DNA of 64,000 nt, taken from Seison nebaliae. Its lineage: Eukaryota. The notes under the pieces are model-generated. The model did no database searches and was not told the origin of the DNA. It saw only the letters and a program-made list of their open reading frames with translations. Positions within the stretch are counted from its first letter, which is position 1. Every line of letters begins with the position of its first letter. Of the stretch, positions 1-64,000 are shown piece after piece. The stretch is taken from assembly GCA_023231475.1 (NCBI GenBank), contig JALJEE010001852.1, positions 1 through 64,000 on the forward strand, read 5' to 3'. The translations under genes and the position numbers were made by a program.

Positions 1-586
1 TCTTCTTCAATTCAATACCTCAATTCTTTCCACCCTCCCTTCCTGGAACCCTCTTCATTCGATTATAATGTTAACTCATATACATCTACAGTAACTCCGT
101 CATCTTCAAAAATTGAGAAATTATTGGAGGAAATTCTCCAAGCAAATATAAAAATGTTAAATTTGTTGGAGAATCGTGCGAATACGGAAACACAACAGAA
201 TAATAATGAGAATTCGAAGTTGGTATCTAATATCTTTATTGGTGTATTTCTTATATGGTGTATAATATGCTTTCCGATTGAGAATTCAAGAGTTGACTTC
301 GTTCTTTTTTTCGAAAGCAAGGTTGACTCGATTCTTTTTTCGTAAAAATTTTCCGTTCTGGAGCTAACTTTAGAGAAAAATAGGAAGCATATCTATTTTG
401 TCATGTCAACCAAATATAGCATTTTTAGCCGAAACTGTTATTTTCAGGTCAATTTATTCTCTATGTGAAACGATTATGATCATATATTAAACTTAAGGAG
501 AGAATTATTGGAATGTAATTGAAGGAAAAAAATTTAATCATAAAAAATTGAGATTTTCCAATTGATGATTGGAAGGTGCGAAGAAA

Positions 587-1799
587 TTAAATTTTCCGAA
601 ATCGAAAAGTTCGATAAAGAGAAACTAATTCCCAATCATCGGGAGAAATTGTAGCGGAATTTCTACCGTTCTGTTCCTCCATCGCTTTCATCCGACGAAG
701 TAGTCGCTTATGTCGTTGTTGATTCATGTAAACATGATCGATGGAGAGTTTACTTTTGATCAAGATCAATCCAAACGATTCTGCCACATCCACCAAAAAC
801 GGGAAATAACATAAATATTCGGGACAATTGACTAGATTGTTATGTAGACTAAACATAATTTCACTACCGATCAATGGTGGCGGTTCACCATTCCCACATT
901 TCCATTCGACGACTTTATTTTCTGAATTAATTTCAACCGGAAATTTCGTCTCGATATGAATAATTGGAGAAGTGTATGAAATCCTTCCGAATCGTTTTCC
1001 ATTTTCCATTGATATTATTGACTCAGTTATCGCCTTTCCTTTCCGTCCTAAAAGATTTCTTTAAGAAACAATTGAAACATTTTTGTAGATGAAGAAAATG
1101 AAAAAAAAACAAAATCATTTCAGCGTCAGCTGTTATTCCGAAAAAGATGCCATTCCTCTCTAATCTCATAGAAATATTCTTAAAAAATATGTGTAATTGT
1201 CTCTCACTTTCAAACACGTAATGAAGAACAAATTGACAGGAGATTAAATTAAATGTTTTTTCTCCACAAGTAGAAAGGAAATCATTCTAAAATTCTTTAT
1301 AAATTTCTTTAAGAATAATCAGTAAAACTTGACTCACATTACTCACATCGAAATGAAAGTTCTTGTGATTAATGTCTAATGATTCGACGCGAGAACGACA
1401 AATGTTGATTGAAGATTCACATAAATCTGTTCATTCATTATTCATATCATCAATCTAAGGGTGGAATTTAATGGAATCATTTTAAGGAAATGTACCTGAG
1501 CACGTGATTTCTTTGATAATCGAATGATTCTTGTATTTGAGTAAATCGCCTCCCTTCCCACAACCAACATCCAAAAGTCGGACGTTCTCGGAGTTAGCAT
1601 AAAACTCACATAGACTCTCATCTATAGAAATTTAAATGAAAATTACCTAATTTAATTTGAAGCACAAACTGATCAACGTGGCTTTGATCCAATTATTCAG
1701 ATTTCTCCCGTAGAACAATCGACTAACATTCCTCTCATCTAAATCATTCTCGGCAACCCGCGAATAACTTTCAATGATCCTCTCACTATTCTCCGACAT
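587..1799 (-). CDS. RNMT: mRNA cap guanine-N7 methyltransferase, 5 exons
   Basis: Spliced translation gives RNLNNWIKATLI, LDVGCGKGGDLLKY, LISCQFVLHYVFESE and CPEYL, all RNMT/Abd1 motifs. Introns: 1622-1669 (GTTTGT), 1427-1495 (GTACAT), one ending near 1287 with an ambiguous donor, and 1059-1110 (GTTTTT). Confidence 0.9.
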
Positions 1800-1979
1800 G
1801 TCCGGATGAATAGAACTAACATTTCAAATACGAAATTTCCTTCAAATTCCTTATCATTTAATTCGGAAAGAATTACCCTCTCAATATGAAGCTTCGCTGA
1901 GCCGCAATTGGTTGATATGTCTTATGAAATTAAATCGATTTATTTCCAATTCTAAATCGAAACTGAAAAATTCTTTAAA

Positions 1980-3600
1980 ATGTTTTTCCTTTTCATTTTT
2001 GCATTTCTCGTTGGCGCGTCCGGTTATTCCGTTTATCAAATTCGGAAAATTAGTAAATCATTCGAAACGAATAATCAGAAAGGCTTCAACAATCTTCGTC
2101 AGAATCAGATGAATAAATTAAAGCAGTTAGTGAATAATCGAAAACAATTCACTCGACCGACGATCAGGGAACAACCAGTCAATTCTGTGACAACTAAAGA
2201 TACGAATCGATTTGTTGCAGCTAAACAAATTGGCTTTGATGAGATTAAAGAATTGAACATCAAAAAACATTTTCCATTGAGTCAAAATCGTACAATGGAC
2301 AATCGGTTTACTAATGCCGCTTTCCCCAAATATGTTCCGTCTAATTCTGACTCGATTATATCGAAATCTCTCAATAAATTAGCTTCCGTCATTTTGGATC
2401 AACCGCCGAACATCAATCAAAATAATTCGGAAGATTTTGATGAGAATGTTTAGATTTTTTCTATTATGATTATTTATTATTATATATTAATTATTTTAAT
2501 TTATTTCATTATCATATTCAAATGTCATTTAGACGAAAGAAGGCTATTTCAGGAAATTAGCAGCCGTTGATCCATGGTATGCTCGAAAGAAATTCCAGGA
2601 ATTGATACAACATGATAATGAAAACTTTCCCAATTTAGACTTGGATTTCATCAAACGAACATTTAGTCAAATGGCGAATAATATACGTGGATATATTGAA
2701 CAAATAACAAATAATCATCCACCACAACAAGAAGATATGGAAGCAAGAGTGATTTCATATGAACCGGAAAAACTGAAAATTGTCAATGATAAATTAAATC
2801 TCATTTCTCCATTCAACAACAACAATAATCGTTATCAAAACACGATGATAGAGGATACGTGGACGAGTTATTTGGGAGAAATGAGAAAATGTCGAAGTCT
2901 CAATTTGGAGAATCGGAAAGAAGGAATGAAAAAGAAACGTTACCGTCGACGACGACGACAACGACCAACAATCACAATGAGTTTTCCCAATTATCATTTT
3001 AAAATGAAGAGTCCGGAGAAGAGAAGTTTAGTGGGGACGGAAGATGATGATGTTGATTCATTCGAAGTGTTGACAAGTGATTCTGATGGTGTGATCGGTC
3101 GAACTGATGGAATTACTTTTCGAACATTCAATCCGATTGTTACTAATCCACAAATCATTCCACCACCATACAATGACACACAATCATTCAAGCGGATTGT
3201 TTTTAATAATAATTTATTATCTTATCACTTGCCACCGAAACTCCCCAATGCTATTGGTCATCAGACGACAAAGAAGAAATGGAAGAAAATTAATGATGAT
3301 GATACAATCACAAGTTTTCCGATAGAAATTGAATTTAATGGAGACTCATCAAATCGGCAATCTGACAATCAATCGGAGAATACATCTCAATTCAAATATA
3401 TCGATAATGATACAGAACCATTATACAAATTCGTATATAATCAAATCACCGAGAGCGTTCAACAATTCAAAAGGAATTTTGATGAACAATTTAACCGTTG
3501 TGCGAAAAGTGACGAGAAATCATACAAACATCTCATCGCTCAACTACAACCGATTCCTCAATACAATCCAATTAATACTTCCAACTCACCTCGTTTATAA
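1980..3600 (+). CDS. Uncharacterised protein with N-terminal hydrophobic segment; 3' end uncertain (may continue to about 4108)
   Basis: ORFs 1980-2453 and 2602-3600 join in frame through an 85 nt intron at 2448-2532 (GTTTAG...TTTAG, phase 0). No family recognised. Confidence 0.55.
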
Positions 3601-4425
3601 GAGAAGTCAAATGTTCAAATCATTCACATTCTTCATTCAAATCATTCCTAACAATTTCGCAGTATTTCCAAAATTCGCATTTCATCCAATTACTCATACA
3701 ATATTATTACACTGATCCCATAAATACAAGTGAAGAAGCGACAAAAGAAGAACGTGTAGAAGATTTTTGTATTTTCCATTCGCATATATCACAATAATTA
3801 TGTGTTTCCCTTCGTTCACTTCAAATATCCTTTCAAGATTAAGAAGAAAATTGAGAGGAAAGAAAGCCAAGTCCGAAAGTCAACCTTTCCAGATCAGTTA
3901 TAAATGCCAATATATCAATAAAGAAGAGAGATTAGAAAGAAAACGATATGACGACAGTTCGTCGTCGAGTAAAATTTCGGTCGATTCAATAAATTCTCAA
4001 CTTGTTCGAGCTCGTCGTGCCATATACAATGATGATATGAGGTCGCTCAAATCTATCGTTATGTCGTCGGAACAAAGAACCAATTCCACAATAATGCTAA
4101 CGAACTAATGACATGAATAATGCACTCTCATATTTATTTTACTCTAATAAAATCGTTATATTCTTCTCTACTTTTCTTCGAATTGGATAAAGTTCTTCCC
4201 TTTTTTTTTCTTCTCAACAAAATGAATAAAATTATGTAATAAAAAGTATGATAATTAAAATGAGACATTTCTTTCCAAAATCATATCAGACGAGAATGTC
4301 AATACAGAAATGAATGAAAGAAAGAAATTCAATATATTTAATCATCTGCATTTTCTATAAATTTATTTTAAACTAATTTATTAAATTGAAGTAAAAGAAG
4401 AAAAAATAGTTTAATTTAATTAAAA

Positions 4426-4585
4426 TTGGGATTTGCGCGTACGCAATCCCGGTCTATCATAAATTATGCGCCCGAGTACTTCACTTGAAGCATCGCGAAC
4501 ATTACCTCATCGAAGTGCAATGAATGAAGCTCCGCTCGGGAGATTCTCATCCATGATCGAGAAGTCTTCGGCGCCAGGTTAGTAT
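4426..4585 (-). ncRNA. U1: U1 spliceosomal snRNA with variant 5' arm (AUACUAACCUGG)
   Basis: The reverse complement shows the 5' arm ATACTAACCTGG, stem-loop I with loop GATCATGGAT, the loop II U1A site ATTGCACTTC, the Sm site ATAATTTATG and terminal hairpin GGGATTGCGTACGCGCAAATCCC. Length is about 160 nt and the element order is that of U1. Confidence 0.95.
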
Positions 4586-6417
4586 GAATTGTTAGGGATT
4601 GGTCATCCGGTTTTATCAAATTTGTCCTGCTTAATGTTATAGATATTGGACGAGAAGAATTTTCCTTCGAATTGTGCGAGTTAAAGGAGAGAATGAATGA
4701 GAGAGAGATTTTGGAGAGTCGATAGAAATTGGAGAAAACTTCAAAATGTTAGCTGATTTTCATATTAACAAGATTGATAAGAATACGTAATAAATGGTGT
4801 TGGTAACTGGAATGAGTTTGATTCTTGTCAATGACATCATCAATTGTGGAGAGAAGAGGGATGGTTTCATTTTAATTGGAAGGGAACGAATATTTCTCGT
4901 AATTGAAGAGAGTTATTTTCTTCTTTCATGAATGCTTGTAATGTTAGGATAAGTTGCTCAATTCGATTCTGCATTTCAATTAATATGAATAATTGTCTAA
5001 TAGAAGTTTAATTTTCATAATTCATTTATTCATGTTGGAAGTGTTTGGTTGGGAAGATGATGATTGGAAGGAGTAAAAGAAAATTTGTTGATTCTCTCAC
5101 ATTTCATCGAGGAATGTTTGATTATCCGAAATCGACTAGAAATTGTATTTATTGAAGGTCATTCTCCACTTAATTATGATAGTCATCCTGGAAGGAAATG
5201 ACGGAGCTGATGAAATTTCATATTCCTTTTTCGTTTTTTTTTTCGTCACTGCCTCCCAGTTAACGAGTGAGGGAGGAGAGATGAATGGATGGATGGATGT
5301 GAAACGACTTGCATCTTATTATTACAAGCAATCGACGAATATGTAAAATTCACATGGAAATACATGTGAATGTCCCTTCTTGGAAAGGAAGTAGAAATCA
5401 AGGAAGAATTCCTGCAAAATATCATCGAATTGTTTAATGGAAATTGAATATGGAAATTACATATAGATTGCTTCTACTCTTTACATTCGGCGGGATGGTG
5501 TGCTGTTGCTCATTGTCACTTCATTCTCATTGCATATCCAACTGGTAAGACATGTGGTGATGGAAGCTGCAGGCGAGATAAGAAATATTATTCCTTTTTC
5601 CAAATCGAATATCTTTTCCTCTCCTCCCCAAAATAAGAAGTATGAACAACTTCTTATAAATACTCTCTCATCTACTACTCAATTTACATTTTTTTTATAG
5701 TTTTATCTCATTTCTAAACAATGAGTAAAAATGGAAAATTTATTTCTTATCTATTTCTTCTTTTGCTTCCGATAGATTTAACTTTCTCTTCTTTTGTCAC
5801 CTACCACCTCCACCAATTCTACCATCAACAAACTTTTTCGATCCCATCTGGAAATAATCGCTGGAAGAAGATTCGTCCTCGTCGCATTTGGTGGGCCGAA
5901 ATACCTTGATATTATCGTCTTTCTCTCTCTCTCTCTCTCAATACATTTGTCTACTCAGAACGGATATTTGACAATCAATAGAAGAAGGTTATACTTTTGC
6001 GCCTCATAAATGAACCGCCTAATGGATCGTTTTCATCTATTTCCATTTCTTATTCATCGTGGCGGCTATTCGGAGTTGTCTGTCAGTGCACATTCCTGCT
6101 GAATTTTCACATTACTTTCATGTAATATGAAGTAAGGATAATTCTCTATTGATTTGGGAAGGATAATTTATTTAAATTCTTATTCTCGATACTTTACAGG
6201 ATGATTGTTGAAAAAATATTTTTTTAATTTTTTTTCGATTTTTCTAAGTATTCCTTATTTGAGGTTTTCGAGATTTGTGGATATAGGGAAATGAGAGTTG
6301 CACCTTCGCTATTAGGAAGAAATGGGATTAGAAAAGAAATTTGATTTGTTGAAGATTAAGAATTAATCGAAAATTTTCTTCTCTTCTCTTTCTTTTATGT
6401 TCAATTTGGTATTCGCC

Positions 6418-6420
<3 letters not shown>

Positions 6421-6456
<36 letters not shown>

Positions 6457-6463
6457 CACACAC
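6421..6463. repeat. (CA)n microsatellite
   Basis: Directly visible; similar CA/TA tracts lie at about 17504-17540 and 32413-32470. Confidence 0.95.
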
Positions 6464-6743
6464 ATCACCACAATAATTCAACGCAATATGACGACGATGA
6501 ATCGGTACATCAATATGAAATGGTTGATGATGCATGACCATTGCGATGAATTGAACAATATTTTATTTTATTACGTTCCACTCTCTATCGACAAATCGAT
6601 CGAATTCTCTTCGATATCTTCATTGCACTGCACTTGTGGAATAACATGACTTAATCTGGGACGGTTAAAATTCGAATGAAATTTTGCCTTCACATACGCG
6701 ATGATAAACCATCTGGATGGTGAATGATGCTCTCGAATGTGAA

Positions 6744-7333
6744 TGACGTCATCAATATTTATTATTTGCGTCATATTCACTTGTATACGACGCTCTTATC
6801 TGATCTGGTCGATTTAAATTTCGTCACTTTAAATTGAAAATTAAATTTCTGTTTTCATCCTTCGTACTACATCATTTATATCGACAATCTTCGACCCGAT
6901 TCAATAACATTCTTCGGTGACGTTTACTTTGTCTCTCGTCGCTTATAAATCCCCATCCACCTCCACTACTTAACCATAACAACAACAACAACAACAATAA
7001 CAATAACATCGTCATCAAAAATCTATTATTCCGTTCGTCACCCAATTTTGTTATTGGGACGGAATTTATATATGTGTGATCGATTGATATCTGGAAACGG
7101 ATATTGATAAAACGAAACCGTTTAATTCGATACGCGAAAATATTTTGGGGGACGATTGTTTTGTGGGGAAATATCTGTTTGGTGTGGTGATATAAAATAA
7201 AACTGGGAAAATCAATTCGTCAACACGTTTTGTTAAACCTTCTTCAATATTTATATTAAATCAATCGATGACGTCGCCATGGCGTCATATGTAACTGCGT
7301 CATCATACCCTGATGGGACTGATGATGGCGTCA
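6744..7333 (+). promoter_or_regulatory. Cluster of CRE sites and a TATA-like box at the 5' end of the CREB-like gene
   Basis: Full TGACGTCA at 6744-6751, ten TGACG/CGTCA half-sites up to 7333, and TATAAAT at 6944-6950. Function is inferred. Confidence 0.45.
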
Positions 7334-8514
7334 TTCATCGCAATGATGGCGTTGTCAATGATGATGATGATAAAAATGAAACGAATGAAATCGAAATAAA
7401 TGATGATTCCTCGAATTATTTGTTGGGGGATCATGATGGAATGGGAATCATCGATAATTATGGAAATGATGATGCTCATAAAAATAATTTCCCGAATGAT
7501 GATAATGCTGATGATGATGTTTGCATGGAACGTTCACAAATTCATATGAATGATGAACAACATCCATCTTCATCATCATCATCATCTAATTCGACATCCT
7601 CCTCTGACTTATCATTGTCTTCGATCAATTCCACCATCATTCCATCCACCACAACCACAAATCCTATTTATACTGATTCATTTAAAACGACTGATTCTAA
7701 TGACACTCTATTCACCAATTGTAACACGACCACCTCAACTGCTATCTCTACTCCTCTCACAACCATTTCAACAAAAACGACGGTGATATCTTCTCCATTA
7801 CATAACATCTTGTCATCTGGTCGTCCAACGAACTTGACATTAAATTCACTTTTATTATCTCCTGTTAAATCGTTGACTGGTACGACAACGATAACTACGA
7901 CCATTATCTCTCCACTCGTCTCTACCACACTCATCACGTCGTCCATTCCATCCAAATTTGCCTTACTGGAACCGTTGTCCGTTCAAAATGTGCAGGGCAC
8001 ATCCGACAATTTTCTTCCTTCGAAATTTTCGACAAAACGACAACGACTTTCTCGTTATTTAAATCGGATCGATTATCAGAATTCAATTCTTCCCGAACAA
8101 TCTCTTGAGGATAATCAGAATCATCTGAATAATCATTTGACTGATTCAACTTTCGACTCACTCGTTGATCATTCCGAATATTCGAATCATAATTATCAAT
8201 CAGTCTCGTCGTCACTTTTACCATCAATTCCGATTGAACAATCTTCTCCATTGCCAGCATCGGTCGAGACATTTTGTACTTTACAATTACCTGGAATTAA
8301 GACATTGATCGATAATCAACATAACTCGTCCGTTAGCACCACCACCACAACTAACAACCATACACATCATCAGGAGAATTATAAAGAGGAAGAAGATCAT
8401 CAATTAATCGATCGATCTTTATTATTAGAGAACAATCAGGAATTAAGTAAATTTTTACCGATCAATAAACAGAATTTGGAATATCATCAACTTCAAAATC
8501 ATAATCATCACAAT

Positions 8515-8545
<31 letters not shown>

Positions 8546-9324
8546 ATATTGGTTTGGATAAAGTTGAAAGTGAATTAAATGTAGTTTCACATCCAACTCA
8601 TCAACAATCGGCTCATTCGAATTTACAACTTTATATTCCGAATGATGCACAAATTTTAGCATCGAGCCAATCACCATATCGGCAGAATCATCTTTCAAAT
8701 CAACCAAATTTCTATCTTCATAACGATACATTAATCGATTGTCCATCAATTGAAATTTTTCAAGCGGCGAACAATTCCCTCGATCACTATCCACAACAAC
8801 CACATCATCATCATCACCACCATCATCCCAATAATAATCATCATCAACAATTATTGACAGCTGATCAAGTTAATTCGATTAATTATCATAAAGAAGAATT
8901 GTCATTCTATTCAACATCACATCATCTTCATTCATCATTTGACGATTCAAGTGAATATCAATTGGATTCAAACGATCTTCATCATTCGTCTCAACAACAA
9001 CAATCACAAGATTCCATTAATCAAGATCAGCAACAACAACAAAATATTCAATCAACATCATTATCCAATAACAACAACAACAATAATAATAATAATAACA
9101 ACAATCATAATAACGATAATTCCAATTTTCCAATTCCGCCATTTTCTTTTTTGGATCGTAATAACAATCAATCATCATCATCCACATCAATATTTATGCC
9201 AATTGATGAAACAATGGAATCGAGATTCGTAGACATCGATGTCCAAGATAATACTAATAAAATTTTCTTAAACGAACATTCCCAAATTTGTACAACTACC
9301 ACCAACACCAATAATAATAACAAC

Positions 9325-9355
<31 letters not shown>

Positions 9356-9837
9356 TGATTAAGAACAATTTATCAAATGATAATAATTCTCTCCATCATA
9401 AATTATCACATTCTCTTTTCAACAACACGAATAACAACAGTTTATTCTATTCCTCTCCTCTCCAACTACCATTTCCATCTTCAGATCGTCGAATGAGTTT
9501 TCTGGCGAAGAACGAATCTCTCTCCAAAACAGACGTTGGCAAACAAAAAATATCGAAAAAGAATCGACTTCCTGTTATTTCTTCTGAGAATAACGAAACA
9601 TTAAAGAAACAAGAGAGATTGAGGAAGAATCGGTTAGCAATTCATTTATTTTTCCTTTCTTCTAAATTTTATCTTTTCAGAGAGGCCGCAAAAACTTGTC
9701 GTCAGAAGAAGAAGATTTATATTAAGACGTTGGAGGAACGTATTCGCGAATTGGAAGAAAAGAACAAACGTCTCACCGCCACAATTTTTGAGTTGCAGAA
9801 TCAATTGGGCAATCCCAACATGGATATAGTGAATTGA
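7279..9837 (+). CDS. CREB/ATF1-family bZIP transcription factor with long low-complexity N-terminus
   Basis: Removing the 48 nt intron at 9633-9680 (GTTAGC...TTCAG) restores RLRKNREAAKTCRQKKKIYIKTLEERIRELEEKNKRL, which matches the CREB basic region and leucine zipper. RRMSF is a possible PKA site. Confidence 0.85.
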
Positions 9838-10550
9838 CCAATTCCTCTTCCAAACTCTCTCAACTAATTCCGCCGTTTTCCCATCAATTCGAATTCTATT
9901 AGAAAAAGATAATATTCCTCTGTGTGTGAATCTATACCTGTGATTTATTTCCTCTTTCATATACACATCCCTCTCCAACTTTCTATATTCTACTCGTTTT
10001 TTATAAACCATTTTTATTCCACAACCATTTCCTTCCGACAACTCCTTCTTGTCTTCTCTCCCAATCTCTTCAATAGAATTCATCAACAAATAAAGTGATA
10101 ACTATTTGTCAACTCCACAATTGTCTTTCCAGTCTTCTTTCACTTACTTCCCAAAACATATTCATCGAAGCTGTCCACTTAAATTTAGGCACCAAATCTG
10201 CACCAAATGTGCACCAACTGACCAATCATCACATTACATCCATCAGAAGTATAAAAAAAGAAATATAAATTCCACAAACAATCCCACATTATTTATTCTT
10301 CCTAAACATAAGTATTCGAATGAACAAGATAAATTAGAAGATTAATATTATATAATAATGAAATTTACAGAAAATTTTTTATTTACAAAATTAATAATAT
10401 CTGCTTATATTTCGAAAAAGAATTCTTTAGAGAGTCTTTCTAATTCTAATCTCTTCCACTCCACATCCACTTCTAACCAATATACATAATATATACAATA
10501 AGAAATAATAGTTTGTCTTCACTTCAGAAAGGAAAAATCTGTCATTTATC

Positions 10551-11221
10551 ATGGGCAAATTAGCAATGTATGGTACCGTCTATTTCGGTATGATCGCCTC
10601 CGTTTTCGGTTATATCGGTCTCTCCAATTTGTTCACTGGATATGGATTCCGTTTCAACGCCACTTGGCTTCTCGTAGGCGTCAATCCATATATGTGGGCG
10701 TCGTTAGGTGCCGGTTTATCTATAGCGCTTTCTGTCGTAGGTGCCGCCACTGGAATTTATATCATTGGTGCAAGTATAACCGGTGGGACGGTGATGGCAC
10801 CAGGCATTGGTACCAGAAATATGATAAGTATCATTTTCTGTGAGGCCGTCGCAATTTATGGAATAATAATGGCGATCGTCATCGAACAGATGATCGAACC
10901 ATTCGATTATGAAGGAGACGAAGTTCCACATATATTTTGTGAGCGATTTTAAAATGTTTCGTTTTCTAGGAAATCCTTCGGAAGAATGTGGCAGCTGGTT
11001 ATCGATTATTCGGTGCCGGTCTCACCGTCGGATTTGCAAATTTAATTAGTGGAATAGCAGTTGGTATTGTTGGATCAGCAACGGCATTGGCTGACGCACA
11101 GAACAAAACTTTATTTGTCAAAATGATAATTGTGGAAATTTTCGCGAATGTCATTGGAATATTTGGTGTGATCGTTTCCATTTTACAAGTAGCAGGCAGT
11201 AAAATGGGAAATAAACATTGA
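10551..11221 (+). CDS. ATP6V0B: V-ATPase 21 kDa proteolipid subunit c''
   Basis: Motifs [24 protein letters not shown] and [11 protein letters not shown]. The intron at 10923-10969 (GTTCCA...CTAG, phase 0) joins the two ORFs. Confidence 0.93.
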
Positions 11222-11587
11222 AAATACTTTTTTTTATTGTTTCAAGAAAGAAAACTTTTTCAAAAATTTTAGTCAATATTTATTATGAATTTTATTTCCT
11301 TACCAATTTGTATCATCTATTCATTCTCTTATTGAAAAGAAATTGTAAAATAATAAAATTTTCGTCAACATTCAATCTGATACGATATCCATCAGAAATA
11401 TTATAAATATTCTTTATTAGATTGACAATAATCGAAGAAGAAATTTATTAAGAAGAAATTACCATTAAAATAAAGAAGAATAAAAAGATGAGTTAAATTG
11501 TTAAGAAATGAAGGAATTGTTTAAAATAAGATAATCAATAAATTTTATGAAATAATAGGGCGACTGTTAGTCTTCCCTCCACCCCAA

Positions 11588-12099
11588 ATGTATCGACCAG
11601 ATGAACCAAACATTAACGTCCAATATGCACCACAACAACAAATTCTCTCCAACAGTTCAGTTAACACTGGAAGAGTTTCACCAGCATATCCACCAACTGC
11701 CGCACCATACGGTCGAACTGGAGGACCACCACCACCACTACCACCGCCATATAAGGATCATGCGGTAGTGATAATGGAACAACCGCAAGCATTTAACCGA
11801 AATTTCCAACCTCTCGAAGATTTGGGGTCTCAATCTATCAATTTAATTTGTCCAAATTGTCATAATCACATCAACACACAAATCGTCTCTCATCCAAATG
11901 TGACGACTTGGCTCGCTTGTTTCGTCTTGTTCCTTTGCGGGTCTCAAATTTTTCTTCTTTTCTTAATTCAATTTATTTAAATATCAAACGTTATAGATGT
12001 GTCTTTTGTGCATGTATACCATTCTGTCTTCCCGCTTGTAAAGAGGTGGAACATAATTGTCCTATCTGTCATATTACTATTGGTCGACATAAACCGTAA
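11588..12099 (+). CDS. LITAF-domain protein
   Basis: Pro-rich N-terminus with PPPY, then CPNC, a hydrophobic stretch, CIPFC and HNCPIC. Intron at 11941-11996 (GTCTCA). A possible upstream ATG exon at 11488 would use intron 11492-11558 (GTTAAA). Confidence 0.9.
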
Positions 12100-12746
12100 A
12101 TGGATGGTATTTTTAGTGGACGGGGAGGGGAGAGGGAGAACATTTCACCAAGTTTCACATTGTTTATTGTATCATCATTTGTTGTTGGGAAATGTGAAGG
12201 GAATTGCGTTACGATATTATCTTTTTTCTTTCTTTCCTTCCATAATAAATAGATCTACTGATGTTTCTTATAACTTTTCTTTTAAGATGAATATTGAGAG
12301 TTCAATTTGACATCTCATTCTTTGTTGGATTGAATGGGAGGAAAGTTTCTTCTTTCTGATGAAAATGTATATAGTTCACAATTAGGTTCCCTAAACGAAA
12401 AACAAGAAATTGCGTCACTTTAATTATCTTCAGTCATTAAAGAGATTAATCGTGTATGTAGTTGAGAGTGGTGGCAGCAACAATCCATAAAAGAGAGGAG
12501 TAATAATTTCGTAAAAAGAGTTTCTCTCGTGCTAGTTGAGTAATGTGTCCAAAGTTCTTTTATCTATCTCATCAAATACGACACTCTACTTCCCCTACTA
12601 TGTACACATAATGCATAATCGTATACATTTAAATTCACATAAAGAATCCTTAAACAAAAATTCATTCAATTAAAATTTCAACCGATTCATCTCTCCCTCT
12701 TTCAAGTCCCAGTCAGTTTCGCGGAAAAATCGACTAAAATTCTCCA

Positions 12747-13450
12747 ATGGTTATATCGCTTATCTTCTTATTTCAAGTTGACGACATTACTTAGGAACCG
12801 CCAGCCACTCCCATCAATAATGAATCGGAAAATAAGACAATTATGTCACATGTTCAGGACTTGAACTTGGATTACTTTAGAAGTTTTGAAGGAATAGTCA
12901 ATTCTATCTTGACTGGTCTTCTCTTTATTGCTCTTATATGTTCCGGTTCACAACCATGGCATACAACTATCGGTAGTTGGTTTGAAGCACAAGGAGCATT
13001 TTTGTTCATCCATCGAATTCTTTATTTCTTCATTCGAATATTCAAAGTGGATGAAAAGATTAAAATAATCAATTGGCGACTTTCCGTTAAATTTTCTTCT
13101 ACACTTATTTCACAAGTTTTCTGTAGGACTCGATTACGACACTGATACTCGTCGTCTTTTATCTTTTCAGTACGATAGCGCTTTTGACCAATACTCATGG
13201 CAATGCAGGATACATCGTTGCGGCAGTTTAGTCCATTTAACAACTGTTTTCTACCTTTTAATTTATTATTTTTTTTTAATTTCAAAAATTAATTTTTTTT
13301 AAGATCTTAGGATTAGTAATATGTTTCTCATCGGCGGCTCTTTATAATCCGGTCGTCGTCTGGAAGGAATTGAAAAATCGATCAGCGAATGTCGCAACTA
13401 CTAATGCGAATCCAACGGAACCACAATATCAAAATCGAGATACCGTTTAA
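12747..13450 (+). CDS. MARVEL-domain four-TM membrane protein (CMTM/plasmolipin-like)
   Basis: Spliced product has YFRSFEGI, INWRLSDSITT and YIVAAILG with four hydrophobic segments. Introns at 12750-12794, 13086-13126 and 13226-13303 are all phase 0 with GTT donors. Confidence 0.7.
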
Positions 13451-13545
13451 AAAACGAAAAAGAAAACGATTTATTTTTATCGTAAAAAATTCTTAAATTT
13501 TCAACTAAAAGTTCATGGTCGATTTAAAATAGAATATCTTTTTTC

Positions 13546-16500
13546 TTATTCATTTCCCACATTGAGCTGCGCTCGCACTTTCTTCAACGTAGTCGAACAT
13601 CGAAGTTTCATTAATTTGGAAGAAGGAGAATCAGTTTCACCTAATCGTTTCACTGGAATTGTTCCTTCTTCTTCTACAAACCGAACGAGAGTTCCATTGA
13701 GGAATTTCTTACACGCTTCCAAATTGAGACAGTTCTGTTAAGAAAAGAAATATAATTAGAAAATAAAAATGAAATAAGAGAACTGTATAATTGGCGAGGA
13801 CGCATTGGATGAAGGAGAGACAAGTTTGAATTTCAGAGACATCATCAAGGATTCGTAGATGTTCCCAAGTGATGGAGATTAATTGATTAAATGTATCGTT
13901 CGAAATCAATTGTTGATAAGATGACGATTTGAAGAAGTTCTGTATTTTCGTTTGTTCTTCCAATTTGACGTTTTTGAAATCGGTGAAATTGAATGAATTA
14001 ATTCCATTCATCTTCAATTCATGAAGTGCAAGGAAAATGCGCGATAACGATGCAACCAATGTGTCATGATATAAGATATCGAAATCATTCATCTTCATTT
14101 CGATAATGGAACTATTACCTTTCAATTCATTGATACATAATTCCATAAATGAATGGAACGACGATTCCTTCCCTTCCAATGATAAAATACTCAAATAATG
14201 AAAAGGCGAAGCAGAGAAAAGAGTGGAGATAGCATAAATGAAATTATTTCTTATCTCATCCGAATAACTCGTGAATTTCGATATTTCAACCAACGATTGA
14301 ACGAGATGAAATAGACGTGAATAAATTAGATGGAAATAAGATAAAAAATTCTTCTGTTGTGTCACATAGAAAGAGAGAACATTCGGTTTGGAGACACTTC
14401 CATCATTCGGTGCTAAATCTTGAATGAGCGTGCAATTGATAAGCATGGATAAGTAGCCGAGTGTATGACTCAAATCTTCGTCCGTATTTTCAATCGGTTT
14501 CGTCGACAATTTGGTGGTTTTGGTAGTTGGGATGAATTGCTTCTCGAAATGTGTAAGGACAATATCATAAATTCGAAATAATAAAACTCGACGTAAATCA
14601 TTCCAGGAATCAAATTCGTCTTTCGGTTGTATTTGATGTGGTTGTGGACGATTATTATTAATTGATGATTTATTCTTCTTTCTAACGTTTTGCGTATTTT
14701 GAATTCGGTTTTTCTTTCGCTGCGAATTCGTCAACTTCTTATTCTTCTGTTGTAATTCATGATAATTTTGCAACGGTTTCAATTCCTCCATTTTTCCATA
14801 GAACTCATGACGATGGAAATGGGGTGAGAGTGTGGCATAATAAAGATAATCGATAATCGATGGGAATAATTCGAGAGTTGATTGAATGATCTTTGAATTC
14901 TTTGCAGTTTTTTGTGAAGATGATGATTTCTTTTGAATGATCTTCTCACAATAATCCACCAATTTGACGAGAGTATTATGAGTAATGATGAGAGTTGAAC
15001 CTTTCTCATTGAATAATTGAAATTTATTTTTATTGTAAAATGACAATAATTTCGTCTTCTTCTCCAACATATCGAATTCATGAATTTGATGAATGTTCGA
15101 TACTTCGTCCATAACATTTATGATGGCTCTCAATGTTTCCGAATAGACGTCATCGTCCATCATTTGTTCACCGAATAATTTCTTCTCATCTTCCAACATA
15201 TCATTCTCCATATCACTCTCGTCAATAATATCGAGTAATCGATGGACGAAACCGTCGATGGAAATAAATCTTTTCTCATCATCAACGTCATCGATATCAT
15301 CCACATCATCTCCATTCTCATCCATCTTCTCATCATTCTTCTTCGATAATTCACTCAAACTGTTATACAATTTAACTGAATTGACCAATTTGTTTTCGAG
15401 AGATCTTTCTTCCGTTTTTCCATCAAAACGGAGAAATTCGATAAGTTTGATCAGACTGAAATTGGAGAATTTAATATCTCGAAATAATCGTCGATCATCA
15501 TCCACATATTTAATAATGATCAATGATAAATGGTAATCGATTGATGTGGCGATAGATGTGAGAGATGTTAGAGAAGTAGAAATAACATCATCCACCGGAT
15601 AATCGAGAAAATCGTGCAACGTCAACATGAGTTTTTGAATGAATAATGCTTTCGTATAGAGATGGAATAAATTCGATTTCTCATCATTTTCATTCGACCA
15701 TTCTCTCGGAATTTTTATGGTGATGTTGAGACGAGCGAGAGTAAAATCATTCAATTTGAATGGAAGAACGTCGTTATTGAAGAGAGATATAGCTGGTTGC
15801 ATTTGAACATCATTCCTGAATAACGACGCAGTAATTGAAGAGAATAAGATGTTGAGTGATCTCATACATGACGATTTGAGATCGATGGTACTATTAAGAA
15901 TATCACCACCTTCTAATTCGTCGTCACTATCATCATCGATCTCACTTTCGTCATCATCCTCGTTAACACTCTCATCAATCGATTCATCTCCTTTTATCAT
16001 CTGATTCTCCAACTTCTCCAACATACTCTCGTCCATTCCCATATCTTCATTCGTCGTTAACGATCGAACAATGTAATGAAGAAGTGTAAAGTACATTGGA
16101 TGCGGACAGAATGTCCCAACACTACTAAGCGCTGATGAGAGGAATGTATATCTGTTAATTATTTACAAATTGTTATTGTTATTGTTATTGTTTATATGGT
16201 AATTTTATTAGGTATTCCAGATTCCATTAGAAACAGGTTGATATGTTTCCATACCATCCATTGGATTTCATTCCATAAAAATGAAAGAAAGAAAAGAAAG
16301 AAAGAAAGATCATTAAATTTTGAACAAATAAATCATTTATCAAGAGGAGAAGCCTCTTCCTATCTCTCCTCCTCATCATCATCATCATCCTTCATTCCAA
16401 CCAACTAATCAACGAATCTTCACTCAATTTCTAGTCGACTAACTCTCTGTCTGAAGATCGATTGGATTTAATGAGGAATTGATGGTCATTTTCAGAGGAA

Positions 16501-19500
16501 GATATTCACCTCCTCATACAGAACGATAGGAGAAAGAAAATCGTTTGAGGTAAAACAGATTGAGTTATCTTTCAAGTTCATTCATTTTCTTCAGTCCTCC
16601 TTCCGATGAATGGAGGTCATTCCCATATCGGAAGGAGCAGAAGAAGAATGATTATTTTCAGTTAAGTCAGTTTGTCTGTCTATATTTTCTCCTTATTCTT
16701 GGTAATAAGAATAATATAAACATTGGATGATTCATCAAAACAATCAGTCAAATCAACCAGAAAATGAATAAGAGAAAAAAGGAAATTGTGGAAAAGAATT
16801 GTGTTGAAGAAAGTAGAAATATTTTCGTCTCCCCTCCATTCGGAGGGGGGGAAGATGCGAGTATAATCAATTTATATTTAATCAGGTTAAATGATAGAGA
16901 AGAAATGCTCATCATTGCGTTACATGAACAAATCATTCTTGTAATTTGGGGAGGAATTGAAATGGAAACAGAAATTATTTGAAGTCATTCTCTCTCACCT
17001 CCCACAGTTGAACGAAGAGAATGATTAATCAGTTTTGTCTTCTCTCCTTGATCGATTAATGAAGGATATGTATAAGGAGTGATGATGAATGTGAAATTAA
17101 TTAGCTAATTCTTATTCTAACTACGTTACTACTATTACTACCGGTTCTCTTACTCGTAAAAGCCGCATTCATCATTATTAGGGAAACATTCTTTCAATTA
17201 TTAACGATCTGATCTGACCCCGATACGTGGCAGTAACTTCTAATTAGGAAGAGGTCGACCAGAGAGATGTTGACTGCCACAGTCCTAAATAATATGGACA
17301 AGTTACGGCAATCTCTCCTCCCCTAAATCTTTGTCTTCCGCCCGAAAAATTGTACATCCGATCTACATTCCTCCTCTGACATATCACACAAATTGATGAA
17401 GGTTGTTCCCTATTGGTCGTTCCAAATTTCATCACCTTCACAATTCACTTCAACTGTTAATTTCCCATTTCGGGTTTTCCCATTTTTCCTTCTCTTCATA
17501 TCACCACACACACACACAAACACACACACACACACACACATTATCCCATCAAATGGAATCTCACCATCTGAAGATATTTAAATTTTTTCGTTCGATTAGA
17601 AAAAACCTGTAAGAGATAAAAGACGGAACATCTATCATAAGAGGAATTGAAAAAGAAATGAAAAGGAGAGTTGATGCAATTCGAATAATAAAATAAGAAT
17701 GAAGATTAATTTCCTAATTATCTTATTGATCACTATCGTTATTGGGAGATCGAAGAGTGACGAGTCCTATTTCGAAATTCAAAGAAGACGATTCATTCGA
17801 TTACGTCAATTACAAATGAAGAATTATGTAAAACAATTCAGTCTCGGCACAACATTTCAATCTAACATCTTTCCACTAAATCAAACAATAACAACAACAA
17901 CAACAACCCTACCAACAACAACAAGAGAATTATATAAAACTACAAAAATTTCCTTATCGAATAATACTGATTATTATTTCGATGGAGATTATTATGAACC
18001 AACACAATCTATTGGTCTTCTTCCAATTAAATCATCGACTAATATGTCAACGAATATGAAAAATTATTTCATTACAACAACAACCATTACTCCAACAACA
18101 ACAACAACAACAACAATCAGAACAACACTCACTAGAAATACAATAAAAGAGGAAGAACCGATGAATTTGGTTGTTAAATCCAATCGATATATTCAATATC
18201 ATCCAACTTACTTAACAACAACAACAACAACAACAACTGACCCGACAATTGCTGTTAATACAGTCTCGTCAATTTCTCCCGAGAAGAATGAGAGTCATCG
18301 TAAACAGATTCGAAGAAAATCGAGAAAAACTTTAAATATTTTAAAGTTATTAAAAACATTGTCGAAGAATCAAAGGAATAGATTGGTGAAATTGTGGAAT
18401 AAAAAGAAAACGTGGAAATCTAAATGGCAACCGAATGAGAAACATCGACGACAAAATACAAATAGTAATTTTAATATCGATCGAACCCATCAATTATCAT
18501 CAACTACCACAATAGGAATGAAAGAGGATTTAATTCCATCTACAATTCTCCCCACTACAACAATGACAACGATATCTACAACATCATCAGTAATGATAAA
18601 CAATTCGAATAATATGAGTAATCAATGTGTTTGTGAACGTGGACCACCAGGTCCGAAAGGTGAACCAGGTTTTTTTTTTAATTTTAAATTTTTCCATTAA
18701 AATTTTTCCTCTTTTAGGAATGATAATATTTAAACACGTTTACGTTGGATTTAATGATGTTGACGGGAAGAAACATATGGAACAGATTGACGAACCATCG
18801 ACAATTTCGAAAAAATATGAAAGAACAACTAGGAAACGTCATGAGAATAATCATAACGATGATAATGAGAAAATGATGGAAAAGTATGAACATCGTTTCT
18901 TATCGACAATTAAATCATATTTCATTCTCACACATCGTCTAACATTTCAATTGCAATCATTCCGTATACCGCAACCACTTGTCACTAAATTCCATAACGA
19001 ACGTCAAATTTTGACATTCAACAACATCATTTGGAATGATATGTCACTTTATAACCAATCGACGGGTCGACTGTCTATACCAGCCAATCTCTTTCAACAA
19101 ATTCAACGACATTTGCTCATTGTCAAATCGTCTTTATTCCCACATTCTCACTACTCACCTATTGGCGATCTGACGGCAGTTTTCCGTTTTCATCTAACAA
19201 TTTTATCTCAAACAAATCGTCGAGTTTGATCATTTCATTCAACATTTACATAAATTCACTCTTTCCAAAATTATAGGTGACGGTAGAAGTGTTCAAGAAT
19301 CGAGAATCACTTCATGTATTAAAGAATCATAATACGATCTATTCATCCTCCACTTCAACTTTGACGTTCGTAGAAGAATTAGATAGAAATAATTATGTTC
19401 TCTTCACTCTTTATTATCGTCTTTCTAATTATCTTTTGATTATCTATTTAGATTTGGTTAGCTCTTCATGGAGCATCCGAGAGTTACATAAGCGATGACA

Positions 19501-21870
19501 AATTGACATCATTCTCTGGTGATTTATTATATTGGAAATTGAATGGAGATATACTTTATCCGGAAGATCTCTTCCTCTCTCAATATCGTTCGATCGATGA
19601 AATTTGAAGAATTCTACTAACATTGATCCCCTTAAATCTGAATAATTTTCTGTTGATACGATTTCGATCTTATTATTCTCCTCTTTCTCACCATTATCTC
19701 GTAACTGATCGATCTTCTCCAACAATTGAAATGTATAAACGATAATTTCTTGTAAATTCTTTCCCGATAAATATCCATAATTCTTCTTCAATTTCTCATC
19801 AGAACAGATCTCATTCAAATATAATCGACTCTTCCAATTCTCGATGATTGCATAGAAAACGTCATACGATTTCATTTGGAGAAGATGTTTCGAATATTTC
19901 TCCGCATCGATATCAATATCAACTTCGGTGAATTCCGTTAAAGGAACGTACATGATCGGTGTAATCGTACTCAACAATCGTTCCACGTGATCGATATTGA
20001 TCAAATTCATCGAAGTCGAATTGAAGAAAATCGTTTCGATGGAATTAAATGCGAATATTTTATGTTTAATCTCCCCCGTCGGATGACGAATAAATTGACA
20101 TAATAATTCGATTGAATTATCGATGAGTATTGATGGAATACCTTTCAAATTAGTCATTAAAATATTGAAGAGATAAAATGATTTCCAAATGACATCATGT
20201 TTCTTCATAGTCTCCTCATCATTATCTTCATCGATATGATCTCCCATCATTCCAGTTTCAATACTTCCCATCTGATTAGTGATATGTCGACAGATCATCG
20301 GTAAACAAACTGAAGTCATTTCAACAAAATATGATTCTTGATAAACGTTATCCAAAATCTCTCCCAATAAAATAAAAGATGCGGATTGAATTAACGGATT
20401 ATCGATAATTGTTGATAATAATCCGAATCGAACGAATTGTGAATAAAAATATTTTCTGATCAATTCACCACCACATCGACATGTCGTCGCCATTGAGAGT
20501 AGAAGTGCCGTATGTGTCTCCGATGGTAAACGTTGTAACATTTCGATATGTTCCGGAAATTTTTCATTTTCTTTCACTTTCTTCAAAAACGAAAAAGTTT
20601 CATTCGGATCGTCTTCTTTTTCGAATGTCAATTGGAGGAAATTACCACTGGCCTTATTGAGAAGAGGAATGAAATTATCAAAAAATAATTTTGGAGTTAA
20701 ATTCTCTACAATCGCATCTAACAACATTCGTGCACTCATTCTAATTCCGATACTTTCATTCATATCACTCATAACACTGATGGATTTTGGTTCTTGTAAA
20801 TATTTGTCTGCTTCTGCCATCGACCATGGACAAGACATAATATGAAATGATGATTGAATTATACTACTCAATAATTGAGGATTGGTGGCGAGTTGTGGAA
20901 GACAATTATGAACTGTATCTGTTAGAAATTGAAGAGATCGTTCTCTTAAATGACTGTCACAAACAATCGCTACATTATCGATCAATTGACAGAGATGAAT
21001 GAGAATTTGTTGAAGGAAATGAAACAAATTTTTTCCATCTTCCAAAAATGAATCAAAATAATCGAAAATTCCATCAAATTTCATATCTGTTGTTCGATTA
21101 ATTTTATCGATGGATAAATATCTCGCTAAAGAATTGAGAGCTAATTTAATCGATACTTCAATCATCTCATCTGTTTCCTGATTCTTGTGATATGGAGCGA
21201 GACGTAAGAGAAGAATTGCCAGAGCTTTACAACTGGAATTAGTAAAAAGAAGTTCGAGTTGATTCGCTTCATTCAATTGAACGAAATGTAGAATTATTTT
21301 CATAAATCGATTCGTTTCTTGTTGATTCAAATATTCTCCATCTTTACTTATGAGAATAATGAGCATTTCTAATGAAACGAGATATGAATATTTATTGAAA
21401 TCATTTACTGGTATCATTACTTCTGCTCCTTGTACAATTCGTTCTAATTCTTTCGTAATCTTCTCTTTTAACTCATTCCAATGGAATTGTCGATTCGTTT
21501 TATTCTTTGATTTATTCTTCAGATTAATTATCCTTCCATAAATCCGTTCAATCCAACTACATAATTTCAATGCGATTTTATTGGGATAAATCGCATTATA
21601 TAGAAACATCAACGACTGTTCACCAATCAGTCTCAGATTGGGAGCGTTGTTTGATGCAAGTAACGTTGACGAATTACTGACGAGAAGTGTCGCCGCATAA
21701 GTTCGGACGTCTTCATGGATCTGCTGAGAAGCGATCGTTTCCATAAAAATTTCGAGAAGATTCTTCTCATTCTCTTCAATGAACTTCTTCAATTGAATTG
21801 TTCCTTCCTCCACTTTGGTTGGAGAAAGGAGATCTTGAATAATCAATACGAATTGCTCCTTCGGATCCAT
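13546..21870 (-). CDS. Importin-4-like HEAT-repeat karyopherin beta, 3 exons, with a 3470 nt first intron
   Basis: Importin-like N-terminus (EDVRTYAATLL). Joining 19622 to 16151 (phase 2) gives SDLRGSIYTFLSSALSSVG...IVRSLTTNE followed by an acidic loop, resembling importin-4. Second intron at 13735-13783. Confidence 0.7.
17699..19607 (+). CDS. Secreted C1q-domain protein with Thr-rich stalk and short collagen motif, nested in the importin intron
   Basis: Signal peptide, CVCERGPPGPKGEPG, and C1q-like motifs LTFNNI..N..YNQSTGRLSIP, VFRFHLTI, IWL and TSFSGDLL. Introns at 18669-18717, 19224-19276 and 19397-19451. Confidence 0.8.
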
Positions 21871-23023
21871 CTTCCAATAAAATTAATGAAATAAGAGATT
21901 TATCTTCTAGGAAATAAGAAAGAATGAAAAGATTCGTTCAAATGAAAGATGATGGAAAGAATTATAAAGAATGAAATTATGATGAATTTGAAGAAAATAT
22001 CCGGAATGTAGCACACGTGCCAATTTAAAAGGAGAAATATATTCAAATTCCATTCATTCACTTCATAATTCTATTCCGATTCGAAATGAAACATTCAACT
22101 TTTTAGCCTTTTCTCATCGAATATCGTGCAATTCCATCCCTTTATCAGACAAATTACCCACAAGAGATCATCTCACTGATTGCTTATGGTTTCAGACTGA
22201 AAACATTGAAATTAATAACATCAACATCTTTCTTCAAATAAGAATAATGTGATTGAGAAATTATTCAAATTTTAGCTCTTCAAACTTGACTTTTAAATTA
22301 ATTTAATTAAATACTTTTTATAAATAATTAATCGATATCGATCATCAATTGAAGAAGCACTATTAAAACTAGATAAATATCCTTATAAAAATTATGTGAG
22401 ATCATAAACTCAATTTCTGAATTTTTCATTATGTCATTGAAATTTAGTAGGATTAGTAGGAAACGTATAAAAAGACTTTAATCGATTTGGAAAGTGAGGA
22501 GAATCGTCAGGAGATCAAACGAATTAGTCATATAAATAATTTGTTAATTATTCAAAAAATTTATAGATTATTATATGGTTAGAAGTTAAAGGAAGAATTG
22601 TCAGAATGAAAATCCATTTTCCATCAGATAATACCATTCAACCAATTAACCGCTTCAATTCAATTGTGGAAGAAATTTCTCAAGTTTCATATTTCATACA
22701 TCAAGAGACATAAATTATATTTAAATGTCTTAATAATATGACGAGAGATAATTATAAATATAGACTAAAGAATAATTGGTAAATAAGTGAAGTGTTAGAA
22801 TGATATTGATTCGTCATTTCTTCTTGTGTAGGAATAGTGTGAAAATTGTATAGAATTCAATATATATGCTAAATAGATTGCTATACTACGTATAAGATGG
22901 CTTATAATGTAAATGAAATATTTTCATAAAATAATTCTCCATTAAATTGTTAATGATTAATCCATCTCTTACACAATCTCTCGTAATATTATTAATATTC
23001 GTATTAATAGTTGATAAGTAACG

Positions 23024-24164
23024 ATGACATCGTCGAATGAGAATGAAAGTATTGAAAGGTATTGTCTATTAACTCGAATGCTGTGTTCGCCGAAATTGAG
23101 TGGGATGAAGGAGGAGGAGGAGAATGAGACGAATCTGGATTTATTCCTCTCACGAGAACATATCGAACGATTACATAGGATGATGGAAAGAGAATTGGAT
23201 CATTTGAAAGCGGAAATTAATCAATTACAATCATCCATTGAAGAATTTACAATCATCAATCAACAACTATCACAACGAATCGATGCTATCGATGTTGATG
23301 TTTTGATTAATTATTTTTTTCGTATTTTCAAAATTTCCTTTCTAATTCTCCTTCCGTTTCATAGGAAGAACAAGTCGTTGCTCTTACTCGAACGTTGGAA
23401 GAGTGTCAATCACAATATGATCACATAATGAATATCGTAAAAGCGTTAAGTGATGGTTAAGATTCAAAGGAAAAATATTTATATTTATTTCCTCCATTCT
23501 AACGAGACAGTAAGTAAACTCTTCTCACTTTTTTGCTATTTCTCATTCTCTCGTTGCTCCTGCTGTTGTTGTTGTTCTTCTTCTTGAATGATCAAGAACA
23601 TTCGTCTTATTATTCTCCAAATTATCATTTGACATGACAGAAAAATTGGACAACAAATTAATTTTCTCTTTTAAATAATTTTCAGCTGAAAATAGAAAAC
23701 CGCCGATAAAACCGTCACTCCAAACCTCCATCTCAGCCAACACATCACAAAAAGAGAATTTTCTCCAAATTCCTTTCGTCTCCCGATCGACGAAAGAGAT
23801 CGGACGAAATAAACGGTCGAAAAGTTTTCAAAGTTTCACTCGCAAATTGTTCGTTCTTTTTCTCGTTTATAAACTACTAAATTAATTTTCCTTTCTCTAT
23901 TAAACGACAAGACTCGATCGAAACGTCTCACCAATCCAAAGGATATTGACAACACCTAAATTTCCCGGTCTCTCTCAATTCGTACCGAGTCAAACCGCTT
24001 TTGACACCATTCACCAGAAATCATCCACATTCCATCATACTCAAACCATCGCCGCTTATGTCCAATCCATCATTCATCAACGTCGTCCAACTCACCCGCC
24101 CGACAAAGATTTAGAAGTTTCTTGTAAGTTTATTGAAAATAAATTATGTAATCGAATTATTTGA
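23024..24164 (+). CDS. Uncharacterised coiled-coil protein (tentative exon model)
   Basis: Coiled-coil-like ORF from 23024. Frame-consistent introns at 23300-23364, 23456-23685 and 23849-23911 link it to ORF 23946-24164. No homology anchor. Confidence 0.45.
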
Positions 24165-25230
24165 TAATAAATTCTTTGTCCATATCGCCTCTCTCATCAT
24201 CTTCGTACGCATCTTCCATCATCTCCTCAATCGACTATCATATCATTATCATTTAAAATTGACGAATGAGACTAACAAATTTCTCTTCTAATTCATTCGA
24301 TGTGTTTGATGGAATCATAAAATCTTCACTCATCTTATTCTCCTCCATTTGTTCATTGTTTGAGATTTGTTGTTGTTTGTGACAATTGACGTACAATTCT
24401 TTCACTGTAACGAACGAAAAATATTAAAATTTTGAAAGACAAAATAATTTTTCTTTTTTTTTTTCAAGAATTTTTTTTTGAAAAATTTCAAAAATTCTTC
24501 GAAGAATTTTTTTAAAAAATATATATTTCACATATGTTACATTAAATTGAAAGTTGAGTTGAGAAACAATATAACATTGAGTGATTGATGATGAACAGAT
24601 TCTTAATTCGACATCATTTCGTTCAACTTCGGATGATGGTCTCTCGTCGACGGAATCGGAATCCATCCCTTCCTCCGAGTCATTTTCTTCCGCATCTGAT
24701 TAATTAGATAATCGGAAAGTAAATGTGGGAGAGGAATAACCAGCGAAACAAGATAGTGTTGAGGTAAATGATTCTACATTATCTCTCTCTGATAAGATGG
24801 CATTCATATAAATACAAGGTATTTTTGGGAATTGTTCTAAATCAGACGACATAGCCAAAATACAAAGAGACTCGAAAGGAATGACAAATAAATTTTCCGA
24901 TTTCTTCCAAAGTTCTGGTAAGGGAACTTGTTCCGAACAATTCTTATTATTAATCAATTTGATGTGCACTCCACTATGAGAATGGTATGTGTGAAAGGGA
25001 AAGTAGAGAGAATGTGAAACTTGTCGAGAACATCGACGGAAACTTGTCCACACTCCAATTGACCGACGAAAAAATGAGGGAAAGTCTGGAACATTTTTGG
25101 GAATTTGTGTGAAAGAAATTTTCGAATATTGAAACTAAAAATTTGAATAATATCGAATGGATGGAATAAGAAGTAATTGATGGTGAATTGAATGTGGGAT
25201 AATGTAGATTAATATAACTGTAGGTGTCAT
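24157..25230 (-). CDS. pICln-like methylosome subunit / Sm-protein assembly chaperone, 6 exons
   Basis: Spliced product contains FVIPFESLCILAMSSDLEQFPKIPCIYM, an acidic tract, ELRICSSSITQLKELY..C..QQ and an acidic tail, matching the pICln layout. Five frame-consistent introns: 25086-25218, 24974-25020, 24696-24740, 24405-24575, 24235-24276. Confidence 0.65.
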
Positions 25231-25297
25231 GACGACAAGAATTGTAAATTGACACAAATTCATTTTTCATAAAGGAAATTTATTGTTTTCAGTTCTC

Positions 25298-27000
25298 ATG
25301 GTTAGTTGTCATCTATTCTATTGAATAATCATTCTATCTAATAATAATAATAATAATTCCATTTGATGATTAGGCAAAAAAAGATAAAAAGAAGAAAGGA
25401 AAAGGAGGTGGGAATCCGGGAATGGTGGATGGAATTCCTACTGCCGAAATGACGAAAGAACAATTGGAGGAGCATATTATTCGATTGCAGGAAGAGATTA
25501 ATCGTGAGAGAGAAGAACGAAATTATTTCCAATTGGAACGTGATAAGATCAATACTTTCTGGGAAATAACAAAACGACAATTAGAGGAGAAGAAAGTTGA
25601 ATTGAGAAATAAAGATAGAGAGATGGAAGATGTTGAGGAGCGTCACCAAGTCGAAATTAAAGTGTATAAACAGAAAGTCAAACATCTGTTGTATGAGCAT
25701 CAAAATAATTTGGCTGAAGTTAAAATGCAGAATTTGGTGGAGTTTAAAGAGAAGGAGAATTCTGATTTCCAGAACGAAGTGAACGACAGAAAAGCAATTC
25801 GTGATTTGAAACAGAAGTTGCATGAAGATCGAATATCGAATGAAGAAGTGATGAAATCGATGAAATTGAAACAACAAGAAGAACAAACTGCGCTAAGAAG
25901 TCGATTCGAACAACAAGTGAGTGAAATCGAAGAGAAATTCAATATGAAAATGAAAAATTTGCGAGAAGATCTCGAACTGCGAAGAAAGACTGATATTCAT
26001 GAGGTGGAGGAGAGGAAGAACCAACAGATTAATACATTGTTGAAGAATCATGAGAAAGCTTTCTCCGATATCAAGAATTATTATAATGATATTACTCTCA
26101 ACAATCTCGCTCTCATCAATACGTTGAAAGTGGGAACTTATTTTTATAATATTATAAACATTCTAATTTCGCTTTATAGGAGCAAGTGGAAGAGATGAAG
26201 AAGAAGGAGGAACGTCTCGAGAAGCAAATGCATGAAACTCAAATGGAGAATAAGAGATTAGTTGACCCTCTCAATAAGGCGAAAGATGAATTGACAGACA
26301 TGAGGAAGAAAGTAACTTGTTATGAGAAGGACAAACAATTACTTGCTTCAACACGAAATCGATTGAAATTGTTGACGAAAGAACATTCGAATCTTCAATG
26401 GGAATTAGAAGTTCTCACACAACGATATGATGCTGTTCGTTTTTTATTTTTCTTTCCAAAAAAAACAAGTTATTTTGTGTCAGTTGGAGAAAGAACGAGA
26501 TGCTTATTATAAGAATTTCACGGAAGCAATTCATGACGTTCAACAGAAAGCTGGATTGAAGAATTTGTTATTAGAAAAGAAATTGACAACAATCGGAGAA
26601 ATGTTGGAGAAGCGCAATGCTCAATTCAATGAAGTTTCTATTCAATTAATTCACTTTCAACTTATTCTCTTCTCAGGTTGTTGTCACAGCGAATCTTGAT
26701 CCAACAGCAATTGGTGTAGTCGGATCGAAATTAGACGAAGTGGTCGAAAAGAAGAATAATATCATCAAAGAACTTCAATTAGAATTGGCCAGAATTTGCA
26801 AAGTTTTCTCATCATTATTTTTATTATTTCTATTCTTTCTAATTCTTCTTCAATTTTAGTCATATAATGATCTTTTAAGAAGTTTCGATGCGAAGTTACA
26901 ACAAATGGGATTATCCTCTTCCGAACATGGATTCAAACCAATGGCAACAACAGTAATGGAAGGAAATCGTGTGGGAACCGCTCCAATGCCAATACAATAA
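25298..27000 (+). CDS. GAS8: Growth arrest-specific 8 / dynein regulatory complex subunit 4, 6 exons
   Basis: [38 protein letters not shown] and [16 protein letters not shown]. Introns: 25301-25373, 26130-26179, 26435-26483, 26634-26676, 26803-26859. Confidence 0.97.
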
Positions 27001-28176
27001 TTTTCCCAACTTCAACTTTAGTGACCTCGTTCATTTGTTCAAATAAACAATAAATTCTTTGAAATTTTTATTTACTATTACTATTTTTATATGCTCGATA
27101 TCCAACTACAACCTTACTCTCATTTAGTTTCAGTATATATTCATTATTATTAAATCATAAGGATATATTTCCATATGTTTGTTAAACAAAAAGGAAAAAT
27201 TTTGAAAAAAAAATATCGTAAAATGTATAATTTTTCGGAAAAACTCAAAGAAAAAGAGAAGTTATAACTTCTCTATATATTCTATATAAATATAAATATT
27301 CTCTATATAAAACTATAACAAGAGCAATGAAGTTTAATTATATTCTATATATATATATCCAATTTCATTTAAAATTTCACTAATTTCTATCTCATCTGTT
27401 AGGGAAAGATTCGTATAAACAATAACTAATTATTATGATAAAGGACGAAGGAACCATAATTGCAACATTATCTATTATATGTTAGATGAATGTCAAAAAA
27501 AATTTCGTACAGTTTCACTGTTTCATTTAAGTTTCACTAACGAAATAGATGTCATCCAAATTTATTGGTTTTTCTTGAAAAAATTTAATAAAAAATTTTT
27601 TGCGCGTAAAGAAATTAATTTAAATGAAGAATAGTCCTATTGCTCAACATTGGCGAATTAGTCATATATTTAGAATGAATACAATAATTTTATTAGTTGG
27701 TCAACTAATACTTGCTCGTATTATACGTAGACATTATTAACTTTGTGTAAATAGTTCGAAAGAAGTTGACACGTACAATATTCACTCGTTTTCATTTAAC
27801 AATTTTTCAACAGAATCTTATTTCAAATATATAGAGAATGAAATAAGAGAAAATTTGTATTAATTAGTTTAATTATTAATAACAATTTCCAAACAATCAA
27901 TCAGAAGGAAAATAACATAGAATATGAACATTGTTGGAAAGAGATGCCTAAGATTTTCTTCAGTTTTTCTATATTTTTGAAAAAAGTTTTTTGTAATTTT
28001 TTTCAAAATTTAAGTTTGATAAATTATTAACCAAAAAATTCATCATAATTATTTATATACAGTTTCTCAATTGAATTAAGATATTTTTCTTTCACAAATT
28101 TTACTTTTTAGAATTGATTTTTGGGGGGGAGAAGAAATTGAGAAGATTTTTCGATTATCAGTTAATTTGAAAACAA

Positions 28177-28779
28177 ATGAAATTGTTCAGTCTCCAATTG
28201 TATTATCGATCACCAACAACAAATGATGGATCGAGTAAATTGATTCGTGGATCTCATGAGCTCTCTTCATTCGGTTACTTCCAACGAACAACAGCGAAAG
28301 AACTTCTCGTGTTCACAGCGAAAGTAGCAATCGAACGAACAGAATTAGGAAATCGAGTAAGTGTGGAACAATCGCCTTATACTGGACACATTTATTGTCG
28401 TCCTGATGGATTATGTGGAGCAGCAGTTACAGATTCGGAATATTCAGAAAGAATTGCTCATACCATTATCTCATTGATTATGGAAGAATTCTCGAAAATA
28501 ATGCCACCATCAGAATGGCCATCACAAAATTTGACGGAATGGGAGAAAATGGACGAACTTTTAATGAAATATCAAGTACCGGATGAAGCTGATCCGTTAC
28601 TGAAAATGGAGAAGACTTTGGGTGAAACGAAGACCATCCTCCACAAAACCATTCAATCTTTATTGGATCGTGAAGAAAAGTTGGACGATCTGGTCGGTCG
28701 TTCCGAGCAACTGAGTGTACAATCCAAATTATTCTATACGACAGCCAGGAATACAAATAAATGTTGTAAAATGTTTTAA
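28177..28779 (+). CDS. YKT6: Synaptobrevin homolog YKT6 (longin R-SNARE), intronless
   Basis: LSSFGYFQR, EADPL, ETKTILHKTIQSLLDREEKLDDLV and a C-terminal CCKMF prenylation motif. Confidence 0.96.
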   Translation: MKLFSLQLYYRSPTTNDGSSKLIRGSHELSSFGYFQRTTAKELLVFTAKVAIERTELGNRVSVEQSPYTGHIYCRPDGLCGAAVTDSEYSERIAHTIISLIMEEFSKIMPPSEWPSQNLTEWEKMDELLMKYQVPDEADPLLKMEKTLGETKTILHKTIQSLLDREEKLDDLVGRSEQLSVQSKLFYTTARNTNKCCKMF

Positions 28780-28843
28780 CAAATAAATTTTATAATTATC
28801 ATTTCCTCTCGTCATATGTGAAGAATGAATGAAAATCTCGATT

Positions 28844-30133
<1,290 letters not shown>

Positions 30134-32106
30134 TCAGCCTTATTTTTAAACAGTTCGCTAACTTAGAATTAATGTGACGTAGAAATTTGATGGGAGGAGG
30201 AGATGTTCTCCCGCGAGAACATTATCAATGAACATTTTACATTGATGATATGAGGGTAGTAGAGATTCGATCAAAAATTAAAAGTATTAAATGCACAATC
30301 AATTAATGGAAACGACTGGGAGATTTATTGGGGGAAATCAGTCGAATAACTTTCACCCATTCGAAAACCTAACGTTTCGATCGTTCCACAAATCGTGACG
30401 TCGACGACGACGACGACGACGATGAAAACGTTTATTTTTATCGATGATATTTTATGCTCCTATAAAGTTGGACGTTCATGAGTTACCGATGAAGGAAGTT
30501 AATCAATTCAGCAAATTCGTTTGATAGACAATGATCGTGAGATGGGGAAGATCGCTCATCAAACAAGTGAAAGTTATCTAGTTCAAATGTCATTTGACAC
30601 GTGTTATTTATTCTCAGAAATTATATTTCTCCTTTTTTGTTTTATGTAAATTCTCTTTTTCCCCTCAAAAAGAAAGAACGGGAACTTATTGTCAAATGTT
30701 TGTTTTCATAATGATGCTCATGATTATTATTAGGAAGAGTACCAATAATAATAATAATAATAATAATAATAATTCCATTTCCAACCAATGTATCTTACAC
30801 ATGTCCTTTGTCGTTGTGCATTCGGGTCGCCATACGTGGGTGTATGTGAGTGTGTATGTGAAGAGAATTATAAAAATAGTACTAGTTCGGGAGAAGAATT
30901 AGAGAAAAGTTTTAATTTCGAAAAGAAAATACTTCTCCTAAATTTCTCAATAAAACTTGTTATGCGATTCGTAATGCGCAATTCATTCATTTTATATACA
31001 CTCTCACAAAGTTACATGTCATTACACTAACAAACATTACCCTCATCACAATCTTTTCACATATGTACCCTTCTTCATATGATATAATTAGAATTATATT
31101 ACATTTATATGCGTCCACCAATGTATTGATGTACGTTCGTGTATTCATTTGTGTTTCGGTTTCCGTGTACGTATGTGTATCTATGTTTATATGCGTGTGT
31201 TTGTATGTGTATGTTAATTAAAATCATTTGTCTTCTGTAATCTAAATATATACGTACATGCTAATATATACGTAACCTTATGGATATAAAAATGGACGAA
31301 TTACACAAGAGTTGTATGGATCAAAAGGAAAATTATTTACGTAGATTGGTTGAGGGTTGGATGAAGGAAGAAAAATAGAATTTTTTTATCAATCTTTACG
31401 ATTTTCAATTTTTTATGTTTTCTTCACCATTTGGAAGTGTTGTGCGCGTACGTATATATTTTCTATTCTATCGACGGAATCATCAATGCAATAAATTGCC
31501 ACTTTCTTTTCTTCTCTTTGTTCCCACTCAATGTCACTGCACTGACTGCCCACCAAATTCTCCTCCTCTCTTCCTTTATTTCATTTCATCCATCAAATTA
31601 ATCTTCTCTTCTAATCGTTAGCATTTTCATCGGACGACAATGCAAAGACACTTTCTATTGTCGATATGAGAAGAGTGTAGATCGAATGTGAAAGGAGAAT
31701 AAATGTTCTCGTGAAATTATTTCCGAATTATTTCTAATTTAAATTAGAAAAATTTTGAACTCTAATTTTTTTCAATTGAATTTTTAGATTATTTTATTTT
31801 TTTTTCATTTTCATCATTCCATTTTCACGATCAGCAATATTCCTCAAACATCTTACGACTCCTCTTCCTACCGTCTCCAGCCACGAGCACCAGTTAGACC
31901 TGTTAGTTTTTTTCCTCCGTTTCTTCCTTTTCATTCCGCTCGTGGAAATTGGAATTTCTTCCAATGGAAATCACATTGTGGACGATTGATGTTCTCGCTG
32001 TGCAATTGATCGATTGTCTGTATTTCCATACTGATTATATATGAAAGAAAATAAAATAATTTCCGTTTCTTTTCTCTTTTTCTCCTTATTGCCAACTTGA
32101 AGATAA

Positions 32107-33364
32107 ATGTTGATTAAAGAATAGTTACAATTTTCTTCTCCTTAAGAAATTTCATGAAATTTTTAATATTCTTTTATTTTACATCTTTCCACCCTTGTCC
32201 AGTCGCGTCATACTTCCATTGACTTTGGAAGAGTATCAGATCGGACAATTGTACTGCACGGCGGAAGCTAGTCGTGAAAATACTGGTGGTGGCGAAGGCA
32301 TTGTTGTGGAAAAGAATGAACCGTTTACTGATAAAAAGGATTTATTCGAAGGATATACTTCTGGTCAATATACTTACAAAATCTATAAAATGGAAAGGTT
32401 TCCTTCTTATCATACACATATACACACACATATATATATATATATATACACACACATACACACACACAAACACATTTTCATCTCTCGCTCTATTTAGTAA
32501 AGTTCCAGCATTTGTCAAAGTCTTCATTTCACCAGGACGTCTAGATATACATGAGGAAGCATGGAATGCCTATCCCTATTGTCGTACTGTGTTGAAAGTT
32601 CTTCTATTCTCCTCCTCTTATTCTCACTTCAACATCTCCTTCAAAAGAATCCCGGTTTCATGAAAGATGATTTCGAATTAAAAATTGAAACTCTTCACGT
32701 CCAAGATGGAGGCCTATTAGAAAACGTTCAATTTTCTCCCTTCTATTGCTCTTCATCTCCATTTGTAGGCACATCAATTGTCACCAGTTCTCTTAAAGAA
32801 GCGAGACGTGTCTACTATCGATATCTCAAGAGATCATATTCCCAAACATGTTCACTTCATTTTCCCATTTCCTCCAATTATATTCATTCGATATTGAAGG
32901 ATTATAAGGCGGACGAAGATCCGGGAAAATTCCAATCGACAGTTGTTAATCGAGGACCTCTCGGTCCCAATTGGATTGATGAATATCGTGCAATTGCTGG
33001 TACTTCAGCTGCAGAAGGCAAACCGTTAATGTGCGCATATAAACTGGTAACAGTCGAATTCAAAATGTTCGGATTTCAGAATCGCGTCGAGAAATATGTC
33101 ATTAATGTTTAAACGAAATTTTCTTTTTCTTCCTCCAATTGTCGTTGAAAAAAGGCTGAACAACGTCTCTTTACCACGTTCCATCGGAAAGTTTTCTGCA
33201 CCATTGACAAATGGCATGGGAAGACAATACAAGACATTAGAGAATTAGAAAATGAGACGAAGGCAGCACTGGAAACAGTTCGATTTGTATTCTCTCTTTC
33301 AAATTCACTTCTATCTTTTCAGACGTTGGATAAAGGAGAAAAGCGTGGAATGATCGTGGAATAA
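32107..33364 (+). CDS. Class I phosphatidylinositol transfer protein (PITPNA/B-like), 8 exons
   Basis: [50 protein letters not shown] and FHRKVFC. Seven introns: 32124-32202, 32398-32497, 32598-32647, 32726-32768, 32850-32899, 33107-33154, 33278-33322. Confidence 0.96.
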
Positions 33365-34015
33365 AATGAGCAAATATCTACAGTAAATTATTTGTAATAG
33401 TTAATGGCAATCGACTAATTTTATTGTTTGTTGCAAAAAGATGAAAGTTAACTTAATTTCCCATAAACAGAAACTATTTGAAATTTTTTATTATTTTCAT
33501 CAAATTTCTTGTTCTTCGACTTCTTGTTTCTTTTAACACATTAAAAATTTTAGAAATGTGACGTCATTTTGATTCGTTTGATTTGGGCTCTCTATTTTTT
33601 TACTAGACCGTTCTCGCTGACCGAAAATGGTTCCATCCTCCAGAAATGTTGTTTCACGAATTTATTTCATATTCTCCTCCAATTTTTCCTTCCTCCCCAC
33701 TTCCTAATCGTCATCCGTCATTTGAATATGATATTTAATTTTTATGAATTAGTAAAAATTTATTTATTGTTATTCCTCATATTCTTCTCCCTCATGGGAA
33801 TTTTATTAAAATTAATCGAAACTTATTCGAAAGATTAAATTTAATGGAAGGAGAAATTGGGAAATTTTGTATATTTTCATTCTATTCCGATTTATCATCT
33901 GAATTTGATGATGTTTATGAATTGTGTACAAGAATTTATTGAGATAGTGAATGGAAAAGAAAATAAATAAATAGAATTGGAATTGGGAAAAATTTGTGTA
34001 ACTCTTCTGATGATT

Positions 34016-34352
34016 CTAGTGCCAACTCAACGTCTGACAGAGTGAAAGATCTCGTTCATTTTTTGATAATTGTTGTAATTGGATATCATTAATGAATTCC
34101 TCAGATAAATCGTGATGTTGTTGATGATTGTGATGGAATGGAGATTGTGTTTGTGGAACGTGATGATTCGTCTTCTTTTTCGTTTTCTTCGTTTTACGAC
34201 GTTTTAATCGTTGAATTTCCGATGATGTTCCTGCAACTGTTGTTGTTGTTGTTGTTGATGATAATGTGGTTGCTGTAGTCGATCGATTATGATGTTGCTT
34301 CAATTTTTTTACTCTCTTCTCTGCTCCACTTTTTATGATTCTTATTGGTAAC

Positions 34353-34383
<31 letters not shown>

Positions 34384-34707
34384 GCTGTATTGGAAATATT
34401 ATTTCATGTCTTTCTTTACAATGTTGGAGAGGAGGAGGAGGTGGATGATGATGATAAATAGAAGATTGTTGTTGTTGATTATCGTTGCATGTGACGGAAG
34501 ACATAGATGTCGTTGAGAGGATGGATAATGGCATTTTTTGAAGAATTACATAATCACTTGATGATAATGCTCCTGTGTCATTGACAGTTAAAACATTTCC
34601 ATTAGATGTCGATAGAATTATATTCGTCAATTGATTTGGATAATTTTCACTAATCTGATTCGGATTATGTGAGACTAACAACGATTGTCCAACTGCATCA
34701 TCTCCAC

Positions 34708-34741
<34 letters not shown>

Positions 34742-37399
34742 GTTATTGTTGTTATTGAATGGATAATTCATGTTACATTCATATAAACGATTATCATTTT
34801 CACAATCATCATTTCCACCGTTTTCATGATACAATTTATGTTGATACGAATCGTCTTTCGACACATTCGTCGGAGAAGTGAGTAATGAATTAAAATGATA
34901 ATATCGACAATCTGACATTGATCGGAGAGGTTGTTTTCTTTCCGTTTGCAAATCGGTTTCATTCAAATATAAACCGAATTTCTCCAGACTCTGTTCTACT
35001 TCTTTCGTAACACTTGCTGCCGCTACATAAGCGATCTGTTTCATTCCATGAACGAAGAAATCATTAAGACATGATTGAATCACTGGTGCCACACAATTAT
35101 CCATTAAATTATTCGATTGCTTCTCATTCATCATACTATTATCATACAAATCGATATTATCATCTTCATTTTCACTTTCATAAATCGTCGGACGATTTTG
35201 CAAATATTTCTTATTCGTGTTATAAGATATTTCTTGATCGACGTTTCCTCGACGATAATGATGATTATTCTTCAAACTCTTCTGGATATCACTCAAATGA
35301 GGCACATTCGACGAGATTGAATACCGTTCTTCTTTCTGTCCTTTTCCATCATCTTTCTCTCCCAATTGTTGAAATGGGAATGAACATTTCGTTTTCTCCA
35401 AATGTTCACTCGTCATTCTCGAGTTACTTATCAATCTTTCTTTCCGTTTCTTTTTCATAGCAGTCGAATGCATCAATTCATTAATAACAGCATTCTGACA
35501 ATAAATCGTTCGACTATCGACTGGTAATTCGTTACAATAATTCTTCACCGTCGTTACGTCATTTGGAAGAAAATAATGATTTGGTGATTTATCACAATTG
35601 GATTTGAATTCAACATTTTCTTCCGATTTCTGTCTCTTAAAATTATTCGTCATGTCATTCCGATATTCTGATATTCTTCTATTTTCCGTCATTGATGATG
35701 GTATTTGATTTTTCATATTTAATTGAAAATAATCATCATCGGAATGTATTTTATTATTTTGCGAGACTGTTGTTATTGTTGTTGTTGTGGTGGTGGTAGG
35801 AGGAGGTGTCACATGAGTGGAAGAATGATTTGAATATTTTAAGTTTTTATTACAATTATTCATATTCCCTTGTAACATGATACCACTGTCTTTGTTACTG
35901 CTGAGTGGACTGTTAGAGATTTGTTTCTCCGAATGTTTATTAATATTGAAGGAGCATCGATCGAATTTTAAGGATGATTCGGAACATAATGATGATGATG
36001 ACGATGAAGAAGTATTCGTTGAAGATGTTAAGGACATGGAAGGATTTCTCAGCCATTTCCTTTTCGGTAAAATATTCTCTTCATCTATTCGTTGAATTTG
36101 GAAGAAGGGTTGATTGGAATTAATTAATCGATCCTGATTCCGATTCAGACTATTAATACTATCTGTTACATTAATTTGTTGTAACTTTATCAATTTATAA
36201 GGAGAAAGATGATGTAGTGGTGGTTTATCTTCACCAACAAATGTCGAAACTAAATTATCAGAATCGGTTGATGGAAATAAATTACTTTTTAATTGAATCG
36301 ATGACTTCTCAATTTTCTTCCGATTATGATTATTGTTGTTATTGTTGTTGTTGTTGTTGTGATTATTCTTCTTTAAACATTTCGTTTCTACATGAATATT
36401 CGTTCGGATATTACTAGTCGACAAATCTTTCTTATTTCTTCTCAAATCTTTTGTACTCATTAATGGATCTGTTGTTTGTTGTTGACTCAATTGACCATTA
36501 TCTACTATGGAAATCGTGGAATCGGATATATTAGACATTTTATCTTTTTTACCCGAAACTTGCTCACCATCAGATAATGATTCCGTATAACTGCTAGCTA
36601 TCGATGTGATGAATGGAGAGATGAATTGTTGTGATGGTTTCTTCGATCGATTAATCGGACTCAAATAATTCCGTTTCACAAAATGTTCATAAGTTCTTGA
36701 TGCTTTCTCCTTCCGCCGAATGAGAATTCTAGAAAACATTCAAATTATTATAATCTTCTCAATCATTATGAAATTACTAAACCGGATGATATGACTCAAA
36801 TAAGCGATCGATAAGAAAACCATCAACACCAATAAGATGATGGCACCTGTGATAAATATACTGCGGAGAAATTCTTGTTGTTCCATTTTCTTCATTAATT
36901 TCGTGGGAATTTCATTCATCGAATTCATTGTAATCATTGTGGAATTAGTATCGCTTTTTATTTCCTGTGAATTATTCATTGTTGTCCTGTCTACCATCAT
37001 TGTAGTGAAATCATCAGTAGTTGATAGAGAAGAAATTCCTGAATAAGTTTTTGTCAAATTTGAATTGAGGTATTTGGTTCCAGCACGATTGTTTGTTTGC
37101 TGCAAATGAATGGATGAGAGGACTTCGTTCAAATCGCTAATACGATGAGGAATGACTCGTTGTAAATGTCGAAGATTCGACGTATAATTATTCACTTCTG
37201 GTACAATATTATTAAGTAGACGACGAATTGATTTGTAGTTAGGGAGATTTTTCGTTTGATTAAAATAATTAATTTTTATATTGTTGTTGTTGTTATTTGG
37301 ATGATTGTTATCGTGATGATTTGTCAGATAATAATTAATTGGATAATTAAATGAATTTGTTGAATTTTCATCGACATTCTCTTTCATCAGCAGAATCAT
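34016..37399 (-). CDS. Uncharacterised single-pass membrane protein with long low-complexity tail
   Basis: Two same-frame ORFs are joined by a 54 nt intron at 36729-36782 (GTTTAG...CTAG) that contains the intervening stop. A TM segment IFITGAIILLVLMVFLSIAYL is followed by basic residues. Confidence 0.65.
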
Positions 37400-38812
37400 T
37401 GTTCAGTCATGTTTTAACAGATACCTTCCATAAATGTGGATTGTTCAGTGAGGAGAATAATGGAGAAGAAGAAACATTTCAAATTTCCTGTAGACTTGAC
37501 CCGAATTAGTATTATAAATAGTTTGAATAAATAGACAACTGATCGCCAAAATAATGATAAGTCCAAATTCATCCGTTCAATTCTCTCTCATCTAATTCCC
37601 TTTCATATTCCACTACTCACTCTGATTCTATTTCACAAAGAAGAACAATTACAAGAAGTAGAATTATCATTCACAACAATTCCAATATGAAATTTCCCTT
37701 AATTATTTTAACTAAATCTCCAACTAAAGGAAAGTTTTGTTGATAGAACGGAGAATTGACCGATTCACCATTCACACTCATCACACGAAAGAAATTCTTC
37801 TATTTCTTCAATTATTCCACTTACCGGAAGAATGTCTTTCCGACCATTATGAATCATGAAATATTCAATTAATTATATCATCAATCAATGGACAAATGAG
37901 TGACAATATGATAAAAAAGATGTGGATGATTACAAGAGAAGATAATGGAAATTCTCCAACTTTCTCTACTCATTTCATTCTCTCCATCGTCATCATTGAC
38001 ATGTGATGGAAGAAGATATGGAGATATACTGTCCGTTAAATGTGTGGAAGGGGCGGATATCTTCACATTTCTAATCACATATTGACCTGATTATCTTACC
38101 GTTTTCTTACTTCTTCTTCTCACCATCAACTTCACCATTCCCAAATGGTCGAGAGAAAGGAAAATAGTGGAAATTTCAAATAATCTCATTCATCGATTAA
38201 TCGATTTATTGAATAATTAGAATGATTCTCCCAGAACACGATTTACAGAAACTTTTAATCTTATAAATTATGTATTTCATTCTGTTCACTTCAATTCAAC
38301 GAATTCTCTATTTCTATTTCATCTGATACTATTAGTCTGATTAATCAAGAATTGATTAATTCATTCTGATCAATAACAAATTAGTTAGAGGAGACGGAGA
38401 GTAACGAATGAATAATCATTATTTGGGATGAAACGGTCGATAGTCACCGTGAGATTAGAAGTAGATGTTCATTTTTCATAAAATCTCGAACGAACTTTTT
38501 CATTTTCTCAATTTCTTTAGTAAATTTATGTTAGTTCCTTCTTCCCACCAAACCTGTACTTAGATACGATGATCATATCCACCGGAAAACTAGTAGCATC
38601 TTCAACAAACAATGAACGAAAGAAAATTGAGACATAACGTAAATAAAAGAAGAACCAGGAAAACATGTGGACGGTTAAATCGGAACGGAAACGCAATCGT
38701 CAACTATCTTCCTTCGTTCCAATCTCGCTCTCTTCATCGGAAGCAGTCAACACATATTTATTTTATGTTGACAATTTCCATGTTTATGAATCATCTCTCC
38801 TGAGTCTAGGTG

Positions 38813-39140
38813 ATTTGGTAGAAGGGACTATTTGGTAGACCGACAATTTGATAAACGGAGATTTGGTATATCGACCATTTGGTAGACGGGACTATTTGGT
38901 AAACCGACCATTTGGTAGACTGTATTAGGTAGAACCGTATTTTTAATGAGCATAATCCTTTTGAATGATCCAAAATTTTTGGAGCAATTTAAATGTGAAA
39001 TAAGAAAATATCTACATGTATTTCCCATACGGAGTCTACCAAATGGTCGGTCTACCAAATCTCCGTCTACCAAATTGTCAGTCTACCAAATTGTCGGTCT
39101 ACCAAATAGTCCCGTCTACCAAATGGTTCGTCTACCAAAT
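38813..39140. mobile_element. Foldback-like non-autonomous element: two inverted arrays of a 15-17 nt tandem unit
   Basis: Eight ATTTGGTAGAC-type units (38813-38940) and seven inverted GTCTACCAAAT units (39027-39140) flank a spacer of about 85 nt. The repeat is certain; the transposon identity is inferred. Confidence 0.6.
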
Positions 39141-40528
39141 GTCGTTTTCCCATCCCTCCTCTATCATAACAAATCCATCATCACATCTGATCACTATTCT
39201 GATAAAGACTTATCGAGTCATATCTCTATATTATCTCGAATAACATGTGAGAGAGAAGTGGTGGTGGTGATAGTAGTGGTGATGGTGGATAACAAAGAAC
39301 CAGAAAAGAACGAAGATAGATTGGAAGAGATATGTGGTGTGAAATATGGGATGATGTCGAGATTAATTGAATGGAAATTATTTAAGAATCGATAATAATT
39401 CATTGATGAATTAATTGAAAATTTCTTTTATCAGTAACTTTTCATTTATTTCATCAAAGATATGTGATAAATGTATTGACCGTTGACCGATTTCTTATAT
39501 ATGTTATTGTTACAAAATACAACTTCTTTCTCTCGATTCCCCCTACAACATTATGCAATTCTCTTCCTTTCTATTCAAAGTTTTCTCTCCTCTCTCGCGT
39601 GTGGTGGGGAAGTAAAATTTATTGTATAATCTCGCTAGTCTTATCTCTTATTGGTGGTGGTGGTGGTGGTAGTCAGTCGGTCTTCTAGTAATAATGTTTA
39701 TCATTTGTTCGACGGAACAGAAGAATAGTCAAATGGGATAAAAAGGTGGATGAAAGAAACGTAACGAAAGTTTGTGAAATTGCAGCGAAGGGAGAGACGA
39801 GGCAACCCATTCTCTCAAACAATGTTTTCTTTCAACTAAATCTTCGACAATAGAAGAAGGTGGGAGAGATATCTGAAGTCTTCTTCTACATATATATCGC
39901 TAGTCATTCATTTTTTTTCTCTCAAATCCATTCACTTATTTGTAGGTCGATCGTATAGAACGGACGGGAATTGTTGCGGGAATCAGTCGTTATGAGATGA
40001 ATCGATTTACCTTATTTCCATTCTCTTCGGCAGTAAACAAATAAACGGTTCAATTGAACGAACTGAATAATGAGAAAAGAACAGTAACGTAAAGAATAAA
40101 GTATTCGAATGAAAAGGTAAGAATGTCGAATTATTTAACTCCACGAAAATCAGATATTATTTACTGGATATTATCCAGTCAAAAAAAATCGAAGGATCCA
40201 AACACATTCTCCTTACACTTTATTCTAGTACTGAAACGACCATAAACTGAACAATTTAAACTAAATTCTCTTAAAGTTGATAATAGGGAGAAATGTCGTT
40301 TTGTTGAATAATTATTCATTTATTATCAATTATGTGGAAGGAAAAAGAAAAGTTAAATTTTTTAACAAATGTTAATTGTCTGATCTAAAATTTGGAATAT
40401 GATTTTCGTCATTCTTCGTTCACGATTCATCTTCAACTAATTCCAACCTTCCGCCAAGTTTTTCCTTTTACTTCCATATAGGAAATGTTGTCAGATGGAG
40501 AAAGGTCAATTCTCCAACATCGAGAAAT

Positions 40529-42001
40529 TCATTCTTGCTGTTGTTGTTGTTGATTATGATGATGATGATGATGATGATGTTGTTGTTGGGTATGTCGATA
40601 GAAGAGAGTTTGGTGGAATGATTTGCTTTTTTCTTGTTGTTCGTCATGTTGTCGCATCAGTTTGACCAATTCATAGAGAAGATAAGTGATGTTGATATGA
40701 TAGAGAGCGGAACATTCGATATAATGTATGTTCCATGTGGCACGAACGAATGTCGCGATAGTTTTCGGTTCAAATTTCTGAGGATATTCAACATTCACTC
40801 TCGATTTGACATGAAGCATCGTACGGAAATTAAAATCGTTCATCGTCACAGCCACACGTCCACAATAGACCGAATAATTATTTTTATTCAATATTGGAAG
40901 TTTGAATTTGGAGGATTTGGAATTCTTCGATCTCATCGACAACATATTAGTGAAACGGTTCTTCGGCTCACCATCATTCTTCTTCTCCTTCTTGGATAAT
41001 GGAGATGGTCGAATAACGGTTTCCCGAAACCACTTCGATTTATAATTGATGGATCGACATACTTTTGGAATTAAAATCTTCTTATTATTTCTGCGATTCT
41101 TCAAATCGATATCTAACAGAACATCTAGATTAACCGTATTTCTCGATCTATTCGTCAATCGTCGGAAATATGGCGAAGGAAATACTCCGGAAATTAATTT
41201 GGACAATTTTGTAAAAAGATTAATTCGATTTGATGTCAATCGATCTCTTGGATTTTCGACTGATTTATCTGATTTTTGCCTACTGTTCGTCAACGACCTC
41301 TCATAAAGTTTATCAAGTTTATTTCCAATAATAAGAATTTTCGCATTCAATTCCAACTCCTTCAAATCATAATAGATATCGGAGAGATGACGGAAAGATT
41401 TCGGATCATTCAAATCGTAGATGAGACATATGATATTACACTGATAAATCGAATGAATAAGTTGGACGTGGAGGGAGAAGTCATTCGGTTCAGATCTCTC
41501 ACTATTTCTGGAAGTGGAAACCGAATTGATTATTGTTCGATTTTCGTTCCATTTCTTCTTTCGTATTCGACGTCTTCTACGAATGGTGAGATTGGAATGT
41601 TCTTGTTCCTGTTGTTCATGATGTTGTTTCGATAATTCATGGGAATAAACCGAAAGATAATTCAACAGATACGAATTATAATTCCATGAAATTAATGATT
41701 GATTATTGTTGTTGTTGTTGTTGTTGTTGTATGTTGTATGTAGATTAGATGGCCACATAAAATCAATGAGATTTAAATGAATGGTGTTAGTTGAGGAGTA
41801 AATAGTAAAATGAGTTGATGAGTGTTTATCAGTTTTGGTGATGATGTTTGTTCCTAAACATTCGATAATCTTATGGAAAAGCGTCGTCTTTCCAACGTAT
41901 GTCGGTCCGATGATTCCAACAGTCAAATACTCTTCATCGTTCGATATATCATTAATGTGGTTGGAGGAATCATTCGTTATGGAGGAGATGCCATTCGCCA
42001 T
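40529..42001 (-). CDS. Ras-like small GTPase, RASL10-like, with large insertions
   Basis: P-loop GPTYVGKT, LIYDLNDPKSF, IIGNKLD and VRATWNIHYIECSALYHINITYLLYEL, which resembles the RASL10 C-terminal G-domain. Confidence 0.7.
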   Translation of the reverse strand: MANGISSITNDSSNHINDISNDEEYLTVGIIGPTYVGKTTLFHKIIECLGTNIITKTDKHSSTHFTIYSSTNTIHLNLIDFMWPSNLHTTYNNNNNNNNNQSLISWNYNSYLLNYLSVYSHELSKQHHEQQEQEHSNLTIRRRRRIRKKKWNENRTIINSVSTSRNSERSEPNDFSLHVQLIHSIYQCNIICLIYDLNDPKSFRHLSDIYYDLKELELNAKILIIGNKLDKLYERSLTNSRQKSDKSVENPRDRLTSNRINLFTKLSKLISGVFPSPYFRRLTNRSRNTVNLDVLLDIDLKNRRNNKKILIPKVCRSINYKSKWFRETVIRPSPLSKKEKKNDGEPKNRFTNMLSMRSKNSKSSKFKLPILNKNNYSVYCGRVAVTMNDFNFRTMLHVKSRVNVEYPQKFEPKTIATFVRATWNIHYIECSALYHINITYLLYELVKLMRQHDEQQEKSKSFHQTLFYRHTQQQHHHHHHHHNQQQQQQE

Positions 42002-45000
42002 TCGACTCTAGAACTATAATTCCACATTATTCACCGTTGACATCATAATGACTCATAAATTGGAAATAATGTGAAGAAGTGTCTTCAAATTAATCATAAA
42101 TAGGATTTGTTAGGTATTTTATTTGTACATTCTTCGTCTTCCTTCGTCTTCTTTTTAATCCTTCATTAATTTCTTTAATTAATAGTCTTTCTTCTTCTAT
42201 CCGTTTTCTCGTCTATGTATATGGGATTAATAATGATATAAGCGATTGGTTAATTAGTATTCAAATGAAGGAAATTATGGAGGAAATTAAATTGATAGAA
42301 CCATCTCGTATAATTGATGATTTTAAATGAATGAACGTTTAATTAAGACGAGAAAAATTTTGATTTGGAATGGAATTTAAAAGAAAAATTTAATTAGTTT
42401 CCGTTCGCCTTGACGACAATAATAATTTATAAAATAATCATCGATAATATGATGAGTGGGTTACTTTAGAGAAATAAGTGCAAATAATAGTTAAATTGAT
42501 GACAGGAAATGATTATCCATTGGGAGAATGATCGGAAGAAGAAGGAGAGAAATATTAGATAAATCGAATGAAAAATATCAGAAACACAAAGAGAATTTCA
42601 TTCGATTGTCTTCGTCTAGAGAATGAAATAGAATTGCGCTTCCAGGAATAAGAACGACATTGGACGGATAGTTGCCGTCGAAATATATCCGGTAATATCA
42701 ATCGTTTCATTCACTGCCATATTCGTAGCTGTCAACAAGTCTATTATGATTGGAAAGTGTCAGGAGAATTTCATACAGAAGAAAACGGGAATGATCAATG
42801 AAAAAGTTTTGCGATAAAGGAACGATACGGAAAAAGTGGAATGATACATCGAAATTCGATATATTATTCACAAGAAAAAGAAGAAGAAGAATATTGATAA
42901 TTTCATCCTATTCATTCTTTCATTTATCCTAATAACTTCTATTCTTATCTCATTTGAAAATTTCTATTTCAACCAACACCACTTCATCTAATGAAGAATA
43001 ATAATCTTCTGAAGCTTCAAAGGAGATTCCCATTCCATATTAGCATATCTTATTATTATCTAATGTTTACTTTAAATAAAAGTCGGAGACAGTTCATGTA
43101 TCTATTGGTGTCATTTTTTTTAAACAGCCATCCATCTTTTGTTGATCAACACTCCCAAAAAAAAACAAGAACGTTTAATTTGTTCCATCCTTTTTTTTGT
43201 CGAATAGACTAACGTAATAAATTTGTCTTCATCAGCAATCAATGTTAAAATCGTGTTTAAAAAGAACTACGGAAAAAATAGGTAGAAAAACGGAAACTGA
43301 TTAGGGAGAATGGTGACGAATTGAAAGTGGCATTTGATGATATGTCCCATTGGTCTCCTACTATTTGTCCACATTGGATATACCGATTGATAGTTTTTTT
43401 CGATATACCGATGAGCATGTCAGGAAGACACGTGGAAGATTTAGAAGAAATTCTAAGAGAGACAGAGATCGTTGGTCACAAATCCATATTTATGTAGTTG
43501 TGGAGTTGATGGAAGGAAATGTAGAGAAATAAAGGAAGAAGGAATGCTTTTGAATAATTAACAGTCATGAAAGGGTTGGAATAATTGAGGAGTAATGTTG
43601 AATTGAGTGAATGAATGAGATAGATGATTGAAGTAAAGATGAAGAACTAAAAGATAATCGGACGAATATCGCCATGACCATTTTTAATTGATTATTAATT
43701 ATAATTATAAATATTCATGCTACTGATTGAAATACATGCAATTGTTATTCATATATGAACAACAAGTTACACAATCCGTATTGACAGCGAAAGAATAATA
43801 ATCCATCCATCAACAATTTCTTCAAATTCATCGTCAGATAGTTTATGAAATTCAAAGAAATTCTTCTCGTATTGTTGTACCTATATCTCCATGAATATTC
43901 TACAAGAATAACGTAATAATTAATCTTGTTGTGTGTTAATATCCCTTAATATCCTTCCAACATCTTGTCCATCTACCTCCCCTTCCAACAACATGAGATC
44001 ATATGGAAACATATAGAAATCTTTCCGAAACGAAGTTGAAATCAGAACGTCGAAAATAAGAGGAAATAATACTTTCTCTATCACGTAATCAACAGATTGA
44101 TGGATAGGTTAGTCTGATTATCTTTTCCGTTCGTACAAAATCCTCGGTTCAGATGTTACATATCGAACGAGTGCACTGGAGAATGTAATGTGATCAAAAT
44201 CATTCATAATTCCTCCAAAATTAATCTTATTATTTTGTGGTAGATTTTGTTTATTAATTCAATTAATTACTATTCTACTTCTCACCTTCCAATCTTTCGT
44301 ATAAACTTATTATAGACCATTCTACAACTAAATTAACTAAACAACAAATTAGTTGGAATAACTAACAATAACTTCCTATGCTCATTCTACAACTTTTCAT
44401 CCTCACACTTCACATAACTTTCACTCTTTTCAACAATTCTTCATTAAATTAAATAATGGTAAATTATGAAGAAAAAGAGATAATTTTAATAGTTCCAATA
44501 TAATTCTCGAGTGAGTTAGGAACATAAGAGGTCATGTTGAAATTTTTCGTCGACAGTTGGGTAATAATGGCGAGCAGATACTACTTTCAGACACTTTTGC
44601 ACTAGGAGTAGTGGTAGTGAAGTTAATTCGCAAATCGTGAACTTAAATTTTTTCTTGAAAAAATAAATTTATTGTGTTGAGTTCAACATTTAAATGAACT
44701 TCCGTAGGTTGTGCATAATTGAACTAGAACAATATTTGAAGCATCAATTGTCCTTAGTCCATCGCTAATCATTACTACCACGATCGCCTTGGTAAAAGGA
44801 AGCAATCCCAGACGTTTTTCTTTGCAGAAGAAATATGGCCAAAGGGAGCGTATCCATGATTTTTCGTTACCATTTTCCAACATTCTTTTTTTTTCAGCTT
44901 ATGCGAAAAGAAAAAAATCGGGGATAACTTCCTTTACCATATTTGCTTAGGAATGAGAAACGTCGGGAATAACTTCCTAGAATCACCCCCTGCATTATTA

Positions 45001-46347
45001 TATCGTTGAACTATTATCTGGTTCTCTCCTGGACGTTCTTGGAGAAATTTTTGAATTTCTTTTTTAGAAAAAATGTTAGTTCTTTTCTTTTGGTGCTCTT
45101 TCTCAAATGATTTTAATAATATGGTTCATATGATTATAATTGTTTAATATTTACATTTTAAATCTCATTAAAAAATTGGGAATTTAAAATGCTATAAATC
45201 TTGTAACATGTTGTTCCAACGAAATTCTTCGTTCAAAATATTGGATGAAAATTGACCTCTTCCAATTCTTTTTTCCTCATATATTCGATAAAATGAGTCC
45301 ATTCTGCTCCGCATGCATCGTTCTTTATCAATCTTGCTTCCAAAATATCTTGCACGTTTCTTTTCATCTTTGATAAATAAAGCGTTTTTTCAAAATTGTC
45401 TCGCAATTAAACAAAATAATAATCATAATTGTGTTGGTGTCGATTTGAAAAGAAAATAAGTTCTGAGGTTTATTAAGAATTTCTGACACGAGGATTTGGT
45501 AGTTGGTTTAGGGAGCGAAGTTCCATACTATGGTTCAGTCCATCGGATCAAACTCCTACTAAACAAACAGAAATAACTTTTAGTTTAAATTTTTTATTTT
45601 AATGGTTTGCTAAAAAACTACTATTATCGTGTTAGAAGAAACTTTATAAAACTTATATTCCTCGTGATAATTCCTACTGAAAAAATATTAAACTAGGTTT
45701 TTTTCGAATATGGTTCATCTTCAAGAAATCTTATTTCACAAATTTAGTAAACATTATCTTCTAATGTTTCCTTCCCTCTTCCACTTCTACGTGCAACAAA
45801 AAACCAATGCAAGTGTTGTCTGAAACATATAATCGAAATGTTTCCTTTGTCCGTTCGAAGGAAAAAGAATGAAATATAAGAGACTGCTGAAGAGTGATAA
45901 AGTGGAAATGTGCAATCAAGTTGGAAGCTCTTTGCATTTATGAGCAAATAATAAAAATATGAATGAAAAATGAGAAATTTGATAATTATTTATTCAATGA
46001 TTAGCCCTTCTCCCACAGTTATTGTAGGATGAAGACTTATCATATTAAATTTGGTGGGAATGAAGTGTTATGTGTAGAACAGAAGAGAGATAATATTGTC
46101 TTCAGATTTATACAAACAAAATGTGAAGTCTCTAATGATAAAGGGAGAAATGAATGTAGAAGTTTAGTGGAATATTTCTATAAAATCTTTATTCCCAAAT
46201 CAGCAAGAGAAAATATAATTTAAATAAATAAATAAATAGAATAAACTCGAAAAATATACACATGTACCGGTGTATACCGATATTTGAGGAAAAGTGTAAA
46301 TTAAATAAAAATTTCGAAAGAAAATTAAACTCGAGTGCTCATCCAAA

Positions 46348-47070
46348 ATGAAGTTGACGGAACAGTTGGAGAAGGATGATGAGTTAAAATATCTGAGAGA
46401 TTACATGAAATCATCAATCCATCTCCTTAATCAAACAAATAATAATAATAAGAGAAAGAATAATTGGAGATTGTCGAAGGAGAATCGTTTATGGAAATTA
46501 AATTGTTTCCGATTAGATATAAGCGATAACGACGACGACGACGATGAATATGATGATAATGATAATGATGATGATGATGAACATTTGAACGAAATCGAAT
46601 CACGAATATATTTAGGTGATGAGATTGCGGCGACATCGCGACGAACTCTCTCCTTTTATAAAATTACTCATATCATCAATTGTTGTGCAGGATATGGTAT
46701 GAATCAGGTACATACAGGTCGTTCGTTCTATGTGGACTATAAGAATATCATCGACTACTACGGAATTAATGCGATCGATCAACCTTTCTACCAAATCCAC
46801 GAACACTTCGAAATGACTTCGAATTACATCAAAGAAGTTTTGAGGAAGTCGAAGAAATATCGAATTCTCATTCATTGTCATAAAGGTATCAGTCGATCGT
46901 CGACTATTGTTCTTGCTCATCTCATGATAAATAATCGATGGAAATTATTGACGGCAATCGATCACGTAAAACGTCGACGATTTATCTATCCAAATATTGG
47001 ATTCCTATCCCAACTTCTCCATTTAGCTCGTCAATTGGATTTGGCATTCGACGTGAATGAAATGAAATAA
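46348..47070 (+). CDS. Atypical dual-specificity phosphatase (DUSP3/VHR-like), intronless
   Basis: IYLGD, ITHIINC, catalytic HCHKGISRS and IYPNIGFLSQL. Confidence 0.92.
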   Translation: MKLTEQLEKDDELKYLRDYMKSSIHLLNQTNNNNKRKNNWRLSKENRLWKLNCFRLDISDNDDDDDEYDDNDNDDDDEHLNEIESRIYLGDEIAATSRRTLSFYKITHIINCCAGYGMNQVHTGRSFYVDYKNIIDYYGINAIDQPFYQIHEHFEMTSNYIKEVLRKSKKYRILIHCHKGISRSSTIVLAHLMINNRWKLLTAIDHVKRRRFIYPNIGFLSQLLHLARQLDLAFDVNEMK

Positions 47071-47077
47071 ATAAAAA

Positions 47078-50000
47078 TTATTGAGTCTGATATTTAGTGG
47101 TGGTTGGTGGGAGTGCATCACCTTCCATATCATTCACACAATGTTCGTCATCTTCACCGTTTTCAGGATTTGGAAGAATGTCTTCTTCCGGTATACTCTT
47201 ATCCAAATACGCGAAATATTTAAGATTAATGATAGAAAGTGCAGTGAATGATGACGGTATAGTGGCGGAGGAGGTGATTGACGAGGCGTTCGATGACGAA
47301 GTGTGGAAAGATTTTGGTTGATGTAATTGAAAGAGAAGTTGAATAATTTCGTAATTCACTTTTAAATTTTTCACGTCGATCTTCTCCGACAGATTCATCG
47401 CATCTAATAACGAGAGTTTGGACTGATGAAATGATCCGGTCATTTCGATGGTAATTGAAGTATTACCTTTCTCCTCACTCTTCACCAATTCGTAGAGTCG
47501 CCAAGTCTGTAAAAGAATGGCATAAACGGCGATAACGCAATTGATGAGTGAATTCGATTTGGATGATTGATTATGAATTAATTTATGAATATTAATTGAA
47601 TGATGATTCTTCTCATTCACTAATCGTTTTAATAAATTAATGATATAACATTCCGTTATATCGATCATTTCGATAATGGAAGAATTGTCTAATTGGTCGA
47701 AATTGATAAATGTTTCGATCATTTCGTTCAATTCGTTCAACTCATAACTGAATGTACATTCGAATTTGATATTGGATGATGATGATGAGAGAAATGAAAA
47801 ATTGAAATGAAGAAGTGGAAATGAACTAACTCATCCGACAACTGGTCGATATCGACGAGATATGATGGAAGTTGCTGTTGGATCAGACAATCGATACAGG
47901 AACAATTGACATTCGTTTGATACTTCGATTCAACATTTTCCGATGATGTCGACGATGTATTTGTAGTTGGTGATGATATGGACGGTTGAATATGATGATA
48001 ACGATGATGATGGTGATGATGATGGTTTGAACTATAAAATTTCTTTTTTAAAAATAAACTTTTCAAATAATTGTTGGCGCGAATAATATTCTTGTGACGT
48101 GACGATGTTGATTGTGATCGTTTGATGAGTTTAGATGAGGGAGATAATCGATCGTTAGAATATGCATCGAATGATGGTGAGAAATCCGTTCCGTTCAAAG
48201 TGAGTGTGAGAAGAATGAATCGATTATTCCATACGTAATAATTGACAGTGTTCAATGACATACGATCATCAATACGAATAGATTGATTGAATATCATCGT
48301 TCTCAATCGATTCCTCATTACGTCGTCATTATCGATGAGATATGATTGTCGATACATTGATCGTTTGATGGAATTGCGATGTGATCGTCGAAAAAATGAA
48401 GCAAAGGATTGTTTCGTCGAAAATTCATTAGAATTTTTCCCACTTCCATTCAATGACGAATGATCATCAATGGAATGATCATTGTCGAAAGTTGGCGAAT
48501 CAACAATTAATTCCATTTCCTGAATTCTCACCAGATCACTATTGATATGATGAATGATCCTCTCAACCGCCATATGAGAAATGATGGAGAGATCATGTTG
48601 TTGTTGCTGCTCTACTACATATTGTTGTTGACCGTAATTCGATTGAGTTTGTGAATGAAATGGTTCGATTTGAAATTGTTGTCTCGATTGTGTCGTATTT
48701 AATGGTTCGGTGGAGAGAATATCAGACATTTTCATCCATTCTGGTAAAATTTGCATGACATTCTGAAAATGTAAAAGAATATTATAATAAATTGATTTAT
48801 ATGAAAGAATACATTCATTCAATGTCTCCCAATCATTATCTAAAATATCGATCAATTCAATCATCAACAAATCATCTGATTTCACTCGAATATATGACGG
48901 ATATCCTAATTGTTGTTGTTGTTGTTTCGTCGTATGAATGAGGAAGAATTCCATTTGACTCTCACTCAATTTCACATTAGATGAATAATCGTCGAGGAGA
49001 TTAGTCGTATAATTATTTGAATTTTGAATAAGATATAATGGAAATTGAAGAACGAGAGAAAATAAATTATTGGGAATTAAATTCTGTTTGAGAAGATCGA
49101 GAGCTTTCGCTTTTGTTGGATGAAGACGATTCGTTCGATATAATTGCTCTTTCTCATTCGTTATCATTAGAAGACATTGATGTAATAGACGTGCCAAATG
49201 GAGAATGAATCGATAATATATGTCATAGAACAAATTAGCGATAATAAATCGTCCATAATAATTAATGGAATTATTAAAAATTGATTGTATCATCAATCGT
49301 CCACGACTAATCGAATCCATGTTCACTATACAAGAATTCATTTGACGTTCATTCATTCTCACCATCAGATAACCAAGACTTATATCTAATTGGCACCAAT
49401 TCGTGGATAAATAACTCATGACATTCCATTCACAATTTGACACATTCGAATCGCCAATAATTATTTTCAAATTTCTTTTACTTTTCTCGAATAAGTTGAG
49501 AAGATAATCGATCCAATTATCTCCCCACAAATCATCAGTCAATGTCTTATTCATCAATTCTTCTTTCTCATCATTCTCCTTCGACAATTCAATGATATTC
49601 TCTTTGATTGTCAATCGTTTCTCATTCTCATCATCAATCAACAAATTCTCACTTAACGATCGACCATTCTTTCCCAAATTTAAGAGGAATTCAATTTTAC
49701 ATCCATCCAATTCCGTCAATAGATAATAGAAAATCAATTTAACGAATCGTTTCAATTCCTCCAAATTCTCCATCGTCATCTTCTCTCCTTTCAACATCAT
49801 GGAAGCGAAATCATCATCTAATCGAAACAATTGACTAATGCAATTACAATTGAAGAGATCCCACATCTCAATTTGGAAATGGGAATTCAAAGTGATGACA
49901 TATCGACGATTAGGTAACTGATAATAATTGAGAATGGAACAACCGACTCCTGACGAGAAGATAACGGAATATGGAAATATTTCATGATTCATCTTCTCAC

Positions 50001-51426
50001 ATTTTTCCATTTTCTCACTGGGAATTAACGATAATTTTTTTAAAAATTTATCATAAAATTCAATTTTCTCTTCTTTATCATTTTCGTTCGTTATGAAACA
50101 TTTGGGTAAATATCCATTGAATCCTGATGATGATTTCGATGCGACTAATAAAACTTGATTATTCTTCTTTAATTCCATTCCTTTTAAATCATAATATGAC
50201 GTTCTTATACATTCATCACATTCAATTTCATTAATCTCATCTGTCAATTTCACACATAATTCCAGATCGATAATTGAGGAATGTTCTTGTAAAATCGATT
50301 CATTCATCGAATTATGAAACGAAAATAATTGAACAGATCCATCACTTTCTCCCACATAACATGATTTACCTTCATCTAACATAATTAATGATTTCAATCC
50401 ACATATCTCTGAGAGTCGATGTTGAGAGAGAATGTCCATTTTCCTCATGTCCCATTGCGTCAGGAAACCATCAGCGGAGATGGTGGTTAGAAGTTGATGA
50501 TTTTTCTTTAACGAATGAATTGTTCTTGTTTCTTGGAATAATTCTTTGATTAAATTCGATTGTCGAATATCCCATACGAGAATCTTTCCGTCGATATGTC
50601 CCGAATAAACGGTACCACTCTCCTCCTCCGTCTCTAACGAATAAGAACTTTCGATATTTGTCGATTGATTGAGAATGACAGAACATAAAGGAAATCGATT
50701 GAATTTCTTCAAAAATCGATTCGTCTCCAATTTCTCTAATTGAACTTTACCATTCATATCAAATTTACTCTGATCTAACACATTCAATAAATTATCTAAT
50801 CGATATCGATTAGTCGATTTCGATCGATTTGGTAATAAAATCGTTTCCGTCAACATTCCATCCAAATGAGTCACTCTTATCGTACTATCCATCGATGATG
50901 ATACAAATAAATTCTTTTGTCTCATACATTTTATCTCATTCACTTGATCATGATGTTGAGTGAACGTATCAGCAAGTAAATAATTTCCATCATTCTCATC
51001 AAATTTCCAGATTTTCACCGTTTCATCCGAAGATCCGGACAATACTAAAATCAAAGTATTTTATTTGTTAAGAAGAAAAAAAAATTTAACAGAAATCATT
51101 CCAATAATCGATGGTATTAATCCAAGAGGAATGATCAATTAATTTATCTAGAAATTTTATTGATAATTTCCCACAAATTTTACATTTCTTTTCAAAGAAT
51201 TATCATTCAAATTTTAATAAACAATCACAAACTTGTAATCTCCATCGGCCTATAGTAGCGTCACGTGACGCCGAAAATATTTCTGAATGATTCTCATTCC
51301 AGAGAAGATTGTTAATGGAATTGTTATGAATTGAGTGTGATAGAAATCGATTAGTCAAAGGCACAGAAATCTTTCGAGGTCAAAATTAAAAGAAAGATGA
51401 AAAAGAAAAGAAACAGTGGAAGACAT
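47078..51426 (-). CDS. WD40-repeat protein, WDR48/UAF1-like, 5 exons
   Basis: Spliced N-terminus NSINNLLW..IFSASRDATIGRW, HSSWINTI, LLSGSSDETVKIW and HHDQV, plus NRRYVIT and NWCQLDISLGYLMV, follows WDR48 order. Introns: 51371-51414, 51188-51232, 51045-51090, 47748-47830. Confidence 0.75.
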
Positions 51427-53009
51427 TGGCAATTTCTTCGGTTATTGGTCGTGAAGAGGAAAGTTCGTCAGAAAATTTCTAAATTTTCATATTTCTTAAT
51501 TATTTTCTTTTACTAATGAATTTAATTGTTGATTTGGAACATTTGACAATTTCCTTCCACTATTCCCATTATCGCGTGGACCAATGTGAAGAAGAAGGAC
51601 GTGAGAGAGTCAATTTTATTAATATCAAATAATTCTCTTCTTTTTTTTCCCATTAAACTTTCGAATCAAATACAAATTTTCTTCTTTCGTTTCATCCTTC
51701 TTCCACATCATTTCTTCCTTTCCTTACATCTTAAACATCCCATTGAATGTGAGAAAATTATGGAGATCACTCAAATATTTATTCATTCGTCCCAAATACA
51801 TTTCTCTCAATTTTCCCACCTCTTCAAATCTTTCACTTAATTATTCTTTTTCATTTTCTTTTTCACCTTCTCCATTTCTCCCATATATCAATTGAAACTA
51901 ATTTATTTTATTTTTTTTCAATGACTTCAATAATATTTTGGAGAAATAGAATAATATCAATATAATGTCGTAATTGATCGAGGCAATCATGATCGATTGA
52001 TAGTGAAGAGGTGGGGTCATATTAAGTACTAAAATCTTTGAAATCCGTAAGAGAAATGTTTATGGATATCCCATAGTATCTGAATAGTATAATTGAAGAC
52101 GAAGTGAGAGTGAGAAGGATAAATTGCGGAAGATTGATTGACTAGTGAATAAGAATTGTTGATTTTATGGATAAGAGTAAAAAGTACGATGGCACAACAG
52201 AATGGGAAATGATAAGAAATTGACTGTGGCGAAAAGAAGTGAACGATTGCATCTATGGAAACAACAGATCATTCTCCTAATGAGCCGATTGTTGGCCCGG
52301 TCCATTGACAAGAACGAACGATGAGAACATAAGAACATGGTAATAACTAGAGAATATAGAGATATAGAATAGGTAGCACTAGATTCCTGAAAAGTGAAAT
52401 ACGGATCTGATAATAGATGTTGAGAGATGGACAAATAATATGGAAATTAATCATATATTTATATATATATATATAATTTCGTTTATTTTCTGGGACTTTT
52501 GATGACTTTTTTCCGTTTCTTCTTCAAAATATTTAAATTGAATTTTCTTTCAAAGAATTATTAAAAAAATTTTTTTTTTCTTAATTCACTTTAACTTTGT
52601 TAAAAACAAGATAATAATATCGTGATGAATGTTAGTAAAGTGAATGATTATTTTCAAATATTTACATTCAAATTATTGATAACTATATAAAAATGGTGAT
52701 TCTACTTGCATATGTTGTTTGTAAAAATTTTAGAATAACAGTGAAAAGTTTGTAGTCAGACATGATAGTAGTACTGCAAAAGCCTCTATTAGAAATAAAG
52801 TTTAAAATTGGAGTAACTAATCAAAAAGAATAATAATATCAAATAAATGTTTTCTGCTTTTATTTTTTAAACTTTCGAATTAAAAACCAATTTTCTTCTT
52901 TTAGTTCTTCCCAATGAAACTGGAATTGTTGGAACTAGAAAACTTGTAAAATTTTAAAAGTTTCTTTCTCATTTGAAGATGTGTCAATGAAAATTTGTGG
53001 TGAGAATTG

Positions 53010-55556
53010 ATGATGGAGAAAGGCAATTATTTCTTTCCTTATCCTAAACCATATGTCGTCCAAATGGAATTGATGAGAAGTTTGGAAGAGTTCCTCTTCG
53101 ATAAGAATCGTCGGATTGGTTTGTTCGAGAGTCCGACAGGAACTGGTAAAACGTTGAGTGTTTTTTCCGTTTTATTATCGTATTTGCAATCGATGAAATG
53201 TTTGGTGAAGATGATTGAAGAGGAGAAAGTGGGGAAATATTCCATGGGAAAAGATGAGAAAATTTCATTTGAAGAGAAAATGAATTTATTAAAGAAAAGT
53301 GAAAATACTTCATTATATTTAAGTGAAGAAATTGAGGATTTATTAGACATTTATAATGAACATGAGAGAACAATAACAACAACAATAAGTACGGCGAATG
53401 AAAATGGGAGAAATAAGAGAAAATTTGATGAACTGAAAATCGAATCATTGGGAATGAGTCGACTTCGTATTATTTATTGTACAAGAGCTCATAGTCAGAT
53501 TGAGCAGACGATCGATGAAATAAATAAATGGAAATCGAGTTATGAAAAGATTCGGAAGGAGAAAATAAAAAAGAAAATTTTTGAAAAAATTCCAATTTTG
53601 ACGAATGACGACAATTTGGGAGATTCTCTTCGTTTAGGTCTTGTTTCATCTCGTCATTCTTGGTGTGTTAATAAGAAAATTTTGAAAGAATTTAATGATT
53701 CTTTTAATTCTACTGATCATCATTTATCGGGAAAGTTCTTTACAGAAATTTGTGATAAGAACAAATCTAAATGTCCATACGGTTTAGGGAGGAATATCAG
53801 AAATGTGACGACTCATTTCCTGTTGAGGAATGAGCGATTGTGGAATATGAGAGAATGGAAAGAATTTATTCTAAATGAAAATCGATTTCAATTAAATTCG
53901 AAAAAGAATGTCATACAATTCCATCATCGTCATGAAATAAAAGAAGAATTGACTGATATTGAAGATGTGACGAGTGGAAGTTATGGTTGTCCATATTTCG
54001 CCATGAAACAATATAATTCTGAATATGTTGATATTCTTTGTGTTCCATATAACGTTCTCTTCGATCGTCATCAACGACAACTCAACAATATATATTTAAC
54101 GAATTCGATAGTTTTAGTAGATGAAGCACATAATCTTCCCGATTTCATCGAATCATTACAAACAACAACACTCGAATTCAAATCCATCCAAGATGTTTAT
54201 TGTTCGATAAAAAGTTTTATGAGAAATTCTCTATTTAATGTAACAAATCAAACTACTCTCCAAACTCTCCTTCACACACTCAAAAGAATCATCAACGAAA
54301 TAATAATATATCGATCGAATAATGTGATGGAAATTGATCCGTTGTCTTTCATTAATAATTTACATTTGACGGCAAATATATCGATCGAGAAAATTGTCAA
54401 TTCATTGGAGATTGAAAGATTTTGCAATTTGAAACAATTGGAAAGTGATGACGATGTAACAAGTTCAACTTATCGTATCGGAACAAAATGGAGGAAAACA
54501 AAAGATTTTATAAGGAATCTTCTCACCGTTTCTGATGGAGAATCCAAATTAATTTTCTCAAATAATTTCAAACAAATTCAATTATTTCATTTAAATTCTT
54601 CCAGTTTGCTCGTGAATGAGGTGTTGGAATGTTCTCATAAACTTCTCCTCATCGGCGGAACGATGCAACCGTTTGATGAATTCAAATATCGATTATTCTC
54701 CTCAATTGATCAAGTAAAATGTAAATCGAAATTTAAATATTTTTATGAAGCTCTTTCGAATAAATATCATAAAGGAAATGAAATGAAACGTTTTGATGAA
54801 TTGGAGAAATATGAAGAAATCTTCCACTTTCATTGTCATCATATCATCGAACGTGATCAATTATCGATGATTCTTTTAGACGATCCGAAAATTTCTTTCA
54901 CTAAAATTGAGAAAACGAACCAAATTAATTTCCTGCTCAATTCCATTTTTTTGTTGTTGAAACAAATGGATGAATTAAAGGAAAATGAAATGATCGCAAA
55001 CGGAGGAATTGTCATGTTTTTCACTTCTTATGATTTCCTTGAAACTTTCGAGAATTATTTGAAGAAAAAGAATCATCAATTCCATCGTGAGATATTTGTG
55101 GAGAGAAGTCGAATGAAGAATGACTTGAGTAAACAGACGAGAAACTCGATTTATCTTCTCGTTCTAAACGGTAAATTCAGTGAGGGAATAAATTTCAATG
55201 ATGATTTATGTCGAATTCTGATTATTGTCGGAATGCCTTATGCCAATATTCACAATAACAAAATATTCGAATGTCGATTAAATTATTTGAATCGAATTTC
55301 GAAAGATAGTCGAGAAAATTTCGATTATTATCAAACGAATTGTTGGAGAATTATCAATCAGAGTATCGGTCGATCTATCCGACATCGGTTCGATAAAAGT
55401 ATTTGTATTCTCTTCGATCATCGTTATTCTATGCTCAAACAACGATCATATATATCTGAATGGATTCGGGAGAACCATCAAATTATCACTTGTAAAGACA
55501 ATGAAACGATTATTGAGAAAATTAAACATTTTTATCATGCTCAACTCGAATTATGA
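53010..55556 (+). CDS. DDX11: Fe-S cluster SF2 DNA helicase, DDX11/Chl1-like, intronless
   Basis: FPYPKPYVVQMELM, FESPTGTGKTLS, DEAHNL, GGTMQP, GKFSEGINFNDDLCR, INQSIGRSIRH and four candidate Fe-S cysteines. Confidence 0.85.
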   Translation: MMEKGNYFFPYPKPYVVQMELMRSLEEFLFDKNRRIGLFESPTGTGKTLSVFSVLLSYLQSMKCLVKMIEEEKVGKYSMGKDEKISFEEKMNLLKKSENTSLYLSEEIEDLLDIYNEHERTITTTISTANENGRNKRKFDELKIESLGMSRLRIIYCTRAHSQIEQTIDEINKWKSSYEKIRKEKIKKKIFEKIPILTNDDNLGDSLRLGLVSSRHSWCVNKKILKEFNDSFNSTDHHLSGKFFTEICDKNKSKCPYGLGRNIRNVTTHFLLRNERLWNMREWKEFILNENRFQLNSKKNVIQFHHRHEIKEELTDIEDVTSGSYGCPYFAMKQYNSEYVDILCVPYNVLFDRHQRQLNNIYLTNSIVLVDEAHNLPDFIESLQTTTLEFKSIQDVYCSIKSFMRNSLFNVTNQTTLQTLLHTLKRIINEIIIYRSNNVMEIDPLSFINNLHLTANISIEKIVNSLEIERFCNLKQLESDDDVTSSTYRIGTKWRKTKDFIRNLLTVSDGESKLIFSNNFKQIQLFHLNSSSLLVNEVLECSHKLLLIGGTMQPFDEFKYRLFSSIDQVKCKSKFKYFYEALSNKYHKGNEMKRFDELEKYEEIFHFHCHHIIERDQLSMILLDDPKISFTKIEKTNQINFLLNSIFLLLKQMDELKENEMIANGGIVMFFTSYDFLETFENYLKKKNHQFHREIFVERSRMKNDLSKQTRNSIYLLVLNGKFSEGINFNDDLCRILIIVGMPYANIHNNKIFECRLNYLNRISKDSRENFDYYQTNCWRIINQSIGRSIRHRFDKSICILFDHRYSMLKQRSYISEWIRENHQIITCKDNETIIEKIKHFYHAQLEL

Positions 55557-55777
55557 AAATTAATGCAATTTCTCACAAAATTTATTTAATAAACTTATCA
55601 GAAAACTTAAATCACATATCCGTTTAAATGACTAATCACAATTTCAGATGATGACATATCATTAATATATGATATCTTCCTAAATCTTTTGAAGATAAAC
55701 TCAATTTTGATAGAGAAATTTTATTCGTAAAACTTAAAAAAATAGGATTGAATAAAACTTAAATTATCAGAAATTTA

Positions 55778-56943
55778 TTAAATTCGATTGGAAATTAATC
55801 CATTTTGACGATTTTGCACCGTGTATTCTTTGTGCCAATGGAACAAATCGAAAAGATGACCAGCCTTACTCCGATCGTAGTTACTGCGGGCTGAAGCGAA
55901 ACGTACTCTCGGCACATATGAATGAGCAACATTCGCTTTTCCATATTGATGGATCGTCTTATTCATTGCATCACCTTGATCCAATACGAAATTCGGTTTT
56001 CCCCATTCAGATACAGCTGGTGCTGGGGATGATTCCCTTTTTAATTTTCCATATGAATGTACCAGACGATTGATAGATGCGCCTTGGTGTTTCTCGAAAT
56101 TATTCCTGGCTTCTGGTTTCACTCGTCGGATAATGAGTGGAGATTGAAATTGTTCGTTATGTGGTTTTGGTGGATAATCGGAATTCCTCAATATATTCCT
56201 CATTGCACCACTATCTAAAATGAGCAAGAAAAAAAAGGGAATCAATTTTCAGTTACTAAATAAACTCTCAAATTGTTTTAATAATAAAGTTTTAGAAAGT
56301 TTCAATTTTAAAAGGAAAACACTTTTAGAAAGTTTCAATTATAGAAAAAATTTTTGAAAAGTTTCAAATTATTGAAGAAAAAATTTTTGGAAACTTTCAA
56401 AATGTTTAAAGGAATTTAAAAATTATTTTCGATGGACAGAAAAAATAAGAAATTAAAATTATTTATAACGTCTGTCATTCTGATAGTTATCGAGAGCGGC
56501 ATTCGTTCTTACGTTCGGCGGTTTAGGTGGTAGTCTCATGTTCAAGTTTGCTTTCTGATCGAAATATAATTTCATCGTTCCCCTCTTTGACCTTTCCATA
56601 AACTCAACACCTTTATATCTGACCTTTGGAGTTGGTGCTAAATTGCTAAAGAAATTTTATAAAGATTGATAAATATAAATAGAAATTGGAGAAAAACAGA
56701 AATGTAATGAAAGAATTTTGGAAAGAAATTTAACGCTAATTCCATTGATTCACTGTCATGAATGATGGGATTGCGAGAACGCAGTTCACAGGCAGATGCT
56801 GCTCGCCACATTCTATTGTTATTCGGATAATAAGAGAAACATTTGTTCTGTCTCCTAGTAATAGAGTCGAATGGAATTTTTCTTTTACTTTAAACTTGAA
56901 TATTTTCAGAATGAATCATTTTCAGACTACTTAACAACAACAT
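55778..56943 (-). CDS. Uncharacterised basic protein built from about 37 aa internal repeats; start uncertain
   Basis: Exons are joined by introns 56646-56734 (GTTAAA) and 56215-56469 (GTTATA). A P-x-V-[RK]...N...G-x-M motif recurs about five times. Confidence 0.6.
56290..56402. repeat. Degenerate tandem repeat with about 30 nt period inside an intron
   Basis: Four copies of a TTTTAGAAAGTTTCAATT-like core. Confidence 0.7.
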
Positions 56944-58241
56944 GAGTTGGTCGCATTCCGATGTTCGTCACCTGAATAAACATTTATTATTTTCTCAACA
57001 ACTTCTTTTTTTGTTTTTTCATTATATTATTGACTGTTTTTTTTCAAAAAAAAATCATAATTTCAAAAATTGTTGAAAGTTTTAAGCAGAAAACAGAATA
57101 GGAAATTGAAATAGAATATTTATTGAATTGGACGATTTTTAGGAAGAAGTTAAATAACTTGAAATTAGAGATAAGAATTAGAAAAAAATTTATAATTCTT
57201 ATTTTTCTACATTTACTTTGTTTCATTTTCGATTGTATGACCGTGTCTGTTTGAGGAACAAGAAGTAGAAATAGTTTAGATTGTTCATTCCAAATTATGA
57301 GAATATCTCACTAATCTCTCGGCGAACAATATAAAAGATATGATGAACATGAGTATGATGCCGAAGACTGCTGTTACAATTATTGCCATTCTGAAATTCG
57401 TTTTTATTCTATTGTTGACAATGGCGACGTTGACGGGAACAATAATTTGGAGTTTTATGCTGATCATATCGACATTCCGATTAATTTTCAAAGGTGATCA
57501 TACACTAGATATTCTCGGTCCTTAACACAAACATATAGAATAGGAGGAAGAAAAATAAAGTTAAAATTCTGATAAAAGATCATTTAATTTTTAAGTGTCA
57601 TCTATAAAAGTTTTGGGAGAGTTTCAATTCCATTTCAATTACATGAAAGTTTATTTATTCCTTCTCAATCGTCATTCTAATTTCAGTTATTTTACCTACA
57701 TACTAACCGTTTATCAGTTAGTTAAATAAATTGTATGATAGTTATTAATTTCAGTTGGTATATTGATCGAGCTGGGAATATATTGAATATTTTTGTAGGA
57801 AAATAATTATAATTATTCACTCATATTATTATTTAAGTTTATTTTATTATTTTATATATATTTTTAATTAAAGAAATGTAAATATATTGACTATTGGAGA
57901 AGAAGACGTAATATTTGACAGTTTATTTGCTCGTCTCTCATCGAGTAGATGAAGAGAAATTAATGGAATAATATAAATGAAATTAATAAGAAAAGTGAGG
58001 GAATTGTGGTTATGATTAGTTGATGGTGAGTAGTGAAATGAAAATGAGATTGATCTTTGAGATCGATATAAAAAGGATGAAAATAACAGAATTCTCTTGA
58101 TCGATTATAAAGAAGAAATGAGGAGTATTCGTTTAGAAATACAATTCATCACATGGCTGATAAGACGATCGGAGAGAGTGTGTCCAATTGTGTAAATTGT
58201 AAAATTCTATTAAACTTAAAGTGGTTCGTGAATGTTGATGA

Positions 58242-61200
58242 TCATTTCGTGGAAATTGTTGCAGCTGATGTATTGGGAATGGAATTATTGGCAGTAGTCG
58301 TTAAGACGGTTGGCGGTTCAATTGACGATTTGATATCATGAGTTAATATGAGATTAGTGGAAGATGTGAGAAGGGATTCCGTTCTGAAAGGTGTGGTCGT
58401 CGATAAAGGTTTCGATATGAGACGTTTCATATTATAAGAATTATATGAAATTTGTTTAGTGATGGAAATGTCTTCCTTTCTCATATCTATCATTATCGCT
58501 TCTTTCGATAATTTTGATTGTTTTTGATCATGTGCAAATTTTTGTATTGGAGCTGATTGTCGATATTTCATTTGTTCATCAATTATTGTTGTTGTTGTTG
58601 TGGTTGTTGATGATGATTTATTATTAATATTTGTTCCAAAAGATGATGATGATGAATTAAATGTCGTTCCGTCAGCCATTGTGGTATTAGTGAGGAGGGA
58701 ACGATTGATGATATTGCGGAGTGCTCGAATCCATTGAAATTTAATATCAATTGTTGACGCTTTAATGACACATCGATAGTCTAATGAATTCGGTTTAGTG
58801 TATGGAGCCCAAATGGCAAATTTACATTTGTCACCACCTTCAATATGTTCCGTTATACCGAGATCTTGTGTCAATAAATGATATTTATAAACATATCTCA
58901 ATTGTTGTGATTTCGAACTAATCGGTTCCGAATTATTCGTCCAATTCATTTGATTCGAAGACGACGAATTGTTATTGTTGTTGATTGTAGTATTGTTGTG
59001 GTTTGGAATTGTTGTGGATGAGGATGAAATAGATGAAATGGATGAATTGTGATCATTTGATGAATGTCGATTATTCGATGTATTTCCATCATCTAATGAC
59101 AAATCATGAATTGGGAGATCTTTCTCTCGAACTTCCTTCGCTATAATCAAACAAGAATCGAAAAGAAATAATCGTCTTTCTTTCGTACGTTTTGGTAATA
59201 ATATACTGGGAATTCGAGTACTTGTCGTTTTTGGATTATTATATGTATGTTGTTGTTGTTGTTGTTGTTGTTCGTCTTCTTTTGATCGATTTTCAAATTT
59301 CTCTTGATTGATGATGGATGTATTAGATGAATTGGATTGTTGAGAAGAATATTTATATTTATTTGTCGACTTTGAATGATTCATCGAATAATTATTCGTC
59401 GTTTCCCAAATGACGAAAGCTTCTTGCAAAATAACGTCATGGAGCATTTCTCTGATGAGATATTGATCGAAATGTGTCAAATAAGAGAAATGAATTGCAT
59501 CATTCGCTTTTCTTGGTACGTCCATCATCACTTTCAATCCTTCTTCAATTTCTGTTCCAATAAATGTTTCTTGATTATTCTCATCTTCTCCAATGTTCGA
59601 CTGATTGAGATTATTCAATGTAGTCGATTGTAAAGTTCCTGTTGTTGATGTTGACGATCCATTACCACTACCGCCACCACTACCACCACCAGCTGCTGAA
59701 GCTACATGTCTCAATTTAGAAATGATCATATCAGTCGTCGTCAATTTACTTTTCATAGAGAATGGAGTGAGAGCAGATGTCGTTGTAGTCGTTGTTGTTG
59801 TGGTAGTGTTGGTGATGGAATTGAATTGATTAGAGAGAGTGTTGGAATTGGTGGTTGTTGATTGGGAGGAGATGGAGAGAATGGATGGTTTAGGAAGTGA
59901 CGAACATTTCAATGATTTTCCAACATTCACTCGACACGTATTGAGCAGTTCACGTAGAAGTAATTGATATTTAGTTATCCGTTGAACCGGTTTGATTAAC
60001 ATGGAACTGATGGAATCATTTAATTCGAAATTGTGTTGAAGAGAAAGAAAAAAATCATTCAATTGATGATTAGCTTGAATGAGAGACATCGATTCAGTTT
60101 TCGTTCGACAATATTCCACGTACATTCGGAAATTATGTGACCAGGTAACGAAACAATGACCAACGTCCTCAGGAAATTTAGAATATTTATGAAGTTCCTG
60201 AAGGAAAGTTTTCTGATGGAAATCATAAATTTCTTGAAGATTACTAAATATTTCTTTATCCTTATTGAGGAGATATGGTGGAAGAGATGGTAATGACTTC
60301 ATTACATTCTCCATTTTTCCTTTACCGTTTTGATGGTCTCCATTAGACGCAGAACGATAATTAGCACAATAATAATCGAGACAAGTACGAAGATCTTTCA
60401 CATAAATCTCTTCAGTTGTCAACAATTCTTTAAAAATCATTTCTCGTCGACGATTCAATCGTTCATTCTCCGGATGTTCACAAGTGAACAAATATTGACA
60501 GACTTTTTTATTCGAAATTAATTCCGTTTGTCCATCTACCGATTCATTAAATGTCTCCTCCATTTTCTTCCATTTCTCCACATTACCATTGTTCATAGTA
60601 GTCGATTGAATGATGGATGAAACGATCGTTGATGATGACGTATTAAAATTTTTCGATTGATCATTTTCCGTCGAAATTCCGTTTGATGTCGACGTAGAAA
60701 CTGATGTGTTATTAGTTGTGGTGGCAATGGTGGTAGTAGTAGTAGTAGTGATTGGTGATCGAGAAAGAAGATTAATAATATTATTAATATCCTCATCATT
60801 CTGATCAGATGATGATGGATTATCATCGTCATATTCGAATAAAATCGAATTAATTCGTTGACCATAATTATGGAAACGAGAGAGAAATGCTCGATATGAT
60901 TTCAATAACATATCACTCAATTCACAAATATGTCTCCCATACAAATGTGGCGGTGGTTGTTGTTGTTGTTGTTGTTGATTATATTTCAAATTGTGTTCAA
61001 TTGAATCGCTAATTTGTCTCAATTCTTTCACGACGTTTGTCTGTTCAAATATTTTACATTTCAATTCGACGAGATGTCTACGAAGATTTTGAAGTGATTT
61101 CTCATGATTCGTTTTCTCATTATCAGCTAATTCATCGATCTTCTTCTGTTTATTGAGTGTGGCCACTAACATCGTCAATTGTTTACTACTAAAATATTCG

Positions 61201-62785
61201 TTTTCTTGTTGTTCTGTCCAATGCATGATCTGTTGAGCTGCACTGTCATAAACGACAAGATGGAGAAGATCTCGAAGTGAATGCATTTTTCGATTCCATA
61301 AGATGGAAAGATCGTCTTCTATCTTCTTTAATTTGAGACATTCGTCATCAATCGATTGAGTCCATTTCGATGACAACAATTTCCTCTCACTTAAATTCAA
61401 TGTGGTAATATTTAATGTGACACGTTCAATATATCGAAGACATGTGTCACTTAATCGTTTGATGAAATGAAATTTATTTCGAATTGTTTCCTTCTCTTCT
61501 TTCAATTCATCTAAATATTCATTCAATAATTTCTCTTTTTCTACACTCTCATTATCCTGATGATTCTGATTATCAGATAATCGATTCAATAACGATTTCT
61601 TCGCCTCCTCATTAATATGATGATACCAATCGAAATGATTTTGATTCATCGATTCATTAATCTTCTGGAAACATTTCAATTCAATCTCTTCCAACGACAA
61701 ATAGAATTGTGTAGTCGCTTCAAACATTTTATAACGATCATCAATGAGATGATAAATAATCTGCCATTGACGTCCCAATTCCACCAACTCCTCCTCCAAC
61801 AAACACTTCTCACGTCGCATCTGTTCATGTTGACAAGTGAAATCTGTTTTGAGATGTTGTTGTTGTTGACAATAGGCGAAATAGAGATGATTTAATCGCG
61901 TCTGCATCGAATGGAGAAGATGTTTCAATCGTTTCAATTCATTTAATAATGGTAAATTATCGTTGAAGAATCGTCGCGATTCATCAATAGTTCGTGGAAA
62001 TTGATATACTAATTGATTCTTCGTTGTTAATAACCATTGATCAATCGTCACTTTCTCATTCATCATTTGCTCTACACAAATACTATATTCCAAATGAAGA
62101 CGATGTGATCGAGTTAATCGATTTAAACGTTCCTCTTCTTTCTGAAGACGATGAATCACTTCTTTTACATATATATGTGCTGCCATATCCTTCCACGATA
62201 ACCGTCGTGATTGATAATGAAATTTCGATTGTAAATCTTGATTAGATATTTGATAATTCTGTTGTTGTTGTTGTTGTTGTTGTTGTTGTCGATGGAAAAT
62301 GGGAATTTTTAATAAATTATTCGAATCTTTTTTCATGTGTGTGTAAAGCCAATTGTAAGCGGATAATGAGATTGGTAGACGGATGGATGAACGAATAATT
62401 GTCAATCGTTCAAGATCAATCGATTGAATCATTGATGAATTCAATAGTTGACCATCTTTCAATAAGTTGAGTGGATCATTTAACAGAAGGAAATTTAATG
62501 AAATTTTCGATCGAAACGAATTCCACAACGACATGTCGTCATTGATGGTGAACAAATATTTATCAATCGGGGACGACAACATCGAATCATTATTCATCGA
62601 ATGATGGTGAGGAGATGGTTCTGATGGTTTTTGATTTGAGATATTCGATAATAATTGATTATCTATCGTCTTCATCGTCGTCGTCACATTCTCCGTCATC
62701 GAACTATTCGTTGTAATTGTTAAAATATAATTCTTTCCATTTGGTGGCAACGAATCATTTGTTGTTGTTGTTGTTGTTGTTGTTG

Positions 62786-62818
<33 letters not shown>

Positions 62819-64000
62819 ATGTTGATGGAATTTTCATTTTTTCATATTCATTCGATGAAATACTGATAGAAGAATCGGCATCACTAATAACAGAATGACG
62901 ATAGAGATGATGAGATTCATCATTGTTGTTATTGTTGTTGTTCGTATTTTCGTGACGTGATTGAAATGAATTATTTTTCAATTTTAACAATTGTTCTAAT
63001 GGTTCGCGGAAACGATGAAAAACGAATTTTAACGGAAATTTTCTTTTCGATTCAATATCATTCAATAATTCTTCTTCATTGAAACTGACAATGAAGATGA
63101 TGGTAGAGACGATGGTATTGATATGTGACATGACGGTTGACGACGCCATAAATATATTTAACATCATCTTCTTTATCTCATTTTCGATAAGTGAGAGATG
63201 TTGAAGAATTTCACTATTCTTCTCTCCCATCAACTTCCTCTCACAATGAGCGAGAAAATCTGTCGTCGTTTTCTCCGTTTGTCGTTGTTGTTGTTGCTGT
63301 TGTTGATATGAGAGAGAATTGAGACAATCATTCCATGTGAAGAAATTAGTGAGGAGTTTCGTTATCGACATTTCCAATTCACGAATAAGAAGAATTAATT
63401 GAATTCTCGATAATTTTAATTTGAGTGATGGTTGAAGAATATAATATGCTAATTGTAATTGTTTCAAATCATATCGAATTTTCTCTAATGTACATTCATC
63501 ATTTGTCGTATCGGAAATCATTTGTATGAAGGAATGACCTTCCTCAATTGTACGAGAGAATCCATCATTAATCTCGTTCATATCATGAAGGAACAATTCA
63601 AATAATTCTTTCGCAACATCCACATCCAGAACCGTCACATCTAATTGAGGAAATTGGAGATCATCCAAATCATTCAACCATGAATGAAGTTCCTGCGAAT
63701 GAGTATGATATGTCAATGACAATGTCAATGATTGATGTCTTCGATCAACTTTGAAGATAAATGATCGAATTAATTCTCTCAATTCATTCGCTTTCTTTTC
63801 AATGATACGAACAGCAAAATTGAAAACATTCGAATTCTCATTCTTTTGAATGAAACTTCCACCATTCTTCTTCTCATTCGAAGTGGTAGTGGTAGTGGTA
63901 GTGGTGGTGGTGGTGTTGATGATGGTGGAAAAATTATCATTTCCATTCGTATTCATTAATGATTGTATGTTTGATAATGATGATGATGATGATGATGAAA
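58242..64000 (-). CDS. Trio/Kalirin-like RhoGEF (spectrin-like repeats, DH-PH); probably 5' truncated by the window edge
   Basis: DH motifs ELLTTEEIYVKDL, PEDVGHCFVTW and LIKPVQRITKYQLLLRELL; PH motifs ERRLFLFD and LGITEHIEGGDKCKFAIW. The frame stays open upstream of the ATG at 63956 to the window end. Confidence 0.88.

Follow-up and report, generated by a model that had tools for sequence, protein, structure and literature searches.

How is the 5' splice site read in an animal whose introns begin with GTT? The question is raised by a 64-kb window of the genome of Seison nebaliae, a relative of the rotifers; this window is the whole stretch of DNA analysed here. Across 39 introns predicted in this window, with donors re-derived from coordinates, position +3 is T in 36, A in one, C in one and G in one, a GTT share with a Wilson 95% confidence interval of 0.80-0.97. 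The initial annotation had listed 36 GTT donors among 39, the exceptions GTACAT (RNMT), GTCTCA (LITAF) and GTGGGA (GAS8), and no GTAAG start; the independently built set returns the same count, the identical three exceptions and not one GTRAG donor (0/39). We propose that these GTT donors are likely read by a U1 snRNA carrying a U6>A change, and that the two likely co-evolved in Seison nebaliae.

The introns were predicted from DNA in one window, with enumeration anchors set by the analyst and GT/GC-AG ends presupposed. When deposited proteins were mapped with unconstrained intron ends, a GT-AG placement was possible at 16/16 junctions. Three deposited models (RNMT, pICln and PITP), which do not count as independent RNA evidence, map exactly and have GTT donors at 15/16. 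Pfam or PDB matches support the names RNMT, bZIP, ATP6V0B, LITAF, GAS8, TFB1M and PITP, and the deposited protein supports pICln, while PDB searches for LITAF and pICln returned nothing useful. Pfam searches gave no match for the 'MARVEL', 'importin' and 'C1q' genes and generic WD40 matches only for 'WDR48', so these four names are used as labels of the initial annotation.

In RNMT (minus strand), intron 1 (GTTTGT, 48 nt, 1622-1669) is placed by the deposited model, a PDB alignment across the junction and the pick of a model blind to donor positions +1 to +6. Intron 2 (69 nt, 1427-1495), the GTACAT exception, follows an exon ending in CAG; both it and intron 4 (GTTTTT, 52 nt, 1059-1110) have a sole GT option that agrees with the deposited model. 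Intron 3 (GTTTTA, 42 nt, 1287-1328), previously excluded as ambiguous, is included here on the deposited and donor-blind models; among five GT options, two of them GTGAGT, the blind model prefers GTTTTA by only 0.1 nat. A deposited GTT 'intron' at 1179-1229 was omitted as probably a false prediction, because it would remove 17 residues within a collinear Pfam match.

On the plus strand, the bZIP intron (GTTAGC, 48 nt, 9633-9680) has a sole GT option, and the Pfam bZIP match starts at its acceptor; the frame stays open if the intron is retained. The ATP6V0B intron (GTTCCA, 47 nt, 10923-10969) also has a sole option. The LITAF exception (GTCTCA after an exon ending in CGG, 56 nt, 11941-11996) is the blind pick by a margin of 1.6, with a GTT alternative donor at 11929. 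In the 'MARVEL' gene, intron 1 (GTTATA, 45 nt, 12750-12794) follows an ATG assumed to be the start codon and is placed by donor enumeration and the donor-blind model, intron 2 (GTTAAA, 41 nt, 13086-13126) is the sole option, and intron 3 (GTTTAG, 78 nt, 13226-13303) has two GT options, both GTT. The 'importin' gene (minus strand) has a sole option at intron 1 (GTTTCT, 83 nt, 16152-16234), given an assumed upstream exon, and a blind pick at intron 2 (GTTCTC, 49 nt, 13735-13783). For 'C1q' (plus strand), intron 1 (GTTTTT after an exon ending in CAG, 49 nt, 18669-18717) is the blind pick among four options by 0.4, and introns 2 (GTTTGA, 53 nt, 19224-19276) and 3 (GTTCTC, 55 nt, 19397-19451) rest on the donor-blind analysis.

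The pICln gene (minus strand) had been credited with five GTT introns; the four of the deposited model are retained, all GTT, and the fifth is left out as unconfirmed. Intron 1 (GTTTCA, 47 nt, 24974-25020) is also the blind pick among four donors, intron 2 (GTTATT, 45 nt, 24696-24740) follows the deposited model, and introns 3 (GTTATA, 171 nt, 24405-24575) and 4 (GTTAGT, 42 nt, 24235-24276) follow that model only. In GAS8 (plus strand), a non-Seison profile selects intron 1 (GTTAGT, 73 nt, 25301-25373) as the best of nine options, intron 2 (GTGGGA, 50 nt, 26130-26179) of 16, intron 3 (GTTCGT, 49 nt, 26435-26483) of 13, intron 4 (GTTTCT, 43 nt, 26634-26676) of five and intron 5 (GTTTTC, 57 nt, 26803-26859) of four. 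In TFB1M (minus strand), intron 1 (GTTGCT, 46 nt, 29922-29967) comes from donor enumeration and the donor-blind model; introns 2 (GTTCCT, 56 nt, 29750-29805) and 3 (GTTTCC, 48 nt, 29353-29400) are sole options, the latter being in frame and coinciding with a 16-residue gap relative to solved TFB1M; and intron 4 (GTTAAT, 180 nt, 29016-29195) has two options, both GTT.

The seven PITP introns (plus strand) are each placed by the deposited model, a non-Seison profile and a vertebrate exon boundary: GTTACA (79 nt, 32124-32202), GTTTCC (100 nt, 32398-32497), GTTCTT (50 nt, 32598-32647), GTTCAA (43 nt, 32726-32768), GTTCAC (50 nt, 32850-32899), GTTTAA (48 nt, 33107-33154) and GTTCGA (45 nt, 33278-33322), the last by a profile margin of 2.8 bits over a GTA option. 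In the WD40 gene (minus strand), intron 1 (GTTTCT, 44 nt, 51371-51414) follows from donor enumeration on the premise that translation starts at the ATG at 51426, intron 2 (GTTTAT, 75 nt, 51148-51222) from enumeration and the donor-blind model with alternatives at 51232 (GTTTGT) and 51228 (GTG), intron 3 (GTTAAA, 46 nt, 51045-51090) is the sole option, and intron 4 (GTTAGT, 83 nt, 47748-47830) is the blind pick by a margin of 5.7. Breaks beyond this list, placed without homology support, gave GTT in 6/7. Sole options occur at 2448-2532 (GTTTAG, 85 nt, plus), 23849-23911 (GTTCGT, 63 nt, plus), 36729-36782 (GTTTAG, 54 nt, minus) and 56215-56469 (GTTATA, 255 nt, minus), and enumerated donors at 23300-23364 (GTTTTG, 65 nt, plus) and 56646-56734 (GTTAAA, 89 nt, minus); the break at 56888-56930, with a guessed upstream frame and GTA or GTC options only, was scored as a miss.

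The introns are short, with a median of 49 nt and 29/39 at 41-57 nt, and in 29/35 the donor is the last GT that leaves at least 41 nt. No link was found between intron length and donor strength, and the branch-point motif YTRAY, present in 17/35 introns, is not above shuffles (15.4). U12-type introns were rejected (GTATCC at 0/39 donors), as were donors in a shifted register (GT-T-NNG, with the G moved from +5 to +6), since +6 is G in 1/39.

Is the T at +3 more than composition? Across all GT dinucleotides of the window, the next base is T in 40% of cases and A in 19%. The premise that AT-richness favours A as much as T was therefore wrong, yet the conclusion survives, as 36/39 gives p = 1e-11, 3e-9 and 3e-7 against T backgrounds of 0.40, 0.47 and 0.55 (0.546, the harshest used). 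Information falls from 1.49 bits at +3 to 0.23 at +4 and 0.01 at +5, and the remainder of the donor is nearly empty (G at -1 in 8/39, A at +4 in 11/39, G at +5 in 9/39), a new observation relative to the initial annotation. The bias to GTT is real and specific to +3. Had selection beyond GT simply been lost and +3 drifted to T with the intron body, the collapse of -1, +4 and +5 would be expected, as would T-rich introns, whose interiors contain 47% T, 30% A and 5% G (55% T at +7 to +20). Such drift is highly improbable, however: T is found in 36/39 introns at +3 against 16 at +4 (Fisher p = 2e-6), 10 at +5, 17 at +6 and 22 at +7, and among GT dinucleotides within introns 15/33 precede a T, the interior comparison that had been suggested for this DNA. 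Even at the harshest background, drift is disfavoured at p = 3e-7. It is also very unlikely that the bias is an artefact of manual junction choice or of a gene predictor trained on GTT. The junctions were indeed predicted from DNA alone, the deposited RNMT model contains one likely false GTT intron, and the blind model disagrees at 3/35 junctions, with several margins below 1 nat. Against this, that model picks GTT at 30/35 junctions, whereas rejected alternative donors are GTT in just 10/31; junctions with a single frame-compatible GT are GTT in 15/17 (p = 0.005 at a background of 0.557); and non-Seison profile HMMs agree on the junction at 5/5 GAS8 and 7/7 PITP introns, so that picks by homology only are GTT in 11/12. 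An annotation-free scan of GTN...AG pairs gives GTT at 17.6 against 7-11 per 1000, with AT and CT controls also leaning to T. Recent insertion of an Introner-like element carrying a terminal GTT would suit the uniform intron length, but this origin has next to no probability and was rejected: the donors comprise 30 distinct hexamers among 39 introns (GTTAG in four), the introns have in common only low-complexity or chance 12-mers, and the PITP positions are not novel. In PITP, every one of the seven introns falls at a breakpoint of vertebrate isoforms, against a random mean of 2.2 (P = 2e-4). These positions, whose comparison with orthologs had been proposed earlier, are ancestral, which indicates that old introns were rewritten in place.

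What reads these donors? A full-length U1 snRNA gene lies at 4426-4585 (minus strand), with the 5' end AUACUAACCUG in place of AUACUUACCUG. It matches Rfam RF00003 over model positions 1-166 with 108 bits (gathering 69.5, E = 2.8e-26) and folds into four stem-loops with compensated stems; the U1-70K loop, U1A loop and Sm site are kept, with a few substitutions in the 70K loop and Sm site. The Rfam alignment and the fold place a U-to-A change at U1 position 6 (4580, minus strand), opposite intron +3. This is the sole change from the Rfam consensus in the first 12 nt, and the recognition sequence reads ACUAAC, not ACUUAC. The letters of the gene are unchanged in four DNA runs of two studies. The donor of GAS8 intron 1, GTTAGT, is a perfect intronic complement of this U1, and 32/35 donors pair better with it than with an Rfam-type end. 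The U1 change that the initial annotation linked to GTT is thus present as the compensating base for +3T. The donor shift holds in this one window, beside one U1 copy; we infer that it extends genome-wide, and that the U6>A copy is expressed and performs the bulk of donor recognition.

A GTT consensus read mainly by something else, with the ACUAAC gene a minor paralog or late adjustment, is unlikely. The reader could then be a canonical second U1 copy with U1C/Luc7/TIA-1-type proteins, or a changed U6 or U5. There is indeed a second U1-like locus, equal in depth; its 5' part differs at 10 of 51 nt, and its loose end holds a U1A-type loop. ACUAAC U1 genes also occur at 5/19 metagenome loci (14/19 matches fall below the Rfam U1 gathering level); one lies 0.5 kb from a canonical copy, so the variant alone implies no donor shift. 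Human vU1 and Drosophila isoforms, as far as the available sources describe them, are likewise U1 genes with altered 5' ends present as extra copies, and we know of no matching majority donor shift for such paralogs. Furthermore, the predicted U1-donor duplex has a median energy of about 0 kcal/mol (35 introns), and the GTT donors of the introns have no pairing advantage over decoy GTTs (32 vs 43, p = 0.47), so U1 pairing may not select +3U. Splice sites can also change while U1 does not. According to the accessible part of one report, the larvacean Fritillaria borealis, a tunicate with 95% non-canonical introns, strictly preserves its U1 5' end, its adaptation being ascribed to U2AF paralogs and m6A (PMC13326754); most lineages with odd donors, yeasts, Thecamonas and Micromonas among those named in the available text, also left U1 unchanged (bioRxiv 10.1101/2022.06.08.495308). 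What argues against another reader is that the changed U1 base is precisely the one facing the changed donor position, in a gene that is intact with compensated stems.

If the U6>A U1 is the reader, a U-A pair at +3 would replace the usual A-U pair. With -1, +4 and +5 nearly devoid of information, contiguous pairing at a typical donor would be limited to three base pairs (G+1:C8, U+2:A7 and U+3:A6). Donor choice therefore likely follows intron definition, in which a GTT 41-57 nt upstream of an AG across a G-poor, U-rich tract is selected, and U1 proteins or U-tract binders may stabilise the contact. Old GTR donors were probably converted singly once an A6 U1 existed, a change that the drift of short introns towards T would have favoured. 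The non-GTT donors likely persist through exonic pairing (CAG|GTA, CGG|GTC) or a second U1 copy.

The closest parallel is Entamoeba, for which the accessible portion of a preprint describes GUUUGU(U) donors with a co-evolved U1 ACAAAC (Roy & Bowser, bioRxiv 10.1101/2022.06.08.495308). Both lineages have a majority of +3U donors and the same U6>A facing them. On that description, however, the intron-poor protist changed two positions (+3 and +4), kept +5G/+6U, has nearly uniform donors and a single U1 candidate, whereas Seison, an animal, carries a single changed base in U1, retains little information in the rest of the donor (30 hexamers among 39 introns, not one homogeneous full-length hexamer), and has at least two U1-like loci. 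Mastigamoeba balamuthi (U1 ACGUAC, GUGCGC donors; same preprint) resembles Seison in its single compensatory U1 change and intron-richer genome, but is a protist with the change at +4. Fritillaria parallels Seison as an animal with rewritten splice sites, genome-wide in its case and probably so in Seison, and with a U2-type spliceosome, presumably also the one at work in Seison; it has non-GT/AG ends and kept its U1, whereas Seison kept GT-AG and changed U1. Standard U2-type GT-AG introns, which pair with U1 ACUUAC (PMC1557818, PMC10599564, as available), share the GT...AG ends, pyrimidine-rich 3' part and Rfam U1 fold, but the animal consensus MAG|GTRAGT is absent from the Seison donors. A matched rewrite of U1 and donors is, in the available portions of this literature, described only for protists.

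A wider proposal, which we offer tentatively and which may well prove too broad, is that Seison is the first animal in which the U1 recognition sequence and essentially all ancestral donors have been rewritten: the donor code would be reduced to the three letters GUU, introns would be recognised from their length and scarcity of G, reliance on the +5G/U6 check would be largely gone, and a divergent second U1 would serve the few non-GTT donors. Loss of that check, if true, predicts an altered ACAGA box in U6 or the disappearance of helper proteins. To our knowledge, the U1 5' end has been treated as frozen in animals; here old donors, apparently thousands, would have crossed from GTR to GTT alongside one U1 base. 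How a factor acting in trans and every site that it reads can change together thereby becomes a question testable with public data. For the clade of Seison, gene predictors and splice scores based on U1 would be expected to fail. A metazoan spliceosome may, moreover, get by on very little donor sequence.

Donor sites in the Seison window were re-derived by enumerating, for 35 breaks, all frame-keeping, stop-free GT/GC...AG pairs between anchors in the flanking exons; four pICln introns from the deposited model complete a set of 39 predicted introns. Animal donors carry a purine at +3 and a G at +5 in most introns. In the re-derived set, 36 of the 39 introns begin with GTT, as the initial annotation had claimed, with the same three exceptions (GTACAT in RNMT, GTCTCA in LITAF and GTGGGA in GAS8), and its reported absence of GTAAG extends to GTRAG as a whole (0/39). 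Seison is a gnathiferan animal, placed in Rotifera by NCBI, and a PITP exon, an RNMT exon and the pICln frame of the window are 100% identical to SNEBB_008401, SNEBB_008387 and SNEBB_008397 of Seison nebaliae, all on one 74-kb contig. Of seven sequencing runs, none recorded as RNA, X1 and X2 behave as DNA and cover 16000-34000 without a single mismatch or intron-sized joint. The three deposited Seison proteins align to the window exactly and imply 16 introns, of which 15 are GTT, a mapping that is not independent RNA evidence because one of the 16 (RNMT 1179-1229 of the SNEBB_008387 model) is probably a predictor artefact. This GTT-AG piece is 51 nt long and in frame; read through, it yields a collinear match to Pfam PF03291 (residues 10-59 to profile 140-189), a conserved stretch from which excision would remove 17 residues. 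It is thus probably a false intron, or else an exitron, and was therefore omitted from the 39. Introns 9633-9680, 29353-29400 and 33278-33322 are likewise in frame and stop-free, and their retention would lengthen the protein.

Base composition is very unlikely to account for the T at +3. The premise of the initial annotation, that AT-richness would favor A and T equally there, is incorrect: 40% of GT sites in the window have T as the next base, and T makes up 47% of intron interiors and 55% of positions +7 to +20. The excess at +3 exceeds each of these backgrounds (p = 1e-11, 3e-9 and 3e-7 against 0.40, 0.47 and 0.55, respectively) and is limited to that position (1.49 bits; T in 36 introns at +3 vs 16 at +4, p = 2e-6). 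The other donor positions are nearly empty of signal (−1G 8/39, +4A 11/39, +5G 9/39, +6T 17/39), with 30 distinct hexamers among the 39 introns. The residual +5G, more frequent than G is within intron bodies (5%; p = 1e-4), is a remnant of the old donor signal. A donor shifted by one base was rejected, since +6G occurs in only 1/39.

Several comparisons bear on circular junction choice. Only one frame-compatible GT is available in 17 of the 35 breaks, and 15 of these 17 are GTT (p = 0.005, background 0.557). The chosen junction ranks first under profile HMMs of 112 GAS8 homologs (5/5) and of 39 PITP homologs (7/7), both sets excluding Seison, and 11 of these 12 junctions are GTT. A coding-versus-intron model blind to donor letters (+1 to +6 scored flat) selects GTT in 30/35 breaks and the chosen donor in 32/35, and the alternative GTs turned down are GTT in only 10/31. 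Junctions tiered as firm, a judgement based on by-eye comparison with human sequences, are GTT in 20/23; seven further breaks beyond those of the initial annotation, identified without homology support, add 6/7.

An Rfam search of the window returned a single RNA, a full-length U1 at 4426-4585 (−) of 108 bits that has the stems as well as the U1-70K and U1A loops and the Sm site. Its 5′ end reads AUACUAACCUGG, relative to the consensus AUACUUACCUGG. In the established U1 register, position 6 faces intron +3, so this change converts an A-reader to a U-reader. The same 421 letters recur at this gene in four DNA runs, which come from two studies and may include the assembly's source. The variant 5′ end also contains UACUAAC (4578-4584), the textbook branch-point sequence; pairing with U2 or SF1 binding is conceivable in principle. 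For 32/35 donors, predicted pairing is stronger with the window U1 (median −0.1 kcal/mol) than with the Rfam-type end (median +0.9 kcal/mol); a perfect match gives −14.0 kcal/mol. GTTAG, the perfect complement of the window U1, occurs in 4/39 donors, and real GTT donors show no pairing advantage over 43 decoy GTTs in their vicinity (p = 0.47). Among the exceptions, two show strong exonic pairing (−6.1 and −5.1 kcal/mol), and the third, GTGGGA, prefers canonical U1 over the window U1 (−3.8 vs −0.4 kcal/mol).

The main rival explanation, that a second U1 or proteins do the donor reading, is considered unlikely. A second U1-like locus does exist, on a contig of 10-15 kb whose depth is that of a single copy: it aligns to 4537-4587 at equal depth, with 10 differences across the 51 nt, and its loose end folds into a hairpin bearing the U1A loop motif. 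This locus is a putative divergent second U1. Scanning metagenomes for U1-like genes whose position 6 is not U yielded 19 loci, five of which are Rfam U1 genes with ACUAAC. Four of the five (L001 1080-1240, L002 2888-3048, L012 343-503 and L017 347-507; 138-141 bits) belong to one animal-like gene, present as two alleles or two copies; the two versions have flanks ~80% identical and a conserved upstream element, and could represent a maintained +3U-reading U1. The fifth lies 0.5 kb from a canonical copy: at L006 (1155-2553), an ACUAAC U1 scoring 85 bits sits beside a U2 and a canonical U1 of 121 bits on one 2.9-kb contig. Loci L003, L004, L008 and L015 hold tandem truncated U1-like copies below Rfam gathering, with ACUCAC followed 118 nt on by ACUUAC. 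Given these metagenome ACUAAC genes, a variant U1 alone is too common to prove co-evolution; the argument for co-evolution is that, within a single genome, the altered U1 base corresponds exactly to the one donor position that has changed.

The introns are short and G-poor (median 49 nt, minimum 41, 29/39 within 41-57), end in TAG (19), CAG (13) or AAG (7), and contain no branch-point motif above shuffles. In 29/35, the donor is the last GT leaving at least 41 nt. All seven PITP intron positions fall within one residue of breakpoints in vertebrate PITP (random mean 2.2, P = 2e-4). The 97 breakpoints, of which 35 are distinct, come from partial models as well as isoforms and are indirect exon boundaries. 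This coincidence indicates ancestral introns with rewritten donors rather than fresh insertions; 12-mers common to different introns are low-complexity or chance only. Long intron-free frames adjoin genes with ancestral introns: an unnamed 812-aa frame (19447-21882), a YKT6-like frame (28171-28776), a dual-specificity phosphatase (46309-47067), a DDX11-like helicase (53004-55553) and a RhoGEF (58245-63998), a pattern suggestive of patchy intron loss. An unnamed spliced gene with GTT introns and no Pfam match lies at 55781-56950 (−), and at 38800-39150 a short motif around GTCTACCAAAT is repeated on both strands, resembling a small inverted-repeat element.

Taken as a whole, a mechanism in which the window U1 is expressed and reads GTT donors, with donors and U1 co-evolved, is likely; its directly supported parts are the GTT bias, the U1 base, the ancestral positions and the short, G-poor introns. 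The window U1 would read donors via three core pairs, with the correct GTT selected through intron definition. Donors may have been converted one intron at a time, with T-rich mutation pressure helping the process, and stragglers would be covered by exonic pairing or a second U1. In the available text of Roy and Bowser (bioRxiv 2022), compensatory U1 changes are described in Entamoeba (ACAAAC for GUUUGU donors, sharing U6>A with the Seison window U1) and in Mastigamoeba, but not in any of 69 yeasts, in Thecamonas or in Mamiellales; the available text on Fritillaria describes a strictly kept U1 5′ end (PMC13326754). The Seison feature is real and works like the Entamoeba system without being a full member: its donors are degenerate, and the window U1 may not be the only copy. 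Full-text searches found no report of the Seison donor shift, and supplements, subscription journals or the SNEBB annotation paper could mention a donor logo; "snRNA" is absent from the available text of Mauer 2021 (PMC8351084), which has one unrelated "splice", "splic", "snRNA" and "intron" are all absent from PMC12256650, and the accessible portions of PMC10125929, PMC11347168, PMC10158995, PMC10599564 and PMC1557818 yielded no Seison donor report. Seison is apparently the first animal case of such a U1-donor change.

Follow-up and report, generated by a model that had tools for sequence, protein, structure and literature searches.

In Entamoeba, the U1 snRNA carries the 5' arm ACAAAC, which matches the donor GUUUGU; Mastigamoeba balamuthi has the arm ACGUAC, Physarum polycephalum carries a standard U1 beside an ACAUAC form, and yeast, Giardia, Thecamonas and Micromonas retain the canonical arm despite atypical donors (available part of bioRxiv 10.1101/2022.06.08.495308). 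The animal Fritillaria borealis has two U1 versions with identical canonical 5' ends; most Fritillaria introns break the GT/AG rule and the arm is still canonical, the adaptation of splicing being ascribed to U2AF paralogues and m6A (available part of PMC13326754).

Here we describe a U1 gene with A at nucleotide 6 (A6), together with the intron donors around it, in a 64,000-nt stretch of DNA (the window) from Seison nebaliae, a rotifer (Seisonacea) with a compact genome of ~46 Mb (available part of PMC8351084). As far as the accessible portions of these sources go, Entamoeba shares with Seison an A at nucleotide 6 that pairs with a +3 U, in an arm altered to fit an atypical donor. It differs in changing nucleotides 5 and 6 where Seison changes nucleotide 6 only, in having one U1 candidate per species where Seison has a second U1, and in combining few introns with a nearly universal donor, whereas Seison is an animal with ~1.1 introns per kb of coding sequence and degenerate donors. 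The amoebozoans Mastigamoeba and Physarum, like Seison, show a single arm change that matches the preferred donor, although at nucleotide 5 (+4) rather than nucleotide 6 (+3). Fritillaria, also an animal, resembles Seison in its two U1 versions and in splice sites that have shifted strongly, but its U1 5' ends remain canonical, unlike that of the Seison A6 U1. Neither a rotifer U1 nor a +3 U is mentioned in the available parts of PMC10125929, PMC11347168, PMC3464624 and PMC2396436; a term search of the accessible text of PMC12256650 returned no occurrence of "intron", "splic" or "snRNA", and the term "snRNA" is absent from the main text of the Seison genome paper (PMC8351084). Co-evolution of U1 and donors in an animal was not found in the literature searched, which consisted of main texts without supplements and included few subscription papers. 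A U1 that follows its donors is already known in amoebozoans, and it is the animal setting that is apparently new.

The A6 U1 gene and its relatives

Nucleotides 8, 7 and 6 of U1 face intron positions +1, +2 and +3, and U at nucleotide 6 is near-universal; the placing of nucleotide 6 opposite +3, from which the first-pass annotation of this DNA reasoned, is established knowledge. A cmscan search of the 64 kb returned a sole Rfam match, a U1 gene at 4585-4426 on the minus strand that covers the entire RF00003 model (positions 1-166 of 166; 108 bits against a gathering threshold of 69.5, E 2.8e-26). The gene starts at its 5' end with AUACUAACCUGG, the plus strand reading CCAGGTTAGTAT at 4574-4585, and in the Rfam alignment its nucleotide 6, window position 4580, is A against consensus U, as had been read from the letters alone. 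With A at this nucleotide, the gene does not have the canonical arm ACUUAC. The predicted fold is a U1 cloverleaf in which the 5' arm is free, the Sm site single-stranded and the terminal stem formed (z -1.76 relative to shuffles, 9 of 200 of which fold equally well). The remainder of the gene had been described as intact, which is right for the U1A loop, which is perfect, for the Sm site and for the terminal stem, and too generous for loop I, the U1-70K site: this 10-nt loop retains GAUCA with two conserved positions altered (G for A at nucleotide 35 and U for G at nucleotide 37, relative to the Rfam consensus). The stems, the Sm site and the 3' end show no decay in either the cmscan alignment or the fold. 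The gene comprises the following features:

4426..4585, minus strand: U1 snRNA gene, 160 nt (full RF00003 match, fold, identical in runs X1 and X2)
4575..4585, minus strand: 5' splice-site recognition arm, nucleotides 1-11 (alignment; unpaired in the fold)
4580..4580, minus strand: nucleotide 6, A where the consensus has U, opposite intron +3 (Rfam alignment; no other letter in contigs)
4549..4558, minus strand: loop I (U1-70K site), 10 nt, two departures from the Rfam consensus (Rfam alignment)
4512..4521, minus strand: loop II (U1A site), 10 nt, beginning AUUGCAC, with a C-G closing pair (alignment, fold)
4458..4465, minus strand: Sm site, unpaired (alignment, fold)
4428..4450, minus strand: terminal stem-loop IV (alignment, fold)

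Five public runs from two samples and two studies contain 0.98-0.99 of the words of window 1-6300, and in the contigs of X1 (sample S1, study P1) and X2 (S2, P2) the stretch 4250-4800 is unbroken, with 0 other letters. X1 or X2 may itself be the source of the window DNA, but the samples are nonetheless two; because they agree, an assembly error at 4580, the danger that the first-pass annotation had raised, is very unlikely. No contig matching the U1 stretch was found in X6 and X7 (organism B). A PITP exon in the window is 100% identical to the Seison nebaliae NCBI protein SNEBB_008401 (P0135), and the whole of that protein maps letter for letter on 32107-33364. The published Seison samples held two co-sampled strains, at depths 8-14-fold apart, plus host or bacterial DNA (available part of PMC8351084), a mixture that could in principle supply a wrong base at 4580 or a U1 from the host or a co-sampled organism. 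Such an artefact deserves almost no credence, since the U1 and its flanks lie identically and in one piece in the contigs of two samples from two studies, and since the same window carries a gene that matches a Seison protein at 100%.

Both runs also hold a second U1-like contig, of 15,018 letters in X1 and 10,508 in X2, with the second U1 in X1 record 4 (14045-14095) and X2 record 9 (924-974). This contig aligns with the first 49 nt of the window U1, with 10 differences in 51 letters, and diverges afterwards; read by eye, its loose end has an AUUGCAC loop closed by a five-pair stem, an intact U1A hairpin of its own in the register of the window U1. The contigs of the window and of the second U1 have depths of 17.2 and 16.9 in X1 and of 8.95 and 8.96 in X2. 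This equality, depth being a rough guide, points to the second, divergent U1 being part of the same genome and not of a rarer co-sampled strain. X1 and X2 contain no further U1-like contigs at 80% likeness, a level at which more divergent copies would be missed. As only two U1-like genes are present at this likeness, each in a long unbroken contig, the A6 U1 is no stray member of some large array of near-identical genes. The second U1 may be A6 too, or canonical, and it could do part of the splicing work.

Variant U1 copies are known in vertebrate multi-copy U1 families, and a metagenome scan for U1 with a nucleotide other than U at position 6 gave 13 loci. Five of these hold an A6 U1 gene that scores above the Rfam threshold, namely that of L006 (85 bits) and four in the pairs L001/L009 and L002/L012:

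L001:1080-1240, L009:343-503, L002:2888-3048 and L012:347-507: high-scoring A6 U1 genes (138-141 bits)

The two pairs hold two slightly different A6 forms with similar upstream sequence, which suggests that two related genomes of another eukaryote have both retained A6. In L006 a canonical U1 (121 bits) and a U2 accompany the A6 U1 in tandem; by eye, L006:1-2934 is a ~2.9-kb unit with repeated ends that contains U2, the A6 U1, the canonical U1 and an apparent third, divergent U1 across the ends. All five genes, like that of Seison, have A at nucleotide 6 in an otherwise complete U1, and L006 differs from Seison in that its A6 copy shares a tandem array with a canonical U1 and scores lower than the latter. 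A further five loci (L003, L004, L007, L008, L011) hold U1-like copies with C6 that score below the Rfam threshold, and in L003, L004 and L011 a truncated copy runs straight into another U1-like start. L005, L010 and L013 were rejected as chance matches. No intron-containing genes were recognised in the short contigs of the A6 loci. An A6 U1 is not peculiar to Seison and can exist as a side copy; Seison stands out because its A6 matches the donors.

Introns and donor code of the window

We mapped 40 introns in 16 of the 22 genes of the window, a density of ~1.1 per kb of coding sequence (40 in 36.5 kb). Twelve are fixed by protein evidence (7 in PITP and 5 in GAS8), and 28 rest on reading-frame continuity, in several cases also on Pfam continuity, and none on transcripts. 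A gene finder without a +3 term gave 29 raw introns, 24 of them GTT. Six were removed (11919, 12001, 23604, 23816, 28773 and 19554; four of the six not GTT): two gave way to one intron that restores a LITAF domain, two lay in an unsupported prediction, and two broke frames that continue to a natural stop. Another 17, added by hand or alignment, brought the total to 40. The median intron is 50 nt long, and the intron bodies contain 4.7% G and 48.5% U. Four of these genes are:

32107..33364, plus strand: PITP gene, 7 introns, all GUU (exact mapping of P0135)
32124, 32398, 32598, 32726, 32850, 33107 and 33278, plus strand: PITP donors (one GT-AG solution per junction)
25298..27000, plus strand: GAS8/DRC4 gene, 5 introns, 4 GUU and 1 GUG (homologue alignment, Pfam positions)
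25301, 26130, 26435, 26634 and 26803, plus strand: GAS8/DRC4 donors
587..1799, minus strand: mRNA cap methyltransferase gene, 4 introns, 3 GUU and 1 GUA (PF03291 continuity)
28844..30121, minus strand: rRNA adenine dimethylase gene, 4 introns, all GUU (PF00398 continuity across two junctions)

Five of the seven PITP junctions are also best-scoring against 6 homologues, as are four GAS8 junctions against 10 homologues, the fifth GAS8 junction, at 26130, being set by adjacent Pfam positions, 32 then 33. The sole GUA donor of the window is that at 1495, in the cap methyltransferase gene. Short conserved genes such as PITP and GAS8 retain many introns, unlike the long proteins with homopolymer tracts (N, Q, T, H) at 7279-9837, 34016-37399, 47078-51426 and 58242-63956, which have few or none. 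At 38810-39140, a degenerate inverted cluster of short repeats containing GTAGAC/GTCTAC was seen by eye between genes. A multi-exon gene with acidic tracts at 25118-24157 (minus strand) suggested a pICln-like snRNP assembly factor, an identity that neither Pfam nor the Atlas supported.

Most animals have a purine at +3, and +5 G and -1 G each occur in roughly three quarters of their donors. In the window, +3 is U in 37 of 40 donors (A 1, C 1, G 1), including 11 of the 12 fixed by protein evidence. The dominance of +3 U reported by the first-pass annotation stands out both from the 48.5% U of the intron bodies (p 3e-9) and from decoys: of 129 non-donor GTs nearby, 46 have U at +3 (Fisher p 7e-11). 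Position +3 holds 1.44 bits of information, compared with 0.20 at +4, -0.05 at +5, 0.14 at +6 and 0.11 at -1, where the counts are +4 A 12/40, +5 G 9/40, +6 U 16/40 and -1 G 8/40. Since the remainder of the donor is nearly free, the code is "GUU" rather than "GUUAGU": complementarity of the arm to GUUAGU, as proposed at first, is correct at +3, but exact GUUAGU occurs in only 3 of 40 donors. Unlike Entamoeba, the window shows no strict donor consensus with which the arm pairs throughout. The dominant donor base departs from GURAGU, and the A6 change is Watson-Crick complementary to it.

Among 28 short introns, 20 have no GTT other than the donor in the interval 39-65 nt ahead of the acceptor. 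The GUU donor of intron 1328-1287 in the cap methyltransferase gene is preceded, at distances of 9 and 18 nt, by two in-frame GTGAGT sites; judged by Pfam spacing, these sites (1328-1345, minus strand) appear, weakly, to be skipped for the GUU donor. Acceptors read AAG in 8 of the 40 introns. No branch-point motif is enriched (17 of 40 introns against 17.2 in shuffles), GTTAGT is not enriched window-wide (26 observed, 23.6 expected), and donor strength shows no correlation with the length of the intron (rho -0.11, p 0.49). An apparent avoidance of cryptic donors in exons, where GTT and GTA are depleted at codon junctions, was discarded, as a control showed general depletion of GT, GC, CT and TA; a comparison of strong sites between sense and antisense suffered from small numbers or from confounding repeats and was of no use as evidence. 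Since +5 G and -1 G are largely lost, pairing with both U1 and the U6 ACAGAGA should be weakened.

Fit of the A6 arm and rival explanations

Relative to a canonical comparison arm taken from metagenome locus L006, the A6 arm pairs better in 36 of the 40 donors, equally in 2 and worse in 2, with a mean duplex energy of -1.9 against -0.6 kcal/mol; even with A6, half of the donors (20/40) pair weaker than -1 kcal/mol. When the 40 donors are separated from 129 decoy GTs by the identity of nucleotide 6, A gives an AUC of 0.78 and U, C and G give 0.50, 0.48 and 0.57, a comparison that largely repeats the +3 U bias. The canonical arm is without discriminating power on the window donors. Among GUU sites, +4 A is found in 12 of 37 donors and 4 of 46 decoys (p 0.01), and -1 G in 6 of 37 and 1 of 46 (p 0.04), these being two of five positions tested and the p values uncorrected; they are the bases that U1 nucleotides 5 and 9 would pair with. 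The single arm change hits the only informative donor position past GU, which is arithmetically one of the 33 possible changes in an 11-nt arm. The idea of a compensatory rewiring, put forward in the first-pass annotation, gains from the better A6 fit at +3, while compensatory U1 arms as a kind are already known.

We consider it probable that the A6 U1 is a working U1 co-adapted to GUU intron starts. The A6 RNA would be made and assembled into a U1 snRNP, in which nucleotides 6-8 (AAC) would form three Watson-Crick pairs with GUU, one more than the two open to canonical U1, and additional pairs at +4 and -1 would be used where present. As the predicted duplex is weak, the remaining recognition would have to come from proteins (U1C/Luc7 type) and from cross-intron definition of these short introns. 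The second U1 may be A6 as well, or may serve the rare GUA/GUG donors. Either the donors or U1 may have changed first. Entamoeba and Mastigamoeba, as far as the available part of the source describes them, provide a precedent for U1 arms that follow donors.

The A6 gene might instead be a minor or silent variant, with a canonical second U1 doing the work and proteins allowing GUU donors to be tolerated. A second U1 gene does occur at equal depth in both runs, loop I deviates at two bases, and L006 has its A6 copy beside a canonical one; in the partly available sources, yeast and Giardia manage with a canonical U1 although their donors have a pyrimidine at +4, Physarum carries a standard and a modified U1 (bioRxiv 10.1101/2022.06.08.495308), and Fritillaria keeps a canonical arm despite extreme donors (PMC13326754). 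We nevertheless find this unlikely, as A6 falls exactly opposite the dominant donor base, the stems, U1A loop and Sm site are all kept with no difference between samples, and the canonical arm gives no separation of donors from decoys (AUC 0.50). Alternatively, the A6 U1 could be expressed while its pairing is near-dispensable, +3 U arising from U-rich introns and proteins, and A6 having drifted or been permitted. The 48.5% U of the intron bodies, the low mean duplex energy with half of the donors weaker than -1 kcal/mol, and the loss of most +5 G and -1 G would all agree with this. Yet +3 U lies far above intron-body U and decoys while +4 and +6 are at background, which argues that +3 is read specifically; the remainder of the arm is conserved, and residual +4 A and -1 G enrichment persists among GUU donors, so that we regard dispensable pairing as improbable. 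A more elaborate possibility, which we hold tentatively, is that the Seison donor code collapsed to GUU and that two single-copy, long-diverged U1s share the work, the A6 form serving GUU donors and the second GUA/GUG donors. If this two-U1 reading is true, the disappearance of +5 G and -1 G would imply that U6/U5 pairing or U1C/Luc7-type proteins have changed correspondingly.

Meaning for the splice code of an animal

To our knowledge, animals are regarded as having an invariant U1 arm. A changed arm with matching donors in an animal would mean that a metazoan genome containing thousands of introns can undergo a rewriting of its core splice code. The donors of Seison, in contrast to those of Entamoeba, are weaker rather than stricter, with almost nothing specified past GUU, and the scarcity of +5 G and -1 G is a second surprise beside the A6 U1. 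Introns in the Seison lineage may be misplaced by gene finders that were trained on GTRAG donors. Two questions become testable, namely how much donor information a spliceosome needs when introns are ~50 nt long, and whether U1 leads donors or follows them; the genomes publicly available for rotifers and acanthocephalans could place the switch in time.

Follow-up and report, generated by a model that had tools for sequence, protein, structure and literature searches.

The part of U1 snRNA that pairs with the donor (5' splice site) is almost invariant, and according to the accessible part of a comparative report (10.1101/2022.06.08.495308) it is kept by most lineages with odd donors, complementary changes being reported in amoebozoans: Entamoeba has GUUUGU donors with the U1 sequence ACAAAC, and the corresponding U1 sequence is ACGUAC in Mastigamoeba and ACAUAC in Physarum. 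Variant U1 genes also occur in multigene families, as the accessible text on human vU1 describes (PMC10870369).

Here we analyse a window, i.e. a stretch of 64,000 nucleotides from Seison nebaliae (assembly GCA_023231475.1, contig JALJEE010001852.1, positions 1 to 64,000), in agreement with which two of its encoded proteins show 100% identity to Seison nebaliae records. Like the three amoebozoans, as far as the accessible text describes them, Seison combines an atypical donor with a complementary U1 change, and it shares the +3 U with Entamoeba. It differs in being an animal, in having a single change (U1 nt 6, opposite donor +3), in donor positions +4 to +6 that are degenerate rather than nearly universal and, compared with the single U1 candidate per Entamoeba species, in the presence of a second U1 gene. 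One atypical donor base is dominant (34/37 in the window) and the U1 change complements it, while the near-invariant hexamer is lacking; the window works like an Entamoeba-type co-evolved system but is a variant of it, not a member. In the main texts of published work, we found no animal case of a co-evolved U1 and donor change. Features are collected in Table 1, where a slash marks the boundary between exon and intron.

Table 1. Features of the window discussed in the text
Feature	Position	Strand	Remarks
Variant U1 snRNA gene	4426..4585	-	begins ATACTAACCTG, with A in place of U at nt 6; predicted reader of GUUAGU
Karyopherin-like gene, last intron (49 nt) and terminal exon	13546..13783	-	GTTCTC donor, intron 13783-13735; junction present in NCBI protein P0121
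Karyopherin-like coding exon 2	13784..16151	-	ORF; acidic stretch about 50-80 codons in
Predicted GT-AG host intron	16152..19621	-	3,470 nt; phase-2 join opens 1,601-aa frame
Nested collagen/C1q-like gene, 583 aa	17699..19607	+	exons 17699-18668, 18718-19223, 19277-19396, 19452-19607; spliced frame open
Predicted donor GTTAGTAG	19614..19621	-	seven consecutive base pairs with U1 nt 2-8; window-trained matrix +9.3
Karyopherin-beta-like (importin-4/5-like) coding exon 1	19622..21870	-	ORF, 749 codons + 2 nt; NCBI SNEBB_008395
Rival canonical donor G/GTGAGA	19684..19691	-	frame-compatible with AG at 16132; matrix -11.4, below all 36 short-intron donors
pICln-like gene intron	24235..24276	-	GTTAGT; 42 nt, or 156 nt if AG at 24121 is the acceptor
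GAS8 intron 1	25301..25373	+	73 nt, follows ATG-only coding exon; G/GTTAGT; strongest predicted U1 match in set
GAS8 introns 2-5	26130..26859	+	donors GTGGGA, GTTCGT, GTTTCT, GTTTTC; gap-free joins against five homologues; exons tile Pfam GAS
PITP introns 1-7	32124..33322	+	all GTT donors
WD40 gene intron	47748..47830	-	83 nt, GTTAGT; frame-compatible model; two other frame-compatible GTs 9-12 nt upstream

Donor usage in the window

The donor set consists of 37 coding introns, drawn from models of 14 genes. It does not extend to introns in UTRs or to regions without a model, nor to doubtful introns in ORFs near 11490, 23290 and 42100-45400 and at the pICln-like gene's 5' end. Typical introns are 41-57 nt long. 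T occupies +3 in 34 of the 37 donors, whereas the 5,615 GTs of the window have it there in 39.5% of cases (p 4e-11). The 36 short introns have it in 33, compared with 53% T in the downstream intron tract (p 7e-7); at +4, T is found in only 15/37. A blind rule that takes the nearest frame-compatible GT giving at least 40 nt returns +3 T in 33/36, introns without an alternative GT have it in 10/12, and those pinned by homology (GAS8 2-5, PITP 1-6) in 9/10. For PITP, exons 2-7 tile Pfam IP_trans (7-64, 67-98, 100-124, 125-150, 152-207, 211-245). Only 15/37 introns show +3 T at every frame-compatible GT, a purine option existing in 10/37.

Just two donors begin with GTA or GTG (GT[AG]), the usual forms, where 14.5 were expected. 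None of the 37 modelled donors reads GTAAG or GTGAG, an absence that is weak on its own because the background expectation is only 0.8. The hexamer GTTAGT accounts for four of the 34 GTT donors against 0.4 expected (p 7e-4), or 3/33 when the long intron is set aside (p 0.007); its excess over the whole window (26 vs 13.2) ranks only 18th among the 256 GT hexamers and was not used as evidence. GTTA opens 7 of 11 introns longer than 60 nt and 3 of 26 shorter ones (Fisher p 0.003), a modest trend with a cut-off picked post hoc, and over all 37 introns length and pairing energy are not significantly correlated (rho -0.21, p 0.22).

Three GTTAGT donors that a preliminary description of this DNA had listed besides the long intron, at 25301, 47830 and 24276, are present, with alternative GTs at 47830 and an uncertain acceptor at 24276. 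The gene containing the second of these gives only WD40 in Pfam, and we take it to be WDR48-like; the exons of the third give no Pfam match, and the gene is presumably pICln-like. The description had also credited the long intron with the longest perfect match to U1. That is a tie, since GAS8 intron 1 likewise forms 7 contiguous pairs (U1 nt 3-9) and is predicted to be stronger (-9.1 kcal/mol vs -7.0 for the 19621 donor); among the 37 donors, a purely intronic run from +1 to +7 is nevertheless unique to 19621.

A U1 gene with a changed sixth nucleotide

The U1 gene matches Rfam RF00003 over its full length (model 1-166) with 108 bits, the gathering score being 69.5. The alignment contains four stem-loops with intact stems, loop II AUUGCAC is present, and the Sm site precedes stem-loop IV. 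Canonical pairing through ACUUAC has U at nt 5 and 6; here nt 6 is A, which lies opposite the donor +3 U as a complementary change. Given the near-universal GUU among the window's predicted introns, whose +3 U would pair with A6, U1 and donors have therefore likely co-evolved, GUUAGU being the likely optimum for a donor, and the two together likely represent a co-evolved rewrite of the splice code of one animal. The variant pairs better than canonical U1 with 18 donors, equally with 17 and worse with 2. Outside +3 the donors barely track U1 (A at +4 in 10, G at +5 in 10, T at +6 in 14 and G at -1 in 6, each of 37), and thus 17 of them gain no favourable predicted duplex difference.

The variant sequence recurs letter for letter in contigs from runs X1, X2 and X4, which may be the source of the window DNA. 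The same runs contain, at equal depth, a second U1-like gene that differs at 10 of 51 nt across U1 nt 1-49, has a loop II of its own and may be canonical at nt 6 (its 5' end is unread). Run X6 gave no U1 match. The contigs of run X1 are continuous genomic sequence, with no splice joint among 15 listed of 17 joints, and neither run has any bearing on expression. The same nt-6 change is found in five metagenome contigs (L001-L005) forming three distinct sequence groups; in L003 it adjoins a canonical U1, which means that such a variant can be a minor paralogue. These contigs, like human vU1 as far as its accessible description goes, indicate that canonical U1 and a full-length copy altered at the 5' end can occur side by side. 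In Seison the host's donors match the variant; on the contigs we identified no genes.

The second gene, with its unread 5' end, and the L003 pair speak for an unlikely reading, namely that the +3 U bias is real and set by U6, U5 or Prp8, or by U1-C or TIA-1-type proteins, the second and possibly canonical gene being the main U1 and the variant a minor paralogue. The weakness of the donors outside +3 also fits this, as does the retention of standard U1 by several lineages with atypical donors, in the accessible part of the comparative report (10.1101/2022.06.08.495308). It leaves unaccounted for, however, that the sole change in the U1 pairing region sits at the one shifted donor position and is the correct base, and that the over-represented hexamer is the exact complement of the variant; a canonical U1 would also be expected to leave GTAAG or GTGAG donors, whose absence points weakly the same way.

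A further candidate, which we rejected, was that canonical U1 reads the GTT donors one base out of register, in which case U1 A7 would be the partner of +3 U. This is very improbable in view of the absence of GTT[AG]AG among the 34 GTT donors, of which 4 have G at +6, the background level.

We consider it reasonably probable that GUU donors and U1 A6 together account for the window, and this explanation has four parts: (i) the variant would be a main working U1; (ii) the typical 41-57-nt introns would be recognized through about three pairs (GUU), helped by cross-intron definition and by a downstream tract rich in U; (iii) harder cases, such as the 3.47-kb host intron of the C1q-like gene and the intron after the ATG-only GAS8 exon, would keep the full GUUAGU; and (iv) the two karyopherin halves would be spliced into one 1,601-aa importin-4/5-like protein. 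The earlier view that the strong donor is GTTAGT and fits the variant U1 gains mainly from observations on which the preliminary description had not drawn, namely the window-wide +3 T, the GTTAGT excess and the 0/37 count for GT[AG]AG; the long intron itself is one case. Extension to the species, with every U1 reading GUUAGU, about 90% of introns genome-wide beginning with GUU, frame-compatible GTRAG ignored and GUUAGU reserved for long or hard introns, is a more tentative proposition, to which we give slightly less than an even chance. With an animal case, the joint change of a single U1 base and thousands of donors becomes open to test. Genomes of related monogononts, bdelloids and acanthocephalans exist for comparison, and the two Seison U1 genes could reveal a change still under way or already completed.

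A predicted long intron in a karyopherin-like gene

Read on the minus strand, the junctions are ...GGATCAAT/GTTAGTAG at 19621 and TAACAG/ATATAC at 16152. The donor, the AG and their phase-2 agreement are all present as first described, the joined frame being open, and the seven pairs with the variant U1 are confirmed; with its GT..AG ends, matching phase and native-like donor, the segment looks like a U2-type GT-AG intron. It had been called the only multi-kb intron, which is so among the 37 modelled coding introns. On the window-trained matrix the other seven GTs near 19621 score -15.3 to +0.6, and the AGs at 16132 and 16152 score alike (4.8 and 4.7). The 3.47-kb intron likely exists, because 19621 is the best-scoring tested donor at the exon end and a nested antisense gene fills half the gap. 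Since 4/37 donors are GTTAGT, the chance of finding this hexamer in the longest intron is about 11%, so that this single intron offers a weak extra hint of the variant U1.

The NCBI models lack this intron and divide the region into two genes, SNEBB_008395 (730 aa) and SNEBB_008393 (815 aa), the latter beginning 37 codons inside exon 2. The first ends through a purine-rich 60-nt intron from the G/GTGAGA donor on the 19691 side, whose donor (-11.4) and acceptor (-10.1) both score below all 36 short introns. Spliced-leader trans-splicing occurs in rotifers, and it is conceivable, if improbable, that there is no long intron but two separate genes, the second of which either has a start ATG of its own or receives a spliced leader at one of the AGs, 16152 or 16132. 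The two NCBI genes agree with this, read-through from the first half meets a stop at 19444-19446, the second half has ATGs near its start, and no tool alignment spans the junction. The poor scores of the NCBI intron argue against it, as does the collision of the read-through with an antisense coding exon (exon 4 of the C1q-like gene, overlapped by about 160 nt); the halves also resemble an N-terminal and a C-terminal portion of a single karyopherin, all of these resemblances being weak.

If the intron ran instead from 19691 to 16132, it would reverse the inference of the preliminary description. We regard this as highly doubtful. The pair is frame-compatible, its donor (used by NCBI) would pair with a canonical U1 at -8.1, and the 16132 acceptor comes with a pyrimidine tract and, 24 nt upstream, a motif resembling a branch site. 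Against this, the sequence after the donor is 80% purines, compared with 5-55% in the 36 short introns, the matrix score is as low as noted above, and 30 residues would be deleted, including predicted helices that end the first half and start the second (in low-confidence models). Spacing relative to importin-4 presumably also favours 19621/16152.

For exon 1, all Atlas feature matches are to the importin-beta family (IBN_N clusters; 0.95), with a recognition of 2034, below the reliable level of 2300; its model has pLDDT 41 (low confidence), and the best PDB match is importin-5 (Foldseek E 1.7e-4). The exon 2 model has pLDDT 34.5, and its best fold match to a natural protein is a weak one to an importin-4 fragment (5xah, Foldseek E 0.049). 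A VIA alignment of the second half covers mostly residues 544-790 with varied karyopherins (Z up to 8.8) and is silent on the junction. Homologue searches with both halves gave no significant sequence match outside Seison and nothing useful in PDB or Pfam, which makes the junction unalignable by tool. Feature and fold matches hint weakly at a single karyopherin whose N-terminal part is the first half and whose C-terminal part is the second, and we infer their splicing into one importin-4/5-like protein of 1,601 aa.

That protein would resemble importin-4 and importin-5 (Kap123/Kap121), as characterized in the accessible part of 10.1101/2022.04.08.487665, in its predicted all-helical fold, putative importin-beta-like N terminus and mid-protein acidic stretch; exon 2 opens just ahead of this stretch, which is comparable to the importin-4 acidic loop at 618-668 given there and favours the long intron. 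Human importin-4, at 1,081 aa, is shorter and has no significant sequence match to it, and assignment to this subfamily is tentative. Gene prediction tuned to standard donors will produce faulty models in the Seison genome, as the split karyopherin suggests.

A gene nested in the predicted intron

The preliminary description had passed over a four-exon C1q-like gene that occupies half of the intron gap. Its three introns all begin with GTT. Exon 2 has a weak Pfam C1q match (E 0.018), and exon 4 aligns, again weakly (E 0.016), from its first residue to the last strands of adiponectin. As to which strand codes at 19452-19604, a codon-likelihood test gave no guidance, since real exons were part of its null. 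Multi-exon genes on the opposite strand nested in long host introns are a known type, and the present gene shares their arrangement, being unusual only in its tight packing, a distance of 14 nt separating its stop codon from the donor of the host.

U1 and donor usage in the window

The only RNA that an Rfam scan detected in the window is a U1, complete in length, at 4585-4426 (108 bits), in which nt 6 is A instead of U. U1 nt 6 lies opposite donor position +3, so A6 would call for U there; both partners are altered, with A6 in U1 and T at donor +3. Our intron statistics cover the window only: 14 genes gave 37 modelled introns, each GT-AG and keeping the frame open, 26 of them 41-57 nt long. 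Position +3 is T in 34/37 donors, whereas among all GTs in the window T follows 39.5% (p 4e-11); set against the 53% T deeper in the introns, the count is 33/36 (p 7e-7). Controls for the modeller's choice gave 33/36 by a blind nearest-GT rule, 10/12 in introns lacking an alternative GT, and 9/10 in homology-pinned introns (GAS8 2-5, and PITP 1-6 tiling Pfam IP_trans); the GAS8 protein shares ~70% identity with molluscan, cnidarian and vertebrate proteins. Alternative GTs passed over have +3 T in 8/37 cases; as a counterpoint, all compatible GTs have it in only 15/37 introns.

The remaining donor positions are weak (+4 A 10/37, +5 G 10/37, +6 T 14/37, -1 G 6/37), as are branch motifs; acceptors of the 36 short introns end in TAG (20), CAG (9) or AAG (7). 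GTTAGT occurs at 4 of the 34 GTT donors (0.4 expected), and GT[AG]AG at none of the 37 modelled. Canonical U1 in a shifted register fitted 0/34 GTT donors. For RNMT exon 3, Pfam positions leave ~38 residues, and GTTTTA is favoured because it gives 32 vs 29 and 26 from the upstream GTGAGT sites (our own arithmetic). If the pICln-like gene does end in an exon after 24121, its acidic exon lacks an in-frame GT to reach it; the 24276 intron would then be 156 nt long, or a donor other than GT, near 24174, would give an intron of 54 nt.

Features in the window that bear on splicing
Feature	Position	Strand	Remarks
C1q-like gene	17699-19607	+	four exons, 583 aa, short collagen motif and C1q-like domain; nested antisense in the long gap
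RNMT intron 3 donors	1346, 1337, 1328	-	GTTTTA apparently chosen past two frame-compatible GTGAGT sites
GTTAGT sites outside gene models	31902, 45075, 38530	+	high donor scores (16.8, 10.1, 7.2); possibly UTR introns
TTTTCAG, acceptor-like	25286-25292	+	five bases 5' of GAS8 ATG; 5' UTR intron or trans-splice site
pICln-like gene 3' end	24276-24060	-	last exon may begin after AG at 24121

The variant U1 by itself proves little, since a second, divergent U1 locus exists and one metagenome contig (L003) pairs the variant with a canonical copy; its agreement with the donors is the argument. The second locus, seen when contigs are matched at a likeness threshold of 80%, appears in 3/4 sequencing runs (X1, X2, X4; at most two studies), at the same depth as the variant, and extends into a hairpin that bears the loop II motif of U1. 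It has 10 differences from window 4537-4587 over 51 nt, and its nt 6 may be canonical. In three runs the contigs agree letter for letter with the window's U1, and these runs are possibly the source of the window DNA itself. The variant 5' end also turned up in five metagenome contigs, all Rfam U1; in L003 the variant adjoins the canonical copy (1916-2068 and 2384-2553) within a U1/U2 cluster. All five (L001-L005) are of eukaryote origin.

The probable long intron and the gene nested in it

On the minus strand, the donor AAT/GTTAGTAG at 19621 and the acceptor TAACAG/AT at 16152, both read from the sequence, join in phase 2 as the preliminary description held, removing 3,470 nt and, with a 49-nt last intron also spliced, opening a frame of 1,601 aa. 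NCBI models two genes instead, the first with a 60-nt intron from 19691 followed by a stop codon within GTTAG of the 19621 donor, the second starting 37 codons inside exon 2; the two halves match Seison nebaliae records at 100%, the first SNEBB_008395 and the second SNEBB_008393. By matrices trained on the window's 36 short introns, the 19621 donor scores +9.3 (leave-one-out range of short introns, -1.4 to 14.9) and seven other GTs tested nearby -15.3 to +0.6. Against the two-gene ending, the scores of its 60-nt intron are -11.4 for the canonical donor at 19691 and -10.1 for the acceptor. That donor could alternatively serve a long intron ending at 16132, an acceptor compatible with it that scores equal to 16152. 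If the first half were read through, its coding sequence would run over exon 4 of the C1q-like gene on the opposite strand. We regard the 19621-16152 intron as quite likely real; it is probably an ordinary host intron, its donor a supporting anecdote.

The C1q-like gene, absent from the earlier account of the gap, ends in a stop codon 14 nt from the host donor. Its matches are weak (Pfam C1q, E 0.018; exon 4 to adiponectin, E 0.016), and its product is of secreted type.

N termini of the importin-beta family are similar to the first half, whose best fold match is importin-5; the second begins ahead of an acidic stretch and, among natural proteins, finds its best fold match in a fragment of human importin-4 (poor structure models in both cases). 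In importin-4 itself an acidic loop spans 618-668, and the fragment 668-1081 has been crystallised (10.1101/2022.04.08.487665). Sequence searches with both halves found no homologue alignable across the 19621/16152 junction. The layout that we take importin-4 to have agrees with this join, as a lead only.

Donor strength and intron length

GTTAGTA at 19621 does pair with variant U1 nt 2-8. Its billing as the longest perfect match was overstated: the 73-nt intron 1 of GAS8 reaches the same 7 pairs in an unbroken run and is predicted to form the stronger duplex (-9.1 vs -7.0), and C1q-like intron 1 equals the 19621 donor in total pairs (8). GTTAGT on the single long intron is expected by chance ~4 times in 37. 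The wider proposal, that the strong donor is GTTAGT where donor strength matters most, finds a trend in its direction, but a modest one: length correlates with run length of pairing (rho 0.37, p 0.026) and not clearly with duplex energy (rho -0.21, p 0.22). GTTA donors occur in 7/11 introns >60 nt vs 3/26 of the rest (p 0.003; 0.023 at a cut-off of 55 and 0.001 at 70, all picked after the data were seen), and GTTAGT alone in 3/11 vs 1/26 (p 0.07). Short introns may be defined across the intron with minimal U1 pairing plus a U-rich tract, and long or awkward ones would retain GUUAGU; TIA-1/Nam8-type help is named for weak donors in the preprint 10.1101/2022.06.08.495308.

Relation to known U1 changes

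According to that preprint, U1 has changed to complement the donors in Entamoeba and Mastigamoeba, and a complex case was known before from Physarum; yeasts, Giardia, Trichomonas, Thecamonas and Micromonas show no such change. Unlike these amoebae, Seison is an animal, and its +3 U donors with a U1 to match would extend this known phenomenon to animals; the literature searched, with incomplete coverage, gave no animal case of a U1/donor rewrite. In the portions available, the main text of the Seison genome paper (PMC8351084) lacks 'snRNA' and has 'splic' once, and PMC10125929, PMC11347168 and PMC12480690 contain nothing on Seison donors.

Three genes in the window appear intronless: Longin/synaptobrevin (28177-28776), a dual-specificity phosphatase (46309-47067) and a DEAD_2 helicase (53004-55553). 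Degenerate short tandem repeats lie at ~38800-39150, within an extended region that lacks a clear ORF.
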